Positions 1 to 64,000 of a stretch of DNA of 64,000 nucleotides are shown here, one piece after another. The position numbers and the translations under genes are program-made. Origin of the DNA: Acidobacteriota bacterium (GTDB taxonomy: Bacteria; Acidobacteriota; UBA890; WLXD01). The notes beneath the pieces are model-generated. The model searched no databases, had not been told where the DNA came from, and saw nothing but the letters and a program-made list of their open reading frames with translations. The stretch spans positions 1,248,001 to 1,312,000 of the forward strand of contig CBDBHB010000009.1 in the NCBI GenBank assembly GCA_965205505.1, in the 5' to 3' direction. How positions within the stretch are numbered: position 1 is the stretch's first letter; each line of letters opens with the position of its first letter.

Positions 1-31
1 TCGTAGCTTTCCGTCATTGGCTTTGTTTCCT

Positions 32-170
32 CTAGCAGGGTGCTGAAGAACTCTGGTGGGTCTGGCGCGTGGGTCTTGCTGGCGAGATCAAGGAAGAGTG
101 ACGATGGCGATGCTGAGCGTATCGCAGAGGAGGGCCGACGCCGGAGGTGGCCAGTGTAGACGGCGTCGCT
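32..170. mobile_element. Partial MITE (left end plus one internal hairpin module) related to the 5741-6019 element
   Basis: ctagcagggtgctgaagaactctggtgggtctgg (32-65) resembles the TIR at 5741-5774 and is followed by a ggcgatgc..gtatcgc.gagga module. No matching right end nearby. Confidence 0.55.
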
Positions 171-311
171 GACAATTCTTTACGGTAGCTTCCGCGCATC
201 GGTCGTGCGGCCGCCGCCGGCAGCAGCGAAGATGTGTAGGTGTCTTTGGTGACAGGTGGCGGCGGCTCAATGCCTCCGCATCGCCAGGGCATTCTGTTGA
301 CAGGCGGAGGT

Positions 312-1631
312 ATGGCGTTGAGGCATGTAGCTGTTGGCGTTTTGTTGTGCGCGATCGCGATCGTCAGCCCGGTGGGGTCTGCTGCGCCCCAGAGCCAAAG
401 CCAATGGCCGGTGTGGCGTGGCCCGATGATGTCGGGCGTTTCACCGGACGGTGATCCCCCGTTGGAGTGGAGCGAAGCGAACAACGTTGCCTGGAAGATC
501 GCCATTCCGGGTCGTGGCTCCGGCACCCCCGTGGTGTGGGAGGATCGCGTTTACGTTCTCACTGCCGTGGGCGAGCCCGACACCTCCGTCGCTGCCGACC
601 GGGCGCGCCGCGGAGTACCGAACCCCACCGCGGCGTTGCGTTTCACCGTCATGGCGATCAACCGCGCCGACGGTTCGGTAGCCTGGGAGCGCACGGCGCG
701 CGAGGAGCGCCCGCACGAGGCGCGGCAGGTCAACAACTCCTTCGCGTCGGCCTCCGCAATGACCGACGGCGAGCACGTGTGGGCGTATTTCGGCTCGCGT
801 GGCATCTACTGCTACGACATGAACGGTAACCTCGTCTGGGAGAAGGATCTGGGCGACATGTCCACCCGCCGCGAGTTCGGCGAGGGGAGCTCGCCGGCGC
901 TGCACGGCGATGCGCTGGTGATCACCTGGGACCACGAGGGGCCATCGTACATCGTGGCGCTCGACAAGCGTACCGGTGAGGAGATCTGGCGCACCGCCCG
1001 CGACGAGATCACCACCTGGAGCACACCGCTCGTGCTGGAGCATGCCGGACGCACACAGGTGATCACGGCCGGTACGAATCGCGTGCGCAGCTACGATTTC
1101 TCCAACGGTGAGCTGATCTGGGACGGCCCGGGCCTGACGCTGAACTCGATTCCCTCGCCGGTATTCGCCGACGGCGTGGTCTACCTGATGGCCGGATTCC
1201 GCGGCAGCGCGCTACGGGCCGTGCGCCTCGATTCGGCCGTGGGCGATATTGGCGATACCGACGCGACGGCCTGGCAGGCCGATCGCGACACACCCTACGT
1301 TCCCTCACCGTTGCTGTACGAGGATGCGCTGTACGTCCTCAAGAGCAACGATCCGATCCTGACGGTGTACACGGCCAGCACCGGCGAGCGCCGCTATGGC
1401 CCACAGCGATTGGCGGGGCTGCGCGAGGTCTATGCCTCGCCCGTGGGGGCGGCCGGCCGCGTGTATCTCGTCGGCCGTGATGGCGGAGGCCTCGTGCTCG
1501 AGAACGGGCCGGAGTTCAAGGTGCTGGCGCAGAACAGCCTGGACGACGGGTTCGACGGCTCCCCGGCGATTGTCGGTGGCGAGATGTACCTGCGAGGCGG
1601 ACGCTATCTTTACCGCATCTCGTCGAACTGA
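312..1631 (+). CDS. PQQ-binding-like beta-propeller repeat protein (BamB-like), secreted
   Basis: Signal peptide, WPVWRGP motif, repeated W..G...W and SSP/STP blades. ATG at 312 follows GGAGG. Confidence 0.85.
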   Translation: MALRHVAVGVLLCAIAIVSPVGSAAPQSQSQWPVWRGPMMSGVSPDGDPPLEWSEANNVAWKIAIPGRGSGTPVVWEDRVYVLTAVGEPDTSVAADRARRGVPNPTAALRFTVMAINRADGSVAWERTAREERPHEARQVNNSFASASAMTDGEHVWAYFGSRGIYCYDMNGNLVWEKDLGDMSTRREFGEGSSPALHGDALVITWDHEGPSYIVALDKRTGEEIWRTARDEITTWSTPLVLEHAGRTQVITAGTNRVRSYDFSNGELIWDGPGLTLNSIPSPVFADGVVYLMAGFRGSALRAVRLDSAVGDIGDTDATAWQADRDTPYVPSPLLYEDALYVLKSNDPILTVYTASTGERRYGPQRLAGLREVYASPVGAAGRVYLVGRDGGGLVLENGPEFKVLAQNSLDDGFDGSPAIVGGEMYLRGGRYLYRISSN

Positions 1632-1691
1632 TACGTCGGCCTGCTAGCCAAGGTTCGCTGAGTCTGCGATGCTGCTGGGCGGTGCCGCTCC

Positions 1692-4154
1692 GTGTCTCGA
1701 CAGTGCGGTGCCGTGTGGCGCACTCTCCGCGCTCGGTCGCATGGGAAAGCTTTGGCCGCCGACAGCAGGGCTGATTTGGATCCACGGGTAAGCCCCGACC
1801 GGAAGCCCGGCGCCAACTTCGTCCGCACGATCGTGCGCGATGACCTCGCCGCCGGCAAGTACGACGGCATCGTCACCCGGTTTCCTCCCGAGCCCAACGG
1901 GTTCCTTCATATCGGGCACGCCAAGGCGATCTGCGTCGACTTCGGCATTGCGGCGGAGTTTGGCGGGCACTGCAACCTGCGCTTCGACGACACCAACCCG
2001 GCCACTGAAGACCCGCGCTACGTCGAGGCGATCAAGGCCGACGTGCGGTGGCTCGGGTTCGACTGGGGCGAGCAGGAGTACTACGCCTCCGACTACTTCG
2101 AGCGTCTGTACGAATGGGCGGTCGAGCTGATCCGTAAGGGCAAGGCCTACGTCGACGACCAGACCGAAGAAGAGATCCGTACGTATCGCGGCACGGTGAC
2201 CGACCCCGGGCGTGAGAGCCCGTATCGCGATCGCTCCGTAGAAGAAAACCTCGATCTGTTCGCGCGCATGCGTGCCGGTGAGTTCCCCGACGGTGCCAAG
2301 GTGCTGCGCGCTCGCGTCGACATGGCCCACCCGAACATGAAGCTGCGTGATCCGCTGATGTATCGGATACGTCACGCGCACCACTACCGGAGGGGCGACG
2401 AGTGGTGCATCTACCCGTTCTATGACTGGGCGCATGGCCAGTCCGATGCCATCGAGGGGGTCACGCACTCGCTGTGCACGCTCGAGTTCGTGAACAATCG
2501 CGAGCTCTATGACTGGTACATCGACAGCCTCGACCTGGGGTCGGCAAGGCCCTACCAGTTCGAGTTCTCGCGTCTCAATGTCGACTACACGATCACCAGC
2601 AAGCGCAGGTTGCTGCAGCTGGTCGAAGGCGGCCACGTCGATGGTTGGGACGACCCGCGCATGCCGACGATTGCCGGGTTGCGGCGCCGCGGTGTGACGC
2701 CGGCGGCGATTCGCAACTTCTGCGACCTGGTTGGTGTGGCCAAGACCGAGGGCCGCGTCGACATCGCCATGCTCGAGTACGCCATCCGCGATGATCTGAA
2801 CCTCGAGGCCCCGCGGATGATGTGCGTGCTACGGCCGCTGAAGGTGGTAGTCACCAACTGGCCGGCCGGCAAGGTGGAACAGATCGATGCTCCGCTCTGG
2901 CCCCACGACGTGCCGAAGGACGGGTCGCGGCCGGTGCCGTTCGGCGGCGAGCTGTACATCGAGCGCGAGGACTTCATGGAGCAGCCGCCGCCGAAGTTCT
3001 TCCGCTTGGCTCCGGGGCGCGAGGTGAGGCTCAGGTACGGTTACGTAATCCGCTGTGACGACGTCGTCAAGGACGATTCTGGCGAAGTCGTGGAGCTACG
3101 CTGTAGCTACGACCCCGAGACCAGCGGCGGCTCGACACCAGATGGACGGCGGGTCAAGGGGACGGTTCATTGGGTTTCGGCGGAGCACGCGGTCGCTGTC
3201 TCCGTGCGGCTCTATGACCGGCTCTTCGCCGTCGCCGACCCCGGACGAGACGGAGACCTGATCGCTGATCTGAACCCCGACTCGCTCGAGGTGCTCGAGG
3301 GAGCCCTGGCAGAGCCCACCGTGGCCCAGACCCTGCCGGGTACCCATGTGCAGTTCGAGCGTCAAGGCTACTTCTTCAGCGACCCGGTCGATTCGGCGCC
3401 AGGTGCGCCGATCTTCAACCGCGTTGTTGCCTTGCGTGACTCGTGGACGAAAGCTCTGACGGCGAACGCGCCGACGGGACGCGTCGATGCACCCCGTGGC
3501 ACAGCGGGTTCCGGTGAGCCAGCCTCAGCGACCGGTACGGACGGCGACCGCGAGGTGCGCAAGCGTCGCAAGCGCACGCCGGCCGAAGCGCGCGCGGCGG
3601 CTCGCGATTCCGATGCGGATCTGGCGTCGCGCTATGAGCGCTATCGCGCCGAGCTCGGCCTGAGCGGCGCCGACGCCGATGTGCTCACCGGGAATCCTGC
3701 GCTGGCGGATTTCTTCGAGGCTGCGGTCGCTGCGCCGGCCGATGCCGCAGCCACGTCGAAGTGGATCGTCAACGAAGTGCTACCGGCCACCAAAGAGCGT
3801 CGCCTCGAAGACCTGCTCTTTGATGGAGGCACGCTCGGTACCTTGGTGGCGATGGTCGAGACAGGCGAGATTACCGCCCGGGTCGGCCGCCGGGTGTTCG
3901 AGCTGCTGGTTGACGAGGGCGGCGACCCGCACGCTCTCGTGCGACAGCACGGTCTGGACGCCAGCGTCGACGAAGCGGCGCTCGCCGAGGTCGTCGACCG
4001 CGTGGTCACCGACAACCCCGACAAGGCCGGCGAGTATCGAGCCGGGCGTGAAGCGTTGATGGGGTTCTTCATGGGCCGGGTGATGGCTGAGGTGGGCGCC
4101 GGTGCCGATGGTGGCGCCGTCCAGCGGCTGCTGCGCGAGCGCCTCTCTGGCTGA
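1692..4154 (+). CDS. glnS: Glutamine--tRNA ligase with C-terminal GatB/YqeY-like domain
   Basis: [49 protein letters not shown]-terminal [17 protein letters not shown] is YqeY-like. True start may be TTG 1776. Confidence 0.95.
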
Positions 4155-4305
4155 CCGGTCACACTTCCGCCACGGCCCGCTAGTGTGGCGCACGGAACCT
4201 CGGGGCGGCGCGCCGGCGCGAGACAATCTGCGTCGTGCGTCGGGTACGATACGAGCTCCTTGCGATCCCAGGGGTGCCCAGGGACCGCTCGAACAGGAGT
4301 GGGTG

Positions 4306-4677
4306 ATGGCAAGCGAGGTGTCCAAGTTCCGCTGGGAAGACATGCCGAAAGAGAAGGTGACCGACTTGATCGACCGTCGGTTGGTCACCTGCGAGCGCAT
4401 GATGCTGGCGCACGTGTATATCAAGAAGGGTGGCATCGTGCCGATGCACTCCCACGACAACGAGCAGCTCACCTACGTGCTCGATGGTGTCCTGCGCTTC
4501 TGGGTCGGTAGCGAGGACGCCGAGCCCATTGATGTGCACGCCGGCGAGGTGCTCACCCTGCCATCGAACGTTCCTCACAAGGCCGAGGCGTTGGAAGACA
4601 CGCTCGACGTCGACGTGTTCTCACCGCCGCGTCAGGACTGGCTCGACGGCACCGACAGCTATTTCCGCGAGGGCTGA
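4306..4677 (+). CDS. Cupin domain protein
   Basis: PMHSHDNEQLTYV and PSNVPH cupin motifs, C-terminal DVFSPPRQDW. RBS AGGAG upstream. Confidence 0.88.
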   Translation: MASEVSKFRWEDMPKEKVTDLIDRRLVTCERMMLAHVYIKKGGIVPMHSHDNEQLTYVLDGVLRFWVGSEDAEPIDVHAGEVLTLPSNVPHKAEALEDTLDVDVFSPPRQDWLDGTDSYFREG

Positions 4678-4680
4678 CGC

Positions 4681-5469
4681 ATGGATCTCGGCCTTGGGGG
4701 CAAGGTGGCCTTGGTTGCCGCGGCGAGCAAGGGACTGGGCCGCGCCGTCGCCGAGGAGCTGGCGGCCGAAGGCTGCAAGCTGGTTATCTGCGCCCGTGGT
4801 GAGGAGGCCCTCGAGGCGGCGCGGGCGTCGCTGGCCGCAGTCGGGACCGAGGTGACGGCGGTGCCGGCTGACGTGAGCCGCGCCACGGATGTCGACGCGG
4901 TGGTGGCGGCTGCCCACGTGGCTCACGGGCAGGTAGACGTGCTGGTGACCAACTCGGGTGGCCCTCCCGCCGGACCGTTCGAGGCACATTCGCGGCAGGT
5001 CTGGAGCGACGCCGTTCTGGGTATGCTCGATAGCGTCCTCAACTTCAGCCGCGCGGTGTTGCCTGGCATGAAGTCACAGGGCTGGGGCCGCATTATCAAC
5101 ATCACTTCCATCGCCGTGAAGCAGCCGGTCGACGGGCTGATCTTGTCGAACTCGATCCGTGCGGCGGTCACCGGATTCGCGCGCACGCTCGCCAACGAGG
5201 TTGCAGCCTCGGGCGTGACGGTGAACAACGTCATGCCAGGATTCACCTGGACCGAGCGCGTCGAGGAGTTGGCCAGGCGTCAGGCCGAGACGACGGGCGG
5301 TAGCCGAGACGAGATCGTTGCCGCCTGGGAGGAGGCGATACCCATGGGGAGGCTGGCGAAACCGCGCGAGTTCGCTGCGATGGTGGCGTTTCTTGCGTCG
5401 GAGCGCGCCAGCTATATCACTGGCGCGTCGATCGCCGTCGACGGCGGCTGGATCCGCAGCCTCATCTAG
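4681..5469 (+). CDS. SDR family oxidoreductase (FabG-like)
   Basis: AASKGLG Rossmann motif, NSGGPP, RIINITS, ITGASIAVDGG. Confidence 0.9.
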   Translation: MDLGLGGKVALVAAASKGLGRAVAEELAAEGCKLVICARGEEALEAARASLAAVGTEVTAVPADVSRATDVDAVVAAAHVAHGQVDVLVTNSGGPPAGPFEAHSRQVWSDAVLGMLDSVLNFSRAVLPGMKSQGWGRIINITSIAVKQPVDGLILSNSIRAAVTGFARTLANEVAASGVTVNNVMPGFTWTERVEELARRQAETTGGSRDEIVAAWEEAIPMGRLAKPREFAAMVAFLASERASYITGASIAVDGGWIRSLI

Positions 5470-5744
5470 TGCTCCTGATCATAAGTACGGTGACGTTTGT
5501 GGCGCGCGCGAGCGGGGCGAATTGTAGGAGCGGCGACGAGGGCGATGCTGGGTGTATCGTCGAGGCGCCGCGACGCCCAAGGTGGCCGGTCCCGCGGCCA
5601 CCCAGAGGGGAGGAGCGATATGCGGGCGATCTCGGCGTCAGGGCTCGTCGAGGATGGCTAAGGCATCGCCTTCCTCACCCTTCCTTGATCTCGCCCGCAT
5701 CTCGCTCCTGCAAACGTCACCGTACTTATGATCAGGAGCACTAG
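5466..5744. mobile_element. MITE-A, 279 bp including flanking CTAG
   Basis: Perfect 34-bp inverted repeat ctagtgctcctgatcataagtacggtgacgtttg (5466-5499 / 5711-5744), internal hairpins, no credible ORF. Confidence 0.85.
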
Positions 5745-6019
5745 CAGGCCGTGGTGAAAGTGTGGTGGGTCTGGTTACGGCGAGTTGGGGCCAGATGGAA
5801 GGCGGCCTGACACAGGCGATGCCCTAGCCATCGTCGAGGAAGGCCAACGCTGCAGATGGCCCCAAATCGCCGTAACCCTTCGGGCGACAGGGGGTTGCGC
5901 GCGTATGCTGCGTCGTTCCTCGTCAACGATGCGGTAACCATCGCCTCCTCCTCTCTCCTTGCCTCCACTTCGCAAGACCCTGTCGCCAGACCCACCACAC
6001 TTTCACCACGGCCTGCTAG
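5741..6019. mobile_element. MITE-B, 279 bp including flanking CTAG
   Basis: Perfect 34-bp inverted repeat ctagcaggccgtggtgaaagtgtggtgggtctgg (5741-5774 / 5986-6019). Shares CTAG 5741-5744 with MITE-A. Confidence 0.85.
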
Positions 6020-6390
6020 TGCTTCTTGCGCAGCGGCCGAGCATCTTGGGCGCGCAAAGCTATGAGGGCGCCCGCCAGTACCAGCATCCGTGCCGCAGTC
6101 TCGGGACCGCCGATGCCCGTGGACAGGTGCGTGTAGATGGCGCCCACCATCACAGTCGCGATCATCAGTGCGCCGTAGGCGGCGAGCGAGGGGACCATCA
6201 CGATCAACGCCCCGGTGGTCTCGATCACGCCGACGACCCGTGCGAAGCCGCCACTGTAGCCCCAGCCCTCGAATCGCTCGATCAACGCCGGCGAGGGGTT
6301 GAGCTTGCCGAGTCCGGTTTGGATGAAGAACAGCGCCAGCAGCATCGCCACTGCCCAGGCGGCGACGACACGGACACGGATGCTCGGCAT
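6016..6390 (-). CDS. DoxX family membrane protein
   Basis: Four hydrophobic helices, GLGKL...FEGWGY...VGVIE...MVGAIYTH pattern. Confidence 0.85.
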   Translation of the reverse strand: MPSIRVRVVAAWAVAMLLALFFIQTGLGKLNPSPALIERFEGWGYSGGFARVVGVIETTGALIVMVPSLAAYGALMIATVMVGAIYTHLSTGIGGPETAARMLVLAGALIALRAQDARPLRKKH

Positions 6391-6680
6391 AGGAGTCCTC
6401 GATGCGCCGAATGGGCGGCATGCGGGGGGTGGCCAGCATGCCCTCGGATTGATTCGATCCTCCTGTTATTGTCCATCGCGACAGGGTTGTTTCGATAGCG
6501 CTCGAACCACGCCAGCATGTGCGCCACCTTGGCGAGCAGCTGGGCGGGGGCGCGCCGCGAAGCCATGCGAGGCCTCCGGGAAGGCCTGGTAACCAGATCG
6601 CCAGGCGGGTACAAGTTACTGGCAGACTCCCGATCGCCTGTTATCCATTGCGCCCGCCGGGCGAACGACAAGAGAGTGAC

Positions 6681-7057
6681 ATGAGAGTTCTATTGGCGAC
6701 CGTGTTGACCCTGGCATTCACCCTGGCGCTGTCTACGGTGGCGCCTGCGGCAGCGCTCGGCCAGTCGCCGACTACCGCCGCCGAGGCGATGGCGTACTAC
6801 GAGAGCGACGTCGACGACTGGCTGGATGGCCCGGTGGAGTACCTGATCCTCGACGAGGAGCGCGATGCGTGGAAGGAGCTACGGACCTCCGACCAGCGCG
6901 CCGCCTTCATCACCCGTTTCTGGGAGCGTCGTGACGCCGATCTCCGGCAGCCGGGCAACCCGTTCAAGGACGCATTCTACGAGCGCGTCGCCTACGCCAA
7001 CCGCAGGTACCGGGACACGCCGTTCCGCGGCTGGAGGTCCGACCGTGGCCGCATCGC
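6681..7057 (+). pseudogene. GWxTD domain-containing protein, 5' part (interrupted by integrated element)
   Basis: Signal peptide, PVEYLILDEER..FITRFWERRD..NPFKDAFYERVAYANRRY..GWRSDRGRI. The ORF runs into AT-rich element DNA and stops at 7088. Confidence 0.88.
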
Positions 7058-7062
7058 TGTGA
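7049..7062 (+). repeat. attL core (ccgcatcgctgtga)
   Basis: 13/14 identical to 29436-29449. Confidence 0.85.
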
Positions 7063-7097
7063 ACGTTAAATCTATGGTGTCAGAATAAACTATTTAT

Positions 7098-7110
7098 TAT
7101 CAGTAAGTTA
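7098..7110 (+). promoter_or_regulatory. IHF-binding consensus in the att arm
   Basis: tatcagtaagtta matches WATCARNNNNTTR and lies between the att core and the arm repeat. Confidence 0.6.
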
Positions 7111-7141
7111 TGAATTTTCCGAAAAGCATGGTGGTCCTTGT

Positions 7142-7157
7142 GTCACCAGATAGTCAC
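7142..7157 (+). repeat. Putative integrase arm-type site gtcaccagatagtcac (left)
   Basis: Exact 16-bp copy at 29279-29294. Confidence 0.75.
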
Positions 7158-7556
7158 GGTCGACACGGCGTGTCGGGACACCATCGGAGTCATCGAGAAA
7201 GCCCCGTCGGTTTCCAGACAAGGAACGATCACTGACACGAACAGCACCGTGGCTCGAGGGGCGTGCAGTCTGGTAAAGGCTGGATCATGGCACTGCATCG
7301 GCACTGCCGCAGGCGATGGCCATCATCACCATCGCCACCCCTCCTTCGCCCCAGTTCAGTGTGGCGTTTGAATCAGCGGAAGTCGCCGCGCGAGCATCTC
7401 GGCTCTAAGCGTTCCGCAGGCCGCTAGCAAATCCCTGTCCGGGCCGCCTTCGAGCGTCGGGAGTGACGCCTTGCTGCATCGAACCGCTCGCGGCTCTCAC
7501 GGATACTCCTGTCAGACAGCGTGTCGGCCCTATTGCCCCCGGTCCGCGGGTATCGG

Positions 7557-7689
7557 ATCCGCAACACCGAAACAATCCTTTATTTTCAATAACTTACGGC
7601 CTTTCCCATCCGCCACACTGGTATCCTATGTGGCGGATAGGAATCGCTGTAAGTTGTTGATTTCATTGGGTTGTGGCGGTGTGGCGGAT
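7557..7689. repeat. Nested palindrome overlapping the primase 3' end (putative origin)
   Basis: Three pairs of inverted arms: atccgcaacaccgaaacaa/ttgtggcggtgtggcggat, tttcaataacttacggc/gctgtaagttgttgattt, atccgccaca/tgtggcggat. Confidence 0.6.
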
Positions 7690-9971
7690 ACGACAGCCTC
7701 TTCTCGGGGCAAGTAGGTATTCCAAAGTGCCTGTAGCGCCTCGCGCTTGTAACCTTTCGGAGTACTCCCATCGGGTAGACGTACCGTAGCCGGGCGCACC
7801 ATGAACGGCCTGAGCAGGTTGGCCAGCCCGCGCGTCGACAGCCGCTTGCCGCGCCGCCATTCACTCCAGGGCCGGTGTTGCATGGCGTGCAAGGCCTTCA
7901 GGATGCTCGAGGTGGCCATCGCGTTCGGGTCTCCGACGTCGTTGAACACCTGGTGCAGATCCACCAACAGTGTCTCTGCCGCCGCAGTTTCCTGGTCGCC
8001 GGCATCGACGTTGACATACTCGCACGCGCACCATGCCAGGCCGTTTACGCCGGCCCATTGTCCGTCAGCAACATCGGCAATCGCCAGTAACGCCTCCCAG
8101 GCGTCGCGGGCACGGTCGTGAAGGCTGGCCGGGAACGTGACGTTGTTGCGTTGCGCCAGGATCGCTTTCGCGTTGTCGCCCGTCCACTTGACGATCTGCC
8201 GTTGCAGGCGCTTGATGGCGTCGCAGTCACGGTCGCGCCAAAGAGGCAGGCTCTGTCCCGGTGGCTTCCGCTGCATTCGAACTACCAGCGCACGGTCCAG
8301 CACCGTGTCCGGGAGGTCGTCGATGCCGGCCATCACCTTCGGACACCAGCTGGAAAACCGCCGCGGCTCGTGATCCTCCCCGACGCACCGGAGCACGTAA
8401 GCGCCGCTGCGCCCCTGCGAAGAGTTGATGACGGCGATCAGATCCGGGATGTCTTTCTTAGCGAACGTCCGGTCTGCTTCGTCCAACAGCAGGGTCGGGG
8501 CGCTCTTTTCGATCACCCGGAACAGCACTGCAGGGGTCAAGTTACCCGTCGGCAGAGGTCGATGTACGAACTCCGCGATGACTTCCAGCAACAGCGACTT
8601 GCCGCACCGCTTGGTGGCGCTCGTGAGGTTCAGGAACGGCGAGACGTCCAGTCGATCATGCAGCCTCGTCATCACCACCCACAGCGCCACGGCCTCGGTC
8701 AGCGGCGCCGGCATGTACACATAGCGCGCGATCAGCGCGGCGATCTCGGCAAGCATGGCCGCTCCGTCCACCGGCTCAGGCCAGGGCTCGGGCTCGGGCT
8801 CAGGCCATTGCAGTGCGCGGCCTTGAAGAGCGTTGTCACCGCTCTCTGACGCACGGGCTGCCTTGACGTCAGAATCCAATGTCCCGACGCGCACCCCCAA
8901 GCGTTTCGCCTTCGCCTTGCGCACGCGGTCGTACTCGTACGGTGGCAGCTCGGCCAGGCGCATCACTGCCTGCTCGAACTCATCATCGCCGCCGGGTGCC
9001 CCCGCGTTCGCATCGCGCTCGGGGGCCTCCGCCAGCAGCGCGACAAGATCCATCCCATCGGGTGCTTTGTCCGCCAGATCCCAGCCCTGAGGCAGTCCCT
9101 CCGGGACTTGTACGATCCGCACCGAGGCCACACCGGCCTCTCGAGCCAAGCGCGCCACCGTGTCGGCAAAGCCAGCGCCCGGTTCATCGGCGTCCGGCCA
9201 CACCGTCACCTCGCGGCCCTCGAGCACCGACCAGTCCGTCTTGTGGGGGGATTGCGCCCCATGCATGGGTGTCGTTACCACCATGTCAGGAAACAGCTTG
9301 GAGGCCGCCTCAGCCGCCTTTTCGCCCTCGCACACCAGCACCGGTGTATCTGGGGACGCGAGGATGCCGGACAGGTTCAACAGCGGCCGTGGCGCAGGAA
9401 TCCCTTTCGCCCGCCAGCCGCGCTTGCCGTTGCCGAGATCGCACCAGGTAACAGGCCGGATTTCCTTGTCGAGCGTGCCGTCCGAGCTCTTGGTATCCCA
9501 CCGGCATACATAGCCCATCAACCGGCCTTCGGCGTCGTGGTAGGGCCAGCACTGGGACGGTGCGCCATGCTCTCGGTGGTGGTAGTGCATCTGCGATGCC
9601 TCGCGTGGCACCGGCACGATGGGCACGATGGTGTCGTTGTTGCGGCCGTTGCTCTGGAGTTCGTGGCCGTGCATCTCACCAGCAAGCCCGTTGCCGAGCG
9701 TCTTGGCGAGGTCGAGTGTGGCCTCCGATACGCGACACTTCAGCCTGAACGCGTTGAGGCTTATCGGGTCGCCAAACGTCTCGTCGGTGGCAAAATCAGC
9801 CCCGATGCCGGTGTCGATGTTGATCTTGAGACTGTCGCCGGGAGCCCCTTGCAGGTTGCCGGCCATGAACTCCCTGCCTGCGACCCGGCCGGCGGGAAAC
9901 CAGCGCTTCAACAGCTCCGGGTAGGCAGCTAGCGCTTGGGCGTTGATGGTCTCGTAGTCGATGTGGCCCAT
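7626..9971 (-). CDS. Toprim primase fused to DUF3631 NTPase/helicase-like domain (island replication protein)
   Basis: VLVCEGEKAAEA and WPDADEPG Toprim motifs, SATKRCGKS Walker A, LLLDEAD Walker B, RARDAWEALLAIAD and TPKGYKRE typical of DUF3631. Confidence 0.85.
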   Translation of the reverse strand: MGHIDYETINAQALAAYPELLKRWFPAGRVAGREFMAGNLQGAPGDSLKINIDTGIGADFATDETFGDPISLNAFRLKCRVSEATLDLAKTLGNGLAGEMHGHELQSNGRNNDTIVPIVPVPREASQMHYHHREHGAPSQCWPYHDAEGRLMGYVCRWDTKSSDGTLDKEIRPVTWCDLGNGKRGWRAKGIPAPRPLLNLSGILASPDTPVLVCEGEKAAEAASKLFPDMVVTTPMHGAQSPHKTDWSVLEGREVTVWPDADEPGAGFADTVARLAREAGVASVRIVQVPEGLPQGWDLADKAPDGMDLVALLAEAPERDANAGAPGGDDEFEQAVMRLAELPPYEYDRVRKAKAKRLGVRVGTLDSDVKAARASESGDNALQGRALQWPEPEPEPWPEPVDGAAMLAEIAALIARYVYMPAPLTEAVALWVVMTRLHDRLDVSPFLNLTSATKRCGKSLLLEVIAEFVHRPLPTGNLTPAVLFRVIEKSAPTLLLDEADRTFAKKDIPDLIAVINSSQGRSGAYVLRCVGEDHEPRRFSSWCPKVMAGIDDLPDTVLDRALVVRMQRKPPGQSLPLWRDRDCDAIKRLQRQIVKWTGDNAKAILAQRNNVTFPASLHDRARDAWEALLAIADVADGQWAGVNGLAWCACEYVNVDAGDQETAAAETLLVDLHQVFNDVGDPNAMATSSILKALHAMQHRPWSEWRRGKRLSTRGLANLLRPFMVRPATVRLPDGSTPKGYKREALQALWNTYLPREEAVVSATPPQPNEINNLQRFLSAT

Positions 9972-10010
9972 CGGCCCGCTCTCATGGCTCGTGCAGTCTG
10001 ATTATCCGGC

Positions 10011-10316
10011 TCATCGCCCCGCCTGGCTCGTACTCCGGTACGGCTGGCTAAGCTTCCTGGCAACCCACTCATCGAGGCTGTCTCGCGGGTACATGACGTA
10101 ACGACCGAACTTCAGAAACTCCGGTCCGCCACCAACGCATCGCCACTTGCTCAACGTAGCGACTGCGACCGGGACGTTGTGCACTTCGGCCAGGTACGCG
10201 GAGGCTTCCACCGGGTTGAGTCGCCGCTTGTTGAACCGCGACTGAAGGGCGGTGGCGGCGTCCGCAGCGTTGGCCGGAGTCGCGCTGTTGGCTTCGTAGT
10301 GCGTGATGTCAGTCAT
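10011..10316 (-). CDS. AlpA/excisionase-like HTH DNA-binding protein
   Basis: LNPVEASAYL..TLSKWRCVGGGPEFLKFGRYVMYPRDSLDEW. Confidence 0.8.
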   Translation of the reverse strand: MTDITHYEANSATPANAADAATALQSRFNKRRLNPVEASAYLAEVHNVPVAVATLSKWRCVGGGPEFLKFGRYVMYPRDSLDEWVARKLSQPYRSTSQAGR

Positions 10317-10335
10317 TTCGATCGTCCTCGTTGCC

Positions 10336-10749
10336 TCAATTCTCAGATTTGGGGGTTGCCGCCGCGCGCAGTGGCGCGTCCGGATCGTAGGAGCCGATCT
10401 TCGCTTGCGACGCCACGAGGAGCTCGAGGTATCCGCGCCGTTGCTCCGCTGTCATCGCCTCCAACACTTTCAGCTGGTCGTTGAGCAGCTTTTCGAGCTC
10501 CTCCAGGAAGCTCGACTTGCTGATCAGCAGGCTGTCCGGACCCATGGTCAGATCCGCCACGACCAAGGCGAAGTCGATCACCACGGAATCGGAGATCTTG
10601 GCTTCGGGGTTGCGGACGAAACCCGGCAACTGGATGTTCCGCATCACCTCTCGGAGGCGTTCAATCAGCTCGGCGCATTGGAGTCGTACCGCAATTCTCT
10701 GGGTCTGTGACGTCAACTGTATCCTCCTCGTTACATAGTATGGTAACAT
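10336..10749 (-). CDS. Hypothetical protein upstream of the excisionase
   Basis: 137-aa helical ORF co-oriented with the xis-like and primase genes. No recognised motif. Confidence 0.5.
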   Translation of the reverse strand: MLPYYVTRRIQLTSQTQRIAVRLQCAELIERLREVMRNIQLPGFVRNPEAKISDSVVIDFALVVADLTMGPDSLLISKSSFLEELEKLLNDQLKVLEAMTAEQRRGYLELLVASQAKIGSYDPDAPLRAAATPKSEN

Positions 10750-11009
10750 TTGTTACATGTCAGAGTATATACTGATGTCGATCATGATACAAAAAAGATC
10801 GATCCGTCCAGAAAATAGACCAACAAGCTCACTAGTGTACGTCTCCGGGGTCCTGATGCGGCGCTGCCACCTCCACAAGCTATGCAAACGTGCTGGAGCA
10901 GTTGCCCCGCCGTATCCAGCGCTGGTCCACATCGAGGCCTGGTTGGCGAGCCGCCCGACAGCCGTGCCGTACGGCAATCAGCGTTCTTCCTCACCGCCAG
11001 CGGCGTGAC

Positions 11010-11315
11010 ATGGCGAGCGCGGAGCAGATCGTCCGCGCGCTCGCGGGTCGATGCAGCGGACATGGCGGCATGTGCCGTTGCCCGGCGCACAAGGACCGCA
11101 ACGTGAGTCTGAGCGCGACAGAGCGCGACGGGCAGGTGCTGTTGCACTGTCACGCCGGATGCATGCAGGAGGCGGTCCTGGAGGCCCTCACGGCCCGGAG
11201 TCTGGGCATCCGCCGCCACCCCGAGCTCGGCAGGCCAGCGCACACGTGGCCCTACCACGACGCTGAGGATGACCTTGTGGGCTGGATCCAGGTGCGCCGG
11301 GAGCGCGCGTCATGA
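11010..11315 (+). CDS. Primase-type zinc-binding domain protein (possibly truncated)
   Basis: CRCPAHKDRNVSLS...LLHCHAGC zinc finger. ATGA overlap with the downstream helicase. Confidence 0.7.
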   Translation: MASAEQIVRALAGRCSGHGGMCRCPAHKDRNVSLSATERDGQVLLHCHAGCMQEAVLEALTARSLGIRRHPELGRPAHTWPYHDAEDDLVGWIQVRRERAS

Positions 11316-13084
11316 GCGAGCCACCGATCACGGCCGACCAGATCCCGTGGGGTCAGCAAGTCAACTCGACTCGCGACCGGTCGCTGAAGGCGCGGATCGA
11401 GCGATCGATCAAAACCGGCGACGAGCTGGAACCGACCGACCGGCACCTGGCTGCCTTGCTCGAGCTGATCGACCGGGACAAGGATATCGAGCGCGGCGGC
11501 GGGCGCGACACGAGGCAGCGGCTCGATACTTTGGCCGAAGCCAGGCCGCACCTGGGGGCGCTCGACAACGTTAGTTATTCGGTGATCCATGGAGAGCTGG
11601 CTAAGGCGCTCGGGATCAACCGAACGCAGCTGAAGGACATCAGGGCCACCGAGAGGAGCAGAGTCTCTCGCAACGGCGCCAGCGCAGTTGCCATCAACCT
11701 GAGCGACGACATCGACCTGACGGACGACGGCCTCGCTTTGGAGCTCGGCGACAGATGGCCTGACGCTCGGCACGTGGCGGCCTGGAATCAATGGCTGTTC
11801 TTCAAAGAATCGCGGTGGGTCGTGGACAAATGCCTTGAGCACATGACGCGCGTCCGGGATTTCCTGCGGGAAAAGGTGGAAGCCCTCCAAGAGTGGGCTG
11901 AGAAGAAGGCTGAGAGCCTGGACGGTGAGGCACGCAAGAAGTTCCTGCGCTGGGTCGGAAACAAGCCTGACAAGTTGCGGAGTGCTCAAACCGTCAGGCA
12001 GGTGGTGGGTCTCGCGCGGAGCAACGATGCCCAGGCCGCGCAAGTAGCGCAGTGGGATCGCGATCCCTGGCTGCTGGGCACGCCGGGCGGCACCGTCGAC
12101 CTCCGAACGGGGGAAGTCCGCGATGGGAGCCCGGAGGACTACATAACGAAGGCGACGGCCGTGGTGCCCGCACCCCAGGGAACGCCGACGCCGCCTCGAT
12201 GGGCCGCCTTCCTGGAGCGCATCATGGGCGGCAACGAGGAACAGGTTGGCTACATGCAGCGGTTCGCTGGCTACGCCCTGACAGGGAGCATCCGGGAGCA
12301 CGCCTTTGTCTTCGGCCACGGCACCGGCGCGAATGGGAAGGGCGTGTTCACAGGAACGCTCCAGGGTGTGCTCGGCGACTACGCGCTGACCGTGCCCACG
12401 GAGATGCTCATGGTCACGCGGGGCGAACATCACCCGACGGAGTTGGCCCGGTTGCGTGGCGTCCGCCTGGCGATCGGGTCGGAGACAGAGGTAGGCAGGA
12501 CCTGGGCGGAGGCACGCATCAAGTCCTTGACCGGTGGTGATCGGATCGCGGCGCGCTTCATGCGCCAGGACTTCTTCGAGTTTGACCCGGAGTTCAAGCT
12601 GTTCGTGGTCGGCAACCACACGCCGTCTTTGCGTGGCGTGGACGAAGCGATCCGCCGCCGTCTGCACCTGTTGCCGTTTACCGTCAACATCCCTGCCGCA
12701 GAACAGGACCCGAAGCTGTCGATGAAGCTCAAGGAAGAGTGGCCGGGCATCCTGCGGTGGGCAATCGACGGCTGCCTCCAGTGGCAGCGAAAAGGCCTGA
12801 GTCCGCCGCCATCGGTTCTCGAGGCCACCGACCAGTACTTGATGGCCGAGGACGCCGTTGGCCGGTGGCTCGAAGAGTGCACACGCAAGGGTGCGAATGG
12901 GTTCAGCTCTTCCCGAGACCTCTTTGACAGCTGGAAGCAGTGGGCCGAGGCCAACGGCGAGTACGTGATCTCCAAGAAGCGCCTCGGGCAAGAACTCACC
13001 GCCCGTCGCTACAACTCCCGCCGGCAACCGGGCGGCGGCGCCCGCGGGTACGTCAGTCTAACGCTCCTACAGGGGCTGTCATGA
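11312..13084 (+). CDS. Phage/plasmid P4-family primase, D5-like SF3 helicase
   Basis: D5_N (WDRDPWLLGTPGGTVDLRTG..YITK), GTGANGKGVF Walker A, IKSLTGGDRIAARFMRQDFFEF, DEAIRRRL. Confidence 0.92.
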   Translation: MSEPPITADQIPWGQQVNSTRDRSLKARIERSIKTGDELEPTDRHLAALLELIDRDKDIERGGGRDTRQRLDTLAEARPHLGALDNVSYSVIHGELAKALGINRTQLKDIRATERSRVSRNGASAVAINLSDDIDLTDDGLALELGDRWPDARHVAAWNQWLFFKESRWVVDKCLEHMTRVRDFLREKVEALQEWAEKKAESLDGEARKKFLRWVGNKPDKLRSAQTVRQVVGLARSNDAQAAQVAQWDRDPWLLGTPGGTVDLRTGEVRDGSPEDYITKATAVVPAPQGTPTPPRWAAFLERIMGGNEEQVGYMQRFAGYALTGSIREHAFVFGHGTGANGKGVFTGTLQGVLGDYALTVPTEMLMVTRGEHHPTELARLRGVRLAIGSETEVGRTWAEARIKSLTGGDRIAARFMRQDFFEFDPEFKLFVVGNHTPSLRGVDEAIRRRLHLLPFTVNIPAAEQDPKLSMKLKEEWPGILRWAIDGCLQWQRKGLSPPPSVLEATDQYLMAEDAVGRWLEECTRKGANGFSSSRDLFDSWKQWAEANGEYVISKKRLGQELTARRYNSRRQPGGGARGYVSLTLLQGLS

Positions 13085-13087
13085 TCG

Positions 13088-13199
13088 CCCTGTACCACAT
13101 GTACCGCGTGTCCCTATTTTGGACGTATAGAGTTATCCGTGTAGCGCCCACGCGCCCGCTACGTCCTAAAGGGAAAGTCGCGGTACACGTGGTACGGGG
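13088..13199. repeat. Long imperfect inverted repeat after the D5 helicase (putative origin)
   Basis: ccctgtaccacatgtaccgcg..tccctattttggacgta paired with tacgtcctaaaggga..cgcggtacacgtggtacgggg. Confidence 0.6.
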
Positions 13200-13457
13200 T
13201 GCTCGGCGGGCGCCCGTCCGGCCTGGAGCGATAGTGCACGGATCTGCAGCTGAGCACGGCGGACCTGGCGAATGCGCTCGGGGTGCCCCTCGACACGGTG
13301 TTCGTCGAGTGGAGGCCATCGTGACAGTCGACGAGGTCGGCCCGTGGGTGCCGTGGGTTCTTCCGCAGCGTCGCCCTGAACGGGCGTCCGTTTTCCGCAA
13401 GTACCGCTAGTTTGTGGGCGTTCTGTGGGGGGGAGTATCGTCAGAAATGGTGGTCAG

Positions 13458-14098
13458 ATGAGCACTGACGGCGAGCTGCTCGTGACGCGGCGCCAGCTGT
13501 GCGCGATCTACGACCGAAGCGACTGGACGATCTTCCGGTGGGCGACCGGTTGTCCTGGCGAGCGGCGCCAGCCTCGGCGCCCGATGCTGTATGACCTGGT
13601 TGCTGTGGGCGGCTTGGCGCTGTGAGAGGCGCGCGGCGCTCGTTTGCCGAGAGGGAAACCGGAACCGTCGACGAGCTCGCACCGATGCGTCTGGCGCTAG
13701 TGGCGGCGGCGACCCCGAAGGCCCGCGAGTCGGAAGCGCCGGCGAAGCTGACCGAGCAGACGTACCGCCAGCGCGCCGGCGAGCGCCAGGTCCTCGTCCT
13801 TCCTTGCCGGCGAGCGCGACCAGGACCTCGCGCACCGCGCGCTCCAACTCGTTGCCGAGGCCGCTCTTACCGCCGCGATCGTACGTCAGCGCCAGGTGGT
13901 CGAGGATCGTGGCCGACCAGCTCAGCAGCCGCGTCCGCACCGCGACAATGTGTCCGGCCCATCGAGGCCGTGATCTACTTCGAAGGCCTGCTCGAGGCCA
14001 CCTTCGAGCCCGCAACTACGCACAGGGTCCGTGAGCAGCGGGGCAACCGGGAGATCACGCGCGAGGCGCTGCTGGTCGGCGTTATCGTGTCCAGGTAG
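13458..14098 (+). pseudogene. Lambda Nu1-like terminase small subunit, frameshifted
   Basis: LVTRRQLCAIYDRSDWTIFRW..GCP...LYDLVAV resembles the Nu1 winged HTH. It continues in other frames. Confidence 0.5.
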
Positions 14099-14642
14099 AC
14101 GGCCCCACGGGGAGCAGGTCAGGTGCACCTAACAACAGGTGCACGGGGTAGGGGTACGGGTATCCGCAAGGAATCCCGTTCCGATCCGAGGACCACTCTA
14201 AGGGCTTTTCTTCGCTAAACCGCGTGTTAAAAAGATTCCAAAAAGCCTTATGTTAACTTTTGTAGTGTTTCGTAGCGTATGAACATGCTTCATTTGTGAC
14301 CCCTGAGTTGTATATACGTGGTCATTGATCTTGAGGAAAGTAATCACAGCGATGTACCACACAATGTCCGCTTGTTAAATACAATGCCTCGAAGCCCACG
14401 AAGCAGAATCGGAACGCTCCAGCGAAGTTGGGACGACTATTACGAGCCGCAGGTCGGGATCAGTGCCGATAGCGCTCGTTACGTCAGGCATCGCGCCGCA
14501 CGCAGCTTTACCGAATGCCTGGCGCGGATGTTCCCACTCGTCGAGTTCCGGGGTCGCAGTCTTCCTGACCCAAACCCCGAAAACGGTGCCAGGTTGATGT
14601 TTAGGAAATCGGTGTACCGTCGTCCTCCAAGCAGGAGGACAG

Positions 14643-14909
14643 ATGAAGCGGAAGAGGTACACGGACGAGCAGATCGCCTACGCGCTGCGGCAGGCTGAGG
14701 CGGGCACGCCGATCAAGGAGGTGTGTCGCAAGCTGGGCGTCAGCGAGCAGACGTTCTACACGTGGCGCCGCAAGTTCGCCGGGATGGGCGTGGCCGAACT
14801 TCGGGAGCTACGACAACTCCGCCATGAGAACCGGAAGTTGAAGCAGCTGGTGGCAGATCTGAGCTTGGACAAGCACATGCTCCAGGAGGTGCTGTCAAAA
14901 AAGGTGTGA
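14643..14909 (+). CDS. IS3 transposase OrfA
   Basis: [47 protein letters not shown]6G slippery site at 14897-14903. Confidence 0.93.
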
Positions 14910-15760
14910 AGCCGGCGCGCAAGCGCGAGGTGGTGCGGTACCTGCAGGACGGGTTCCGTGTCAGTGAGCGTCGAGCGTGTCGGCTGATCGAGTTGTCGCG
15001 CACCAGCCATCGGTATCAGAGCACAAGGACGGACGACCCCGTGCTGCGGCGTCGTCTTGGCGAGCTCGCCGCGGCGCGTCCGCGGTTCGGGTATCGGAGG
15101 TTGTGCGTGTTGCTACGCCGCGAGGGATGGGTAGTGAACCAGAAGCGCGTGTATCGGATCTATCGAGAGGAGGGGCTGGAGGTACGGACCAAAAAGCGAC
15201 GGCGCAAGCGGGCGAGTCACATACGGCTTGTGCTGCCGCCCGCAGAGCGGCCCAACGAGCGCTGGAGCATGGACTTCGTGACCGATCGGCTCGAGAGTGG
15301 CCGGCCGTTTCGGGTGCTGACGGTGGTCGATCAGTTTAGCCGTGAATGTCCGTTACTTGAGCCGGGCGTGTCGATGACCGGCAAGGCGGTGGCTGGAGCA
15401 CTCGAGCGGCTGTCGTTTGCCGGGCCGTTGCCACGGGTCATCACCGTCGATAATGGCTCAGAATTCTACTCCCAGGCGATGGACTCCTGGGCGTACCGAA
15501 GAGGCGTGCAGTTGGAGTTCATTCGGCCGGGAAAGCCCGTGGAGAATGCGTTCATCGAGAGTTTCAACGGACGGCTTCGCGACGAATGCCTCAACGCCAA
15601 CCTGTTCTTCTCGATCGATGACGCGCGCCGAAAACTGGAGGCTTGGAGGCTTGATTACAATACCCACAGACCACACAGCTCACTGAACGATCGAACTCCT
15701 ACGGAGTTCGCCAGGGGCTGGCAACCGGAGGCTTCGGAACACCGAATCCTAAACCTCTGA
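14906..15760 (+). CDS. IS3 transposase OrfB (rve DDE)
   Basis: [47 protein letters not shown]. Confidence 0.95.
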
Positions 15761-16096
15761 CTGGTACTGATTTCGGGGTGGGGTCAAGCACCGAGTTACT
15801 GAGATTAGACGTGGTACTAACCGTGGGGTCAGGTCATTCCCATCCAGAACGAGGGCGGAGTGTTGCGGGACTTGGAGCACTTGCTGGATCGCATCCTGAA
15901 TGACCAGGTGATCATTGCGCAGGCACGGCAGGGCGAGCGGCCAAGACAATTGCCATCAAGTTCGCACCCCTGCTTCACGAGGTCGAACCGGCGCGCAGCG
16001 AATGGCGAGCGCAAGTGACCTGCTAGTTTTCTCGTGTGCCCGGCTGGAGCTGGTCATCTCGACCTACTTGCCCAGGGCCGCTTCTGACTCCAGTCA

Positions 16097-17035
16097 CTAC
16101 GATTGCGCCCACAGGGTTGGCTTGAAGGTAGCCACCTGATCGAGCATCCGCTCCTTCTGGCCGGGCGTGAAGCGCTCCGTACAGGCGTCTGGTGAGTAGT
16201 CCATGAAGTTGGTGATCGGGTCCACTCCGAGATCGTCCGGGCAGGTGTCGCGGCCGATTACGCAACGGAATGACGGCCTGGCCTCCCGTGGCGTGTCCGC
16301 AACCCGATCGCCCTTGCCGGTGCAGCCATCTCGGAACGTGTGGGAAAGGCCCAGATAGTGCCCCACCTCGTGCACGAGTAGATCGCCCTCGTCGTAGGGA
16401 CTTGCACCGCCGCCCGGGAAAAATGCGTAATGAACCACCGCCCCGTGCAGGTAATGATCCTCCGGCCTGCTCTGCGGCAACCGTGCATAGCCCCCCTGCC
16501 TTGCTCTGCAGCTGTACACGTTGAGCGTTGTCGGCGGGTCGATGGCGTGCTTCCGCTTGAAGCGTCTTTCGGCGGGGTAGTTTCCGCACTTGCGGGCGAA
16601 CTTGTTGTCGTTGTAGCGAATCAGCTGCCGCAGCGAGAACTTGAATCCCTTGCTCTTGAACGCGTCGTTGAGCACGTCGAGCTGCTGTCGCACCTGCTGA
16701 TCGGTGACATTGAACTGCTTGCCCTTTCTGGCGCGGACGATATGGAAAACAATCGGGATGTTGATCTTGCCCCGGGGCTGAAAGTCACCGCGAAGCCTTC
16801 GGTTCGCCTCGACAAGCTGGTCCACTAACATCGCTTCCGCCTCGTAAACCGGGCGCGTTGCACAGAGAACGCCCGCCTGCCTGCCGCCGTTGCCATCGGC
16901 AAACTCGATATCCGGTGCAAGTTGGGTGCGATCCCAGGCCTCGATAGCTGCAGGCGGACTCTGTGCCCCCGGCGCGCCCGCCATGGCGAGTAGCGCGAAC
17001 GCCACGCCGGCGACGATTCGATACGGCACTTTCAT
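16097..17035 (-). CDS. Secreted zinc metalloprotease, peptidase M43 (pappalysin/ulilysin-like)
   Basis: Signal peptide, IPIVFHIV, HEVGHYLGLSHTF zinc motif, NFMDYS Met-turn, FTPGQKERM. Confidence 0.9.
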   Translation of the reverse strand: MKVPYRIVAGVAFALLAMAGAPGAQSPPAAIEAWDRTQLAPDIEFADGNGGRQAGVLCATRPVYEAEAMLVDQLVEANRRLRGDFQPRGKINIPIVFHIVRARKGKQFNVTDQQVRQQLDVLNDAFKSKGFKFSLRQLIRYNDNKFARKCGNYPAERRFKRKHAIDPPTTLNVYSCRARQGGYARLPQSRPEDHYLHGAVVHYAFFPGGGASPYDEGDLLVHEVGHYLGLSHTFRDGCTGKGDRVADTPREARPSFRCVIGRDTCPDDLGVDPITNFMDYSPDACTERFTPGQKERMLDQVATFKPTLWAQS

Positions 17036-17129
17036 GGCAACGTCTTGTCTTGTGACCAGTTCTAAGGGTGGCCCAGGGTTGAATGGTTGATTCGTGTTCG
17101 GTCTTGGAGGGAGCTGGTGCCACTACTAC

Positions 17130-18233
17130 CTACTCTGGGATCTCAAAGCCACTATCCGTGAAGAATGGCACGTCGATCTCCCTTAGACCAAACGCTCGAT
17201 AGATGTACGAAAGAAGCTGGCGAGCCGTGTCATCCGTGATATCGGTCGTTCGCACTCGAACGCGTAGACTCCGGAAGTGTGATCCAGGGTAAGTGCCAAA
17301 ACGTATCGGGGCGTAGAAGCCCATGGTTCCGGGCTGGCCCGGAATGAGTTGGAGCTGGGTTGCGTTCCGAATAACACAGACCAGCTGCAGACCGGTGAGG
17401 CTTCGGGAAGGATCGGGCCCGCCTGTCTGGACCGTCCATCCCACGCGGCGTCCGCCTGGGGACCTCATAGCCTCGCGAAACGCATCTTCATCTACTGCTA
17501 AGAGCCCTCGTCGAGGCTGAACGGCCGTCGCACCTAACCAGAAGAACGGAACGGCACCCACGTCATTGGCAACCCGTCGTTCCAGTTCTCTCGCGAGCAC
17601 CTCGCCGTGATTGATCTCCAGTACGACTGTCTCGAAGCTGTCTGCATCCTGCAGCAGCTGCTCCTCCTCTTCTCGAGCGAGTCGGATCGTTAGCGTCGAC
17701 AGCCGACCCTCGATCCCCTCAAGAGATCGACCTACAAAATCCCCGCGGAACGCTGAGCGGATTTCGTCCCTCGTCATTTCGCGCTTGCCAGCTTCATGCC
17801 GAATCACGAACACCGTAGAGCGCTCAAACGTGACCATGTGAGGAGTATCGGGGCTCTGCGGATATCTGATGGCGACAACATCATGGCCATCGACTCGCCG
17901 GGCCCTAACCTCAAGACCCCCTATACGGGGGCTAATGTGGTCGAGACAAAGATCGCTGACGCTGCGGACAAGCGCGTTGGGGTCAGGAATCGCATCTGCT
18001 TCAAATGTCTGCGCTCGACCCTGACCGTCGTCCCTGAGCCCGACGAAAAGATAGCCTCCACCCCCGTTCGCTAGTGAAGCTACGTCTCTGAGCAGCTCCA
18101 TGCGGTCGGTCGACGAGCTGTGGTTCAACCGGGCCTTGTATTCAAGGTGTTGGCGTTCGCATACGTGATCGCGAACCAGGCGAGCGATCTCGTCGTCTTC
18201 GATGTTGTCGAGCGACCGAGCCTCGAAGACCAA
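17130..18233 (-). CDS. Schlafen/AlbA_2 domain protein
   Basis: ERQHLEYK..ELLRDVASLANGGGGYLFVGLRD N-terminal domain followed by an unknown C-terminal domain. Confidence 0.82.
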   Translation of the reverse strand: MVFEARSLDNIEDDEIARLVRDHVCERQHLEYKARLNHSSSTDRMELLRDVASLANGGGGYLFVGLRDDGQGRAQTFEADAIPDPNALVRSVSDLCLDHISPRIGGLEVRARRVDGHDVVAIRYPQSPDTPHMVTFERSTVFVIRHEAGKREMTRDEIRSAFRGDFVGRSLEGIEGRLSTLTIRLAREEEEQLLQDADSFETVVLEINHGEVLARELERRVANDVGAVPFFWLGATAVQPRRGLLAVDEDAFREAMRSPGGRRVGWTVQTGGPDPSRSLTGLQLVCVIRNATQLQLIPGQPGTMGFYAPIRFGTYPGSHFRSLRVRVRTTDITDDTARQLLSYIYRAFGLREIDVPFFTDSGFEIPE

Positions 18234-18394
18234 CTTGAGAACTCCGTGGGTTTCAGCGGCGGAGAGCGAACGGACTCGCGCAGAGCGGAGTCGACCTATA
18301 GCGTGGACGAGGTGATTCCAGCGTCGTCTGCTCGTTCAAGACGTGTGTCACAATGCTGCGCATGACTCGCCGAGATGAGCCCTGCTTAGAAACA

Positions 18395-18700
18395 ATGCCT
18401 AATCCCGGCAAGCCTGACCCGTACCGCGTGGTTTTGGAGCAGCTCAAGCGCCATCCGATCAAGAAATGGGCCTACTCCGAGGCTGGAATCTCGCGGCAAT
18501 CGTTCTACGCGAAGATGGACAGAGACCCGGACTTGCGCGGTGCGGGTTTAGGCGGGCGATGGCGATAGGGCAGAGGAAGCTAACTCCGCACACGTCACCG
18601 GAGAGTATCCTCGCTTGGTCGGATCCCGAGACGTTTTCCCTGCGGCGCGAGCACAAGGTGGGAACGTCAAGCCGCTACACGATCGTCGTCAGCGATCATA
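18395..18700 (+). pseudogene. HTH remnant resembling a phage small terminase
   Basis: AYSEAGISRQSFYAKMDRDPDL. Frame breaks afterwards. Confidence 0.4.
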
Positions 18701-18796
18701 GGGATCCCGGGGGCTTACAGGCGACGTGGGGGACAACACTCCACGAGATTGACGCAAGCCCTCTGCCGGGGTCGCTCCACTCGACCGGCGCAGACT

Positions 18797-19411
18797 TCAC
18801 GACTGTCGAGCCTGGAACGCTTTCAGCAGCGGTGTCAGAACCGCTTCCATCCGGATCAGGCGCTCGACCATCCAGGCTCGGATTTCCGTGAGGTCGTCAT
18901 CGGATGATTGGATCGATCCGTGGCGGTAAACGGCGATACGACAGGCTCGTTTACCCTCAAGCTGTTCCCATTCCAGTGGCTCTCCAAGCTCGTCCTCGAG
19001 TTGTTCCCGCCGTGCGTGTAGCCAATCGAACAACGCCTGGTTTTCGCCTTCGTCGCCCCGGTCAATATAGAGTTCAACCCGCACTCGGTCGCCGAGGGTG
19101 AAGGCAGTCGCGTAGTTGATCCCCGAGAATCCAGACGCGAATGAGGACCAATTCTGGGGCTGGGCGCGACGCGCCCCGGTGAAACGGTGTTGTTCACGAA
19201 GCTCATCGATTAGCGGCTGGTAGAACGCTAGATACGCTTCGCCTCTGCGTGTGACGGTACGCTGTGCAGTGCGTTTTCTGCCTCTCTGCCACTCGTTGGG
19301 GAATACGACGAGCTTGAAGTTGTATGCAGGCTTGGAGTCGTCGATCTTGAGAACCTCGACAACGACGCCGAAGAAGCTCGTGTTGTCGTCGGTGCGCTCG
19401 TTGAGCCACTC
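18797..19411 (-). pseudogene. DUF4268 domain protein, 5'-truncated
   Basis: WLNERTD..FFGVVVEV.KIDDS.PA..F...PNEW, RVELYID, LEWEQLEGKRACRI. N-terminus replaced by unrelated DNA. Confidence 0.75.
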
Positions 19412-19748
19412 GACCCGACGCCGTCGACGCCGCTGGGGCTGACGGCGCGGGTGGCGCCGTCCTGGGGGCGGCCAGGCCACGAGCGGCGCCGAGACGCTGT
19501 GGGGCCGGGAGACGATGGCGGGGATGGCGCACGGAAGCGTCCCCTCCGGCAGCCGCTTCGTCGGGACGCCGCGAGTCGGCTTCGCGACCTCGGAGTACGG
19601 GCGAGACTACCGGCTGGGCTACAGCCTAGGGATGCTGGGCGGAGCGGGTCTGGACTTCGAGCTGGGCGTCGACGCGCAGCGTCGGGAAACCCCGATTACC
19701 AAGGGCGCCGACCACGGCCTGCTCGGGCGAGCCACGGTGCGCTGGTAA
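19410..19748 (+). pseudogene. C-terminal beta-barrel fragment of a large autotransporter-like surface protein
   Basis: DPTPSTPLGLTARVAPSWG/QATSGAETLWGRETM..GTPRVG..RDYRLGY..FELGVDAQRRE..ATVRW with terminal Trp. Contains a frameshift. Confidence 0.6.
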
Positions 19749-20326
19749 ACGTGACTCCAAGGGTGAACGCGGCGCCGCGAATGCGAGATCTCCTTGTCAG
19801 AATCGCCCACTGCCCGAATGTCCGGCGCTGTCTAAGCGGCACCGATTCAGGCCATCCTTGCTATGGCGTCGTTACCGCGCAGCGGGAGTTTCCTGGCCTG
19901 CACCTGCTTCAGTAGCGCGTGCAGGCGCCGGTACCGACGCACTCAGTAGCGGGTGGCGACGAAACGTCGCCACCGCTGGGGCGTTGCCTGAGCGCAGAGG
20001 AAGTATCCGGTGTTGTGCGATGCCGTTGTCGCTGAGCTCCGGCACCGGCCTGAGGTGCACAGCTTTCCTACTCAGTAGGCCCTCGCGCCTCGTTGCCAGT
20101 CGGCGGCGTAGATGATGTGGTTCGAGACTGATGCCGGGATCGGACGACTGCCGGCGACCGGGATCGCGCGCGGTCCAGTTCAACAGCGTCAGCGCGCGCC
20201 TCAAGCGGGCGGTATGGAGCGGAGCAATGCTTCGTTCGTGGCACGGGCTGCAGAGGGCGACGTCAAGGCGGTACGGCTCGGCCAGAGGATCTGGATAGAT
20301 CCCCAGCAGGAGCCTACAATATCTCC

Positions 20327-20701
20327 ATGACCAGCTTCCGGATTTTAGTGACGGTGCTCGCCGTGATTCACGCGGTGTTCGCAGGACTCACGGCCCTGGT
20401 TGGAGCATTCGCGAACGGTGGAGACGTTTGGCAACGGTTGCTGGTGATCCTCCTTCACCCTCTTGGCGCTGCGGGAGTGCTACTGCTCGTGTTGCGGCCC
20501 CGCCTCACCACGACGACGATCCTCGCCCTAGTGGCGCTCCTGACGGCGAACGTGATCGCCGACCTAGGCTTTGCGCAACTGATGGCCGCGGGCAGAGTGC
20601 TGGGAGATTGGGAGCTTGCGCTGACATTTTCGGTGGTTCCGGCGATCGGGATTGTCTACGCGCTGGCCCTGCTGCGCACGGCTCGCGGAATCGCCGGGTA
20701 A
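20327..20701 (+). CDS. Hypothetical four-helix membrane protein
   Basis: 124 aa with four hydrophobic segments, AGGAG upstream. Confidence 0.65.
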   Translation: MTSFRILVTVLAVIHAVFAGLTALVGAFANGGDVWQRLLVILLHPLGAAGVLLLVLRPRLTTTTILALVALLTANVIADLGFAQLMAAGRVLGDWELALTFSVVPAIGIVYALALLRTARGIAG

Positions 20702-20849
20702 AGGCACGGCGCCGGATCGATATAGTCGATGTGGCAGCGGCGACGGCGAGGACGGAGAAACGGGGAAAAGACACTCCCCGCACAAATGGACCCGGCCTAG
20801 AGGCGTTGATCAACACGCGGTCCTGGTCGGTGAGCGGCGCAGTTTCGGC

Positions 20850-21272
20850 AGCGCTCGGTGGCCCTAGCGCGCGAGCTAGATCCGGACCTACCCGGGCAAG
20901 GTCAAGAATACCAGCTGCTTCCTGACGGACATGGCACGGCCGCATCGAAGGGCACGAGGTCATCGGTGCCGCCGCGTGGGTGCCGGCATGCATGGCTCAG
21001 CCGACATTCGTGCGTTCCAGGCCGAGGTTCTCGAGGAACACGTGCGCACCCATCGGTCGCTTCTAATGGATACAGCCATCTACGAATGCAACATCGGCCA
21101 CGACACAAACGGCAACCCTCGACTGGGTAAGAGCCGTACGCGAGGACGCATCGACGCACTGGAAGCCGCCGTCCTGGCGGTGGGATTGGGGCGCTGGTGG
21201 CGCTTGCCGTCTCCGGACCGCACAGTTGTCCGTAGCCCATACGACTACGTGCTCACCGAGATCTACACCTGA
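20850..21272 (+). pseudogene. Terminase large subunit, C-terminal nuclease fragment
   Basis: DTNGNPRLGKSRTRGRIDALEAAVLAVG matches the C-terminal pattern of COG4626-type TerL. Confidence 0.6.
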
Positions 21273-21669
21273 CGGCTGGGGCCGAACCTGCTCACGAAGG
21301 CGCTGGCGAAAATCGGGCGCCGACGGATCTCATCGTTGGTCCGCGCCCATCTACGGGACAATGGCTACCTGGTGCCGGCGGGCACGACTTGGTCTCCGAT
21401 CCTGAACTACGTGCACGGTACCGGAGATCCTTGGCTGTTCGATCTCTACAAGGCCGGGCTCCCGTCCACGCCCGATATCGCGGTGAGTCCCTGAAGGAGA
21501 GCCGTTGCACCCATACCAGCGGCGCTGACTCATCCGGTATAAGCGGTACAGCCGGTACAGACCATGCCCGGCCGACAGGGCTTGTACCGGATGTACCGGT
21601 TGAAAGGATGCCTTCCGCGAAACAGTGCCGAGAAAGCGGGCCCGAACACGGAACCGGCTCAGGCAGATG

Positions 21670-21937
21670 CCGAGTGAAGTGTTTTGCTTTGAGTGTCGCG
21701 GAGCGATTGATCCGACGATCCCATGCGGAAAGCGTCAGCATGCACGTGTGCGGGCGAAGGCTGCATCTTCGGGCTGCTTCCGCTCCGATCCCGGAGCTGC
21801 TCGAGGCCATCCGCGTTCACAAGGACGAGATTCTCGAAGCACTCCAGAATGACCGCCGGAGCCTATCGATCGGCTGCCTGAAGCCACCGGAGCCGATGCG
21901 GACAGTGTCCCGGCTGCCACGGCGGATTGCAGCCTGA
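21670..21937 (+). pseudogene. Small TubC-N-docking-like domain often found next to phage primases
   Basis: GRRLHLRAASAPIPELLEAIRVHKDEILEAL. Confidence 0.45.
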
Positions 21938-22049
21938 CGAAGAGAGCTCACCTTGTGCAGCCTTGCCGTAGAGCTATATTGGGCGGGGTGCGCCCGACTT
22001 CATGGTAGCGTCGCTTCGGGTCGTCCCACGCCACTAAACCGGACGAAGG

Positions 22050-22289
22050 ATGGAAGAATGGACGAAGAAACGTGCAGCCTTGAAATTTTGCCGTAGCCTA
22101 TTCGCGACTAGCAACCTGATCGGAACCGACTTCGACGATGTTCGGGTGATGGAAATCGTGAAGCGAGACTTCCCGCAACAACCCGGCGGAGACAGCGTGC
22201 ACGTCACGTTCTCCGTTAGCTGGCACGCAATCGGGAAGGCTGGTGAGGACGCGCACGGCGCCTTGGAGGTGCTTCTCCCGAGTGAATGA
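22050..22289 (+). CDS. Hypothetical protein
   Basis: 79-aa ATG ORF of normal composition. No motif. Confidence 0.35.
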   Translation: MEEWTKKRAALKFCRSLFATSNLIGTDFDDVRVMEIVKRDFPQQPGGDSVHVTFSVSWHAIGKAGEDAHGALEVLLPSE

Positions 22290-22307
22290 AACCGCCTGGA
22301 ACTCTCG

Positions 22308-22738
22308 TGACCTGACCCGCTGAAACAGATCCAGAAGTAATCACATGATCTGGGTCGAGAAAGGGAGGTCAGAGTGGTGAGTAAGAGGCACAGCGCCGAG
22401 CAGATCGTGCGCAAGCTCCGAGAGGCAAGGGGCCGGTGGTCGATAGCCCAGCGAGCTGTGCGGTCGAACTCGGTTGTACTGCTGCCGCCACCTCTCGATC
22501 AGAACCCGTGCCTGCTTGAGCGTGTAGAAGATCTCCCGGTCCAGCAGCTCGTCGCGGAGCTTGCCGTTGAAGCTCTCCACGTAACCGTTGTCCTTAAGGC
22601 GAGCCCGGCTCCATCAACAGCCTCCCACTAAGGCGCTGTTGTTGAACCCCGCTCCGCTACGCTCCGCCGGCTTCAACAACCCCTTGTCGGCACCGTGTTA
22701 CTGAGATAAGACGTGGTACTAACCGCGGGGTCAGGTCA
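22308..22738. mobile_element. Internally rearranged mini-IS3
   Basis: Ends tgacctgaccc...ggggtcaggtca. OrfA start VSKRHSAEQIVRKLREA on +, OrfB end ESFNGKLRDELL..RPHSSLGYRPPAP on -. Confidence 0.8.
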
Positions 22739-23127
22739 GTCGGTTGTCGATCCTGCAACCGCGTAGAGGACACTGTGCTTTACGTGCCTTCGCTCGCAGT
22801 CTGAAGGACGGACTGATAGGGAGTACGCAATGAGCGAGACTTGGCGGTTCTCCCCCTCTGGTCTCGTATACGGTCGTGCCTAGATCGCTCCGATTGGATC
22901 GGACGCCGGAGGAACTCGGTCGAGAGTTCCTGGCGATGCAGACACGCATCGACCTGTCGCGTCTGTGCCGCCAGGGCCGCTGGCGACGGTTGCCCTGAAT
23001 CAAGTCGGCCCAATACGTCAATGTCCGCTGTCGGGACCGAAGTCGTCGCTCAGCATGGAGCCACCCCAGTGCGGAGTTTCATCTCGCATCCACCGTCATA
23101 GTCCGTTGCGATGCAATGCCTCTGGAC

Positions 23128-23853
23128 TCATGATATTGCAACCTTCGGTTCGGGCATTTGATTCCAGATGCGGTTGTCCAGCATCCGGCCTGTCTTCTTC
23201 TTGAATACGCCGCCCCATTGTTTAAAGAAGAACGGCACATTGCTTTGCAGGCAGTTGTCGCGGATGTCCCGTACCCAGTCCGCTTCCATTGGCCGCGCGC
23301 CCGGCCCGGATTCGCCGCCGACGATGACCCAATCGATCTCTTGAAGCGGTATTTCCGCCAACGGTCCGAGCAAGGGTTCGAGAGACAAGAACTTCGTATG
23401 GGCTCCGGTTGCCTTAAGTTGATCTAATCTTCGCATCCACCGTTCGGACTCGATGCTGGTGCCGAGCCATATGTTCGACGTCCAGCACAGTCTCTCGTCC
23501 AGCGCTACGACGCGGCCCGGCCGCTTCGTTAGCACCTGAAAGGTATGCTGCGATGCGCGATTCATGACTTCAAAAACGGCCTCGATGAACCGCGATGATA
23601 CCGACTCATGGAAAAGATCGGACATGGAATTCACGAATACAAGGCGCGGTCTGCACCATTTCAACGGCTCGTCCAGAGTGGACTCGTGAACGACTACCGA
23701 GAATCCCCGCCTATATTTGTCCAACCCCATAGCCCGTAGTCTCTTAGCCATGCGCTCCGCATAGCAGAACTGGCAGCCGTGGCTGATTTTGGTGCAGCCC
23801 GTTACCGGGTTCCAGGTAGCCTCGGTCCATTCGATTGCGGAGCGTGTAGACAT
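23128..23853 (-). CDS. DUF5131 / phage Gp37/Gp68 family protein (three-Cys, radical-SAM-like)
   Basis: [72 protein letters not shown]. Confidence 0.93.
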
Positions 23854-23855
23854 CG

Positions 23856-24716
23856 CTACAGACGTTCTAAGATATGCGTGGCAATGTTTGTGGCGACCTG
23901 CTTGCCCCTTGGATTGCCGACGCAGAACAGAAATTCAAACAATGGGGACTTCTTGGAGTTCTTTAAGGTTCTGGATTGCGTCAGCAATCTGTCTCCGAAC
24001 AACCTACCGAGCTTGTCCTTGTAGACTTCGAGAAGCCCACCAACACCGGGATCCCTCTCCTGATCTGTATCCCCAAACAGGGTTGGTTGAGGGCTGTTCC
24101 GGTAGAGTTCCCGCCAGCTCTCATCGCGAAAAACCAGTTCCAACCGCTTGACCCATTGGACTGAAATATCGTCCGGTTGCTTCGATCTTGGAAGCATCCG
24201 CGCGATCGCCGACACGGGGAATAGAATCCATGTGTCCAGTGCATTGAAGGCCGCTATTGTTTGGATAGTGGACCACTCGACGTCAGTTGCAAAGGGGTCC
24301 AAGAAAAGGACGCCACGCCATCGGCACCAATCTTCGTTGAGATTGGACAGAAATTTGTTTGCATCGGAGTTCTCTATTGAGATATTTCTTCCAGGATTAG
24401 TAGCACGCACCTCCTCTAGTCGCGCACATCGGCGAGAATCTTCCTCAACGAAGATCAGTCTGTCGAAAGGCTTATCCTTAATGCTGACAGCTCGCTCAAC
24501 GGAGCCACTCACGAAGTGGCGGATCTCGTTATCGTCCTCATCGCTGGGCACTACGATCCGGCCCGTGCCCGCAAATGCGTCTATGTACAAAAGCTTGAAC
24601 GGCTGACTCTTCAACGCCGTCGTGTACGCGTCGAGATAACTCTCCAATATGCCAAGCTTCTCGAGTGTCCATGCTCCACCGAACAGCGTGGATGAGTTCT
24701 GTTCTAGGTCTCTCAT
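23856..24716 (-). CDS. tcmP: Three-Cys-motif partner protein TcmP (SAM-binding fold)
   Basis: [36 protein letters not shown]. Adjacent to DUF5131. Confidence 0.88.
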
Positions 24717-24822
24717 TCTTTCAGGTCCGCAATCTTCAAGCTCTCGATCCCGCGGTTGTCCACGATCTTGACCGCTGCTCGTCCGTGTTCCACCGGCTTC
24801 GAAGGCAGGGAGACAGTTGCCG
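24713..24822 (-). pseudogene. C-terminal remnant of a site-specific DNA methyltransferase (type III Mod-like)
   Basis: [34 protein letters not shown]. Its TGA overlaps the tcmP ATG. Confidence 0.6.
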
Positions 24823-25009
24823 CGATGCAGCTAACGATCGCGATGCCCATCGGATACCGTTGAACGGTACCCTTGATCGCGGCTGCCGGAACGCTGCGGT
24901 GCGGTTGGTCGAATTCGTAGCTCAGTTGGGCCGTGAGATTGAGAGGCGTCCATTGTGTGAAGATATCTGACCATGTCTGTGAACGACCGTGTTTCCACTG
25001 ATTGTAGCG

Positions 25010-25215
25010 AAGTCGAGGCGCTCACACTCGATCTGGTCGGACCCTGGGCGGGCCATGAACTTGACGCTGAGCAGTTGCCGGGCCGTGAGCGCCCGTCGAA
25101 CTGGTACGTGGCCGGTTTTCTCATCCCAACGGACACACCAGCCGACCGGCGTGCTGATGCGGACGAGGACGAGGACCTGCATACGGTCCCCGACGCGGCC
25201 GGTCTACCTGCCGCG
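25010..25215 (+). pseudogene. DISARM helicase DrmA-like N-terminal fragment
   Basis: VEALTLDLVGPWAGHEL..E.LPG..RPSNWYVAGFLIP...ADADEDED, recognised from memory of DrmA N-termini. Confidence 0.55.
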
Positions 25216-25550
25216 TCGATCACCCGCCGCGTGAGTACTTCGGCAGAGGCGATTTGCCGGTGGCGGATGTCCTCGGCGCCGAGCGCCCGGTAGATCCCTT
25301 GCCCGTGGATCCGGCACACGCGGCCGATGCCGGTGATGCCGGGCGGGTTCTCTTCGGCGGCCACGCCTTGGGCGATGAGGGCATGGACCGCGCGGCGCAC
25401 CTTCTCGATGTGGCAACCCAGAACCTCGTCCACTGCGCCCGGGTGAAGACACCGCCGTGTAGACAGGCCAGGGCGATCCATTCGGCGCGGCGTCCCGTCC
25501 AGCCGAAGGCCTCCAGCGCCTTTCTCGCGTCCCTTCAGATGGGCGATCAT
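25215..25550 (-). pseudogene. Fragment of a mobile-element-associated hypothetical protein
   Basis: MIAHLKGREK/ALEAFGWTGRRAEWIALACLHGGVFTRAQ../..RVCRIHGQGIYRALGAEDIRHR across frameshifts. Confidence 0.4.
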
Positions 25551-25753
25551 CGCTGCTGCGTCTCTCTGTGGGGCTGCCCGGGGGCCAGAACATCGGAGGC
25601 GAACCGGATAGCCGGTTCAGGAACCGTTACGGTGGCATCCGAACTACATTGAGGAGTCCGCTTTCTGCGGTTTCACAACGGGCAATGAGGCGATGCCCCA
25701 GGGTCTCCAGCTGAGTGCCAGGTGTGGACTAGGCTCCGCCGGTCGGCTTCGCC

Positions 25754-25832
25754 CGGAATCGGTGGACGGCATACGTCGGAATCACTGGACAGCATCGATC
25801 GGAATCGGTGGACAGCTTGGCCGGAATACGCA
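25754..25832. mobile_element. IS21-family terminal repeat remnant
   Basis: cggaatc..tggac units at 22-23-bp period (25754, 25777, 25800, 25822), ending cggaatacgca. Confidence 0.7.
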
Positions 25833-25915
25833 CCGGGAGACTGGTGAGGTCACAGCGGCCGTGGCGCATCGCGTGGACAAGCGGACCCTTGGAGAGTCAG
25901 TTCGAAAGCAGCGCG
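25833..25915 (+). pseudogene. IS1595-family transposase fragment
   Basis: RETGEVTAAVAHRVDKRTLGESVRK. Confidence 0.4.
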
Positions 25916-25928
25916 GTCCGGGCCGATG

Positions 25929-27505
25929 TCAGACGATGACCTCAAGGGCATAGCGCCGATCCAGGTACGGGTGCGCAAACTGGTTGCGGTAGCTGCGCAG
26001 GCAACCGTAGCAGCTGGAGTCGCAGCCGCAGTTTCCTTGGACTCGCTGCCTCGCGTTGGCGAGTACCTCGTCGAACACAATCCCCTGCTCCATTTGGGCC
26101 ACCAGCCCGGCGCCGCCGGGCACGTTGTCGTACAGCACGATGGCGGACTCGCCGGGATTGCCTCCGCCAGCGATCGTCGCGTTCAGGTCGGTGTCCGGAA
26201 CATCCAGGGTCTCCGCCGCGCCGAGCAGCATCGCATACGCGACGGAATAAGCGGCCCACTCGCCGTGCAATCCCGGAAACTGCAGACGCACGACATCGGT
26301 CACCAGTTCGTGGCCCAGCGAGAACCGTCCCAGCGTCCCGCTGCATGGAGAGTTCGACGGTGAATTGTGCGTCGCCTTGGGCGAGGTCATGTGCGCACCG
26401 CAAGAACGGCCGATAAGGAAACCCTCCCGCTTCCTGCCCTCGCTAAGGATGACAAGGGTCCCGGGTTGAGCCTTTGTAACCTGGACGCCGGAGAGGATCC
26501 TCGTTTCGGGTAGGTCATCGTCGTCAAAGCCTCGAAAAAACGGTCGCGTCGTATACAGGCGACGCGCCCGCCCGTGCGGCTCCTTCGGTTGCTTGAAGAG
26601 CGGCGTTACGAACCCGAACTCCGGTATCAGGTATTTTCGTGCATTGGGCGGTGCGGTCGGATCGCCCTCGTTCCATTGCTTGAAACTGCGCGTGTCGTTG
26701 TATCGATAATGCCGAACGGGCCATTCCTTACCGGAGACCTTCTTCACGCCGCAGGATTCCCACTCCAGTTTCCTGGCCACCACCTTGCCGCCGGGGGCAT
26801 ATTCGGCGATGGCCTGCGACAGATCGTGCTGGAGCGTAACGCCCATACGGTTGCCGTCCCGGGGACGAGTATCGAGTTCGACGACATCCACGGGGAACCC
26901 GTACTTCGGGATGACCGCCTTGCGGGACAAGAAATTAAGCGTCTGCTCGCGGGCAATGGTCTTCATGCGGTCTTCCACTCTGTCCGTGCCCTTGCGTCGG
27001 TCGAACAGATCCTGCCGGTTACGCTCCATGTCGACATAGTCCGAGCACACTTCAATCTCCACGGCAGCAAGCCGACTGTCGGACCCCGCAACCTGCTCGG
27101 TCCATGCGTCCGCTGCGAGTCCGGTGCTCTTGTGCAGGAGATCGGGAACGATCTCGCGCAGTGACGCTGCCAATGTGCTGTTGTTCTCGCAGAACGCCCT
27201 CAGGTCCAGCGTTGCGCGTGGGCTATGCCAGTCCCCAACCAAGTCCTGTACACGGTTGAATCGCATGGCGTTGCTGCCGGATCTGAAGAAGGCGGACAGG
27301 GCAGTGGCCACCATGTGCCGCAAGACGATCTTCTGGTTCGTCAACCGCAGGCGCGGCGGGTGCACCGCGCCACGGATTAGCCGATGTTCCGGATCTTCGT
27401 AGTGATACAGGTCATGGGGATTTCGGCGGCAGTACGTCAGAGCCAGGCCTGGCGTGGCCGCTCGCCCCGCCCGCCCCACGCGTTGCGTGTAGTTGAAGGG
27501 TTCCG
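25929..27505 (-). pseudogene. DEAD/DEAH helicase C-terminal half with DUF1998 zinc domain, 5'-truncated
   Basis: Motif VI NYTQRVGRAGR, IPKYGFPVD, AIAEYAPG, LYDNVPGGAG, CGCDSSCYGCLRSYRNQ. Motifs I-V absent. Confidence 0.8.
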
Positions 27506-27660
27506 CGCCCGTGAATGGCCGACAGCGACCGGTAGCGGCGCCTCTCGAACGTGAAGCCCCATCGAGCACTTCGACCACCAGGTCGCGGCCCCGATAAGCG
27601 CGGCGAAGCAGCATCCCCGGCTGCGGAGCACGCCATCGCGATTCAGGGATAGGCGCACGT
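27505..27660 (-). pseudogene. DUF2924 domain fragment
   Basis: PGMLLRRAYRGRDLVVEVLD/GFTFERRRYRSLSAI. Confidence 0.65.
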
Positions 27661-27934
27661 GCAGCCGCCACACAGCGGCCCAGGATCGCCGCGGGTACCG
27701 CATACCAAATCTCTGATGCTGGGTGCGGCGGCGGCGGCTCTCAGCGGCTCTAATACGCTTGCGCCCTAGTCTGCGGGCCTTCCGCACGACCCCGGTAGCG
27801 CAACTGGGCGACGGCACCGCGGACGGAGATCGGTGATCACGCGGAGCATGGACCTCGAAATCGCGGCGCACGAAGCCGTCGAAGATACCTCAACAACTCC
27901 CCCCTGAGGAGATCGGTCCCCCTACCGTGCCGCG

Positions 27935-29260
27935 CTAGGAAGTCGCCTGTAGCGAGCCGGCGATGGGCTCGGTAGTTGCCGACAGTCGTTCCGTCCCTGT
28001 ATGTAGAACCGTTGCCTGCTCTCCTGTCATCAGTTCGTGGATGCGCGCCGCCACCCTGTCGGCGGCCGCGATCAGCACGCTATCAAGGTGGTGGATGTAG
28101 CGGCTCGTTACCGAACTGGCCGCATGGCCCACAAGGGCGGCGATGGTGTGCTCGGTGAAGCCCAGATCGCCCGCCATGCTGGCGTAGGAGTGACGCAGAG
28201 TGTGGAAGGTAACACCCTCTAGTGCAGCGCCTTGGACGATCTTGCGCCAAAGGGGACGCATCCCATCTACCGTGACCGGTCCCTTGCCGCGAGCAGCTGG
28301 AAACAGATAGGCAACCGGTTCATCCGGCTCTACAGTGCCTAGCACATCCAACGCCGCCCGCCCGATCGGACGAACCGACGCACCCGTCTTGGAGTCTTCC
28401 AGACGCCAGCACCGCCCCTCGAAGTCCACCTCGGACCATTTCAGGTTCGTGACTTCGCCAACACGGCATCCGGTCAGCGCCAGTAACCGCATGACCATGA
28501 GGGCTCGACCGTTGCTGCCTTCATCCTCGGCACCCTGCAAGGCCGCGCCGAGAGCCCTGTACTCCTCGGCGTTCAAGCGCCGCGTGCGACGATTGTACGC
28601 GGGAGTTTTGACCCCATGCACCGGGTTGAACGGGATCACCCCTTCGGACACCGCAAAGGACAGGATGCTGCCCAGCAGGCCGACGCAACGAGTGGCGGCG
28701 CCCATACCCCCCGTGACCACGGCCTTGCCGCGCGCTTTGGCCGTTTTCTCCACCACCGCCGTCTTGCCCGCGGCCACGTCGCGAATGAAGCGGTTCACGT
28801 CCGCTTGCCTCAACTCGTGAACCCGCTTGGTTCCCAAGAGCGGCTTGATATGGCGTTGGATCCGGCCCTGATCGTTGTACAGCGTCGATGCCTTCTTGGG
28901 CCTGCCCCGCTTGCCAACGATCAGGCCTCCTTCGGCGGCCTGCATGTATTTGTCGCACAACTCACCGACGGTGAGGGTGTTACGGCGTGTGGCACGCTCG
29001 GCGGCCGGATCGCCGCCCTTGAGTGCCCCGGCGAACGCCACTACGGCGAGCTTGCGGGCTTCATCGGCCGTGAGCTTGCCGTGTGGCCCGAGCGCCATGC
29101 GTCTGCGCACACCGTCACGGTTGCGGTAGTCGGCATAGTAGGTGCGCTTACCTGACGGGAACACGCGCAGGCCGAAACCCGACAGCTCCCCGCACCAGAT
29201 GAAGTAGGGGCGTTGTCTGGGGACGGCCGCATCGACGATTTTCTTGGTCAGTCTAGCCAT
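27935..29260 (-). CDS. Tyrosine recombinase/integrase with arm-DNA-binding N-terminus
   Basis: LSGFGLRVFPSGKRTY arm domain. Catalytic LTGCRVGE (R), DSKTG (K), HTLRH (HxxR), VGH and TSRY (Y) all present. Confidence 0.95.
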   Translation of the reverse strand: MARLTKKIVDAAVPRQRPYFIWCGELSGFGLRVFPSGKRTYYADYRNRDGVRRRMALGPHGKLTADEARKLAVVAFAGALKGGDPAAERATRRNTLTVGELCDKYMQAAEGGLIVGKRGRPKKASTLYNDQGRIQRHIKPLLGTKRVHELRQADVNRFIRDVAAGKTAVVEKTAKARGKAVVTGGMGAATRCVGLLGSILSFAVSEGVIPFNPVHGVKTPAYNRRTRRLNAEEYRALGAALQGAEDEGSNGRALMVMRLLALTGCRVGEVTNLKWSEVDFEGRCWRLEDSKTGASVRPIGRAALDVLGTVEPDEPVAYLFPAARGKGPVTVDGMRPLWRKIVQGAALEGVTFHTLRHSYASMAGDLGFTEHTIAALVGHAASSVTSRYIHHLDSVLIAAADRVAARIHELMTGEQATVLHTGTERLSATTEPIAGSLQATS

Positions 29261-29278
29261 CCTGATCCTCGTGTTGAA

Positions 29279-29294
29279 GTCACCAGATAGTCAC
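29279..29294 (+). repeat. Putative integrase arm-type site gtcaccagatagtcac (right)
   Basis: Exact copy of 7142-7157, about 20 bp upstream of the integrase start. Confidence 0.75.
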
Positions 29295-29430
29295 CAAAAA
29301 AGTGGAAAGGTGGCGACTGTCGGTGAGTTGATCGAAAGATCAGGATAGGTCATATATTCAATACCTACAATTGTTTAGAAGAATAAAGCTACTTTTTGAA
29401 GACTTCCGATATTGCCGGAAAATACCCCAT

Positions 29431-29451
29431 CGTCACCGCATCGCGGTGACG
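29431..29451. repeat. attR: perfect inverted repeat cgtcaccgc-atc-gcggtgacg containing the shared core
   Basis: 9-bp arms around a 3-bp centre. Includes ccgcatcgc shared with attL. Confidence 0.85.
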
Positions 29452-29721
29452 CTCGGGTTGCCGGATAGCCAGCGGCCCATCCGCTCTGGCACTGGGCTCG
29501 TCTGGACATACCTCACGTTCGGTGCTCACGCCGAGGGCAAGGGCTTCAGTAGCGTTACCGGCCGAGTGGAGATTGCCTTCGTGTCGCGGGGTACCGCGCG
29601 CAACAACTACACGATCTCCGGCGCGCAGGGCACCGGGATCTACCCTGCGTACGTGCTCCGTGCGCTCGAATTCAGCCGCCGTGCCGCGGTCGGTGAGGCA
29701 GCCAACCGCCCCGTCTCCTAG
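29436..29721 (+). pseudogene. GWxTD domain-containing protein, 3' part
   Basis: RIAVTLGLPD...VWTY...VEIAFV continues the GWxTD pattern (GRI...G.PD...W.Y) in frame with the 5' part. Confidence 0.85.
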
Positions 29722-29795
29722 GGTTGAGCTTGGCGCGCCGATAGGGAACCGTGGCGGTAGTCGCTGACGCTGCTACGCCAGACTGGAGGTTCCCG

Positions 29796-31076
29796 ATGCG
29801 CCGTTCCCGAGCCGGTATCTTTCTCATCTTGTTGGCGATGGCCGCCCCCTTGGCGGCCCCTGCAGCATTTGCGGCGCAGGACAAGCCGCGAGCGCGCGAC
29901 CTGGGGGTGCCTTTCGAAGGACGCCCCGGACCACTCAACGCCATCACGGATGTCGCCGGCGTCGAGGTGGGCTACACGACATTGATCTCTGGCGAGGGCC
30001 CTTTGGTGGTCGGCAAGGGACCGGTCAGAACCGGCGTGACGGCCGTATGGCCGCGCGGCAAGGACGATGCGGCGCCGGTGCTCGCCGGTTGGTTCGCGCT
30101 CAACGGTGACGGTGAGCTCACCGGCACGACTTGGGTCGAGGACTCGGGGATCATGGAAGGTCCGTTCATGATCACCAACACCCTCAGTGTTGGCATCGTG
30201 CACCACGCTGTTGTTCACTGGGGGGTGCGCAAGAGCCTCGACTACCGCGGCGATGGCTATCCTCCTTGGCTGGCCTCGTTGCCCGTAGTCGGGGAAACCT
30301 GGGACGGCACGCTGAACGACATTCTCGGCCAGCATGTAACCGAGGAGCACGCGTTGGCGGCGCTGGCCTCGGCCACCGGCGGCAAGGTCGTGGAAGGGAA
30401 CGTCGGCGGCGGTACGGGAATGATCTGCCACGGGTTCAAGGGCGGCACCGGCACCTCGTCGCGTCGAGTCAGCGCCGCCGGTGCGGAGTACATCGTCGGC
30501 GTGCTGGTGCAGTGCAACTACGGCTCGCGCCGGCTGCTGCGCGTTGCCGGGGTGCCGGTCGGGCTCGAGATTCCCGATCTCATGCCTGGTGTAGACGGCG
30601 GGGCGCCCGTCGCCGACACCAGTGCCTGGCCTCCCGGGCTCGCCCGTGAGGGACGCCACGGCCCGTCGCGCGATGCCGCCGCGGCGCCCGACGAGTTGGG
30701 GTCGATCATCGTGCTCGTCGCCACCGACGCACCGCTGCTTTCCCATCAACTAAAGCGCGTAGCGCGACGCGTCTCGCTCGGACTCGCCCGCAACGGTAGT
30801 GTCTCCGGCAACGGATCCGGTGACATCTTCATGGCCATCAGCACCGCAAATCGTGATGCCGCCAACACGCGCTCCGGTACCGCGAGCCTCGAGATGCTGG
30901 CGAACGAGGAGACCGGCCGATTCTTTGCCGCCACGGTACAAGCGACCGAAGAGGCGGTGATCAACGCTATGGTGGCGGCCGAGACCATGACGGGCGCCGA
31001 CAACGTCACCGTCCACGCACTGCCCCACGAGCGTCTGCGTCAAATCCTGCGCCGTTATAACCGGTTGCAGGAGTAG
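29796..31076 (+). CDS. DmpA-like aminopeptidase (peptidase S58/P1 family)
   Basis: RARDLG..PGPLNAITDVAGVEVG, VRTGVTAV, EGNVGGGTGM, G|SII autoprocessing site, GSGDIF. Confidence 0.92.
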   Translation: MRRSRAGIFLILLAMAAPLAAPAAFAAQDKPRARDLGVPFEGRPGPLNAITDVAGVEVGYTTLISGEGPLVVGKGPVRTGVTAVWPRGKDDAAPVLAGWFALNGDGELTGTTWVEDSGIMEGPFMITNTLSVGIVHHAVVHWGVRKSLDYRGDGYPPWLASLPVVGETWDGTLNDILGQHVTEEHALAALASATGGKVVEGNVGGGTGMICHGFKGGTGTSSRRVSAAGAEYIVGVLVQCNYGSRRLLRVAGVPVGLEIPDLMPGVDGGAPVADTSAWPPGLAREGRHGPSRDAAAAPDELGSIIVLVATDAPLLSHQLKRVARRVSLGLARNGSVSGNGSGDIFMAISTANRDAANTRSGTASLEMLANEETGRFFAATVQATEEAVINAMVAAETMTGADNVTVHALPHERLRQILRRYNRLQE

Positions 31077-31172
31077 GCGCGTTTCGTGCGGCTACATCCC
31101 CGAGCCATCGGTGGCCGATGCTGCTGGCCAGAGCTTGAGCCGATGACGTGTGGGGTGCCACGATGGGCGATC

Positions 31173-32720
31173 ATGCGAACCTGGTTCCCGAAGACGGTCG
31201 CGTTGCGGCTGGCGCTTGCTGGCGTGATCGCCATTGCGCCCACCGTGCAGGCTCCTGCGCAGCAGTCTGCGGAGACGCCCGACCAGACCGTACAACCGGG
31301 CGAGGTCGCCGATAACATTCAGAGTGAACACAACCCGGAGCAATCGTTCGCCGTTTATCTGCCGAGCGCCTACACACCCGAGCGGTCGTGGCCGGCGCTG
31401 TTCCTGATGGATCCACGCGGGCGCGCCCGCGTACCGTTGGAGCTGTTTCGTCCTGCGGCAGAGCGGCTGGGCTACGTGCTCGTAAGCTCGTACAATACCT
31501 CATCGGACGTATCGGAGGACGTCAATTCTCCGGCGCTCGAAGCGATGCTCACCGATAGCACGCGCCTGTATGCGCTCGACAACCGGCGGTTCTATCTAGG
31601 TGGTTTCTCCGGCACCGCCAGGTCGGCATGGGAGTTCGCAGAGCAGCTCGAGTCGTTCGTCGCCGGGATCGTCGGATTCGGTGGAGGCTTGCCCGGCACG
31701 TTCGTGCTTCCCGACGAGGCTCCGTACGGCTACTACGGTGCTGCTGGGACCACGGATTTCAACTATGACGAGATGCGTGCGCTGGATCGCCGCCTCGATA
31801 GCGGTGGTATTGCCCATCGGTTCGAGTACTTCGTCGGCGGCCACTCCTGGGGTCCGGAAGAGGTGTGCTCGCGGGCGCTCGAGTGGATGGAGCTACGAGC
31901 GATGAAGACCGGGCTCCGCACGCCCGATAGACCGTTGGCGGCAGATCTCTATACAAGACGCGTGCTCGAGGCGCAGGCGTGGGAAAGCCGCGCGCGGGCG
32001 GCGTATTCGGGTGGCGGCAGCGCGCCGGGCTCGGTAGCGGGCGATCCAGTCATCGGTCGACGCGCCATCGATATCTACGAGGCTTGGCTGCGCTACTCGG
32101 GACTGCTGGCTGACTTCGACGGGGTGATCGGCCGTTCGGCGCTCGATCAAATCGCCGAAAAGGTCCGGGCTTTCGAGGATCTCGACGAGGTGGTTGCGGC
32201 GGCCAACCTCGCCGACCGACTCTCGGCGCGGCATCGCGCCTACGTGGAGGAGCTCGCTGCCGTCGTTCAGGAGCTCCGCGCCGGCGACCGACAGCTCAGT
32301 GCGCCGGAGCTGATCCAATACCTGGATTTGGAGGAGCTCAAGCGCCAGGCTGGTGTGACCGACGATCCCATGAGGGCGCAGGCGATGCAGCGGCGCCTCG
32401 AATCCGTCTTCGTGCTGTTCGCTTTCTACCAACCTCGCGACTACCTGGCACAGGGCGACCCGGGGGCGGCGCTCGAGTTGCTGGGGGTGGCCGACTTCAT
32501 TCGGCCCGACACCTTCAGCGTGCTGCTGTACCAGGCCCGCGCGCACGCCCAAATCGGGGACGGCGAACAAGCGGTCGAGACGCTACGCCGAGCTCATGCG
32601 ATCAGCGGGCTCGATGCGAGCGTGCTCGATGATGATCCCGACTTCGACCCGATCCGGGAAGCTCCCGGATTTCAGGAGCTGATGGCACAGATCCGAGCCT
32701 CTGTGCAGTTGCCGCGTTAA
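31173..32720 (+). CDS. Secreted alpha/beta-hydrolase-like protein with C-terminal TPR
   Basis: YLPSAY, GGFSGTAR nucleophile elbow, GGHSW, C-terminal DPDFDPIR. Confidence 0.7.
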   Translation: MRTWFPKTVALRLALAGVIAIAPTVQAPAQQSAETPDQTVQPGEVADNIQSEHNPEQSFAVYLPSAYTPERSWPALFLMDPRGRARVPLELFRPAAERLGYVLVSSYNTSSDVSEDVNSPALEAMLTDSTRLYALDNRRFYLGGFSGTARSAWEFAEQLESFVAGIVGFGGGLPGTFVLPDEAPYGYYGAAGTTDFNYDEMRALDRRLDSGGIAHRFEYFVGGHSWGPEEVCSRALEWMELRAMKTGLRTPDRPLAADLYTRRVLEAQAWESRARAAYSGGGSAPGSVAGDPVIGRRAIDIYEAWLRYSGLLADFDGVIGRSALDQIAEKVRAFEDLDEVVAAANLADRLSARHRAYVEELAAVVQELRAGDRQLSAPELIQYLDLEELKRQAGVTDDPMRAQAMQRRLESVFVLFAFYQPRDYLAQGDPGAALELLGVADFIRPDTFSVLLYQARAHAQIGDGEQAVETLRRAHAISGLDASVLDDDPDFDPIREAPGFQELMAQIRASVQLPR

Positions 32721-32728
32721 CGTGCGCT

Positions 32729-33421
32729 TCAGCGACTGTCGGTGACCGGCTCAGCCACCTTGTCGAACACTCGGCGAACCGAAATCGGTTCGTCGAGCCT
32801 CGGGCTCTCGATCTCGAGTATCAACACCAGACGATCGGCCTCGGGTAGCACCTCCCAGGTTTCCGTCGACTTGAAGCCGCGGTCGGCGGCGGTGGTGATC
32901 TGGAGCTTCCCGTCGGCCCACTCCGACTTGATCTCGGCGCGCGAGCCGTCCGGCAGCTTGCGCTCCACCCAGAGCCCGTCGGCAACGACGTAGCGCAACA
33001 AACCAGTCTCGTTGGCCATCATCAAGCCGGGGTCCTTGCTGGTGATCTCGATCTCGTTGCTGGTTGCCCATCCCAGACCGGGCCCGCCGGCGCCTGGGTC
33101 GGGCCGTCCACCGCCGCCGCCAGGAGCACCGCCGCCGCCGGGTCGTCCGCCGCCACCACTACCGGGTCGCCCGCCGCCGCCACCACCACCGGGTCGCCCG
33201 CCGCCGCCACCCCCGCCGGGTCGTCCGCCGCCGCCCATTCGCATGCCACCGCGGCCGCCGCGCATGGCGTCACGCATGGCCTCGCGGGGGTCCTCGCTCA
33301 GCTGCTCGTCGAGCAGCCAGGTGCCAGCCATCAACGAGACGGTGGTTGAGAATTGCGGCTTGGCCTCTTGCTGCAGCACGCCGCCGATCATCACCGTAGC
33401 GATCAAGATCCAGGTGCTCAT
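32729..33421 (-). CDS. Hypothetical secreted protein with Gly-rich repeat
   Basis: Signal peptide, AGTWLLD..LSED, (GGGGRP)n at about 33110-33240, VRRVFDK C-terminus. Confidence 0.7.
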   Translation of the reverse strand: MSTWILIATVMIGGVLQQEAKPQFSTTVSLMAGTWLLDEQLSEDPREAMRDAMRGGRGGMRMGGGGRPGGGGGGGRPGGGGGGGRPGSGGGGRPGGGGAPGGGGGRPDPGAGGPGLGWATSNEIEITSKDPGLMMANETGLLRYVVADGLWVERKLPDGSRAEIKSEWADGKLQITTAADRGFKSTETWEVLPEADRLVLILEIESPRLDEPISVRRVFDKVAEPVTDSR

Positions 33422-33712
33422 CAGGACTCTTCCTAGGTGCTCTGTGGCAGGGGCCCACTTTCTAGCCAGGGTGCTAAAGGTTAGACGCCTTTGTGGCGCG
33501 CAAAGACGACACGTTGCTTGCAGAGGAGCGTATGGGCCCTGCACTGGTGCTCGGTCTTGACGATGGGTCTCGTCTTTCCCTCGACGACCGCGGCTCATTG
33601 GCGACGCGACCAGGCGGTAGGATGAACAGGCGGGGCACAGGTTCCGCCGGGCGCTCTCCGTTGGAGGCTTGGCCGCCTCCCAGTCCTGCCCCTCTACCGA
33701 TAGCTGCGATCG

Positions 33713-35644
33713 ATGATCTCTGTCTCCGGCCTCTCGAAGTCGTTCGGCGCCCAGACGCTGTTTACCGACGTGACGTTTCGACTCAACCCCGGCGAGCGCT
33801 ATGGGTTGGTCGGCGCTAACGGCTCGGGAAAGACAACGTTGCTGAATCTCCTGATCGGCGTCGAGCAGCCGTCTGAGGGCTCCGTGGCCATCCCGAAGCG
33901 GCTCAAGCTGGGGACGCTGCTGCAGGACCAGTTTCTCTACGAGGATGAGGAAATCCTCGGCGTCACGATGATGGGCAATCGCGAGCTGTGGGAGGCGATC
34001 GTCGAGAAGGACGAGGTGCTGGCGAACGCCGAGGCGCACTTCGACAGCGACCGGTATGCCGAGCTCGAAGACATCATCGTGCGCCACGACGGCTATTCGG
34101 CCGAAGCCCGTGCGGCCGAGGTTCTCGAAGGGCTCGGGCTGCCGACCGCGGGTCATCGCGACGCGCTCTCGACGCTGTCCGGTGGCTTCAAGCTACGGGT
34201 GCTGCTGGCGCAGGTCCTGGCCGGCTCGCCCGACATTCTCCTGCTCGACGAGCCCACCAATCATCTCGACATCGTGTCGATCCGTTGGCTGGAGAAGTTC
34301 CTGCAGAACTTCGCCGGGCCAGTGGTGGTGATCTCGCACGATCACCGCTTCCTCGACAACGTCAGCACCAGCATTCTCGACGTCGACTATCAAACCGTGA
34401 CCCTCTACGCGGGTAATTACACCGCCTTCCTGAGCGGCAAGCAGGCAGAGCGCGACCGCAAAGAGAAACAGATCGGCAAGCGCGAGAAGGAGATCGCGCA
34501 CCACCGAGCTTTCGTCGACCGCTTCCGTGCCAAGGCGAGCAAGGCCCGGCAGGCACAGAGCAGGGTGCGGATGATCGAAAAGAAGGCCGAGAGCCTCGAG
34601 ACCCTGCCGCCGAGCTCGCGGCGCTACCCGACGTTCCGCTTCTCGCAGGTCCGTCCGAGCGGCCGAGAAACGCTCAAGATCAAGGGCATCGCCAAAGCGT
34701 TCGGCGACAACCAGGTCCTGCACGGCGTGGATCTCACCGTTCGACGCGGTGATCGGCTTGCGATCATGGGGCCCAACGGCATCGGCAAGTCGACCCTGCT
34801 GAAGATCATCGTCGGGGAGCTCGCCAGCGACTCCGGCGAGGTCGAATGGGGCTACGAGACCTACCCCGGGTATTTCGCCCAGGATCATCGTGAACAGCTC
34901 AAGCCCGACGGCCAGACCGCCGAGGCCGCCATCCACGATGCGTGGCCGGGCGAGGCTATCGGCTCGGTGCGTGCTCAGCTCGGCCTGGTGCTGTTCTCGG
35001 GCGACGAGGCCAAGAAACGCCTGGGCTCATTGTCGGGTGGGGAAGCGGCGCGACTGGTGTTTTGCCGGCTGGCCGTCCAACAGCCCAACGTGCTCGTCCT
35101 CGACGAACCCACGAACCACCTCGACCTGGAGTCGATCGAAGCGCTCGTTGAGGGGCTGCGGAGCTACGACGGCACGCTGATCTTCGTTTCCCATGATCGT
35201 TGGTTCGTCGCCCAGTTGGCTTCGCGTATCGTCGAGATCAAGTCGGATAAGATCCTCGACTACCAAGGCAGCTACGACGAGTACGTGCACTACTGCGGCG
35301 ACGATCATCTCGACGTCGACACCGTCGTTCTCAAGGCGCGCAAGAAGAAGCGCAAGGCCAAGTCGGCGGCTGGTGGGCGCACCGACGGCGAGCGGCCAAG
35401 CCCCGAGCTGCAGAAGAAACTGCGGCAGTTGAGGTCGCGTCGCGATCAGATCGCCGCCACGATCGATCAAGCCGAGGCGCGCGTGGACGAGATCGACGAG
35501 CTGTTCTGTGATCCCGCCTACTTCGATCGCAGCCGCCCGCTGGTGCGTAAGGTCGAGGCCGAGCAAAAGCAGCTCAGGGCGAAGGTGGAAGAGCTGATGG
35601 CGGAGTGGGAGACCACCGAAGCGGAGCTCGAGAGCCACCGCTAG
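33713..35644 (+). CDS. ABC-F family ATP-binding protein
   Basis: Two ABC domains (GANGSGKT, LSGG, LLLDEPTNHLD and GPNGIGKST, LSGGE, LVLDEPTNHLD), no TM segments, coiled-coil tail. Confidence 0.95.
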   Translation: MISVSGLSKSFGAQTLFTDVTFRLNPGERYGLVGANGSGKTTLLNLLIGVEQPSEGSVAIPKRLKLGTLLQDQFLYEDEEILGVTMMGNRELWEAIVEKDEVLANAEAHFDSDRYAELEDIIVRHDGYSAEARAAEVLEGLGLPTAGHRDALSTLSGGFKLRVLLAQVLAGSPDILLLDEPTNHLDIVSIRWLEKFLQNFAGPVVVISHDHRFLDNVSTSILDVDYQTVTLYAGNYTAFLSGKQAERDRKEKQIGKREKEIAHHRAFVDRFRAKASKARQAQSRVRMIEKKAESLETLPPSSRRYPTFRFSQVRPSGRETLKIKGIAKAFGDNQVLHGVDLTVRRGDRLAIMGPNGIGKSTLLKIIVGELASDSGEVEWGYETYPGYFAQDHREQLKPDGQTAEAAIHDAWPGEAIGSVRAQLGLVLFSGDEAKKRLGSLSGGEAARLVFCRLAVQQPNVLVLDEPTNHLDLESIEALVEGLRSYDGTLIFVSHDRWFVAQLASRIVEIKSDKILDYQGSYDEYVHYCGDDHLDVDTVVLKARKKKRKAKSAAGGRTDGERPSPELQKKLRQLRSRRDQIAATIDQAEARVDEIDELFCDPAYFDRSRPLVRKVEAEQKQLRAKVEELMAEWETTEAELESHR

Positions 35645-35672
35645 CAGCGTCGCTGCCAAGCCGGTCCGCGAG

Positions 35673-36284
35673 CTACTTGCCCGGTTTCCGCACCGTATGG
35701 AGGTCCATTACGACCTCGCCTTGCGACAGGATGCGCGCCTTCCGATCGATGAAACCGGCGTCGCGCAGGGCCGCCTTCACGTCGTCGGTCCCCACCCCGT
35801 GCATCTCTTGCACGTCGTGGTCCTCGGCCACGTAGAAACGGCCTCCGGGAACCAGCACGCGCAGCACTTCGGCAAGACCGTCCCCGATGTTGTCCCAGTG
35901 ATGCAAGGAGTTGATCGACATGGCGACCGTTGCGGTGCAGTCGTCGAGCTGCAGTGCGGCGGCGCCGCACTCGATGAGCTCGATAAGCTCGCCGTCTGGA
36001 CACTCTGTGACCTGCTGCCTGGCGATACGCATCATGCCGGGAACAGGATCGCAGCCGATCAACCGACCCTCGGTCACGTGCCGGGCGGCGTGACGAAGCG
36101 CACAGGCGGTGCCGCAGCCAATATCCACCACGACATCGTCGGCTCGCCAGTCGATTGCCTCGACGGTCATGCGGTTGCTAGGCCACTCGCCGTATTCTCG
36201 TGCGTACCACTCTGCCGTCTCGTCGGACCAGTCGGAGTGGTGGTCGTGTTCCTGTTGATCCGTTGCGTTCATGGCCGTCTCCAT
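35673..36284 (-). CDS. Class I SAM-dependent methyltransferase
   Basis: VVDIGCGTA, SLHHW, EVLRVLVPGGRF. Confidence 0.88.
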   Translation of the reverse strand: METAMNATDQQEHDHHSDWSDETAEWYAREYGEWPSNRMTVEAIDWRADDVVVDIGCGTACALRHAARHVTEGRLIGCDPVPGMMRIARQQVTECPDGELIELIECGAAALQLDDCTATVAMSINSLHHWDNIGDGLAEVLRVLVPGGRFYVAEDHDVQEMHGVGTDDVKAALRDAGFIDRKARILSQGEVVMDLHTVRKPGK

Positions 36285-36336
36285 TTGAGAAGTTCGACTA
36301 ACTAATTAGTTGCCAAAAACAAAACGATCCGAGAGG

Positions 36337-36786
36337 TCATAGCTTGGCTACCTTGGCGAGGGCACGCTCCAGTTCGCGGTATTGCTCGGGCTCCAGCAGC
36401 TTTTTCATCCTCGCAGCCGTCCGCGTATAGACGGCATGCGCCTTGCCGAGCGACGTGCGCCCTTCGTCGGTCAGCATGATGTGCTGTGCTCGGGCGTCGT
36501 ACCGACAGGGGACTCGGCGGACAAGGCCGCGTCGCTCGAGCTTCTGCACCATGGCGCTGGCCGAGGCCTTGCGCACTCGCATCTCCGAGGCGACCTCCGA
36601 CACGTGGTGACCGTCGGCGAGATCGTCGGGCGAGGCCGAAAGCGGGTTGTCATCGAGCGTATCGACGGCGCGCAGGTACTCGTATTCGTTGTAGGTCAGC
36701 CGGTTCTCACCGCCTGAGTGTTCTGTGTTCTGCCAGCTGCGTGCGAGGTGGCGCTGCAGATGCTCCAGAGACTCGCTCAGTTTCAT
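36337..36786 (-). CDS. MarR family transcriptional regulator
   Basis: VSEVASEM.VRKASASAMVQKLERRGLVRR...DAR..IMLTDEG. Confidence 0.88.
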   Translation of the reverse strand: MKLSESLEHLQRHLARSWQNTEHSGGENRLTYNEYEYLRAVDTLDDNPLSASPDDLADGHHVSEVASEMRVRKASASAMVQKLERRGLVRRVPCRYDARAQHIMLTDEGRTSLGKAHAVYTRTAARMKKLLEPEQYRELERALAKVAKL

Positions 36787-36888
36787 GGGACCGTGTTGTC
36801 GGTTAGATAGTTAGGAAGACTAAATAATAATTTAACGCCATCGGAGCGTCAAGAATCTCCAGAAGGGTGCGTCGAGTTGGTCCAACAG

Positions 36889-37292
36889 TCAGCGCGGCGG
36901 CCACCACGTCCAGGCCCGTGGATTGTGCTCGAAACCGACGCGCGGGTAGTAGTCGTTGGCGGCCGGCGCCGAGAGCAGGGTCACGAAGCAGGTGGGCTCG
37001 AGGCATCGCTTGGTGATTTCGATCAGCTCGACACCGATGCCACGACGTTGCCATTCGATGTGCACGGCCAAGTCGGCGAGGTAGGCGCAGTAGGTGTAGT
37101 CGGTGAGCGTGCGAGCGATCCCGACGAGCTCGCCCTCGTCCCAGGCGGTCACGATGAGGTCGGAGTTGTCGATCATCCCTGCATCACGTGCCGGTCTTCG
37201 ATCGGCCGCCGCTCGCCCAGCGTCGAGATGCGATAGAGCTCGATCACCTGATCCAATGTAGGTCGCCGTGAGCTCGAGTAGATAATCGGCAT
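36889..37292 (-). pseudogene. GNAT acetyltransferase with a 1-bp frameshift near 37176
   Basis: MPIIYSS..IELYRISTLGERRPIED..MQG / MIDNSDLIVTAWD..LVGIART..YLADLAV..QRRGIG. Confidence 0.75.
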
Positions 37293-37866
37293 ATTGGCTG
37301 CTAGCGCCCCTTGATTTCCTTGGCGGCCCGCAGGCCTGAGAGATAGACGCCGTGGACGGTGGCGGGGTGTTCGCGACTGGTTGCCTCGCCGGCGAAGAAC
37401 AGGCGACCCTTGACGGCGCGTCCCAAGCGCCGCCGGTGCACCGATTTGGCGCCGGGCGGCAGGTAAGAGTATGACCCGTAGGCATACGGATCGGTGTTCC
37501 AACACGTGATTCAGTACCCCCATCGCGAGCGCCTCAATAGCTTTGCGCTTCTGCCTGGGCAGCGCCGGAGTGAAGGACACGTCGCCGCCGCGGAACTCCT
37601 TGCCCTCATCGAGCGTGCGGACGGACATCAGCGCGGCGTCGGCGGCGAACTCGTGCTCCAGCTCCGTGTTGACCAGGAAGGCGAGCTGTCGGTCGTTGAG
37701 GAAGTCGAGATCCCCCTGAGCGCCAGCATGGCCTTGCGGAGTGTCAATCGATATCTCCCGATCTGCCGTTTCCAAACGGACGATGCCCGTTGACGGTATC
37801 GTACTAGCGTCTGCGGCCGGCCTGCCTGCTAGAACCCTGCCCTGACTCCACCAGAGGAAACCCGCC

Positions 37867-39324
37867 GTGAGCCTCCGCCGCACCACGACCCGCGTCGCCG
37901 CCATGCCGGCGTTGAGCTTTCTGATCATCACCAGTCTGGCGCCCGCCGCGCCGCAGGAGGCCAACTGGCCTCGTTTCCTCGGACCCGCCGGGATTCCGGT
38001 CGGCGATCACCCTGACCTGCCGGACACCTGGTCGCGGACCGAGAATGTCGAATGGTCGGCAGAGATACCGGGCATGGGCTGGTCCTCGCCGATCGTCTGG
38101 GGCAACAAGGTGTTCCTTACGGCCGCCACCAGCGATCAACCAATGAAGCAGCCGAGCTTCGGCGTCGACTTCTCCAACGACTACATCGCCGAGCTCCTGG
38201 ATCAGGGCCTGGAGATGGACGAGGTCATGCGCCTTTCCGAGGAACGCGACACGGAGCTCGCCGATGCGATCGTCATCCGCCTGATGCTCTACTGCCTCGA
38301 CCTCGAGAGCGGCGAGATTCTCTGGGAGCGGGAGGTACACCAGGGCAACCCGCCGGTGGGGCGTCACCGCAAGAACAGCTTCGCCTCGGAGACACCGGTG
38401 ACCGACGGGGAGGTCGTATACGTCTACTTCGCTCATCGGGGGCTGTACGCGTACGACTTCGACGGCAACCAGCTATGGACGACCCCCCTGAATCCCTATC
38501 AGGTCTATTTTGATTTCGGCGGCGGTACCTCGCCAGCGCTGCACGAGGATCGCATCTACATCCTCAACGACAACGAGGAGGCCGGGTTCGTCGCGGCTTT
38601 CGACAAGCACACCGGAGAGGAGATCTGGCGCCGCGCGCGCCTCGGGCTCGGGGAGCACCGCAACTCCGGCTGGTCGTCACCGTTCGTGTGGAGCAACTCG
38701 TTGCGTACCGAGCTCGTCACTATGGGGCCGGAGACAGCGATTAGCTATGACCTCGAGGGCAACGAGCTCTGGCGCATGAAGAAGATGTCGTTCATGCCGA
38801 TTCCGACGCCGTTTGCCGCCGGCGATGTTCTGTACCTGACGGCCGGCCCCCCGGGGGCCGGCTCGTGGCCGATCGCGGCGATCACGCCGGGTGCCGCTGG
38901 AGACATCACGCTGGACGACGGCGCGACCAGCAGCGAGCACGTGGTCTGGTACGACTGGCGCGCCGGTACCTACCTGAGCACGCCGGTGCTCTACGAGGGA
39001 CACCTGTATGTGCTGCAGGACAAGGGCATCATTGCCAAGTACGATGCCGATACGGGTGAGCGCATCTACCGGTCGCGCATCGGCCCTGGCGCTAGCGCCT
39101 TCACCGCGTCGCCCTGGGCCTACAAAGGCAAGATCTTTTGCCTGAGCGAAGACGGCAACACGTACGTTCTCGGCACCGGCGACGAGTTCGAGTTGATCAG
39201 CGTCAACGAGCTCGGTGAGTTTGCCCAGGCCACGCCGGCGTTGGTCGGCGATCGCTTGCTGCTGCGCACCCAGCAACATCTATGGTCGATTCGCGCCTCG
39301 ACAGGAACGGGCGCGCGCGACTAG
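37867..39324 (+). CDS. PQQ-binding-like beta-propeller repeat protein
   Basis: NWPRFLGP, PGMGWSSPIVWG, FASETPVTDG, FTASP. Paralog of 312-1631. Confidence 0.87.
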   Translation: MSLRRTTTRVAAMPALSFLIITSLAPAAPQEANWPRFLGPAGIPVGDHPDLPDTWSRTENVEWSAEIPGMGWSSPIVWGNKVFLTAATSDQPMKQPSFGVDFSNDYIAELLDQGLEMDEVMRLSEERDTELADAIVIRLMLYCLDLESGEILWEREVHQGNPPVGRHRKNSFASETPVTDGEVVYVYFAHRGLYAYDFDGNQLWTTPLNPYQVYFDFGGGTSPALHEDRIYILNDNEEAGFVAAFDKHTGEEIWRRARLGLGEHRNSGWSSPFVWSNSLRTELVTMGPETAISYDLEGNELWRMKKMSFMPIPTPFAAGDVLYLTAGPPGAGSWPIAAITPGAAGDITLDDGATSSEHVVWYDWRAGTYLSTPVLYEGHLYVLQDKGIIAKYDADTGERIYRSRIGPGASAFTASPWAYKGKIFCLSEDGNTYVLGTGDEFELISVNELGEFAQATPALVGDRLLLRTQQHLWSIRASTGTGARD

Positions 39325-39382
39325 CGCTCCTGAGGAGCGCGAGTCATTGCCCATCATAGCGATCTCGTGTGACGATACTCAC

Positions 39383-39922
39383 ATGTCCGATTCGTTGACC
39401 AAACTGTCGAGCTCTCGCTGGCTCGGTCCCGCCGTGGCGCTGGGCGCCGCCGGGGTGCTGGTGTCGATAGAGGTTCTAGACGAGCCCGGTATGACCGTCG
39501 GCGAGGCGATGGTCGAGTCGATCGAGTCGATCCTGCTCGTTTCGATCGCGGCGATGGTTGCCTACCTGTTCGGCCGCGTGAGCCGCCAGGAAGCCGACCG
39601 GCAGGCGCTGTTGGCCGATCTGCGGGTGGCTCGTGTCGAGGGGGCTCAATGGCGATCGGAGATGACCGAGCTGCTGCGCGGGCTCGGAGCGGCGATCGAC
39701 GCGCAATTCGATCGCTGGGACCTCACCGACGCCGAGCGCGAAGTGGCGATGCTCATGCTCAAGGAATTGAGCCATCGGGAAATCGGAGCCGTGCGCGACA
39801 CGAGCGAGCGCACGGTGCGGCAGCAAGCGCAGGCGATCTATCGAAAGGCGAACCTCAGCGGCCGCACGGCTTTGTCGGCCTTCTTCTTGGAAGACCTGCT
39901 GCTGCCAGCGAACGAGCGCTAG
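39383..39922 (+). CDS. Membrane-anchored LuxR-type HTH regulator
   Basis: Two TM helices, then IDAQFDRWDLTDAEREVA..LSHREIG..TSERTVRQQAQAIYRKA. Confidence 0.85.
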   Translation: MSDSLTKLSSSRWLGPAVALGAAGVLVSIEVLDEPGMTVGEAMVESIESILLVSIAAMVAYLFGRVSRQEADRQALLADLRVARVEGAQWRSEMTELLRGLGAAIDAQFDRWDLTDAEREVAMLMLKELSHREIGAVRDTSERTVRQQAQAIYRKANLSGRTALSAFFLEDLLLPANER

Positions 39923-39949
39923 CGCGCCGGCGCTCAGTCGGCGCGCCGC

Positions 39950-40600
39950 CTAGCAGCGGCCGCGGTGGCGATGATCATCATCGTCATCATCGTTCGCCTC
40001 GAGCCCCTCGAGCTTGATCTCGGTGATATGGCCAGCTCGTCCTTCGACCTCGACCTCTATCAGCGAGCGGCCGTTGGCGAAGACCAGCTCTGCGACAGGT
40101 TGGCCGTCATCGAACTCAAGCTCAGCCTCGACGAGGGTGCCGTTGACGACGGCTTGCCCGCTGGCGATCAGCTGCTCGAGGCTCAGCTCCGCGTGACGTA
40201 GCACCCGCATGTACCGGGCAAGCTCGCCGTGATCTTCGTCTTCGGCCTCGTCGGTCGCTCCGACGACTTCACCGCTCGAGGCATCTACCCGCAACTCGCG
40301 GAGGGCTCCGTCCCCGACGATTGCGATCTCGAACCAGACGTTGCTGCCGGCCGCACCATGGCAGCCCTCGAGCTCGGCTTCGACCACCTCGCCATCCGCC
40401 TGCTGCCGCACTGCCGCGATGGCATCGAGCAAGCTGACCTGCGTCAGCGTCGCGAGGTCCCTACCGTCCGTTTCGACTGCACCGTCGCTGCAGTCGTCTT
40501 GCGGCGCGGGGGTGCTAGGCTCGGCAAACGTGCTGGATGCCGGTGAGAAAACCAGGCCGATTGCGGCGGTCAAGGTCGCCGAGGCGGCCGACAGCTTCAT
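39950..40600 (-). CDS. PepSY domain protein
   Basis: Signal peptide and two PepSY-like repeats (SLLDAI..GEVVEAELE..VDASSGEV). Confidence 0.75.
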   Translation of the reverse strand: MKLSAASATLTAAIGLVFSPASSTFAEPSTPAPQDDCSDGAVETDGRDLATLTQVSLLDAIAAVRQQADGEVVEAELEGCHGAAGSNVWFEIAIVGDGALRELRVDASSGEVVGATDEAEDEDHGELARYMRVLRHAELSLEQLIASGQAVVNGTLVEAELEFDDGQPVAELVFANGRSLIEVEVEGRAGHITEIKLEGLEANDDDDDDHRHRGRC

Positions 40601-40610
40601 ATGGCGTTCT

Positions 40611-41375
40611 CTAGCTGGCATCTCCAACCTCCTGCAGCTCCTGGTCTTTCGGTTTGCTTTCTAGGAGAGACGTGCGTTTCTTGATTACAACGCAGAGCAG
40701 GAATAGAGGCGACGCACCGGTGAGCAGGACCGCCCAGCTCAACGGCAGCGCCAGCCCCGGGCCGTGTAGCCACGATCGCCAGAGAACGAGCGAACAGAAC
40801 AGAGCACCGGTGGCGAGCAGCGCGTTGTACTCACGCCGTAGCACGCGGCGCATCGAAAACGGCGCGCGCGGCGATCGCCATACCGTGGCTGAGGGCAGAA
40901 ACGCGGGTGTCAGCTTGGCCCAGGCTCGGAAGTTGTCGCCGAAGCGCGCCTCGAGGAAGTCCTCCTCAGCGCACATGATGCGCTCGTGGCAGATCCAGAA
41001 CCCCAGCACGCAGATGAGCGCGACCCAGACTGAGCGCACGAAGAGCGTCGGTCCGAGCCACATCAGAAGGTTCCCGAGATACAACGGATGCCGCACGAGC
41101 GAGTAGGCGCCGGTCGTATTCAGCTCGCCGGCCGCTTGTTTGTGCACGTTCCCGCCCGAGGTGAACGGCGGGGCGTGACCGATCGTATAGATCCGGAGCA
41201 TCAGGCCCAGCAGGCTTACGGCCAGCGCCAGCCAGTCCCACCAGGCGGCCAACGGCCATATCGGGGCGGGTGGCAACGCGATGGCGGCGAACAGCAGTAG
41301 GGCCAGCGGTACGGGCACGTAGCTCCTCCACCGGTAGAGCGTGTCGCCCTGTTGCCGCAGCTCGTCTAGGAGCAT
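40611..41375 (-). CDS. ICMT-family membrane methyltransferase, LmtA (lipid A phosphate methyltransferase)-like
   Basis: QQGDTLYRWRSYVP, TSGGN..Q.A.ELNTTGAYSLVRHPLYLGN, ERIMCAEEDFL..FG, TPAFLP, VLRREY. Confidence 0.75.
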   Translation of the reverse strand: MLLDELRQQGDTLYRWRSYVPVPLALLLFAAIALPPAPIWPLAAWWDWLALAVSLLGLMLRIYTIGHAPPFTSGGNVHKQAAGELNTTGAYSLVRHPLYLGNLLMWLGPTLFVRSVWVALICVLGFWICHERIMCAEEDFLEARFGDNFRAWAKLTPAFLPSATVWRSPRAPFSMRRVLRREYNALLATGALFCSLVLWRSWLHGPGLALPLSWAVLLTGASPLFLLCVVIKKRTSLLESKPKDQELQEVGDAS

Positions 41376-41577
41376 TGCCGCCGCCGGGAGCCGGGCGTGC
41401 CGACATGCGGCGCCGTTAAGCAGCGTGAGCCGACTGTCGCCGCCACGATTGCCGAGAGCATATTCGAACGCTATGAGCAACGTTGGTCGTGCGCCATCCG
41501 ACGGACGGCGTACGTCACGATTGTAGGATGGGTAATGTCGCACTAGGCGGTTCGACCGATGATCGGGCAGTCGGTCG

Positions 41578-42360
41578 GTGCGAGCTTTCCTCTCCATGAG
41601 ACTCGTCGCGCGCCCATTGGTGGCTGGGACCCTGGCGCTGTGCTCGGTGCTCTGGGCTGCGGGCCCTGCGAGGGCGCAGCAGCAACCAAGCGCCCTGGAG
41701 GAGCTGTTTGCTCCGGCAGACCTCATCCGAAGTCTGGGCGAGATAGCTACGGGCAAGGACACCACTGGCCTGGCCATCCTCGCAACTGGTCTGGGGCTGT
41801 CGATGGCCAGCCTGGACGAGGCCGACGAGTGGGCATTTCGCGCCATCGGTCCCAGGTCGTTGGGAACCGGTAGTGATGTGCTCTCGGTCGCCGGGTCGAG
41901 GTTGGTGCTCTATCCGGCGTTGATCGGGGGGTTCTTCGTGAGCCAAGCTCTCGAGAAGCCCGGCATTGCGGCGACCTCGGCCCGCGCCGTCCGCGCTCTG
42001 CTGATCACCGATCTCATCGTCGCACCGACGAAGCTCGTCGTGGCGCGCCAACGACCCGATGGCTCCAACCGCCGGTCCTTTCCTTCAGGCCACGCCGCCG
42101 GCTCGTTCGCGGTTGCCGTGGCGATGAGTCACCGGACGGGTGCGGCTGTGAAGATCCCAGTGTTTGCGCTGGCCGCTGCCATCTCGGTGTCACGAATCGA
42201 CAAGCGACGCCATTTCCTCTCAGACGTGCTGGCCGGGGCGGCGATCGGTTTGGTCGCTGGTCGGGCCGTGAACCGGCGGGCTGGCGTCACCCGAGTGCAG
42301 GTCCACCCGGTGATTGGCTCCCACGGAGGCAGCGGTGTTGGGTTCACGCTCCTTTACTGA
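41578..42360 (+). CDS. PAP2 family phosphatase
   Basis: K....RQRP, SFPSGH, SRI...RHFLSDVLAG. Confidence 0.9.
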   Translation: MRAFLSMRLVARPLVAGTLALCSVLWAAGPARAQQQPSALEELFAPADLIRSLGEIATGKDTTGLAILATGLGLSMASLDEADEWAFRAIGPRSLGTGSDVLSVAGSRLVLYPALIGGFFVSQALEKPGIAATSARAVRALLITDLIVAPTKLVVARQRPDGSNRRSFPSGHAAGSFAVAVAMSHRTGAAVKIPVFALAAAISVSRIDKRRHFLSDVLAGAAIGLVAGRAVNRRAGVTRVQVHPVIGSHGGSGVGFTLLY

Positions 42361-42422
42361 GACCGTAGGTTGGCGTGATGGCAATGTTGGGGCTGCGGCG
42401 ACATCGTAGCGACTTGGTCACG

Positions 42423-42823
42423 ATGTTTCCGAAGACCGTCGCGCTCCTGCTGGTCATGCCGGTTGCGGTATCGTCCTGCGGCGTCGCGCCGATCCGTTAG
42501 ACGAGCCACGTTCTCGTCGGGGCCGACGACATTGCCTCGTGTAACTCACGCGGCGACGAGCGCACCGCGTTGCTGCTCGACGAAGTCGAAGGCACGAACT
42601 TCACCGCCGGAGACAACCACCCGCTCTTTTCGTCCGATAGCCACAGCCGTCAGTAACGGGTGCGGGAGTTCTGGGAGCTGCTCTTCGAGGATGGCGCCGA
42701 CGTCGTCGTCAACGGCCACGACCATCACTACGAGCGCTTCGTGCCCCTGACGCCGGACGGTGAGCCCGACCCGGATCACGGCATTCGACAGTTCATCGCT
42801 GGCACCGGCTGCCTTCGAGTTAG
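42423..42823 (+). pseudogene. Metallophosphoesterase remnant with internal deletion and stops
   Basis: LVGADDIASC..TAGDN joined directly to HPLFSS..ADVVVNGHDHHYERF..GIRQFIAGTG. Two in-frame stops. Confidence 0.7.
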
Positions 42824-44334
42824 CGACCGGAGTACATCTTTCCGAGCACCGGGCGCCCCGGTCGCGCACCCTCGACGGTCTCCCCGTCACGCACCACGAA
42901 GGTGCCGTTCACCAGCACGTGCTCGACGCCTTCCGCAAACGACAGGTCTTCTTCGAAGGTCGCAGTGTCGATGATTCGGCTGGGCGCGAACACCGTGATG
43001 TCGGCGTCGCTGCCCACCTGAATGCGCCCTTTGCGAGCCATTGCCGGGGCAATTTTCTCGAGGCGTCGCGCCGGCATGAGCGAGACCTTCGACAGGGCCT
43101 CGAGCAACGGCATGATCTCCAGCTCGCGCACGTAGTATCCCAGGAAGCGCGAGAACGTTCCGGCGCTACGTGGGTGGGCGCCGGGTGCGTAGGGCATGCC
43201 GTCTGAGGCCACCATGACGAACGGCGTGCGCATGGCCAACTCGATCCACGCGGGCTTCATCACGTGGATGATCACTGTGCCGCCCTCGGCGCGGTACTTC
43301 TTGAAGGTCTCTTCCGTGAGGCGCTCGCCGGTGTCCTCCCACTGGATATCGTCGTAGCTTATGCCGAGCTTTTCCTGCCAGCCGTCGTCGAAGATGGCCG
43401 AGCCGATGCCGGTCGAGGCAGCGGTGTAAGGGTAGGCCTCGGTGCTGATGTCCATGCCTCGTCGCTGGGCGGCGGCGATCATGTCCAGCACCGTCGGCAA
43501 GTTGCCCAGGCTCATGCTGTTGACGTGCACGATATGCAACGGCGCACCGGTCATGGCGGCGTTGGCGATGACTTCCTGGAACGCCTCGACCTCCATGCTG
43601 CGCACATGCGTATAGATGGGAACATCCCACTCGGCGGCCATCTGGAAGACGCGGAAGATCTCGTCGTGGTCAGCGCCGGGGTAGTACTGGTGCGGTACAC
43701 CGAGACCCAGACCGCCGGCACCCAGTCCCCGTTCGAATCGGTCGCGCAGTCCGCCGATCGCCTGGCGATCGATGGGGTCGTAGCCGGTGCGTGCGAGCGC
43801 GCTCATGATCTCCGCGATCCCGGCGGCGCCCTCGGACTCAGACGCGAACATCTCCTCGAGCCGGGTCGTCTCGGTTGCTCGGTCGGGCATCGCCCAGACG
43901 CGACTGAAGTCGTGCGCTACCGAGGCGCCGAAATTGAGGATCGAGTCGCCGCGGCGACGGTTGAAGAAGCTCGCCACATCGCCGACACCGCCTTCGAGCT
44001 CGAGCGCAGTCGTAACGCCGTCGTGGGCCTGGTAGATGTTGGCGTCGTTGCTCTGACCATGGGCGTGGAGGTCGATGAACCCCGGTGCCACCACCAATCC
44101 GGAAACGTCGACGATCACATCGCCCCGCAGCGCGCCCTCGGAGATCGCGTCGATTCTGTCGCCGCGAATGCCGACATTACGTACCGCATCGAGCCGGGTC
44201 TCCGGGTCGAGAACGCGCCCACCGGCCAGCACGATGTCGAAAGTCTCACCGGTCTGTGCGTTGCTGGGCGAGGCGAGAGCAACGATCACGACAATGAGCA
44301 GGCCGAGGGGGGATTGCTTCAACGCGTCTGGCAT
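42820..44334 (-). CDS. Amidohydrolase, N-acyl-D-amino-acid deacylase-like
   Basis: VAPGFIDLHAH, MVASDG, HPRSAGTF, KGRIQVGSDADITVF. Confidence 0.9.
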   Translation of the reverse strand: MPDALKQSPLGLLIVVIVALASPSNAQTGETFDIVLAGGRVLDPETRLDAVRNVGIRGDRIDAISEGALRGDVIVDVSGLVVAPGFIDLHAHGQSNDANIYQAHDGVTTALELEGGVGDVASFFNRRRGDSILNFGASVAHDFSRVWAMPDRATETTRLEEMFASESEGAAGIAEIMSALARTGYDPIDRQAIGGLRDRFERGLGAGGLGLGVPHQYYPGADHDEIFRVFQMAAEWDVPIYTHVRSMEVEAFQEVIANAAMTGAPLHIVHVNSMSLGNLPTVLDMIAAAQRRGMDISTEAYPYTAASTGIGSAIFDDGWQEKLGISYDDIQWEDTGERLTEETFKKYRAEGGTVIIHVMKPAWIELAMRTPFVMVASDGMPYAPGAHPRSAGTFSRFLGYYVRELEIMPLLEALSKVSLMPARRLEKIAPAMARKGRIQVGSDADITVFAPSRIIDTATFEEDLSFAEGVEHVLVNGTFVVRDGETVEGARPGRPVLGKMYSGR

Positions 44335-44427
44335 GGGGGTCTCCTCATGAGCACACCGGAGATCGTGCGGCGGTTGCGGATGGGCCATCGGGCCGCACCA
44401 TAGCAGAAGCTCGCCCGCTACGGTCTG

Positions 44428-44600
44428 CTAGTCGTGTGCCTGCAGCAAAGCTGTGAGCAGCGCGTCTGCGGATTCGCTGAGGGTCGTGGCACCGCTGTTG
44501 TAGTTGCGCAACAGGACGGCGCCATACCCGCTGTCGGGCTCGAATACCAGGTAGGCCGTGTAGCCGGCGACCGACCCCCCGTGGCGACCGAATCGGCAAC
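44428..44600 (-). pseudogene. Serine hydrolase/beta-lactamase C-terminal fragment
   Basis: HGGSVAGYTAYLVFEPDSGYGAVLLRN. Confidence 0.55.
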
Positions 44601-44692
44601 CAAGTTCGCCAGCTGGGTGCACCTCTGGCGCCCTGTTAGACTCGCGCCGACACTGGACCCATGTTTCAATTACCACCTGCGCTGGGGACTTT

Positions 44693-44951
44693 GATGACAG
44701 CACACGCTCGAACAGCGTTCCTTGCGGCAGTCTGCCTTGTGCTGGCCTCGACCCTGAGTGCCGCTCAGTCCGAGCCGCTGCTTACCGAGGACGAGGTCGA
44801 GGGGGTGCTCGGTATGTCGGTACAGATCGATAGCCGCGGCAACAACGGGTTCATCCTGTCGGTTACCTACCCGACCGGGAGGCCCACCGGGATCACCGAT
44901 CTCGAGGAAACAGCCGTGGCGCTGGCCAAGATCGCGGCCGCGAAACTCTGA
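44693..44951 (+). CDS. Small secreted hypothetical protein (possibly internally deleted)
   Basis: Signal peptide, LLTEDEVEGVLG..., ALAKIAAAKL. Confidence 0.45.
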
Positions 44952-45038
44952 GCGGTGGTAGGCTGCGCGCCACCCCGGGCAACCCTCCAGCCGGGTTTCT
45001 GAGGCCGATCGAAAACAACCAGCAGGAGGTACCACGTC

Positions 45039-47045
45039 GTGGGAGGCTCCCGTAGGCGCGACCTTGGTATGGACCGTGAGATCACGCGGCGCGACTTCGT
45101 CAACGGCATGGCGGTGCCGGTGGGCGGGGCGCTCGCCTTGCCGAGCCTGGGTCGGGGTAAGGCCGCGCCAGCTGCGCGGCACGCGGCGCCGGCGGTACCG
45201 CAGGATCCGGCCGACTACCCGCCAGTGCGACACGGGTTGCGTGGCAGCCACGACGGTTCGTTCGAGGTCGCCCATCAGATGCGCGATCAGCGTGGTTGGG
45301 ACTTCTCGGGTGCCGTCGATACCGATGAGCGCTACGACCTGGTGGTGGTCGGTGGCGGCATCAGCGGCCTGGCCGCGGCACAGATTTTCGTCAAGAACGT
45401 CGGCCGCGAGGCTCGCGTCCTGATCCTCGACAACCACGACGACTGCGGCGGCCACGCCAAGCGCAACGAGTTCCACTACAACGGGCGTATGCTGGCGCTC
45501 AATGGCGGGACCTACAACATCGAGTCGTACGGGCGCTACAACCAGCCGTCGCGGCGGTTGCTGACCGACATCGGTATCGATCTTGACCGCTACATGGAAG
45601 ACAACGCCGATAGCCAGCAGATGTACAGCCGCATGGGGCTCGGATCGGCCTACTTCTTCGATGCTGAGACCTGGGGTGAGGATCGGCTGGTGAAGCGCTC
45701 CGGCGGGTACGGTGGGCTCGACGCCGATTTCCTGGCCAAGACGCCGCTGTCGCCCAAAGCCCGGCACGACTACCTGGCACTCTACTCGGGAGACCAACCG
45801 GACCACTTCCCGGGCCTGTCGTCCGCCGAGAAGAAGGAGCGGTTGGCGAAGATTTCTTACACCGACTACATGCTCGAGGTGGTGAAGGTCGATCCCGAGG
45901 TCATGTGGTTCTTCGCCGGCAGCGGCAACGGCGTGTTTGCGGTCGGCGCCGACGCGCTGCCGGCGCTGTTTGCGTGGAGCATGGGGCAACCGGGGTTTGA
46001 CGGCCTGGACCTCGAACCGATGCCCGACGGCGTGTTCGCCGACCTACCCGGTGGAATTCACGGACGCCAGCGGCCAAGCGGCGAAGAGGTCCATTTCCCC
46101 GACGGCAACGCCACCATCACGCGGCTCCTGGTGCGATGGCTGATCCCTGACGCCGTTCCCGGCAAGACCCAGGAGGACGTCGGGGTTGCACGGGTGGCCT
46201 ACGATCTGCTGGACCGTGAGGGCCAAACTGCCCGCATCCGGCTCAACAGTACGGTGGTGCATGCACGACACACCAGCTCCTCAGGCAACGACGCGGTCGA
46301 GGTCAGCTACGTGCACGACGGCAGGACCTACCACGTTCGCGGGCGCCACTGTGTCATGGCGTGCTGGAACCGTGTGATCCCGTATTTGGTTCCCGAGATG
46401 CCAGTGAAGCAGAAGGAGGCACTGGCGTTCGCGGTGAAAGGCCCACTCTTCTACACCAGCGTCGCCGTCCGCAACTGGAACTCTTTCGTGAAACTGGGCG
46501 TGAGCTCCGTTAGTACGCCGACCATGCAACACACTTCCGTCGGCCTCGATCAAGCGGTGAGCCTCGGCGACCTCCGACACGCTGAGTCGCCCGAGGAGCC
46601 CATCGTTCTTTCGCTCGAGGGCTACCTGAACTACCCGGGGCGGACGCGCAAGGAGCAGCACAAGATGGGCCGCGAGGAGCTCCTCGCTACCTCGTTCGAG
46701 ACCTGGGAGGAGAGGATCCGCGACCAACTCGGGCGGGTGCTGGGTGGCGGTGGCTTCGATCCGGCCGAGGACATCGTTGCCATCGCCGTCAACCGCTGGC
46801 CGCACGGATACGCGTACACCTACAACAGCCTCTACGATCCGATGGAATGGGTGTTTACGACCAGCGACGAGCGTCCCTGTGTGGTTGCACGGCAGCCCTT
46901 CGGATCGATTACGATCGCCAACTCCGACGCTGCCGCCAGCCCACACACGGACGCCGCCATACTGGAGGCACACCGGGCCGTGCAGGAGGTGTTGCAGCGC
47001 CGGGCCATGCCGGCGATCGGCAGACCGGCCAGCGGGCCGCAGTGA
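45039..47045 (+). CDS. Tat-exported flavoprotein, spermidine dehydrogenase SpdH-like (copy 1)
   Basis: ITRRDFVNG Tat motif, YPP..GLRGSH, VVVGGGISGLAAA, GGHAKRNEF, HFPDGNA, VNRWPHGY. Confidence 0.85.
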   Translation: MGGSRRRDLGMDREITRRDFVNGMAVPVGGALALPSLGRGKAAPAARHAAPAVPQDPADYPPVRHGLRGSHDGSFEVAHQMRDQRGWDFSGAVDTDERYDLVVVGGGISGLAAAQIFVKNVGREARVLILDNHDDCGGHAKRNEFHYNGRMLALNGGTYNIESYGRYNQPSRRLLTDIGIDLDRYMEDNADSQQMYSRMGLGSAYFFDAETWGEDRLVKRSGGYGGLDADFLAKTPLSPKARHDYLALYSGDQPDHFPGLSSAEKKERLAKISYTDYMLEVVKVDPEVMWFFAGSGNGVFAVGADALPALFAWSMGQPGFDGLDLEPMPDGVFADLPGGIHGRQRPSGEEVHFPDGNATITRLLVRWLIPDAVPGKTQEDVGVARVAYDLLDREGQTARIRLNSTVVHARHTSSSGNDAVEVSYVHDGRTYHVRGRHCVMACWNRVIPYLVPEMPVKQKEALAFAVKGPLFYTSVAVRNWNSFVKLGVSSVSTPTMQHTSVGLDQAVSLGDLRHAESPEEPIVLSLEGYLNYPGRTRKEQHKMGREELLATSFETWEERIRDQLGRVLGGGGFDPAEDIVAIAVNRWPHGYAYTYNSLYDPMEWVFTTSDERPCVVARQPFGSITIANSDAAASPHTDAAILEAHRAVQEVLQRRAMPAIGRPASGPQ

Positions 47046-47132
47046 AAGTGAAGGATGCTAGGTTGTGCGATCAGAGGCATGCTCTCGATCGGGTTTTGAG
47101 ACCGATTGAAACCAATTAGCAGGAGGTGCTGC

Positions 47133-49133
47133 GTGGGACGTAGACGTGACCTGGGTATGGACCGTCAGATCACTCGGCGCGACTTCGTCAACGGCGTGGC
47201 GGTTCCGATTGGCGGGGCGCTCGCCCTCCCGAACCTGGGCCGACGCAAGGCCGCACCAGCTGTCCGGTCCGCGGCGCCGGTGGTACCACAGGATCCCGCC
47301 GACTATCCGCCACTGCGACACGGGTTGCGCGGCAGCCATGCCGGCTCGCTCGAAGTCGGCCACCAGATGCGCGATCAGCGCGGCTGGGACTTCTCCGATG
47401 CGGTGGACAGCGGCGAGCGCTACGACCTGGTGGTGGTCGGTGGCGGTATCAGCGGCCTGGCCGCGGCCCAGATGTTCGTCAAGAACGTCGGACGCCAGGC
47501 CCGCGTGTTGATTCTCGACAACCACGACGACTTCGGCGGCCACGCCAAGCGCAACGAGTTCCACTACAACGGGCGCATGATGGCGCTCAACGGTGGGACG
47601 CTCAACATCGAGTCCTACGGACGATACAACCAGCCCGCCCGGCGGCTGCTCGCCGACATCGGCATCGATGTGGAGCGCTTCCGCGCCGACAATGCCGACA
47701 GTCGCCAGATGTACCGTCGCATGGGGCTCGGATCTGCCTACTTCTTCGACGCCGAGACCTGGGGTGAGGATCGGCTGGTCACGCGCTCCGGAGGTCCCTA
47801 CGGCGGGCTCGACGCCGACTTCCTGGCCAAGACGCCGCTGTCGCCCAAGGCCCAGCGCGACTACCTGGCGCTCTACTCGGGAGACCAACCCGACCACTTC
47901 CCGGGCCTGTCGTCGACCGAGAAGAAGGAGCGGTTGGCGAAGATGAGCTACACCGACTACATGCTCGAGGTGGTGAAGGTCGATCCCGAGGTCATGTGGT
48001 TCTTCGCCGGCAGCGGCAACGGCGTGTTCGCCGTCGGTGCCGACGCGCTGCCGGCACTGTACGCGTGGATCATGGGGCAACCGGGGTTTGACGGCCTGGA
48101 CCTCGAACCGATGCCGGACGGCGTGCTCGCCGACCTGCCCGGTGGAATTCACGGACGCCAGCGCGAGAGCGAAGAGAGTGCCGTCCACTTCCCGGACGGC
48201 AACGCCACCGTCACTCGGCTCATGGTCCGCTGGCTGATTCCCGACGCCGTTCCGGGCGAGACCCAGGAGGATGTCGGCACGGCGCGCGTCGCTTATGACC
48301 TGCTGGACCGTGAGGGCCAGACGGCGCGCATTCGGCTCAACAGCACGGTCGTGCGTGCCAGACATATCGGGTCCTCGGGTACCGATGGCGTCGAGGTGAG
48401 CTATGTGCACGACGGCAGGACCTACCACGTGCGCGGGCGCCACTGCGTCATGGCGTGCTGGAACCGAGTGATTCCGTACCTCGTTCCCGAGATGCCCGAG
48501 AAGCAGAAGGAGGCGCTCGCCTTCGCGTTGAAGGGGCCGCTAGTCTACACCAGCGTCGCCGTCCGGAACTGGACCGCGTTCGAGAAGCTGGGCGTGAGAA
48601 GTATCGCCACGCCGACGATGTATCACGACCGCGTCGGTCTGGACGAGGCGGTGAGCCTGGGCGACCTGCGACACGCGGAGTCGCCCGAGGAACCCATCGT
48701 GCTGTCGCTCAGCCGCCACCTCAATTACCCCGGTGAACGGCGCAAGCGGCAGCACGTGATGGGTCGTGAGGAGCTCCTGGCGACGCCGTTCGAGACCTGG
48801 GAGGAGAAGATCCGCGACCAGCTCGGGCGGGTGCTGGGGGGCGGCGGTTTCGATCCGGCCGAGGACATCGTGGCCATCGCCGTGAACCGCTGGCCGCATG
48901 GCTACTCCTACACCTACAACACGCTCTACGACCCAATGGAGTGGGCGTTCACGACCACCGACGAGCGCCCGTGCGTGATCGCGCGCCAGCCGTTCGGCTC
49001 GATCACGATCGCCAACTCGGATGCGGCCGCCAGCCCCCACACTGACGCCGCCATCCTGGAGGCGCACCGCGCCGTACAGGAGGTTCTGCAGCGACGCTCG
49101 ATGCCGTCGATGAGCAAGCTGCCGACCAACTAA
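47133..49133 (+). CDS. Tat-exported flavoprotein, spermidine dehydrogenase SpdH-like (copy 2)
   Basis: Same motifs. Tandem paralog with a similar upstream region and AGGAGG RBS. Confidence 0.85.
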   Translation: MGRRRDLGMDRQITRRDFVNGVAVPIGGALALPNLGRRKAAPAVRSAAPVVPQDPADYPPLRHGLRGSHAGSLEVGHQMRDQRGWDFSDAVDSGERYDLVVVGGGISGLAAAQMFVKNVGRQARVLILDNHDDFGGHAKRNEFHYNGRMMALNGGTLNIESYGRYNQPARRLLADIGIDVERFRADNADSRQMYRRMGLGSAYFFDAETWGEDRLVTRSGGPYGGLDADFLAKTPLSPKAQRDYLALYSGDQPDHFPGLSSTEKKERLAKMSYTDYMLEVVKVDPEVMWFFAGSGNGVFAVGADALPALYAWIMGQPGFDGLDLEPMPDGVLADLPGGIHGRQRESEESAVHFPDGNATVTRLMVRWLIPDAVPGETQEDVGTARVAYDLLDREGQTARIRLNSTVVRARHIGSSGTDGVEVSYVHDGRTYHVRGRHCVMACWNRVIPYLVPEMPEKQKEALAFALKGPLVYTSVAVRNWTAFEKLGVRSIATPTMYHDRVGLDEAVSLGDLRHAESPEEPIVLSLSRHLNYPGERRKRQHVMGREELLATPFETWEEKIRDQLGRVLGGGGFDPAEDIVAIAVNRWPHGYSYTYNTLYDPMEWAFTTTDERPCVIARQPFGSITIANSDAAASPHTDAAILEAHRAVQEVLQRRSMPSMSKLPTN

Positions 49134-49135
49134 AG

Positions 49136-49165
49136 CGTCATCGTACTCATGATCAGGAGCACTGG
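49136..49165. repeat. Solo right end of the MITE-A family
   Basis: cgtcatcgtactcatgatcaggagcactgg versus 5715-5744 (3 mismatches). Confidence 0.7.
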
Positions 49166-49230
49166 CCGGAGGTTTGTTGGGCGACCCGCGCGCTTCGCTG
49201 GTAGGCGGGAGACTGTGCTGTGCGCGGCAG

Positions 49231-49746
49231 CTACGGCTGGTTGCCGCCGGCGGCATCCGGCGAGGTCGCAACGGCGTCTGCCGTCCACTCCAGGCTCGGC
49301 TGTCCGCGCACCGTGACGACGATTTTTCCGGCCGCGAGCTCTGCATCGAACGGCCCTGGCTTCCACGCTAGTCGAGGCAGCCCGCATTCGAACAGCACGG
49401 TCGCGACGGTGAGCAGGATGCATCCCATTGCGGCGCCTTCGAACACGATGATCGCGGTTGACATGAGTGGAACGATCGGCATACCGCCGGTGACGAGCGG
49501 GTAGGCACGAGCGGTCAGCGACACCAACAGATAGGCTGCCACCCCACCGAACACGCCGCCGAGCACGGCAAGCAACGGTACACGAGAGCGCGGACGCTGC
49601 CCTGATGGCACGATGCAGTGCTCGTCGAGCGGTACGGAGCTGCGAATCTCGATGTCGTCGGGCCCGATACCGCCCCGGGACAGCAGGCTCAAAGCCTCGC
49701 GCACCTGCGAGCCGGTAGCGAACACTGCGTGAGTCACGGTCGCCAT
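49231..49746 (-). CDS. ActD/DUF3341-like membrane subunit
   Basis: HAVF...SSVPL, two TM helices with YPLVTGGMPIVP..IIVFE. Confidence 0.75.
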   Translation of the reverse strand: MATVTHAVFATGSQVREALSLLSRGGIGPDDIEIRSSVPLDEHCIVPSGQRPRSRVPLLAVLGGVFGGVAAYLLVSLTARAYPLVTGGMPIVPLMSTAIIVFEGAAMGCILLTVATVLFECGLPRLAWKPGPFDAELAAGKIVVTVRGQPSLEWTADAVATSPDAAGGNQP

Positions 49747-49752
49747 GGCCTG

Positions 49753-51153
49753 CTACGACTCCCCGCCGACGGGTCGAAGCGACGGCTGGTCGCTGGTGAG
49801 CAACTCGCCGGCGAGATGCTCACCTTCGCGTACCTCCCAGATCGACACGATCGGGGCGAATTGGAGGAATAAGAAATACAGGAACCCGAAGAGGCCGAAC
49901 GATCCGAGGAGGATTCCCCATTCCACCCAGGTGGGCCCGTAATAGCCCACCGTGTAATCCAGCCGCGGGACGCTGAGTGACCCGACCACGATCAGATAGC
50001 GCTCCAGCCACATGCCGATCAGCACACAGAGTCCGACCAGCGCTGTCCAGACCGGACGCCGCCCCCAGCGGAACGGCAGCACGGCGAGCGGGATAACGGC
50101 GTTCAGCACAAGCATCGTCCAGAACGGGGCGGCGAACCGTCCCCACACGCGCTCGTTGAACACCGCGACCTCGGCAGCCTGATCGCCATACCAGATGGTC
50201 AGGTGCTCGGCGTAGGTGAAGTAGGTCCACAGCAGCGTCATGGTGACGAACAGCAGGCCGAGGTTGTTGAACACCCGGTCGTCGAGGTATCTCTCCAGGC
50301 GCAGGCCGGCGCGTAGAAGGAACATCGCCAACATCAACACGGCGATACCCGAGTAAATGGCGCCGACCACGAAGTAAGGCCCGAAGATCGTGCTGTGCCA
50401 CATCGGTGTCAGGGTCATCGCGAAGTCCCAGGAGACGATCGTGTGGACCGAGACGGCGACTGGAATGATCACCACCGCCATGACGCCAATGCCACGCTCG
50501 AGCGAGTGCCACTGCTGTGGCGTGCCGCGCCAACCGAGGGCCATGATGCGATAGAGGAGTGCTCTGAATGTTCCGGGCTTCTCCGCCAGCACCCGATCAC
50601 GCAGAATCGCCATGTCGGGGAGCAGGGGCAGCGACAAGTAGAGCAAGCTGCCGAGCAGGTAGGCGTTGATCGCCACCATATCCCACATCAGCGGCGACCT
50701 GAAGTTGGGCCACAGCCCTCGGCTATTGGGCAACGGCAGCATGTAGTAAAAGTTCCACACGCGGCCGAGGTGGATCAGGGGAAATAATCCACCGATGCTG
50801 AGCGCGAACAACGTGATGGCCTCAGCGCAGCGCGTGATCGGTCGTCGCCATTCTGCTGCAGTCACCCGCAGGATGGCCGAGATCAGCGTGCCAGCATGGC
50901 TGATGCCGATCCAGAAAACGAAGTTGGTGATGTAGAAGCCCCAGAACACCGGTCGGTTGATGCCCGCCACGCCGATGTCGTTGCGGACCTGATAGCCCCA
51001 GCAATACAGGAACAATCCCACCAGCGCTCCGGTGACCAGGCTGCCCGCGACCAATCCGGGGCGCAGCCCGATGACGGGTCGAAAGATCGCCTCCTCGTGC
51101 CGGTGCTGTCGAGGGGTCGGTGCGTTGTCCCGACGCTCAGGCGTTGTCTCCAC
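49753..51153 (-). CDS. NrfD/PsrC-family membrane subunit (ActC-like)
   Basis: WGFYITNFVFWIGISHAGTLISAIL..WRRPITRCAE, HLGR, PNFRSPL.WD, SVHTIVSWDFA, WHSTIFGPYFV. Confidence 0.92.
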   Translation of the reverse strand: METTPERRDNAPTPRQHRHEEAIFRPVIGLRPGLVAGSLVTGALVGLFLYCWGYQVRNDIGVAGINRPVFWGFYITNFVFWIGISHAGTLISAILRVTAAEWRRPITRCAEAITLFALSIGGLFPLIHLGRVWNFYYMLPLPNSRGLWPNFRSPLMWDMVAINAYLLGSLLYLSLPLLPDMAILRDRVLAEKPGTFRALLYRIMALGWRGTPQQWHSLERGIGVMAVVIIPVAVSVHTIVSWDFAMTLTPMWHSTIFGPYFVVGAIYSGIAVLMLAMFLLRAGLRLERYLDDRVFNNLGLLFVTMTLLWTYFTYAEHLTIWYGDQAAEVAVFNERVWGRFAAPFWTMLVLNAVIPLAVLPFRWGRRPVWTALVGLCVLIGMWLERYLIVVGSLSVPRLDYTVGYYGPTWVEWGILLGSFGLFGFLYFLFLQFAPIVSIWEVREGEHLAGELLTSDQPSLRPVGGES

Positions 51154-51838
51154 CCCAATCGCCTCCCTTGAGGTAAATCACCGAAGGCTGCGTGTCGAGA
51201 TCCTCCAGCAGGTGGTAGGCGCGGTTGCTGCGAGCGCGTCGTGCGACGCGGCTCGACGGATTTTCCAGATCGCCAAAGACGATCGCCTCGGCCGGGCACG
51301 ACTGTGCACAGGCCGGCTGGATCTCGCCATCGTTCACCTCGCGCTCCTCGTCTTTCGCGTGGTCCTGGGCGTCCTGGATGCGCTGCACGCAGAAGGTGCA
51401 TTTCTCCATGACGCCGGCCGGTCGGGGGCTCACGTCGGGGTTGAGCTGCCGATCCAACGGCGTTGGCCAGTCGCCGGAGTGGAAATTGAACACGCTCACC
51501 GTGTAGGGGCAGTTGTTGGCGCAGTAGCGCGTGCCGATGCAGCGGCTGTAGACCATCGCATTGAGGCCCTCGTCGGTGCGGTACGTAGCGTAGACCGGAC
51601 AGACGGGCTCGCAGGGCGCCTCGGCGCAATGCTGGCAGAGCACCGGCCGAAAACGCACCTTGATGTCGGGAAACTCGCCCTCGTACTCGCGCTCGATGCG
51701 AAGCCAGTGCATGGCGCGCCCGTTGGCGGCCTCCTCGGCACCCACCGATTGGATGTTGTTCTCGGCGGCACAGGCCACGACGCACGCCTCGCAGCCGGTG
51801 CACACGTCGGTGTCGATAACCATTCCCCAGCGCGTCAT
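51137..51838 (-). CDS. 4Fe-4S dicluster subunit (ActB2/NrfC-like), currently in frame with the upstream molybdopterin-like ORF
   Basis: CTGCEACVVAC, CQHCAEAPCEPVCP, CIGTRYCANNCP, CTFC..PACAQSCP. Own GAGGA RBS before the ATG. Confidence 0.9.
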   Translation of the reverse strand: MTRWGMVIDTDVCTGCEACVVACAAENNIQSVGAEEAANGRAMHWLRIEREYEGEFPDIKVRFRPVLCQHCAEAPCEPVCPVYATYRTDEGLNAMVYSRCIGTRYCANNCPYTVSVFNFHSGDWPTPLDRQLNPDVSPRPAGVMEKCTFCVQRIQDAQDHAKDEEREVNDGEIQPACAQSCPAEAIVFGDLENPSSRVARRARSNRAYHLLEDLDTQPSVIYLKGGDWGGDNA

Positions 51839-54086
51839 GCGACGTCCTCGGGGCGCGCTCCCTGTGGCCGCCCAGCCGACCGGAATCCTCTCGTTCTGGC
51901 CGCGCTCGGCGAGACGAGCGCCGTGACGTATCAGTGTTCCGGGAGCCAGACGCTCGATCCTCACCCGCGTTGCTGCCCATGCCGGCACGGCCCGGCCGGC
52001 GACCTCGATCCCGCCGACCAGGTCAAGCGGGTTCGCTCCCCGGCCTCGAGCGTAGCGCCCGTAGTCTCGATGTCCTTGGCCCCTCGGCACGCCGACAAGG
52101 CCAGGACGAACAGCCGGGTCGATGACGGCTGCGACCTCGATCGAGCCGGCCGGCGACTCGATCCTGAGCCGGTCGCCGTCACGGATGCCGAGATCGTCGG
52201 CGTCGGCGGGCGACAGCTCCGCCCAGCTGTCCCACATGACGGTCGACAACGGGTCCGGGAGCTCCTGCAGCCAGGGTCGGTTCGCTCCGCGACCATCGCC
52301 GAGCTTCACCGACTCGAACAGTTGGAGTACGAACGGGAAGCGTGTCTCGTCGCCATTGAACACCGCCTCGCTGGCTTCGGGTGCACCCTCTGTGGGGCCG
52401 GGTGGCGTCATCGTCAGCGCTTCGCGGACGAAGACACCACCCCGTGCCAACGCCTCGGAGGCCGTCGAGGGCAGCTCGGGTGGGGCCGTGTCCGCTAACC
52501 GCTGCAGCTCCTCGTCGACGCGCGACCGTGCCAGCGACGCGAAGCTCGACCACGGGAGCTCGTTGGCAATCGGCTCACCCAGGGCGGTTGCAGTAGCCAG
52601 GATGATATCGCCCACGTGGTGCCCTTCTCCGAGCGGCTCGACAACCGGACCCGCCAAGCCGAGCGCCGGCACCCCGACGGACGTCGTCGGTTCGACGGCG
52701 CTGAACTGCTCGAGCTCAGTGTGCAGGGGCAGGAGCAGGTCCGCGTGATGAGCGGTGTCGTCGAGGAAGCTGCTCAGCACGATGATCTTGCCCGCCCCGG
52801 AAAGCGCCTCCGCGAACCCCCAGCTGCGAGGCAGCGTGTGTAGAGGATCGTTCGCGGCGATCAGCAGGGTCTCGACGGGTTCGGCCGACTCCCCACGGAG
52901 GCGCGGCAGGAGTTGTGTCATCGAGCCGTCGACGGCGTTGGTCGGGGCGATGCCGCTCGCCAGCCTGAACGACGCGGGAGCGAACACGCCGCCGGGTTGT
53001 CCGAGATTGTCGAGCAGGAGGTTCAGAGCCAGGGCAGCTACTACATTGAACAGCCCATTGGAATGTGCCGCCGCCGAGCCGCCGGCGATTACCATGCCGC
53101 GATCCGCGGCACCGAGCTCCAGACTGATTCGACGAATCCTGTCGGCCGGTAGGTCACAGACGGCGGCGCCCTCATCGAGCGTCGGCGGCTCGATGGCGAA
53201 CAGGGCGCCATAGCGCGCCCGGGCGGCCTCGTTGATCGACACCTCCGCCAGCAAGACGCCGGCGATGGTGCGTGCCAGCATTCCCTCGGTGCCGGGGCGC
53301 GGCGCCAGCCACTCGTCGGCGTTGGCCGCCGTCAACGACATGCGCGGCTCCGCATGCACGAGCTTGCCGCGCCGGCCTGGTCGACCACGGCGCATGCGCG
53401 CCAGCATGCGCGTGTAGTGCACGGGGCTACGCCAGCGATCGAGGAAGGGTGCTCCGATCGACAAGGCGTAGTCGGTGCGCCCGAGGTCGAAATAAGGCAT
53501 GTCGTCGACGCCGAGACTGATTGCTGCGGCCTGTTGCTGCGGCCTGCCGCTCCACCTCGAGCTCCGGAGGCTCCAGGAAGGCCGGGGGTGGTGCACCGAC
53601 CGCCGCAGCGAAGCGGTGCCAGAGCGCACCCACCAGACCGGATCGTTCCGAGGCGAGAATCGCCAGCCGTTCGCCGGGCGTGGCCGCGATCGTCTCGACG
53701 ACGTCGGCCAGTGCCTCCTCCCACGAGATTTCCTCGAACTGCCCCTCGCCGCGCGCGCCGCTGCGCCGCTGGGGAAGCAAGATCCGATCGGGATTGTAGA
53801 GCTCTTGCAACAGGGACTGGCCCAGCGCGCACAGGCCGCCCTGATTCACCGGGTGTTCGGGGTTGCCTTCGATCTTCTTGGCGTTGCCGTCGACCACACG
53901 GACCTGGATGCCGCACCCCGCCGAGCATTGCTGGCACACTCCGAACCGCCAGGTGCTCTCGCCCGCAAGCTGGTCGGGGCGCATCGCCGGCTGTATGAGC
54001 ACCTGGTCTTCCGGCCGCGAGCAGCCTTCGAGCAGCGACACGCCGGCTGCCAGAGTCGTTGCTTTCAGAAAGTCTCGTCTACGCAC
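51835..54086 (-). pseudogene. Molybdopterin-oxidoreductase-like subunit (ActB1/QrcB-like), frameshifted
   Basis: RRRDFLK Tat motif, CQQCSAGC..GNPEHPVNQGGLC. A 13-bp tandem duplication at 53521-53546 shifts the frame. Confidence 0.85.
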
Positions 54087-54112
54087 TCTGCTCTCCGCGG
54101 GGCACAATCACC

Positions 54113-54610
54113 TCAATGGTGGCAGGTGAGGCAATCGATGCTGGCGCCTTGCTGCTGATGGCAGCTCACGCACCAGCCCATGTCGGCCACGTCGACGGCC
54201 TGGCGCGCGACGGTCATCTCACCGACGTTTCCGTGGCAGCTGTCGCACGATACGCTGGCGCGCGCATGGGGCTTGTGCTTGAAGTGCACCATCGCCGCGT
54301 CCGGGATCACGTTGACTCGGTTCCACACCAGCGGCTCGCGGTTGCGGAAGCGCTCGATCACCTTCATCACCTCCGGGTGATCGGGGATGATGGCCCGCCG
54401 GTGGCACGTGGCGCACCCTGCGAGCGGCGTGAGGCCGGCCTGAGCCTGCGTCTCGGCACCCGGGTGGCAGCTCGTGCAGGCGATCTCGTTGTCGACGTGC
54501 GCCTTGTGGCTGAAGGCGACAGCCTGGGAAGGCGGCTGTGGCTCGGGCGTGCACCCGGCTACCCAGAGCAGGCACACGAGCGGCAGCAGATTGACTCAAG
54601 ATCGGCGCAT
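54113..54610 (-). pseudogene. Pentaheme cytochrome c (ActA/QrcA-like) with an in-frame TGA in the signal peptide
   Basis: Five CxxCH motifs. ATG 54610 reads MRRS*VNLLPLVCLLWVAGC. Alternative GTG start at 54577. Confidence 0.8.
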
Positions 54611-54678
54611 GACGGCCAGACTATACGCGCTCGGTGCGAGTCAATCTGCTTGGCGGCCAGTACTGCTCCTTGTGGTTT

Positions 54679-54694
54679 TTCAGCACCCTGCTAG
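54679..54694. repeat. Solo MITE right end ttcagcaccctgctag
   Basis: Exact reverse complement of 32-47. Confidence 0.55.
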
Positions 54695-54826
54695 GCGACG
54701 GCAGAAGCCGCGCTGGCTCTCGATGCTCGGCGATCCCCCTTCCGCCAGACGGGCCCCTGAGGCTAAGCTGCCTCGATTCGCAGGTTTCCCCGTCGTTCGA
54801 GTTGTCCTGATCGAGAGGCTAAGGCG

Positions 54827-55867
54827 TTGAAGAGCTGGATATCCGGGAGCATCACCTGCGCCGCGCTGGCGGCAATAACGGTTGCGAGCGCTAGCGCGGG
54901 CCAGACCAACCTCACCACTAACCCGGCCTTCGATGGCAGCCTCGCTTGGTCACCCGATGGCAGCAGGATCGCGTTCGTGACCAATCGCGATGGTGATCGC
55001 GAGATCTACGTGATGAAGGCGGATGGCTCCGACCAGGTCAATCTCACCGCGAACCCCGAGTACGACGAGTGGGATCCGGTCTGGTCCACGGACGGTTCCA
55101 GGATCGCCTTCGAGTCCGACCGGCACGGGCGCACGTCGGGCTGGAACTTCATCATGAACGCCGATGGCAGCGACGCAGACGTGCTGTCGAGCAATGGCTA
55201 CATCAACGGCGATCCGCGGTGGTCTCCCGACGGCAAGTGGATCACCTTCTACACCAGCTCTGGACGGCTCGGGAACGGTGATATCTCCATCATGGATGCC
55301 GAGGGCACCGAATACGTCGCCTGGTACGGCAAGTACCTGAACCTGACGGAGAACGGCCTCGGCAACCGGAACCCTGCATGGTCGCCCGACGGATTCCGCA
55401 TTGCCTTTGCAAGCCAGCGTGATGACAACGGCGAGATCTATGTCATGGACGACGACGGCGCCGAGCAAGTGAACCTCACGAACAGCCCTGCCGACGACGA
55501 CTTTCCAGCCTGGTCACGGGACGGCTCCAGGATCGTGTTCGTGTCGAGTCACGGCCTCGGTCTCAGCGATATCTGGATCATCGGGGAGGACGGCAGCGAT
55601 CCGCGCAACCTCAGCAACGACGACTCGACGAACGAGAGCCCGGCCTGGTCGCCCGACGGCACCCGGATCGCCTTCGTGTCTGATCGGGACGGCAACCGCG
55701 AGATCTACCTCATGAACGCGGATGGCGGCGATCTCGTGAACCTGACCAACGACCCGGCCAGGGACGACAGCCCGGCCTGGTCGCCGAGTGGCGACAGGAT
55801 CGCGTTTGTCGCCAGCCGCGACGGCAATCGCGAGATCTATATGATGAGTGTCGAGGGCAACCGGTGA
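54827..55867 (+). CDS. TolB-like PD40 beta-propeller protein
   Basis: Seven PAWSPDGxRIAFxSxRDGNREIYxM-type repeats. Confidence 0.9.
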   Translation: MKSWISGSITCAALAAITVASASAGQTNLTTNPAFDGSLAWSPDGSRIAFVTNRDGDREIYVMKADGSDQVNLTANPEYDEWDPVWSTDGSRIAFESDRHGRTSGWNFIMNADGSDADVLSSNGYINGDPRWSPDGKWITFYTSSGRLGNGDISIMDAEGTEYVAWYGKYLNLTENGLGNRNPAWSPDGFRIAFASQRDDNGEIYVMDDDGAEQVNLTNSPADDDFPAWSRDGSRIVFVSSHGLGLSDIWIIGEDGSDPRNLSNDDSTNESPAWSPDGTRIAFVSDRDGNREIYLMNADGGDLVNLTNDPARDDSPAWSPSGDRIAFVASRDGNREIYMMSVEGNR

Positions 55868-55877
55868 GGTCGGATTG

Positions 55878-57152
55878 ATGGCGAGCAGCATGCGAGCTTC
55901 AGGAGGTCGTCGGGGTTGCGCCTGGCTGGCTACCGCCCTCCTGATTGCCCTGCCGACGGGCGCGCTGGCGCAGGAATGGAGTCAGTGGAGGGGGCGCGAT
56001 CGCGACGGGGTAGTACACGATTTCGTTGCGCCCGAGACATGGCCGGAGGAGCTGCACCGGCGCTGGAAGGTGGAAGTCGGGACCGGGCATTCGACGCCGC
56101 TCGTCGTCGATGACCGGATCTACCTGCACACCCGCGACGTGGAAGCGGATGCCGAAGTGGTGCGAGCACTGCAACTGTCGGACGGGCAGGTGATCTGGGA
56201 GGACACGTACGCGGCGCCCTACCGCATGCACCCTGCCGGTAGAGCGTTCGGCAAGGGGCCGGTATCGACGCCAGTGGTCGCCGACGGCAGGTTGTTCACC
56301 CTCGGCAAGGGTGGCGCGGTGTCGTGCTACGACCTCGCGTCGGGGGAGCGTGTATGGCAGGAGGACTTCGGAGGGCAGTTCGCTGCCAAGTTCCCGCTGT
56401 ACGGCGCCGGCATGTCGCCGATCCTCGATGGCGGCAGGCTGATCGTCCAGGTCGGCGGACCCGACGACGGGGCGCTCATGGCGCTCGACCCAGCGACTGG
56501 CGAGATCATCTGGTCGCTGGAGGGGGACGGCCCGAGCTATGTCTCACCGATCGTGGTCGAGCTCGAAGGACAGCGGCAGGTCGTCACGCAAACCGATGCG
56601 CACATCATCAGCGTTGCAGTCGACTCCGGCCGCCTTCTGTGGCGCATACCCTTCCGCACCGAGTTCGACCAAAACGTGGTGACGCCGGCGCTACACGGCG
56701 ACAAGCTCATTCTCTCCGGCCTGAACCAGCCCCTGTTCGCAATTCGTCTGACTCGAGATGGGGACGCGTGGACAACGCAAGAGCTTTGGAGCAACCTGTC
56801 TACATCGCTGTACATGAGCACTACGGTGTCCATCGGAGATCGGCTCTTCGGCATGACCCATCGTCGCAAAGGGCAGTTTTTCGCCATGAGCGCCGAAACC
56901 GGCGAGACGATTTGGACCAGCGAGGGTCGCGAGGGGGACAACGCCTCGTTCCTGGTGCTCGACGGTCTGCTGGTGGTCCTTACGGACTCGGCGGAGTTGA
57001 TCCTGCTGCGCCCCGACGCCGTCGAGTTCGCGCCGCTGCGCCGCTACACCGTTGCCGATAGCCAAACGTGGGCGCACCCGGTCGCCACGCGCGACGGATT
57101 CTTGATCAAGGATCTCTCGAGCCTGGCGCTCTGGGGGTTCGAGGGGAGCTGA
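55878..57152 (+). CDS. PQQ-binding-like beta-propeller repeat protein
   Basis: EWSQWRGRDRDG, GHSTPLV, GPVSTPVV, TWAHPV. Confidence 0.87.
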   Translation: MASSMRASGGRRGCAWLATALLIALPTGALAQEWSQWRGRDRDGVVHDFVAPETWPEELHRRWKVEVGTGHSTPLVVDDRIYLHTRDVEADAEVVRALQLSDGQVIWEDTYAAPYRMHPAGRAFGKGPVSTPVVADGRLFTLGKGGAVSCYDLASGERVWQEDFGGQFAAKFPLYGAGMSPILDGGRLIVQVGGPDDGALMALDPATGEIIWSLEGDGPSYVSPIVVELEGQRQVVTQTDAHIISVAVDSGRLLWRIPFRTEFDQNVVTPALHGDKLILSGLNQPLFAIRLTRDGDAWTTQELWSNLSTSLYMSTTVSIGDRLFGMTHRRKGQFFAMSAETGETIWTSEGREGDNASFLVLDGLLVVLTDSAELILLRPDAVEFAPLRRYTVADSQTWAHPVATRDGFLIKDLSSLALWGFEGS

Positions 57153-57155
57153 CGC

Positions 57156-57488
57156 GTGACAGAGGTCGGCCGCGTCGCCGGCGGTGTGCTGCAGCAGGCC
57201 GCCGATTGGCTGCGTGAGGGCAAGGTCGTGGCGCTCGCCACCGTGGTGCGGACATGGGGGTCTGCCCCACGCCAGCCCGGCAGCCACATGGCAATCGAGG
57301 AGGGCGGACACTTCGTCGGCTCGGTCTCGGGCGGCTGCGTGGAGGGCGCCGTGGTGTCGTCGTCGCGCCAGGTCATGGACACGGGCATCCCGCAACTGCT
57401 GGAATTCGGCGTTACCGACGAGGAAGCCTGGGCGGTGGGCCTCGCCTGTGGCGGTCAGGTCGACATCTGGGTCGAGCGCGTCGATTGA
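57156..57488 (+). CDS. XdhC/CoxI family protein (N-terminal-domain type)
   Basis: ALATVVRTWGSAPRQPG, GSVSGGCVE, AWAVGLACGG. Confidence 0.9.
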   Translation: MTEVGRVAGGVLQQAADWLREGKVVALATVVRTWGSAPRQPGSHMAIEEGGHFVGSVSGGCVEGAVVSSSRQVMDTGIPQLLEFGVTDEEAWAVGLACGGQVDIWVERVD

Positions 57489-58210
57489 AGGCCGCACTGC
57501 TGGAACGCATCATCGCCGACCGCGCCGCGAAGCGCGCCGTCGTGCTGGTTACCGACTTGCGATCGGGCGACCAGCGCTTGCTGTATCCGTTCGCTTCTGA
57601 CGGCGACGTGGCCCCGGGCCCGGAGAGCGGCGTTCCGGTTGACGACCTGCTGCTGGAGGGCGCCCGGGTGTCGGTGCGTGATGATCGCTCCGGGATCGTA
57701 GGCCACGGCGATCGCAAGCTGCTGTTGGATGTCTTCAACCCGCCGGTACGCGTCGTCCTCGTCGGTGCGGCGCACATCGCTCAGGCAATGGCGGCGATGG
57801 CGGCGATCAATGGCTTCGAGGTAGTGGTGGTCGATCCTCGTCGAGCGTTCGCTACACCGGAGCGGTTTCCAGGGGTCGAGTTGGTGCGGGACTGGCCGCA
57901 GAAGGTGTTGCCCGGGCTGCGTATCGATCATCGCACCGCGGTGGTGGCGCTGAGCCACGATCCCAAGATCGATGACCCGGCGCTGCAGCACGCCGTAGGG
58001 AGCCCGGCGTTCTACATCGGCGCGCTCGGCAGCAAGCGCAATCACGTCGCACGCATGGAGCGACTCGCCGAGGCCGGGTGTAGCGGCGCCGACCTGGCGC
58101 GCGTGCATGGCCCGGTGGGACTCGACATCGGCGCACGGACACCGGCCGAGATCGCCACCGCGATCCTGGCGCAGGTAATCGAGCGGCTGCGCAAGCGACG
58201 CGGATCGTGA
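57485..58210 (+). CDS. XdhC/CoxF family Moco chaperone (C-terminal-domain type)
   Basis: VGAAHIAQ, DPRRAFATPERFP, LSHDPKIDDPAL, YIGALGS, PVGLDIGARTPAEIA. Confidence 0.9.
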   Translation: MKAALLERIIADRAAKRAVVLVTDLRSGDQRLLYPFASDGDVAPGPESGVPVDDLLLEGARVSVRDDRSGIVGHGDRKLLLDVFNPPVRVVLVGAAHIAQAMAAMAAINGFEVVVVDPRRAFATPERFPGVELVRDWPQKVLPGLRIDHRTAVVALSHDPKIDDPALQHAVGSPAFYIGALGSKRNHVARMERLAEAGCSGADLARVHGPVGLDIGARTPAEIATAILAQVIERLRKRRGS

Positions 58211-58827
58211 GCCGTGCCGAGTACAGGGTTGGCGCGGTGCTGCTGGCGGCCGGGGAGTCGAAGCGCTTCGGCGACCGCAACAAGCTACTGACCGAGATCG
58301 CCGGCCGGCCGATGGTCAGGCACGTGGCGCGCGTCTTGGCGCAGTCGCTCGCCGATCCGGTTGTCGCGGTCACCGGCCACGATTGCGCCTTGGTGGCGGA
58401 GGCGCTCTCGGGATTACCTCTGCAGCTCGTCTACAACGCCGACTACGCGAACGGCATGAGCAGCACGCTTCGTGCCGGTGTGGCGGCGCTGACCACCGGC
58501 CACACACCGCCCGTCGACGGTGCGTTGATCTGCCTGGCCGACATGCCGTGGGTGCGACGGGAACATCTGGACGGGCTGATCGGAGCCTTCGATCCTGCAG
58601 CAGGGCGTCCGATCTGTGTTCCGGTATACGATCGCAGGCGCGGCAACCCCGTTCTATGGTCTGCTGACTATTTCGGACAGATCGATGAGATCACCGGTGA
58701 CGTCGGCGCTCGCGGGCTGCTCACACGCCACTCTGCCTGTGTGCACGAGGTAGCGTTCGGGGATTCGGGCGTGGCCTGCGACGTTGACTCGCCGGACCAG
58801 ATCCAGGGCCCGTTAGTGTCCCTTTAG
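58207..58827 (+). CDS. mocA: Molybdenum cofactor cytidylyltransferase (MocA-like)
   Basis: LLAAGESKRFG..KLL, GMSSTL, LADMP, GNPVLW, GDVGAR, DVDSP. Confidence 0.8.
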   Translation: MSRAEYRVGAVLLAAGESKRFGDRNKLLTEIAGRPMVRHVARVLAQSLADPVVAVTGHDCALVAEALSGLPLQLVYNADYANGMSSTLRAGVAALTTGHTPPVDGALICLADMPWVRREHLDGLIGAFDPAAGRPICVPVYDRRRGNPVLWSADYFGQIDEITGDVGARGLLTRHSACVHEVAFGDSGVACDVDSPDQIQGPLVSL

Positions 58828-58876
58828 GAGCACCGGAGATGTTGCGAGACCGAGACACGGACGACCAGGGAAAGCC

Positions 58877-59425
58877 GTGGCAACGCTGAAGATCAGCGAG
58901 TCGTTCAGCCTGCCGGCACCGCCAGAGCGTGTCTGGCCGTTGCTCACAGACCCTGCCGGTATCGCCGATTGTCTCCCCGGGGCAGAGTTGGAATCGGTCG
59001 ACGGAGACGTCTACCTGGGTACCGTCCGAGTCAAAGTCGGTCCGGTTACGGTGAACTACAACGGCCAGATCCGTTTCACCGAGGTCGACGAGGACAACCT
59101 ACGACTGCGCATGGTCGGTAACGGTACGGATCGTCGCGGCGGCGGCACCACATCGCTCACCATGCAGACCGTCGTGACGGAGGATAACGGCGGCGCCCTC
59201 GTCAGCATCGACGCCGATGTGCAGATTACCGGCAAGCTGGTGCGCTTTGCGCGCGGCATGTTTCAGGCGGTGTCGAAGCAACTGCTTGGTGAATTCGCCG
59301 AACGGCTCTCCCGAAAGCTCCAGGGCGAGGCCGCAGTGCCGGAAGGTGAGGGCGAGACGCTGGACGGCGGCAAGCTGCTGCTGCGCACGCTCGCCGACAA
59401 GCTCAGACGGTCCGACGACGACTAG
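58877..59425 (+). CDS. coxG: CoxG/SRPBCC family protein
   Basis: PPERVW..L.DP..IADCLPGAEL, VKVGPV..Y.G. Confidence 0.8.
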   Translation: MATLKISESFSLPAPPERVWPLLTDPAGIADCLPGAELESVDGDVYLGTVRVKVGPVTVNYNGQIRFTEVDEDNLRLRMVGNGTDRRGGGTTSLTMQTVVTEDNGGALVSIDADVQITGKLVRFARGMFQAVSKQLLGEFAERLSRKLQGEAAVPEGEGETLDGGKLLLRTLADKLRRSDDD

Positions 59426-60599
59426 GCCTGCTAGCTGTGTGGTCCGGACGCCGCGATAGCGCCATGCCGAGATCGTCGAGCGACGAGATGCTGTGGGCCG
59501 CACGCATCTCGTCAACATGCGGCAGCATGGCGCGGATTCCCGCGGCACGTGGCTCGAAGGCCTCGTAGCGCAGCAACGGATTGAGCCACACCAGTTGCCT
59601 GCACGAGCGCTTCAGGCGAGCCATCTCGTGTCCGAGTCCCTCGCCGTTGTCGCGGTCGAGCCCGTCGCTGATCAGCAGCACCACCGCTCCCGGGGCTAGC
59701 ACCCGGCGCGACCAGCGGAAGTTGAAGCGGCGTAAGCAGGGGGCGATGCGCGTACCGCTGTCCCAATCCGGCACCTCGCGCCCGAGGCACGAGAGCGCTG
59801 CATCGATGTCGCTGTGCTGCATCGTGCGGGTCACGTTGGTAAGGCGGGTGGCGAACAGAAACGTGTGTACCCGATGAGCGTCACTAGTGAACGCATGGGC
59901 GAAGTGCAACAGCATGCGGCTGTAGGTGCTCATCGATCCGGAGATGTCGCATAGCACCACCACCACCGGTGCGCGCCGCCGCGGCGCGCGCCATCGCAAA
60001 GGGATGCGGTCGCCGCCCTCGCGCAGGCTGGCACGGATCGTGGCGCGCAGGTCGGGGTGTCGGCCGCGCGCCACGGCGCGCGTCCGGCGCATAGCGAGCT
60101 GAGCCCAGGGGGGTCGAAGTCGGGCGATCATTGCTTTTGCCTGGGCAATCTCGTCGGCGCTCATCTGCTCGAAATCCTTGCTACGCAGCATCTCTCGTTG
60201 CGACCAACTCATGCGAGCAACGAGCTCGTGTGGCGAAGCTTCGTGCGAGCGTGTCGGCGTGCGCTGCTGCCAGGCCTCGGACAGGCGCCTACCACCCGGG
60301 TTCGACGAATCCGGCGAGGGTAATCGCGATTGCGATAGGAGCTCGGCGAGTGCCGGGTTGATCGCGGCGCGTTCCGGGTCTCGCCAGAAGCGGCGAAACG
60401 CCAGGTCGAAGAGCTCACGCTGCTCGTTGCGCTGTACCCACACCGCATGCAGGGTCCAGTAGAAATCCTCGCGGCGCGTTATGTCGATGGCTCCGAGCGC
60501 ACGCAGGGCCGCCAGGCTCCGTCCTGGCCCCACGGGAATTCCCAGGACGCGCAGCAGGCGCCCGAAATGCACCACGTTGACGGCCAGTTGGCCGCTCAC
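59403..60599 (-). CDS. coxE: CoxE vWA-domain protein
   Basis: LCDISGSM, FATRLTNVT, DWDSGTRI, ISDGLD, WLNPLL. Confidence 0.85.
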   Translation of the reverse strand: MSGQLAVNVVHFGRLLRVLGIPVGPGRSLAALRALGAIDITRREDFYWTLHAVWVQRNEQRELFDLAFRRFWRDPERAAINPALAELLSQSRLPSPDSSNPGGRRLSEAWQQRTPTRSHEASPHELVARMSWSQREMLRSKDFEQMSADEIAQAKAMIARLRPPWAQLAMRRTRAVARGRHPDLRATIRASLREGGDRIPLRWRAPRRRAPVVVVLCDISGSMSTYSRMLLHFAHAFTSDAHRVHTFLFATRLTNVTRTMQHSDIDAALSCLGREVPDWDSGTRIAPCLRRFNFRWSRRVLAPGAVVLLISDGLDRDNGEGLGHEMARLKRSCRQLVWLNPLLRYEAFEPRAAGIRAMLPHVDEMRAAHSISSLDDLGMALSRRPDHTASRPSRRRTV

Positions 60600-61531
60600 G
60601 CTCCGGGCTCTACTAGCGTCGCCGCCAACTCCTTCTCGACCTGGCGAAGGATGCTCGCGGCCTCGTCGCCGCGGATGCGCGACAGGTCATCCTCGTATTT
60701 CAGCAGCACGCCAAGGGTGTCGTCGACGGTCTGGGGATCGAGCGAGGTCCGGTCGAGTGCTTGGAGGGCACGTGTCCAGTCAATCGACTCGGCCACTCCG
60801 GGTCGCTTGAACAGCTCGTGGTCGCGCAACGCCTGCACGAAGCCGACCACCTGCCGAGTCAAAGCCTCTGCTACCTCGGGGGCGCGCGCTCGTAGGATGC
60901 GCAGCTCCCGAGCGGCGTCTGGATAATCGATCCAGCAATACAGGCACCGCCGCTTGAGAGCGTCGTGAATCTCGCGCGTGCGGTTGGATGTGATCACCAC
61001 GACGGGGGGCTGTTCGGCGCGGAACGTGCCGAGCTCGGGCACGGTTACCTGGAAATCCGACAATATCTCGAGCAAGAAGGCCTCGAACGGCTCGTCGGCA
61101 CGATCGAGCTCGTCGATCAGCAGCACCGGCGGTCCGTTCGGGTGTGGCTCGAGCGCCTCCAGCAGCGGCCGCCGGATCAAGAAGCGCTCGGAGAAGATGC
61201 CGGCTTCCAGCGCGGCGCGGTCGTCGTCTCCGGTCGCCTCGGCGAGGCGGATCTCGATCATCTGGCGCGGATAGTTCCACTCGTAAACCGCAGTGGCTAC
61301 GTCGAGACCCTCGTAGCACTGCAGTCGGATGAGCCGGCGGCCCAGCGCCGTCGACAGCACCTTGGCGATCTCGGTCTTGCCGACCCCGGCCTCGCCCTCG
61401 ACGAATAGGGGGCGGCCGAGGGCCAGCGACAGGAAAACCCCCGTGGCCAGCGACCGGTCGGCGATGTAGTCGTGCTGCAGTAGCAGCTCGGATGTCGCGT
61501 CAACCGACTCCGGGGGCGCGCCTATCCGCAA
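60596..61531 (-). CDS. coxD: CoxD MoxR-family AAA+ ATPase
   Basis: [44 protein letters not shown]. Confidence 0.88.
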
Positions 61532-62316
61532 GCCTCCACCGCCCGCTTGGTCATTACTTTGATCAGGTGGGCTCGGTAGTCGGCGCTGGCGTCGCCGTCG
61601 TCCAGGAGGTCAGCACCGTCAATCTCGACGCCATCGACTGCCGCGGTGCTGAAATCGGCGTCCAGAGCGGTCTCCAGAGCCTCGGAACGGTACGCTCCGT
61701 AGCCCGCCCCGGTAACCGCGACGCGCGTGCCGCTGCCTGTCCGGGCGACCATTACGCCTACGAGGGCGTATTTCGACGCCGGGTTGGCGAACTTCTCGTA
61801 CGCTGCCGCCTGCGGAACGCTGAAGCGCACCGCGGTGACGATCTCGTCGTCCGCCAGAGCTGTTTCGAACATCGTGCCGAGGAAGTCGCGAGCCGGTATC
61901 TCGCGCCCATCGGTGATCACCGTCGCATCCAGCGCCAGCAACGCCGCCGGGTAGTCGGCGGCCGGATCGGCGTGTGCTACCGAGCCTCCGAGGGTGCCGC
62001 GGTTTCGCACCTGCGGGTCACCGATGCCGCCAGCCAGCTCCGCTAGCGCCGGAATTGCTCCACGCACAACCTCCGATGCAGCGACCTCCGCATGCGTGGC
62101 CGTGGCTCCGATCAGCAGCTGATCGCCCTGAGCCTCGATGCCGTCGAGCTCGGGTACGTCGCGTAGGCTGATCACGTCGCTCGGCAGGGCCAGGTCGAGC
62201 TTCATCACCGGCAACAAGCTCTGACCACCGGCCAGCAGCTTACCTTCGTCGGCGTTTTGGAGCGTCTGTTTGGCTTCGTCGATCGAGCGCGGACGATGGA
62301 AGTTGAAGTCTTGCAT
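61522..62316 (-). CDS. coxM: CoxM/CutM-type FAD-binding subunit
   Basis: [39 protein letters not shown]. Confidence 0.85.
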
Positions 62317-62327
62317 CGTGTCCTCCT

Positions 62328-64000
62328 TCAGGCGCTCGCTTGCGCGTTGCGAATGGCGCGCCACACTTTCTCGGGTGTGGCGGGCATATCGATGTGCTCG
62401 ATTCCCAGGTGGGCGACAGCGTCGACCACGGCGTTGATCACCGCCGGTGGTACGCCGATGGAGCCCACTTCACCGACGCCTTTGACCCCCAGCGGATTGT
62501 GGGCACACAGCGTAGTGTTGTGGCCGGTCTTGTAGAGCGGCAGGTCGGCAGCGCGCGGCATCGTGTAGTTCATGTAAGAGCCGGTCACCAGCTGACCGTC
62601 GTCGTCGTAACGGCATTCCTCCAGTAGCGCTTGTCCGATCCCCTGCGCCAGGCCGCCGTGGATCTGCCCGTCGACGATCATCGGGTTGATCACCCTGCCC
62701 ACGTCGTCGACGCAGGATACGTCCACGAGCGCGACCACTCCGGTATCCGGATCGATCTCCACCTCGACCACGTGGGCGCCGGCCGGATAGGTGAAGTTCT
62801 TCGGATCGTAGAAGGCCGTTTCGTCCAGACCGGGCTCGAGCTCCTCGGGGTAGTTGTGCGGCACGTATGCCATCAGCGAAACGTCAGCGAGCCCCTTCGA
62901 CTTGTCGGTGCCGGCGACGGTGAACTGCCCGTTGGCGAACTCCACATCGCCCTCGGAAGCCTCCATGAGGTGAGCGGCGATCTTCTTGCCCTTCGCGATG
63001 ATCTTGTCGATCGCCATCTGGATCGCGGATCCGCCTACCGCCAGCGAGCGTGACCCGTAGGTGCCCATGCCGAAGGCTACCTGGCCGGTATCGCCATGCA
63101 CGACCTCGACTTGATCTATAGGCACCCCGAGACCCTCGCAGACGAGCTGCGCGAACACTGTCTCGTGTCCCTGGCCATGGCTGTGGGAACCGGTAAAGAC
63201 CGTCACGCTGCCGGTGGGGTGCACCCTCACCTGGCCAACCTCGTACAGGCCCGCACGGGCTCCGAGCGCTCCGGCGAGCGCCGACGGCGCCAGCCCGCAG
63301 GCCTCCACGAACGTCGACAGACCGATCCCTCGCAGCTTGCCCCGGTCGCGTGCCTCCTGACGCCGTTGCTCGAAGCCGTTGTAGTCGGCCAGCTCGAGTG
63401 CCGCTTGCAGGGTGGCGTGGTAGTCGCCGGAGTCGTACTCCAGCGCCACCGGTGTGGCGTACGGGAACTCCGTGATGAAGTTCTTGGTGCGGATCTCCAC
63501 CGGGCTCATGCCCAGCTTGCGCGCCGCGAGATCGGCCAGACGTTCCACCACGAACGCGGCTTCGGGGCGTCCGGCGCCGCGGTAGGCGTCGACCGGTACG
63601 GTGTTGGTGAACGTTCCCTTGACGTTCACATAGATCGCCGGGGTGCGGTAGCAGCCGGCGAACAACGTTCCGTACAGCCAGGTCGGCACCGACGGACCGA
63701 AGGTCGACAGGTAGGCGCCGAGGTTGGCGTGCGTGTGCACCCGAATGCCGAGGAACATGCCATCGGCGTCGACCGCCAGCTCGGCCTTGGTGAGGTGATC
63801 GCGGCCCTGAGCATCGGAGATGAACGACTCTGAACGCTCGGCGGTCCACTTTACCGGCCGGCCGATCTTCTGGGCGGCGACGGTAACCATGACCTCCTCG
63901 GCGTAGTGGAAGATCTTCGAGCCGAAGCCACCGCCCACGTCGGGCGAGATCACCCGCAGCTTGTTCTCCGGAATCTGCAGTACGAAGGCGCCCATGAGCA
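62328..64000 (-). CDS. coxL: Form II CoxL-like molybdenum hydroxylase large subunit (5' end beyond window)
   Basis: [17 protein letters not shown] (form II motif), GQGHET, GTYGSRS, KGVGE. Confidence 0.88.

Follow-up and report, generated by a model that had tools for sequence, protein, structure and literature searches.

A P4-type integrative island inserted within a GWxTD gene of an acidobacterium

The skin element in sigK is a gene switch that works through excision. In phage lambda, attP and attB need to be identical over roughly 7 bp, and a changed overlap retargets the element; Bauer et al. reportedly described in 1985 a change in lambda site affinity through the overlap region. For two prophages, phi10403S in comK and phiSa3 in hlb, the accessible portions of the respective reports describe excision that is observed and tied to conditions, and an insertion that is widespread in the species (PMC7397523, PMC6597384). 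HE-PICIs with close integrases occupy different target genes, and some of their insertions disrupt genes without a replacement sequence in attP; the same excerpted account places one subgroup in tRNA-Phe genes, with an integrase extremely similar to one that targets coding sequence (PMC10111431). Islands and satellites with a P4-type integrase and a P4-family primase often carry defence genes, according to the part of the source available (PMC13586616), and of about 1.75 million islands that TIGER/Islander has mapped, 43.4% fall within coding sequences, according to the available part of its description (PMC12424338).

Here we describe an island that splits a GWxTD gene in a genome of the Acidobacteriota (G000), analysed within a 64,000-nucleotide stretch of DNA (the window). 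A literature search for 'GWxTD' found no paper.

A split GWxTD gene and its empty counterparts

The gene comprises 217 codons and is split by a 22.4-kb island that is single copy in G000 (Table 1). This split, the starting point of a first-pass annotation of the window, was confirmed by direct reading of both halves and of the 9-bp repeats at the island ends. The forward-strand frame from 6681 reads ...PFRGWRSDRGRIAV, then continues for eight foreign residues (NVKSMVSE) to a stop codon at 7086–7088, leaving a product of 135 aa with a cut GWxTD domain; the frame ending at 29721 reads RIAVTLGLPD...VWTY... from 29437. The break does not fall in the signature motif itself, where it had first been placed: GWRSD occupies codons 117–121, and the break lies two residues past it, at codons 123–126 (G-R-I-A). 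Two further claims of the annotation held. Neither half contains a stop or frameshift, and the joined halves form an open 217-aa gene that is collinear with its ortholog in the congeneric genome G004 (94% and 90% amino acid identity to the 5′ and 3′ parts, respectively). Undecayed halves would be expected if the gene were still used after excision, but a recent insertion would look identical. Searched alone, the N-terminal half matches TIGR04514 at 68.1 bits (cut-off 28; profile positions 2–79 of 105) and PF20094 at 28.1 bits (cut-off 26.9), and the C-terminal half matched no family in the profile search. By eye, a signal peptide is likely at the N terminus.

The core CCGCATCGC stands at both junctions and, with the next five bases, makes up a direct repeat of 14 bp with one mismatch (T/G). 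At attR, the core and its flanks form a 16-nt inverted repeat, 88% complementary, around ATC. The host right half-site is thus a near-exact inverted copy of the island left half-site, which makes the GWxTD site look good rather than accidental. The island ends read TG...CA, and no terminal inverted repeats were seen by eye beyond these letters. Comparison with related genomes, proposed at the outset as a way of finding an uninterrupted allele, yielded an empty syntenic gene in two members of the same genus, G004 (locus L014) and G001 (locus L015). In L014, the left flank is alignable to window position 7062 and the right flank from 29436, and the two have 14 bp in common (L014 1494–1507) inside an intact 217-codon gene, so the repeat at the junctions is not a chance match; the flanks align to L015 in the same pattern. 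The G004 ortholog also contains the predicted 25-nt attB sequence, as does that of G001 apart from one change in the core. There are no tRNA genes in the window, the integrase-proximal junction is a protein-coding frame and the tRNA-Arg(CCG) of G000 shows by eye no resemblance to the island core.

G000 has 13 GWxTD domain matches. Two intact close paralogs are kept (83% and 75% identity in the N-terminal half), along with about ten further GWxTD proteins. The paralog at C7:249754 has an empty site with one mismatch to the predicted attB (24/25), and the paralog at C9:1767311 has three (22/25), in line with the earlier suggestion that conserved codons could offer att sites in GWxTD paralogs. 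In five genomes of the genus, one of 14 subfamily genes is split and the other 13 are contiguous; all four subfamily genes of G004 are contiguous despite a related island in that genome.

Table 1. Features of the split gene and of the island, in window coordinates
Feature	Coordinates	Strand	Basis or remark
5′ part of split GWxTD gene	6681–7088	+	Codons 1–126 authentic, then island-derived codons and stop
Left 9-bp core, attL crossover region	7049–7057		Direct reading and flank alignments
Island DNA between cores, 22,378 bp	7058–29435		Lacking at syntenic G004 and G001 sites
Primase-like protein, 781 aa	7626–9971	−	DUF3631, weak Toprim match
101-aa ORF, sole excisionase/AlpA-like candidate	10011–10316	−	Sub-threshold HTH_17
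P4-family primase/helicase	11312–13084	+	D5_N, DUF5906, TIGR01613 (298 bits)
IS3-family insertion sequence within island	14566–15836	+	ORFs 14643–14909 and 14906–15760
M43 peptidase-like cargo protein	16097–17035	−	Profile match
Schlafen/AlbA_2 cargo protein	17130–18233	−	Profile match
DUF4268 protein	18797–19480	−	Candidate defence family PDC-S11, C-terminal two thirds of profile only
DUF5131 protein	23128–23853	−	With TcmP, candidate defence pair PDC-M41B/A
TcmP protein	23856–24716	−	With DUF5131, candidate defence pair PDC-M41B/A
DruE helicase fragment, 580 aa	25929–27671	−	C-terminal third of Druantia DruE; MZB domain
P4-type tyrosine integrase, 441 aa	27935–29260	−	Arm-DNA-bind_3 and Phage_integrase domains
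AT-rich arm between integrase and core	29262–29435		97% identical to arm of G004 island
Right 9-bp core, attR	29436–29444		Direct reading
3′ part of split GWxTD gene	29437–29721	+	Codons 124–217 and stop

The integrase, its cargo and its relatives

The island carries both a P4-type integrase and a P4-family primase. The integrase starts 175 nt from the core and matches PF00589 (78.6 bits, profile positions 2–170 of 172), phrog_1 (221.8 bits) and the arm-binding domain PF13356 (51.4 bits, residues 4–90). Its motifs TGCRVGE, SKTG, HTLRH, GHA and SRY pair with those of XerA (5hxy) and lambda Int (1z19), and the residues concerned, which we take to have the catalytic roles, align throughout (Arg, Lys, His-x-x-Arg, His and Tyr); judged by this alignment, the enzyme is predicted to be catalytically intact, as the annotation had it. 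The excisionase-like gene that it also listed fared less well: the one candidate scores 19.1 bits with HTH_17, below the cut-off of 27, and has nothing in PHROGs or NCBIfam.

Among the other contents, the IS3 copy is a separate 1271-nt repeat with 31 other copies in G000 (98–99.9% identity), and a short genome-wide repeat is also present. The DruE fragment covers profile positions 1115–1672 of 1776 and most likely represents a truncated gene. Among the island ORFs searched, all of at least 50 aa, no capsid, tail or terminase family scored above threshold, and Pfam, NCBIfam and PHROGs gave no Sid-, Psu- or Delta-like capsid-size or helper-manipulation gene.

The only close integrase relative found is in G004, within a related island that occupies a different gene, encoding an APH-M23-aminotransferase protein, near its 3′ end. 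This island has the same arms as that of G000 and the core TCGACGAGG (9 bp) at both ends, and it is 92.8% identical to window 7054–13243 and 96.9% identical to 27506–29446; its empty site is present in G000, 11 codons before the stop of the APH-M23-aminotransferase gene. By our own reading, the two targets have the same base at 6 of 9 core, 8 of 13 right-arm and 4 of 11 left-arm positions, or 18 of 33 overall where base composition predicts about 9, and the G004 site fits the arms less well than the GWxTD site does. The G004 integrase is decayed (two pieces with a TGA), and the ends of its island are separated by 1.5 Mb on a single contig, a pattern that requires an inversion; the G004 island may therefore be the atypical one. 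With just two members found for this branch of integrases, any target preference rests on n = 2, and a preference for the GWxTD subfamily is conceivable given the near-identical site in a paralog.

The more distant relatives speak against such a preference. Tabulating the insertion sites of integrase homologs had been set in advance as a test able to refute the notion of a GWxTD-dedicated integrase, and the outcome is largely against it: the close relative sits in the APH-M23-aminotransferase gene and the distant ones mostly beside tRNA genes. Relatives at 33–61% identity mostly adjoin tRNA 3′ halves, chiefly those of tRNA-Arg(CCG), and of 134 relative loci, none has a GWxTD gene in or beside it. 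Among the 41 loci with at least 45% identity, 34 show the tRNA-Arg(CCG) anticodon-loop motif within 450 nt upstream, and by eye three others do so too, with a variant form of the stem; with ARAGORN, L059 yields a complete tRNA-Arg(ccg) and L071 a tRNA-Gly(gcc). In the tree, 16 Arg(CCG)-associated integrases form the sister group of the G000 integrase, with support of 100/100.

Accounting for the insertion

The locus is probably the result of an ordinary site-specific insertion of a P4-type island, knocking out one redundant GWxTD paralog. Recombination by the tyrosine recombinase would have put the island into a short secreted GWxTD paralog, with the crossover falling within the 9 bp now at both island ends. 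Because the island attP brings nothing to replace the 3′ part, the gene is knocked out; with two intact close paralogs and about ten more GWxTD proteins, its loss is probably tolerated, and the insertion may have been selectively near-neutral. The integrase, from a family otherwise found beside tRNA genes, would in this genus use short degenerate sites in coding DNA and not GWxTD genes per se. We infer that the same integrase made both the G000 and the G004 insertions and that use of a different site reset the core sequence. A lambda-like overlap change would account for the pairing of equal arms with different 9-bp cores in the two islands, an analogy resting on two natural insertions. The IS and repeat insertions would have come later than the island.

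A rather improbable alternative takes the site in the 'RIAVTLG' subfamily to be the primary attB for this branch of integrases, with several paralogs usable, the G004 site secondary and no regulation needed. The mirrored half-sites at attR point this way, as do the near-matches in the C7 and C9 paralogs, the shared sequence in the G004 and (with one core change) G001 orthologs and the looser fit of the G004 site in our reading; yet GWxTD occupancy is n = 1, the G004 subfamily genes stand contiguous beside a related island, none of the 134 relative loci adjoins a GWxTD gene and the second, near-perfect G000 site is unoccupied. Transposon-like movement, with the 9-bp repeats being target-site duplications from staggered cuts at an essentially arbitrary target, would fit two related islands with identical arms and repeats of different sequence, and the TG...CA ends. 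We hold this to be very improbable given an arm-binding-domain tyrosine integrase 175 nt from one end, the lack by eye of terminal inverted repeats past TG/CA, a sole transposase that belongs to the internal IS3 copy, the agreement between the two targets in our reading and relatives that are site-specific for tRNA genes.

Precise excision is mechanistically possible and is predicted to restore the gene, making the island a candidate for regulated gene integrity. As a reversible switch, it would excise under certain conditions, use its own primase/helicase to persist as an episome, give a restored secreted GWxTD protein and possibly re-integrate. A mid-gene insertion whose attP lacks replacement sequence and whose excision should restore the frame, the seemingly intact integrase with its own replication module, the undecayed gene halves and the statement, in the excerpted HE-PICI study, that exceptions to the replacement rule are usually understandable as regulated gene integrity (PMC10111431) all suit this reading, which we nevertheless consider improbable. 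The G000 assembly contains no excision product of this island copy, be it attP or an empty attB, and no listed contig from public runs bridges or leaves the junction, contigs being uninformative either way. Related genomes do not share the insertion at this gene (one of 14 subfamily genes split, with the ortholog empty in G004 and G001), the sole close integrase relative occupies another gene and the excisionase candidate is sub-threshold. The truncated DruE gene, the IS3 copy and the short genome-wide repeat give the island the look of an ageing resident, and with two close paralogs intact there is less need for a switch on this copy. Position within a gene is by itself weak evidence, given the share of mapped islands in coding sequences in the part of the survey cited (PMC12424338). 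Slightly more doubtful again is a mobile on/off cassette that excises, replicates as an episome and re-enters two or three paralog attB sites, silencing different members of the secreted GWxTD family in different cells; if this were true, the differing G000 and G004 cores would record retargeting of the integrase from tRNA genes to coding sites.

Comparison with known systems

Our preferred reading, an ordinary island insertion, makes this one more coding-sequence island, a common situation by the 43.4% figure in the available text (PMC12424338). It resembles P4-type islands and satellites in its terminal Arm-DNA-bind_3 integrase, TIGR01613 primase, small HTH ORF by the replication genes and candidate defence cargo, and differs in its acidobacterial host and in a target in mid-coding sequence instead of a tRNA gene; unlike in P4 satellites, capsid-redirection or other satellite-specific families are absent among the island ORFs searched. 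With the comK, hlb and sigK switches it shares an insertion within coding sequence, a gene inactive when occupied and a precise excision predicted to restore it. Those insertions are widespread, whereas the GWxTD insertion is found in one of 14 related genes and is a candidate switch only. It nonetheless adds a formal candidate for regulated gene integrity, from a phylum that has been little studied and in a family of proteins whose function is unknown. HE-PICIs belong to another integrase lineage and host; the branch described here has only two known members, and we see no involvement of a helper phage.

Outside the genus, the closest integrases are those of alphaproteobacterial tRNA-Arg(CCG) islands (L039–L106; 45–61% identity, sister clade 100/100), in which the integrase start likewise lies about 175–226 nt from the junction. 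There, the junction is the tRNA anticodon loop; here, the 64-kb window is free of tRNA genes. The G000 and G004 islands form a natural pair, with the same arms, 97% identical integrase-side DNA and different 9-bp cores and genes. As sister to integrases associated with tRNA-Arg(CCG), this pair is useful material on how tyrosine integrases change target.

Interruption of a GWxTD gene

The N part of the split gene opens on the plus strand at 6681 with an N terminus that, by eye, is signal-peptide-like, and reads ...PFRGWRSDRGRIAV before it runs into AT-rich foreign DNA, which adds eight residues to the frame until it ends at 7088. The C part, in the frame ending at 29721, reads RIAVTLGLPDSQRPIRSGTGLVWTY... 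from 29437. A 9-bp core, CCGCATCGC, stands at both ends of the interruption (7049–7057 and 29436–29444), and the five bases after each copy, TGTGA and GGTGA, are identical at 4 of 5 positions. A GWxTD domain match in the N part covers profile positions 2–79 of 105 (TIGR04514, 68.1 bits; PF20094, 28.1 bits). The first-pass annotation put the break at the signature motif itself; the motif, GWRSD, occupies residues 117–121 and the core codons 123–126, so that the break falls just behind it.

When 41 related genomes were searched for the N part, a copy with 94% identity turned up in G004 and one with 75% in G001, both congeners of the source genome, G000. In G004 (L014), alignment of the left flank extends to window position 7062 and that of the right flank begins at 29436, with a 14-bp overlap, and the sequence is uninterrupted across the site (...GACCGCGGCCGCATCGCGGTGACGCTCGGG...), giving an intact 217-aa gene that starts MRVLL. 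G001 (L015) has the same uninterrupted pattern, with one change in the core. The flank overlap and the intact genes in these two relatives therefore identify 7058–29435 (22,378 bp) as an insertion. The earlier claim that the joined halves form an open, undecayed 217-aa gene agrees with the intact G004 gene of that length and with the absence of any stop or frameshift from the N and C parts, and precise excision would, from the sequence, rebuild the GWxTD gene.

Just upstream of the gene, window 5473–6019 consists of two tandem MITE-like units of about 275 nt (5473–5744 and 5741–6019). Elsewhere in G000 this repeat is matched 188 times over 100 nt or more, at 97–99% identity; it is absent from the syntenic region of G004 and occurs at very high depth in public contig sets.

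At attR, one of the two occupied junctions, the island and host half-sites form a 16-nt inverted repeat around ATC that is 88% complementary, which makes the host half a good core-type site. The empty site predicted from the locus (attB, 25 nt) recurs in G000 paralogs with 1 mismatch on contig C7 and 3 mismatches at C9:1767311, the best resemblance elsewhere in that genome having at least 4 mismatches. Both paralog sites are empty. By their N-part and C-part coordinates, 13 of 14 subfamily genes are contiguous over five genus genomes, including all 4 in G004. A family of sites is therefore available and has been used once. The idea that GWxTD genes offer many att sites survives as near-matches in two paralogs; the empty state of both and the contiguity of 13/14 subfamily genes speak against a special role of the GWxTD site.

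Island content and a related island at another gene

The inserted DNA, an integrative island of the P4 type carrying defence-type cargo, is neither a prophage nor pristine.

Features of the island (window positions)
Feature	Position	Strand	Remarks
DUF3631/Toprim primase-like gene	7626–9971		End opposite integrase
P4-family primase/helicase	11312–13084		TIGR01613, 298 bits
IS3-family element	14566–15836 (1271 nt)		HTH_Tnp_1 and rve ORFs; inside island
Repeat of ~200 nt	22428–22628		Within island; 88 other matches in G000; also in G004 beside its island remnant
DruE fragment	25929–27671		580-aa ORF; C-terminal third of Druantia DruE helicase, profile positions 1115–1672 of 1776
Integrase	27935–29260	minus	Arm-DNA-bind_3 and Phage_integrase domains; start 175 nt from core
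M43 peptidase-like gene			Cargo
Schlafen/AlbA_2 gene			Cargo
DUF4268 gene			Cargo; PDC-S11
TcmP/DUF5131 pair			Cargo; PDC-M41A/B

The integrase appears intact, as originally described: both of its domains are present and its catalytic residues align with those of XerA and lambda Int. Three small ORFs accompany the two primase genes, and one has a sub-threshold HTH_17 match; this is what stands of the excisionase-like gene in the first-pass annotation, the island ORFs yielding nothing further and PHROGs and NCBIfam coming up empty. No virion gene families were found among the island ORFs searched. The DruE fragment, next to the integrase, most likely represents a defence gene that has been truncated, and the IS3-family element, with 31 other G000 copies at 98–99.9% identity, looks recently active.

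Inside the DruE fragment, 26855–27505 (651 nt) is 100% identical to C8:462081–462731 of G000, and the identity stops exactly where homology to the G004 island starts (27506). In addition, C8:462969–463249 resembles window 10929–11212 at 82%. Together, the C8 matches suggest the remnant of another, related island as well as a boundary of recombination. The stretch upstream of the P4-family primase (10901–11488, including ORF 10782–11258) has 80–95% matches at six other G000 places on C8 and C9, and the genome may hold several related replication modules.

A related island in G004 shares 7054–13243 with the window island at 92.8% identity and 27506–29446 at 96.9%. Its integrase is disrupted, being in two pieces with a TGA, and IS3-type genes adjoin the integrase-side piece of the island. 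The island ends (C15:205139 and C15:1703735; L037, L180 and L185) are separated by 1.5 Mb of a single contig, and each is preceded by host DNA at lower coordinates, indicating that an inversion has split the island. At the integrase-side junction, host sequence ...CATCC TCGACGAGG is followed by the island arm, TGACGGTGGGG...; at the other, island sequence ...AACGTTCACA TCGACGAGG is followed by host sequence ATGCGTTGAGC.... The empty counterpart in G000, ...GTCC TCGACGAGG ATGCGTTGAAC..., lies in a 1033-aa APH-M23-aminotransferase gene, 11 codons short of its stop. The two islands therefore have the same arms and different 9-bp cores, each core equal to its own target. In our reading, the two targets agree at 6/9 core, 8/13 right-arm and 4/11 left-arm positions, about twice the chance level.

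Insertion sites of integrase relatives

Integrase matches at E ≤ 1e-40 were found in 6 of 401 genomes of the phylum (G000 counted), only that of G004 exceeding 38% identity. A scan of all species genomes gave 57 relatives, of which only the G004 record is close, and a metagenome scan gave 77, all at ≤51% identity. Viral contigs contained no match to the 25-nt arm pattern and just two integrase matches, both at 29%. None of these 134 loci (57 genome and 77 metagenome) has a GWxTD gene, the best tblastn hit having an E value of 1.2.

Upstream sequences were tallied at 70 of the 134 loci, those with at least 33% identity and an upstream stretch judged usable, the rest being left out. Among the 41 relatives at ≥45% identity, a tRNA-Arg(CCG) anticodon-loop motif occurs within 450 nt upstream in 34, and by eye in 3 more; it belongs to a tRNA 3′ half ending about 210–226 nt from the integrase start. 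The 29 relatives at 33–44% identity comprise 13 with a tRNA-Gly(GCC)-type fragment, 4 with an Arg-type fragment and 12 classed as other, where inspection by eye found a Thr(CGU)-type fragment in 7 (L067–L069, L116, L117, L119 and L120). In the tally as a whole, the class of other also includes Arg-like tRNA 3′ halves, again by eye, in L047, L049 and L075. Run on 42 loci, ARAGORN recovered complete tRNA genes in two only, tRNA-Arg ccg in L059 and tRNA-Gly gcc in L071, and these anchor the fragment names. The tree, of 40 integrases and rooted only at the midpoint, places the G000 protein as sister, with support of 100/100, to 16 integrases associated with Arg(CCG). Of 47 loci listed for the tree, 8 were dropped for internal stops (L053, which is a 61% identity relative, L056, L066, L071, L072, L082, L127 and L133), and the G004 integrase was excluded as broken.

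A tRNA-like site behind the core was considered and rejected: the 64-kb window contains no tRNA, and the five G000 tRNA-Arg genes, CCG included, are by eye unlike the core. The proposal of an integrase dedicated to GWxTD genes is not supported, with the close relative in G004 sitting in the APH-M23-aminotransferase gene, distant ones mostly at tRNA halves and a GWxTD gene at 0/134 loci. The island most likely inserted by ordinary site-specific recombination, carried out by an integrase of the P4 type.

Gene switch or neutral insertion

A maintained switch and a recent neutral insertion are fitted alike by the assembly, the gene halves and the dN/dS data. Each island arm is single-copy in the G000 assembly, where neither the circle junction, attP, nor the empty attB of the split gene was found. 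Of 24 public runs, 7 matched half or more of the sampled words, each of them in contig form, and the one run of raw reads was a Hi-C library listed under the same study; the contigs of X15, X1, X18 and X20 were aligned to window 5500–25499, a reference that does not hold both junctions together. The public contigs listed stop at 6986 and resume at 7054, 7138 or 7549, and none of their listed loose ends or joints is at the junction, a further 1285 loose ends and 36 joints falling outside the listing. In X18, a 3694-nt contig matches 7054–7598 with 23 differences and continues past 7054 for 935 letters off the reference, the GWxTD 5′ part being on another contig; it may represent a variant island adjoining other DNA.

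Between G000 and G004, dN/dS is 0.27 in the N part (7 nonsynonymous and 8 synonymous changes) and 0.87 in the C part (12 and 5). When three further sequences were used to polarise the changes, the C part had 5 assigned to G000, 1 to G004 and 3 that were ambiguous; for the N part the figures were 1, 4 and 2, respectively. Inspection by eye shows that 4 of the 5 G000-specific changes in the C part (29437–29718) equal the residue of the G000 paralog at C7:249488–249769, which hints at gene conversion between paralogs rather than decay, although such low counts do not support a firm conclusion. Overall, we regard a role of the island as a gene switch as quite unlikely.

A literature search for the term GWxTD found no paper. 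In the phi10403S/comK and phiSa3/hlb switches, excision has been observed and is conditional, and insertion is widespread; neither feature is seen for the G000 island. Islands inside coding sequences are themselves common, making up 43.4% in the TIGER/Islander resource (PMC12424338). Gene-interior integrases usually carry replacement sequence, cases that lack it are considered under the heading of regulated gene integrity, and an integrase clade with repeated change of target gene has been described (PMC10111431). The main by-product of our analysis is two related islands whose 9-bp cores are swapped, beside a tRNA-targeting sister clade.
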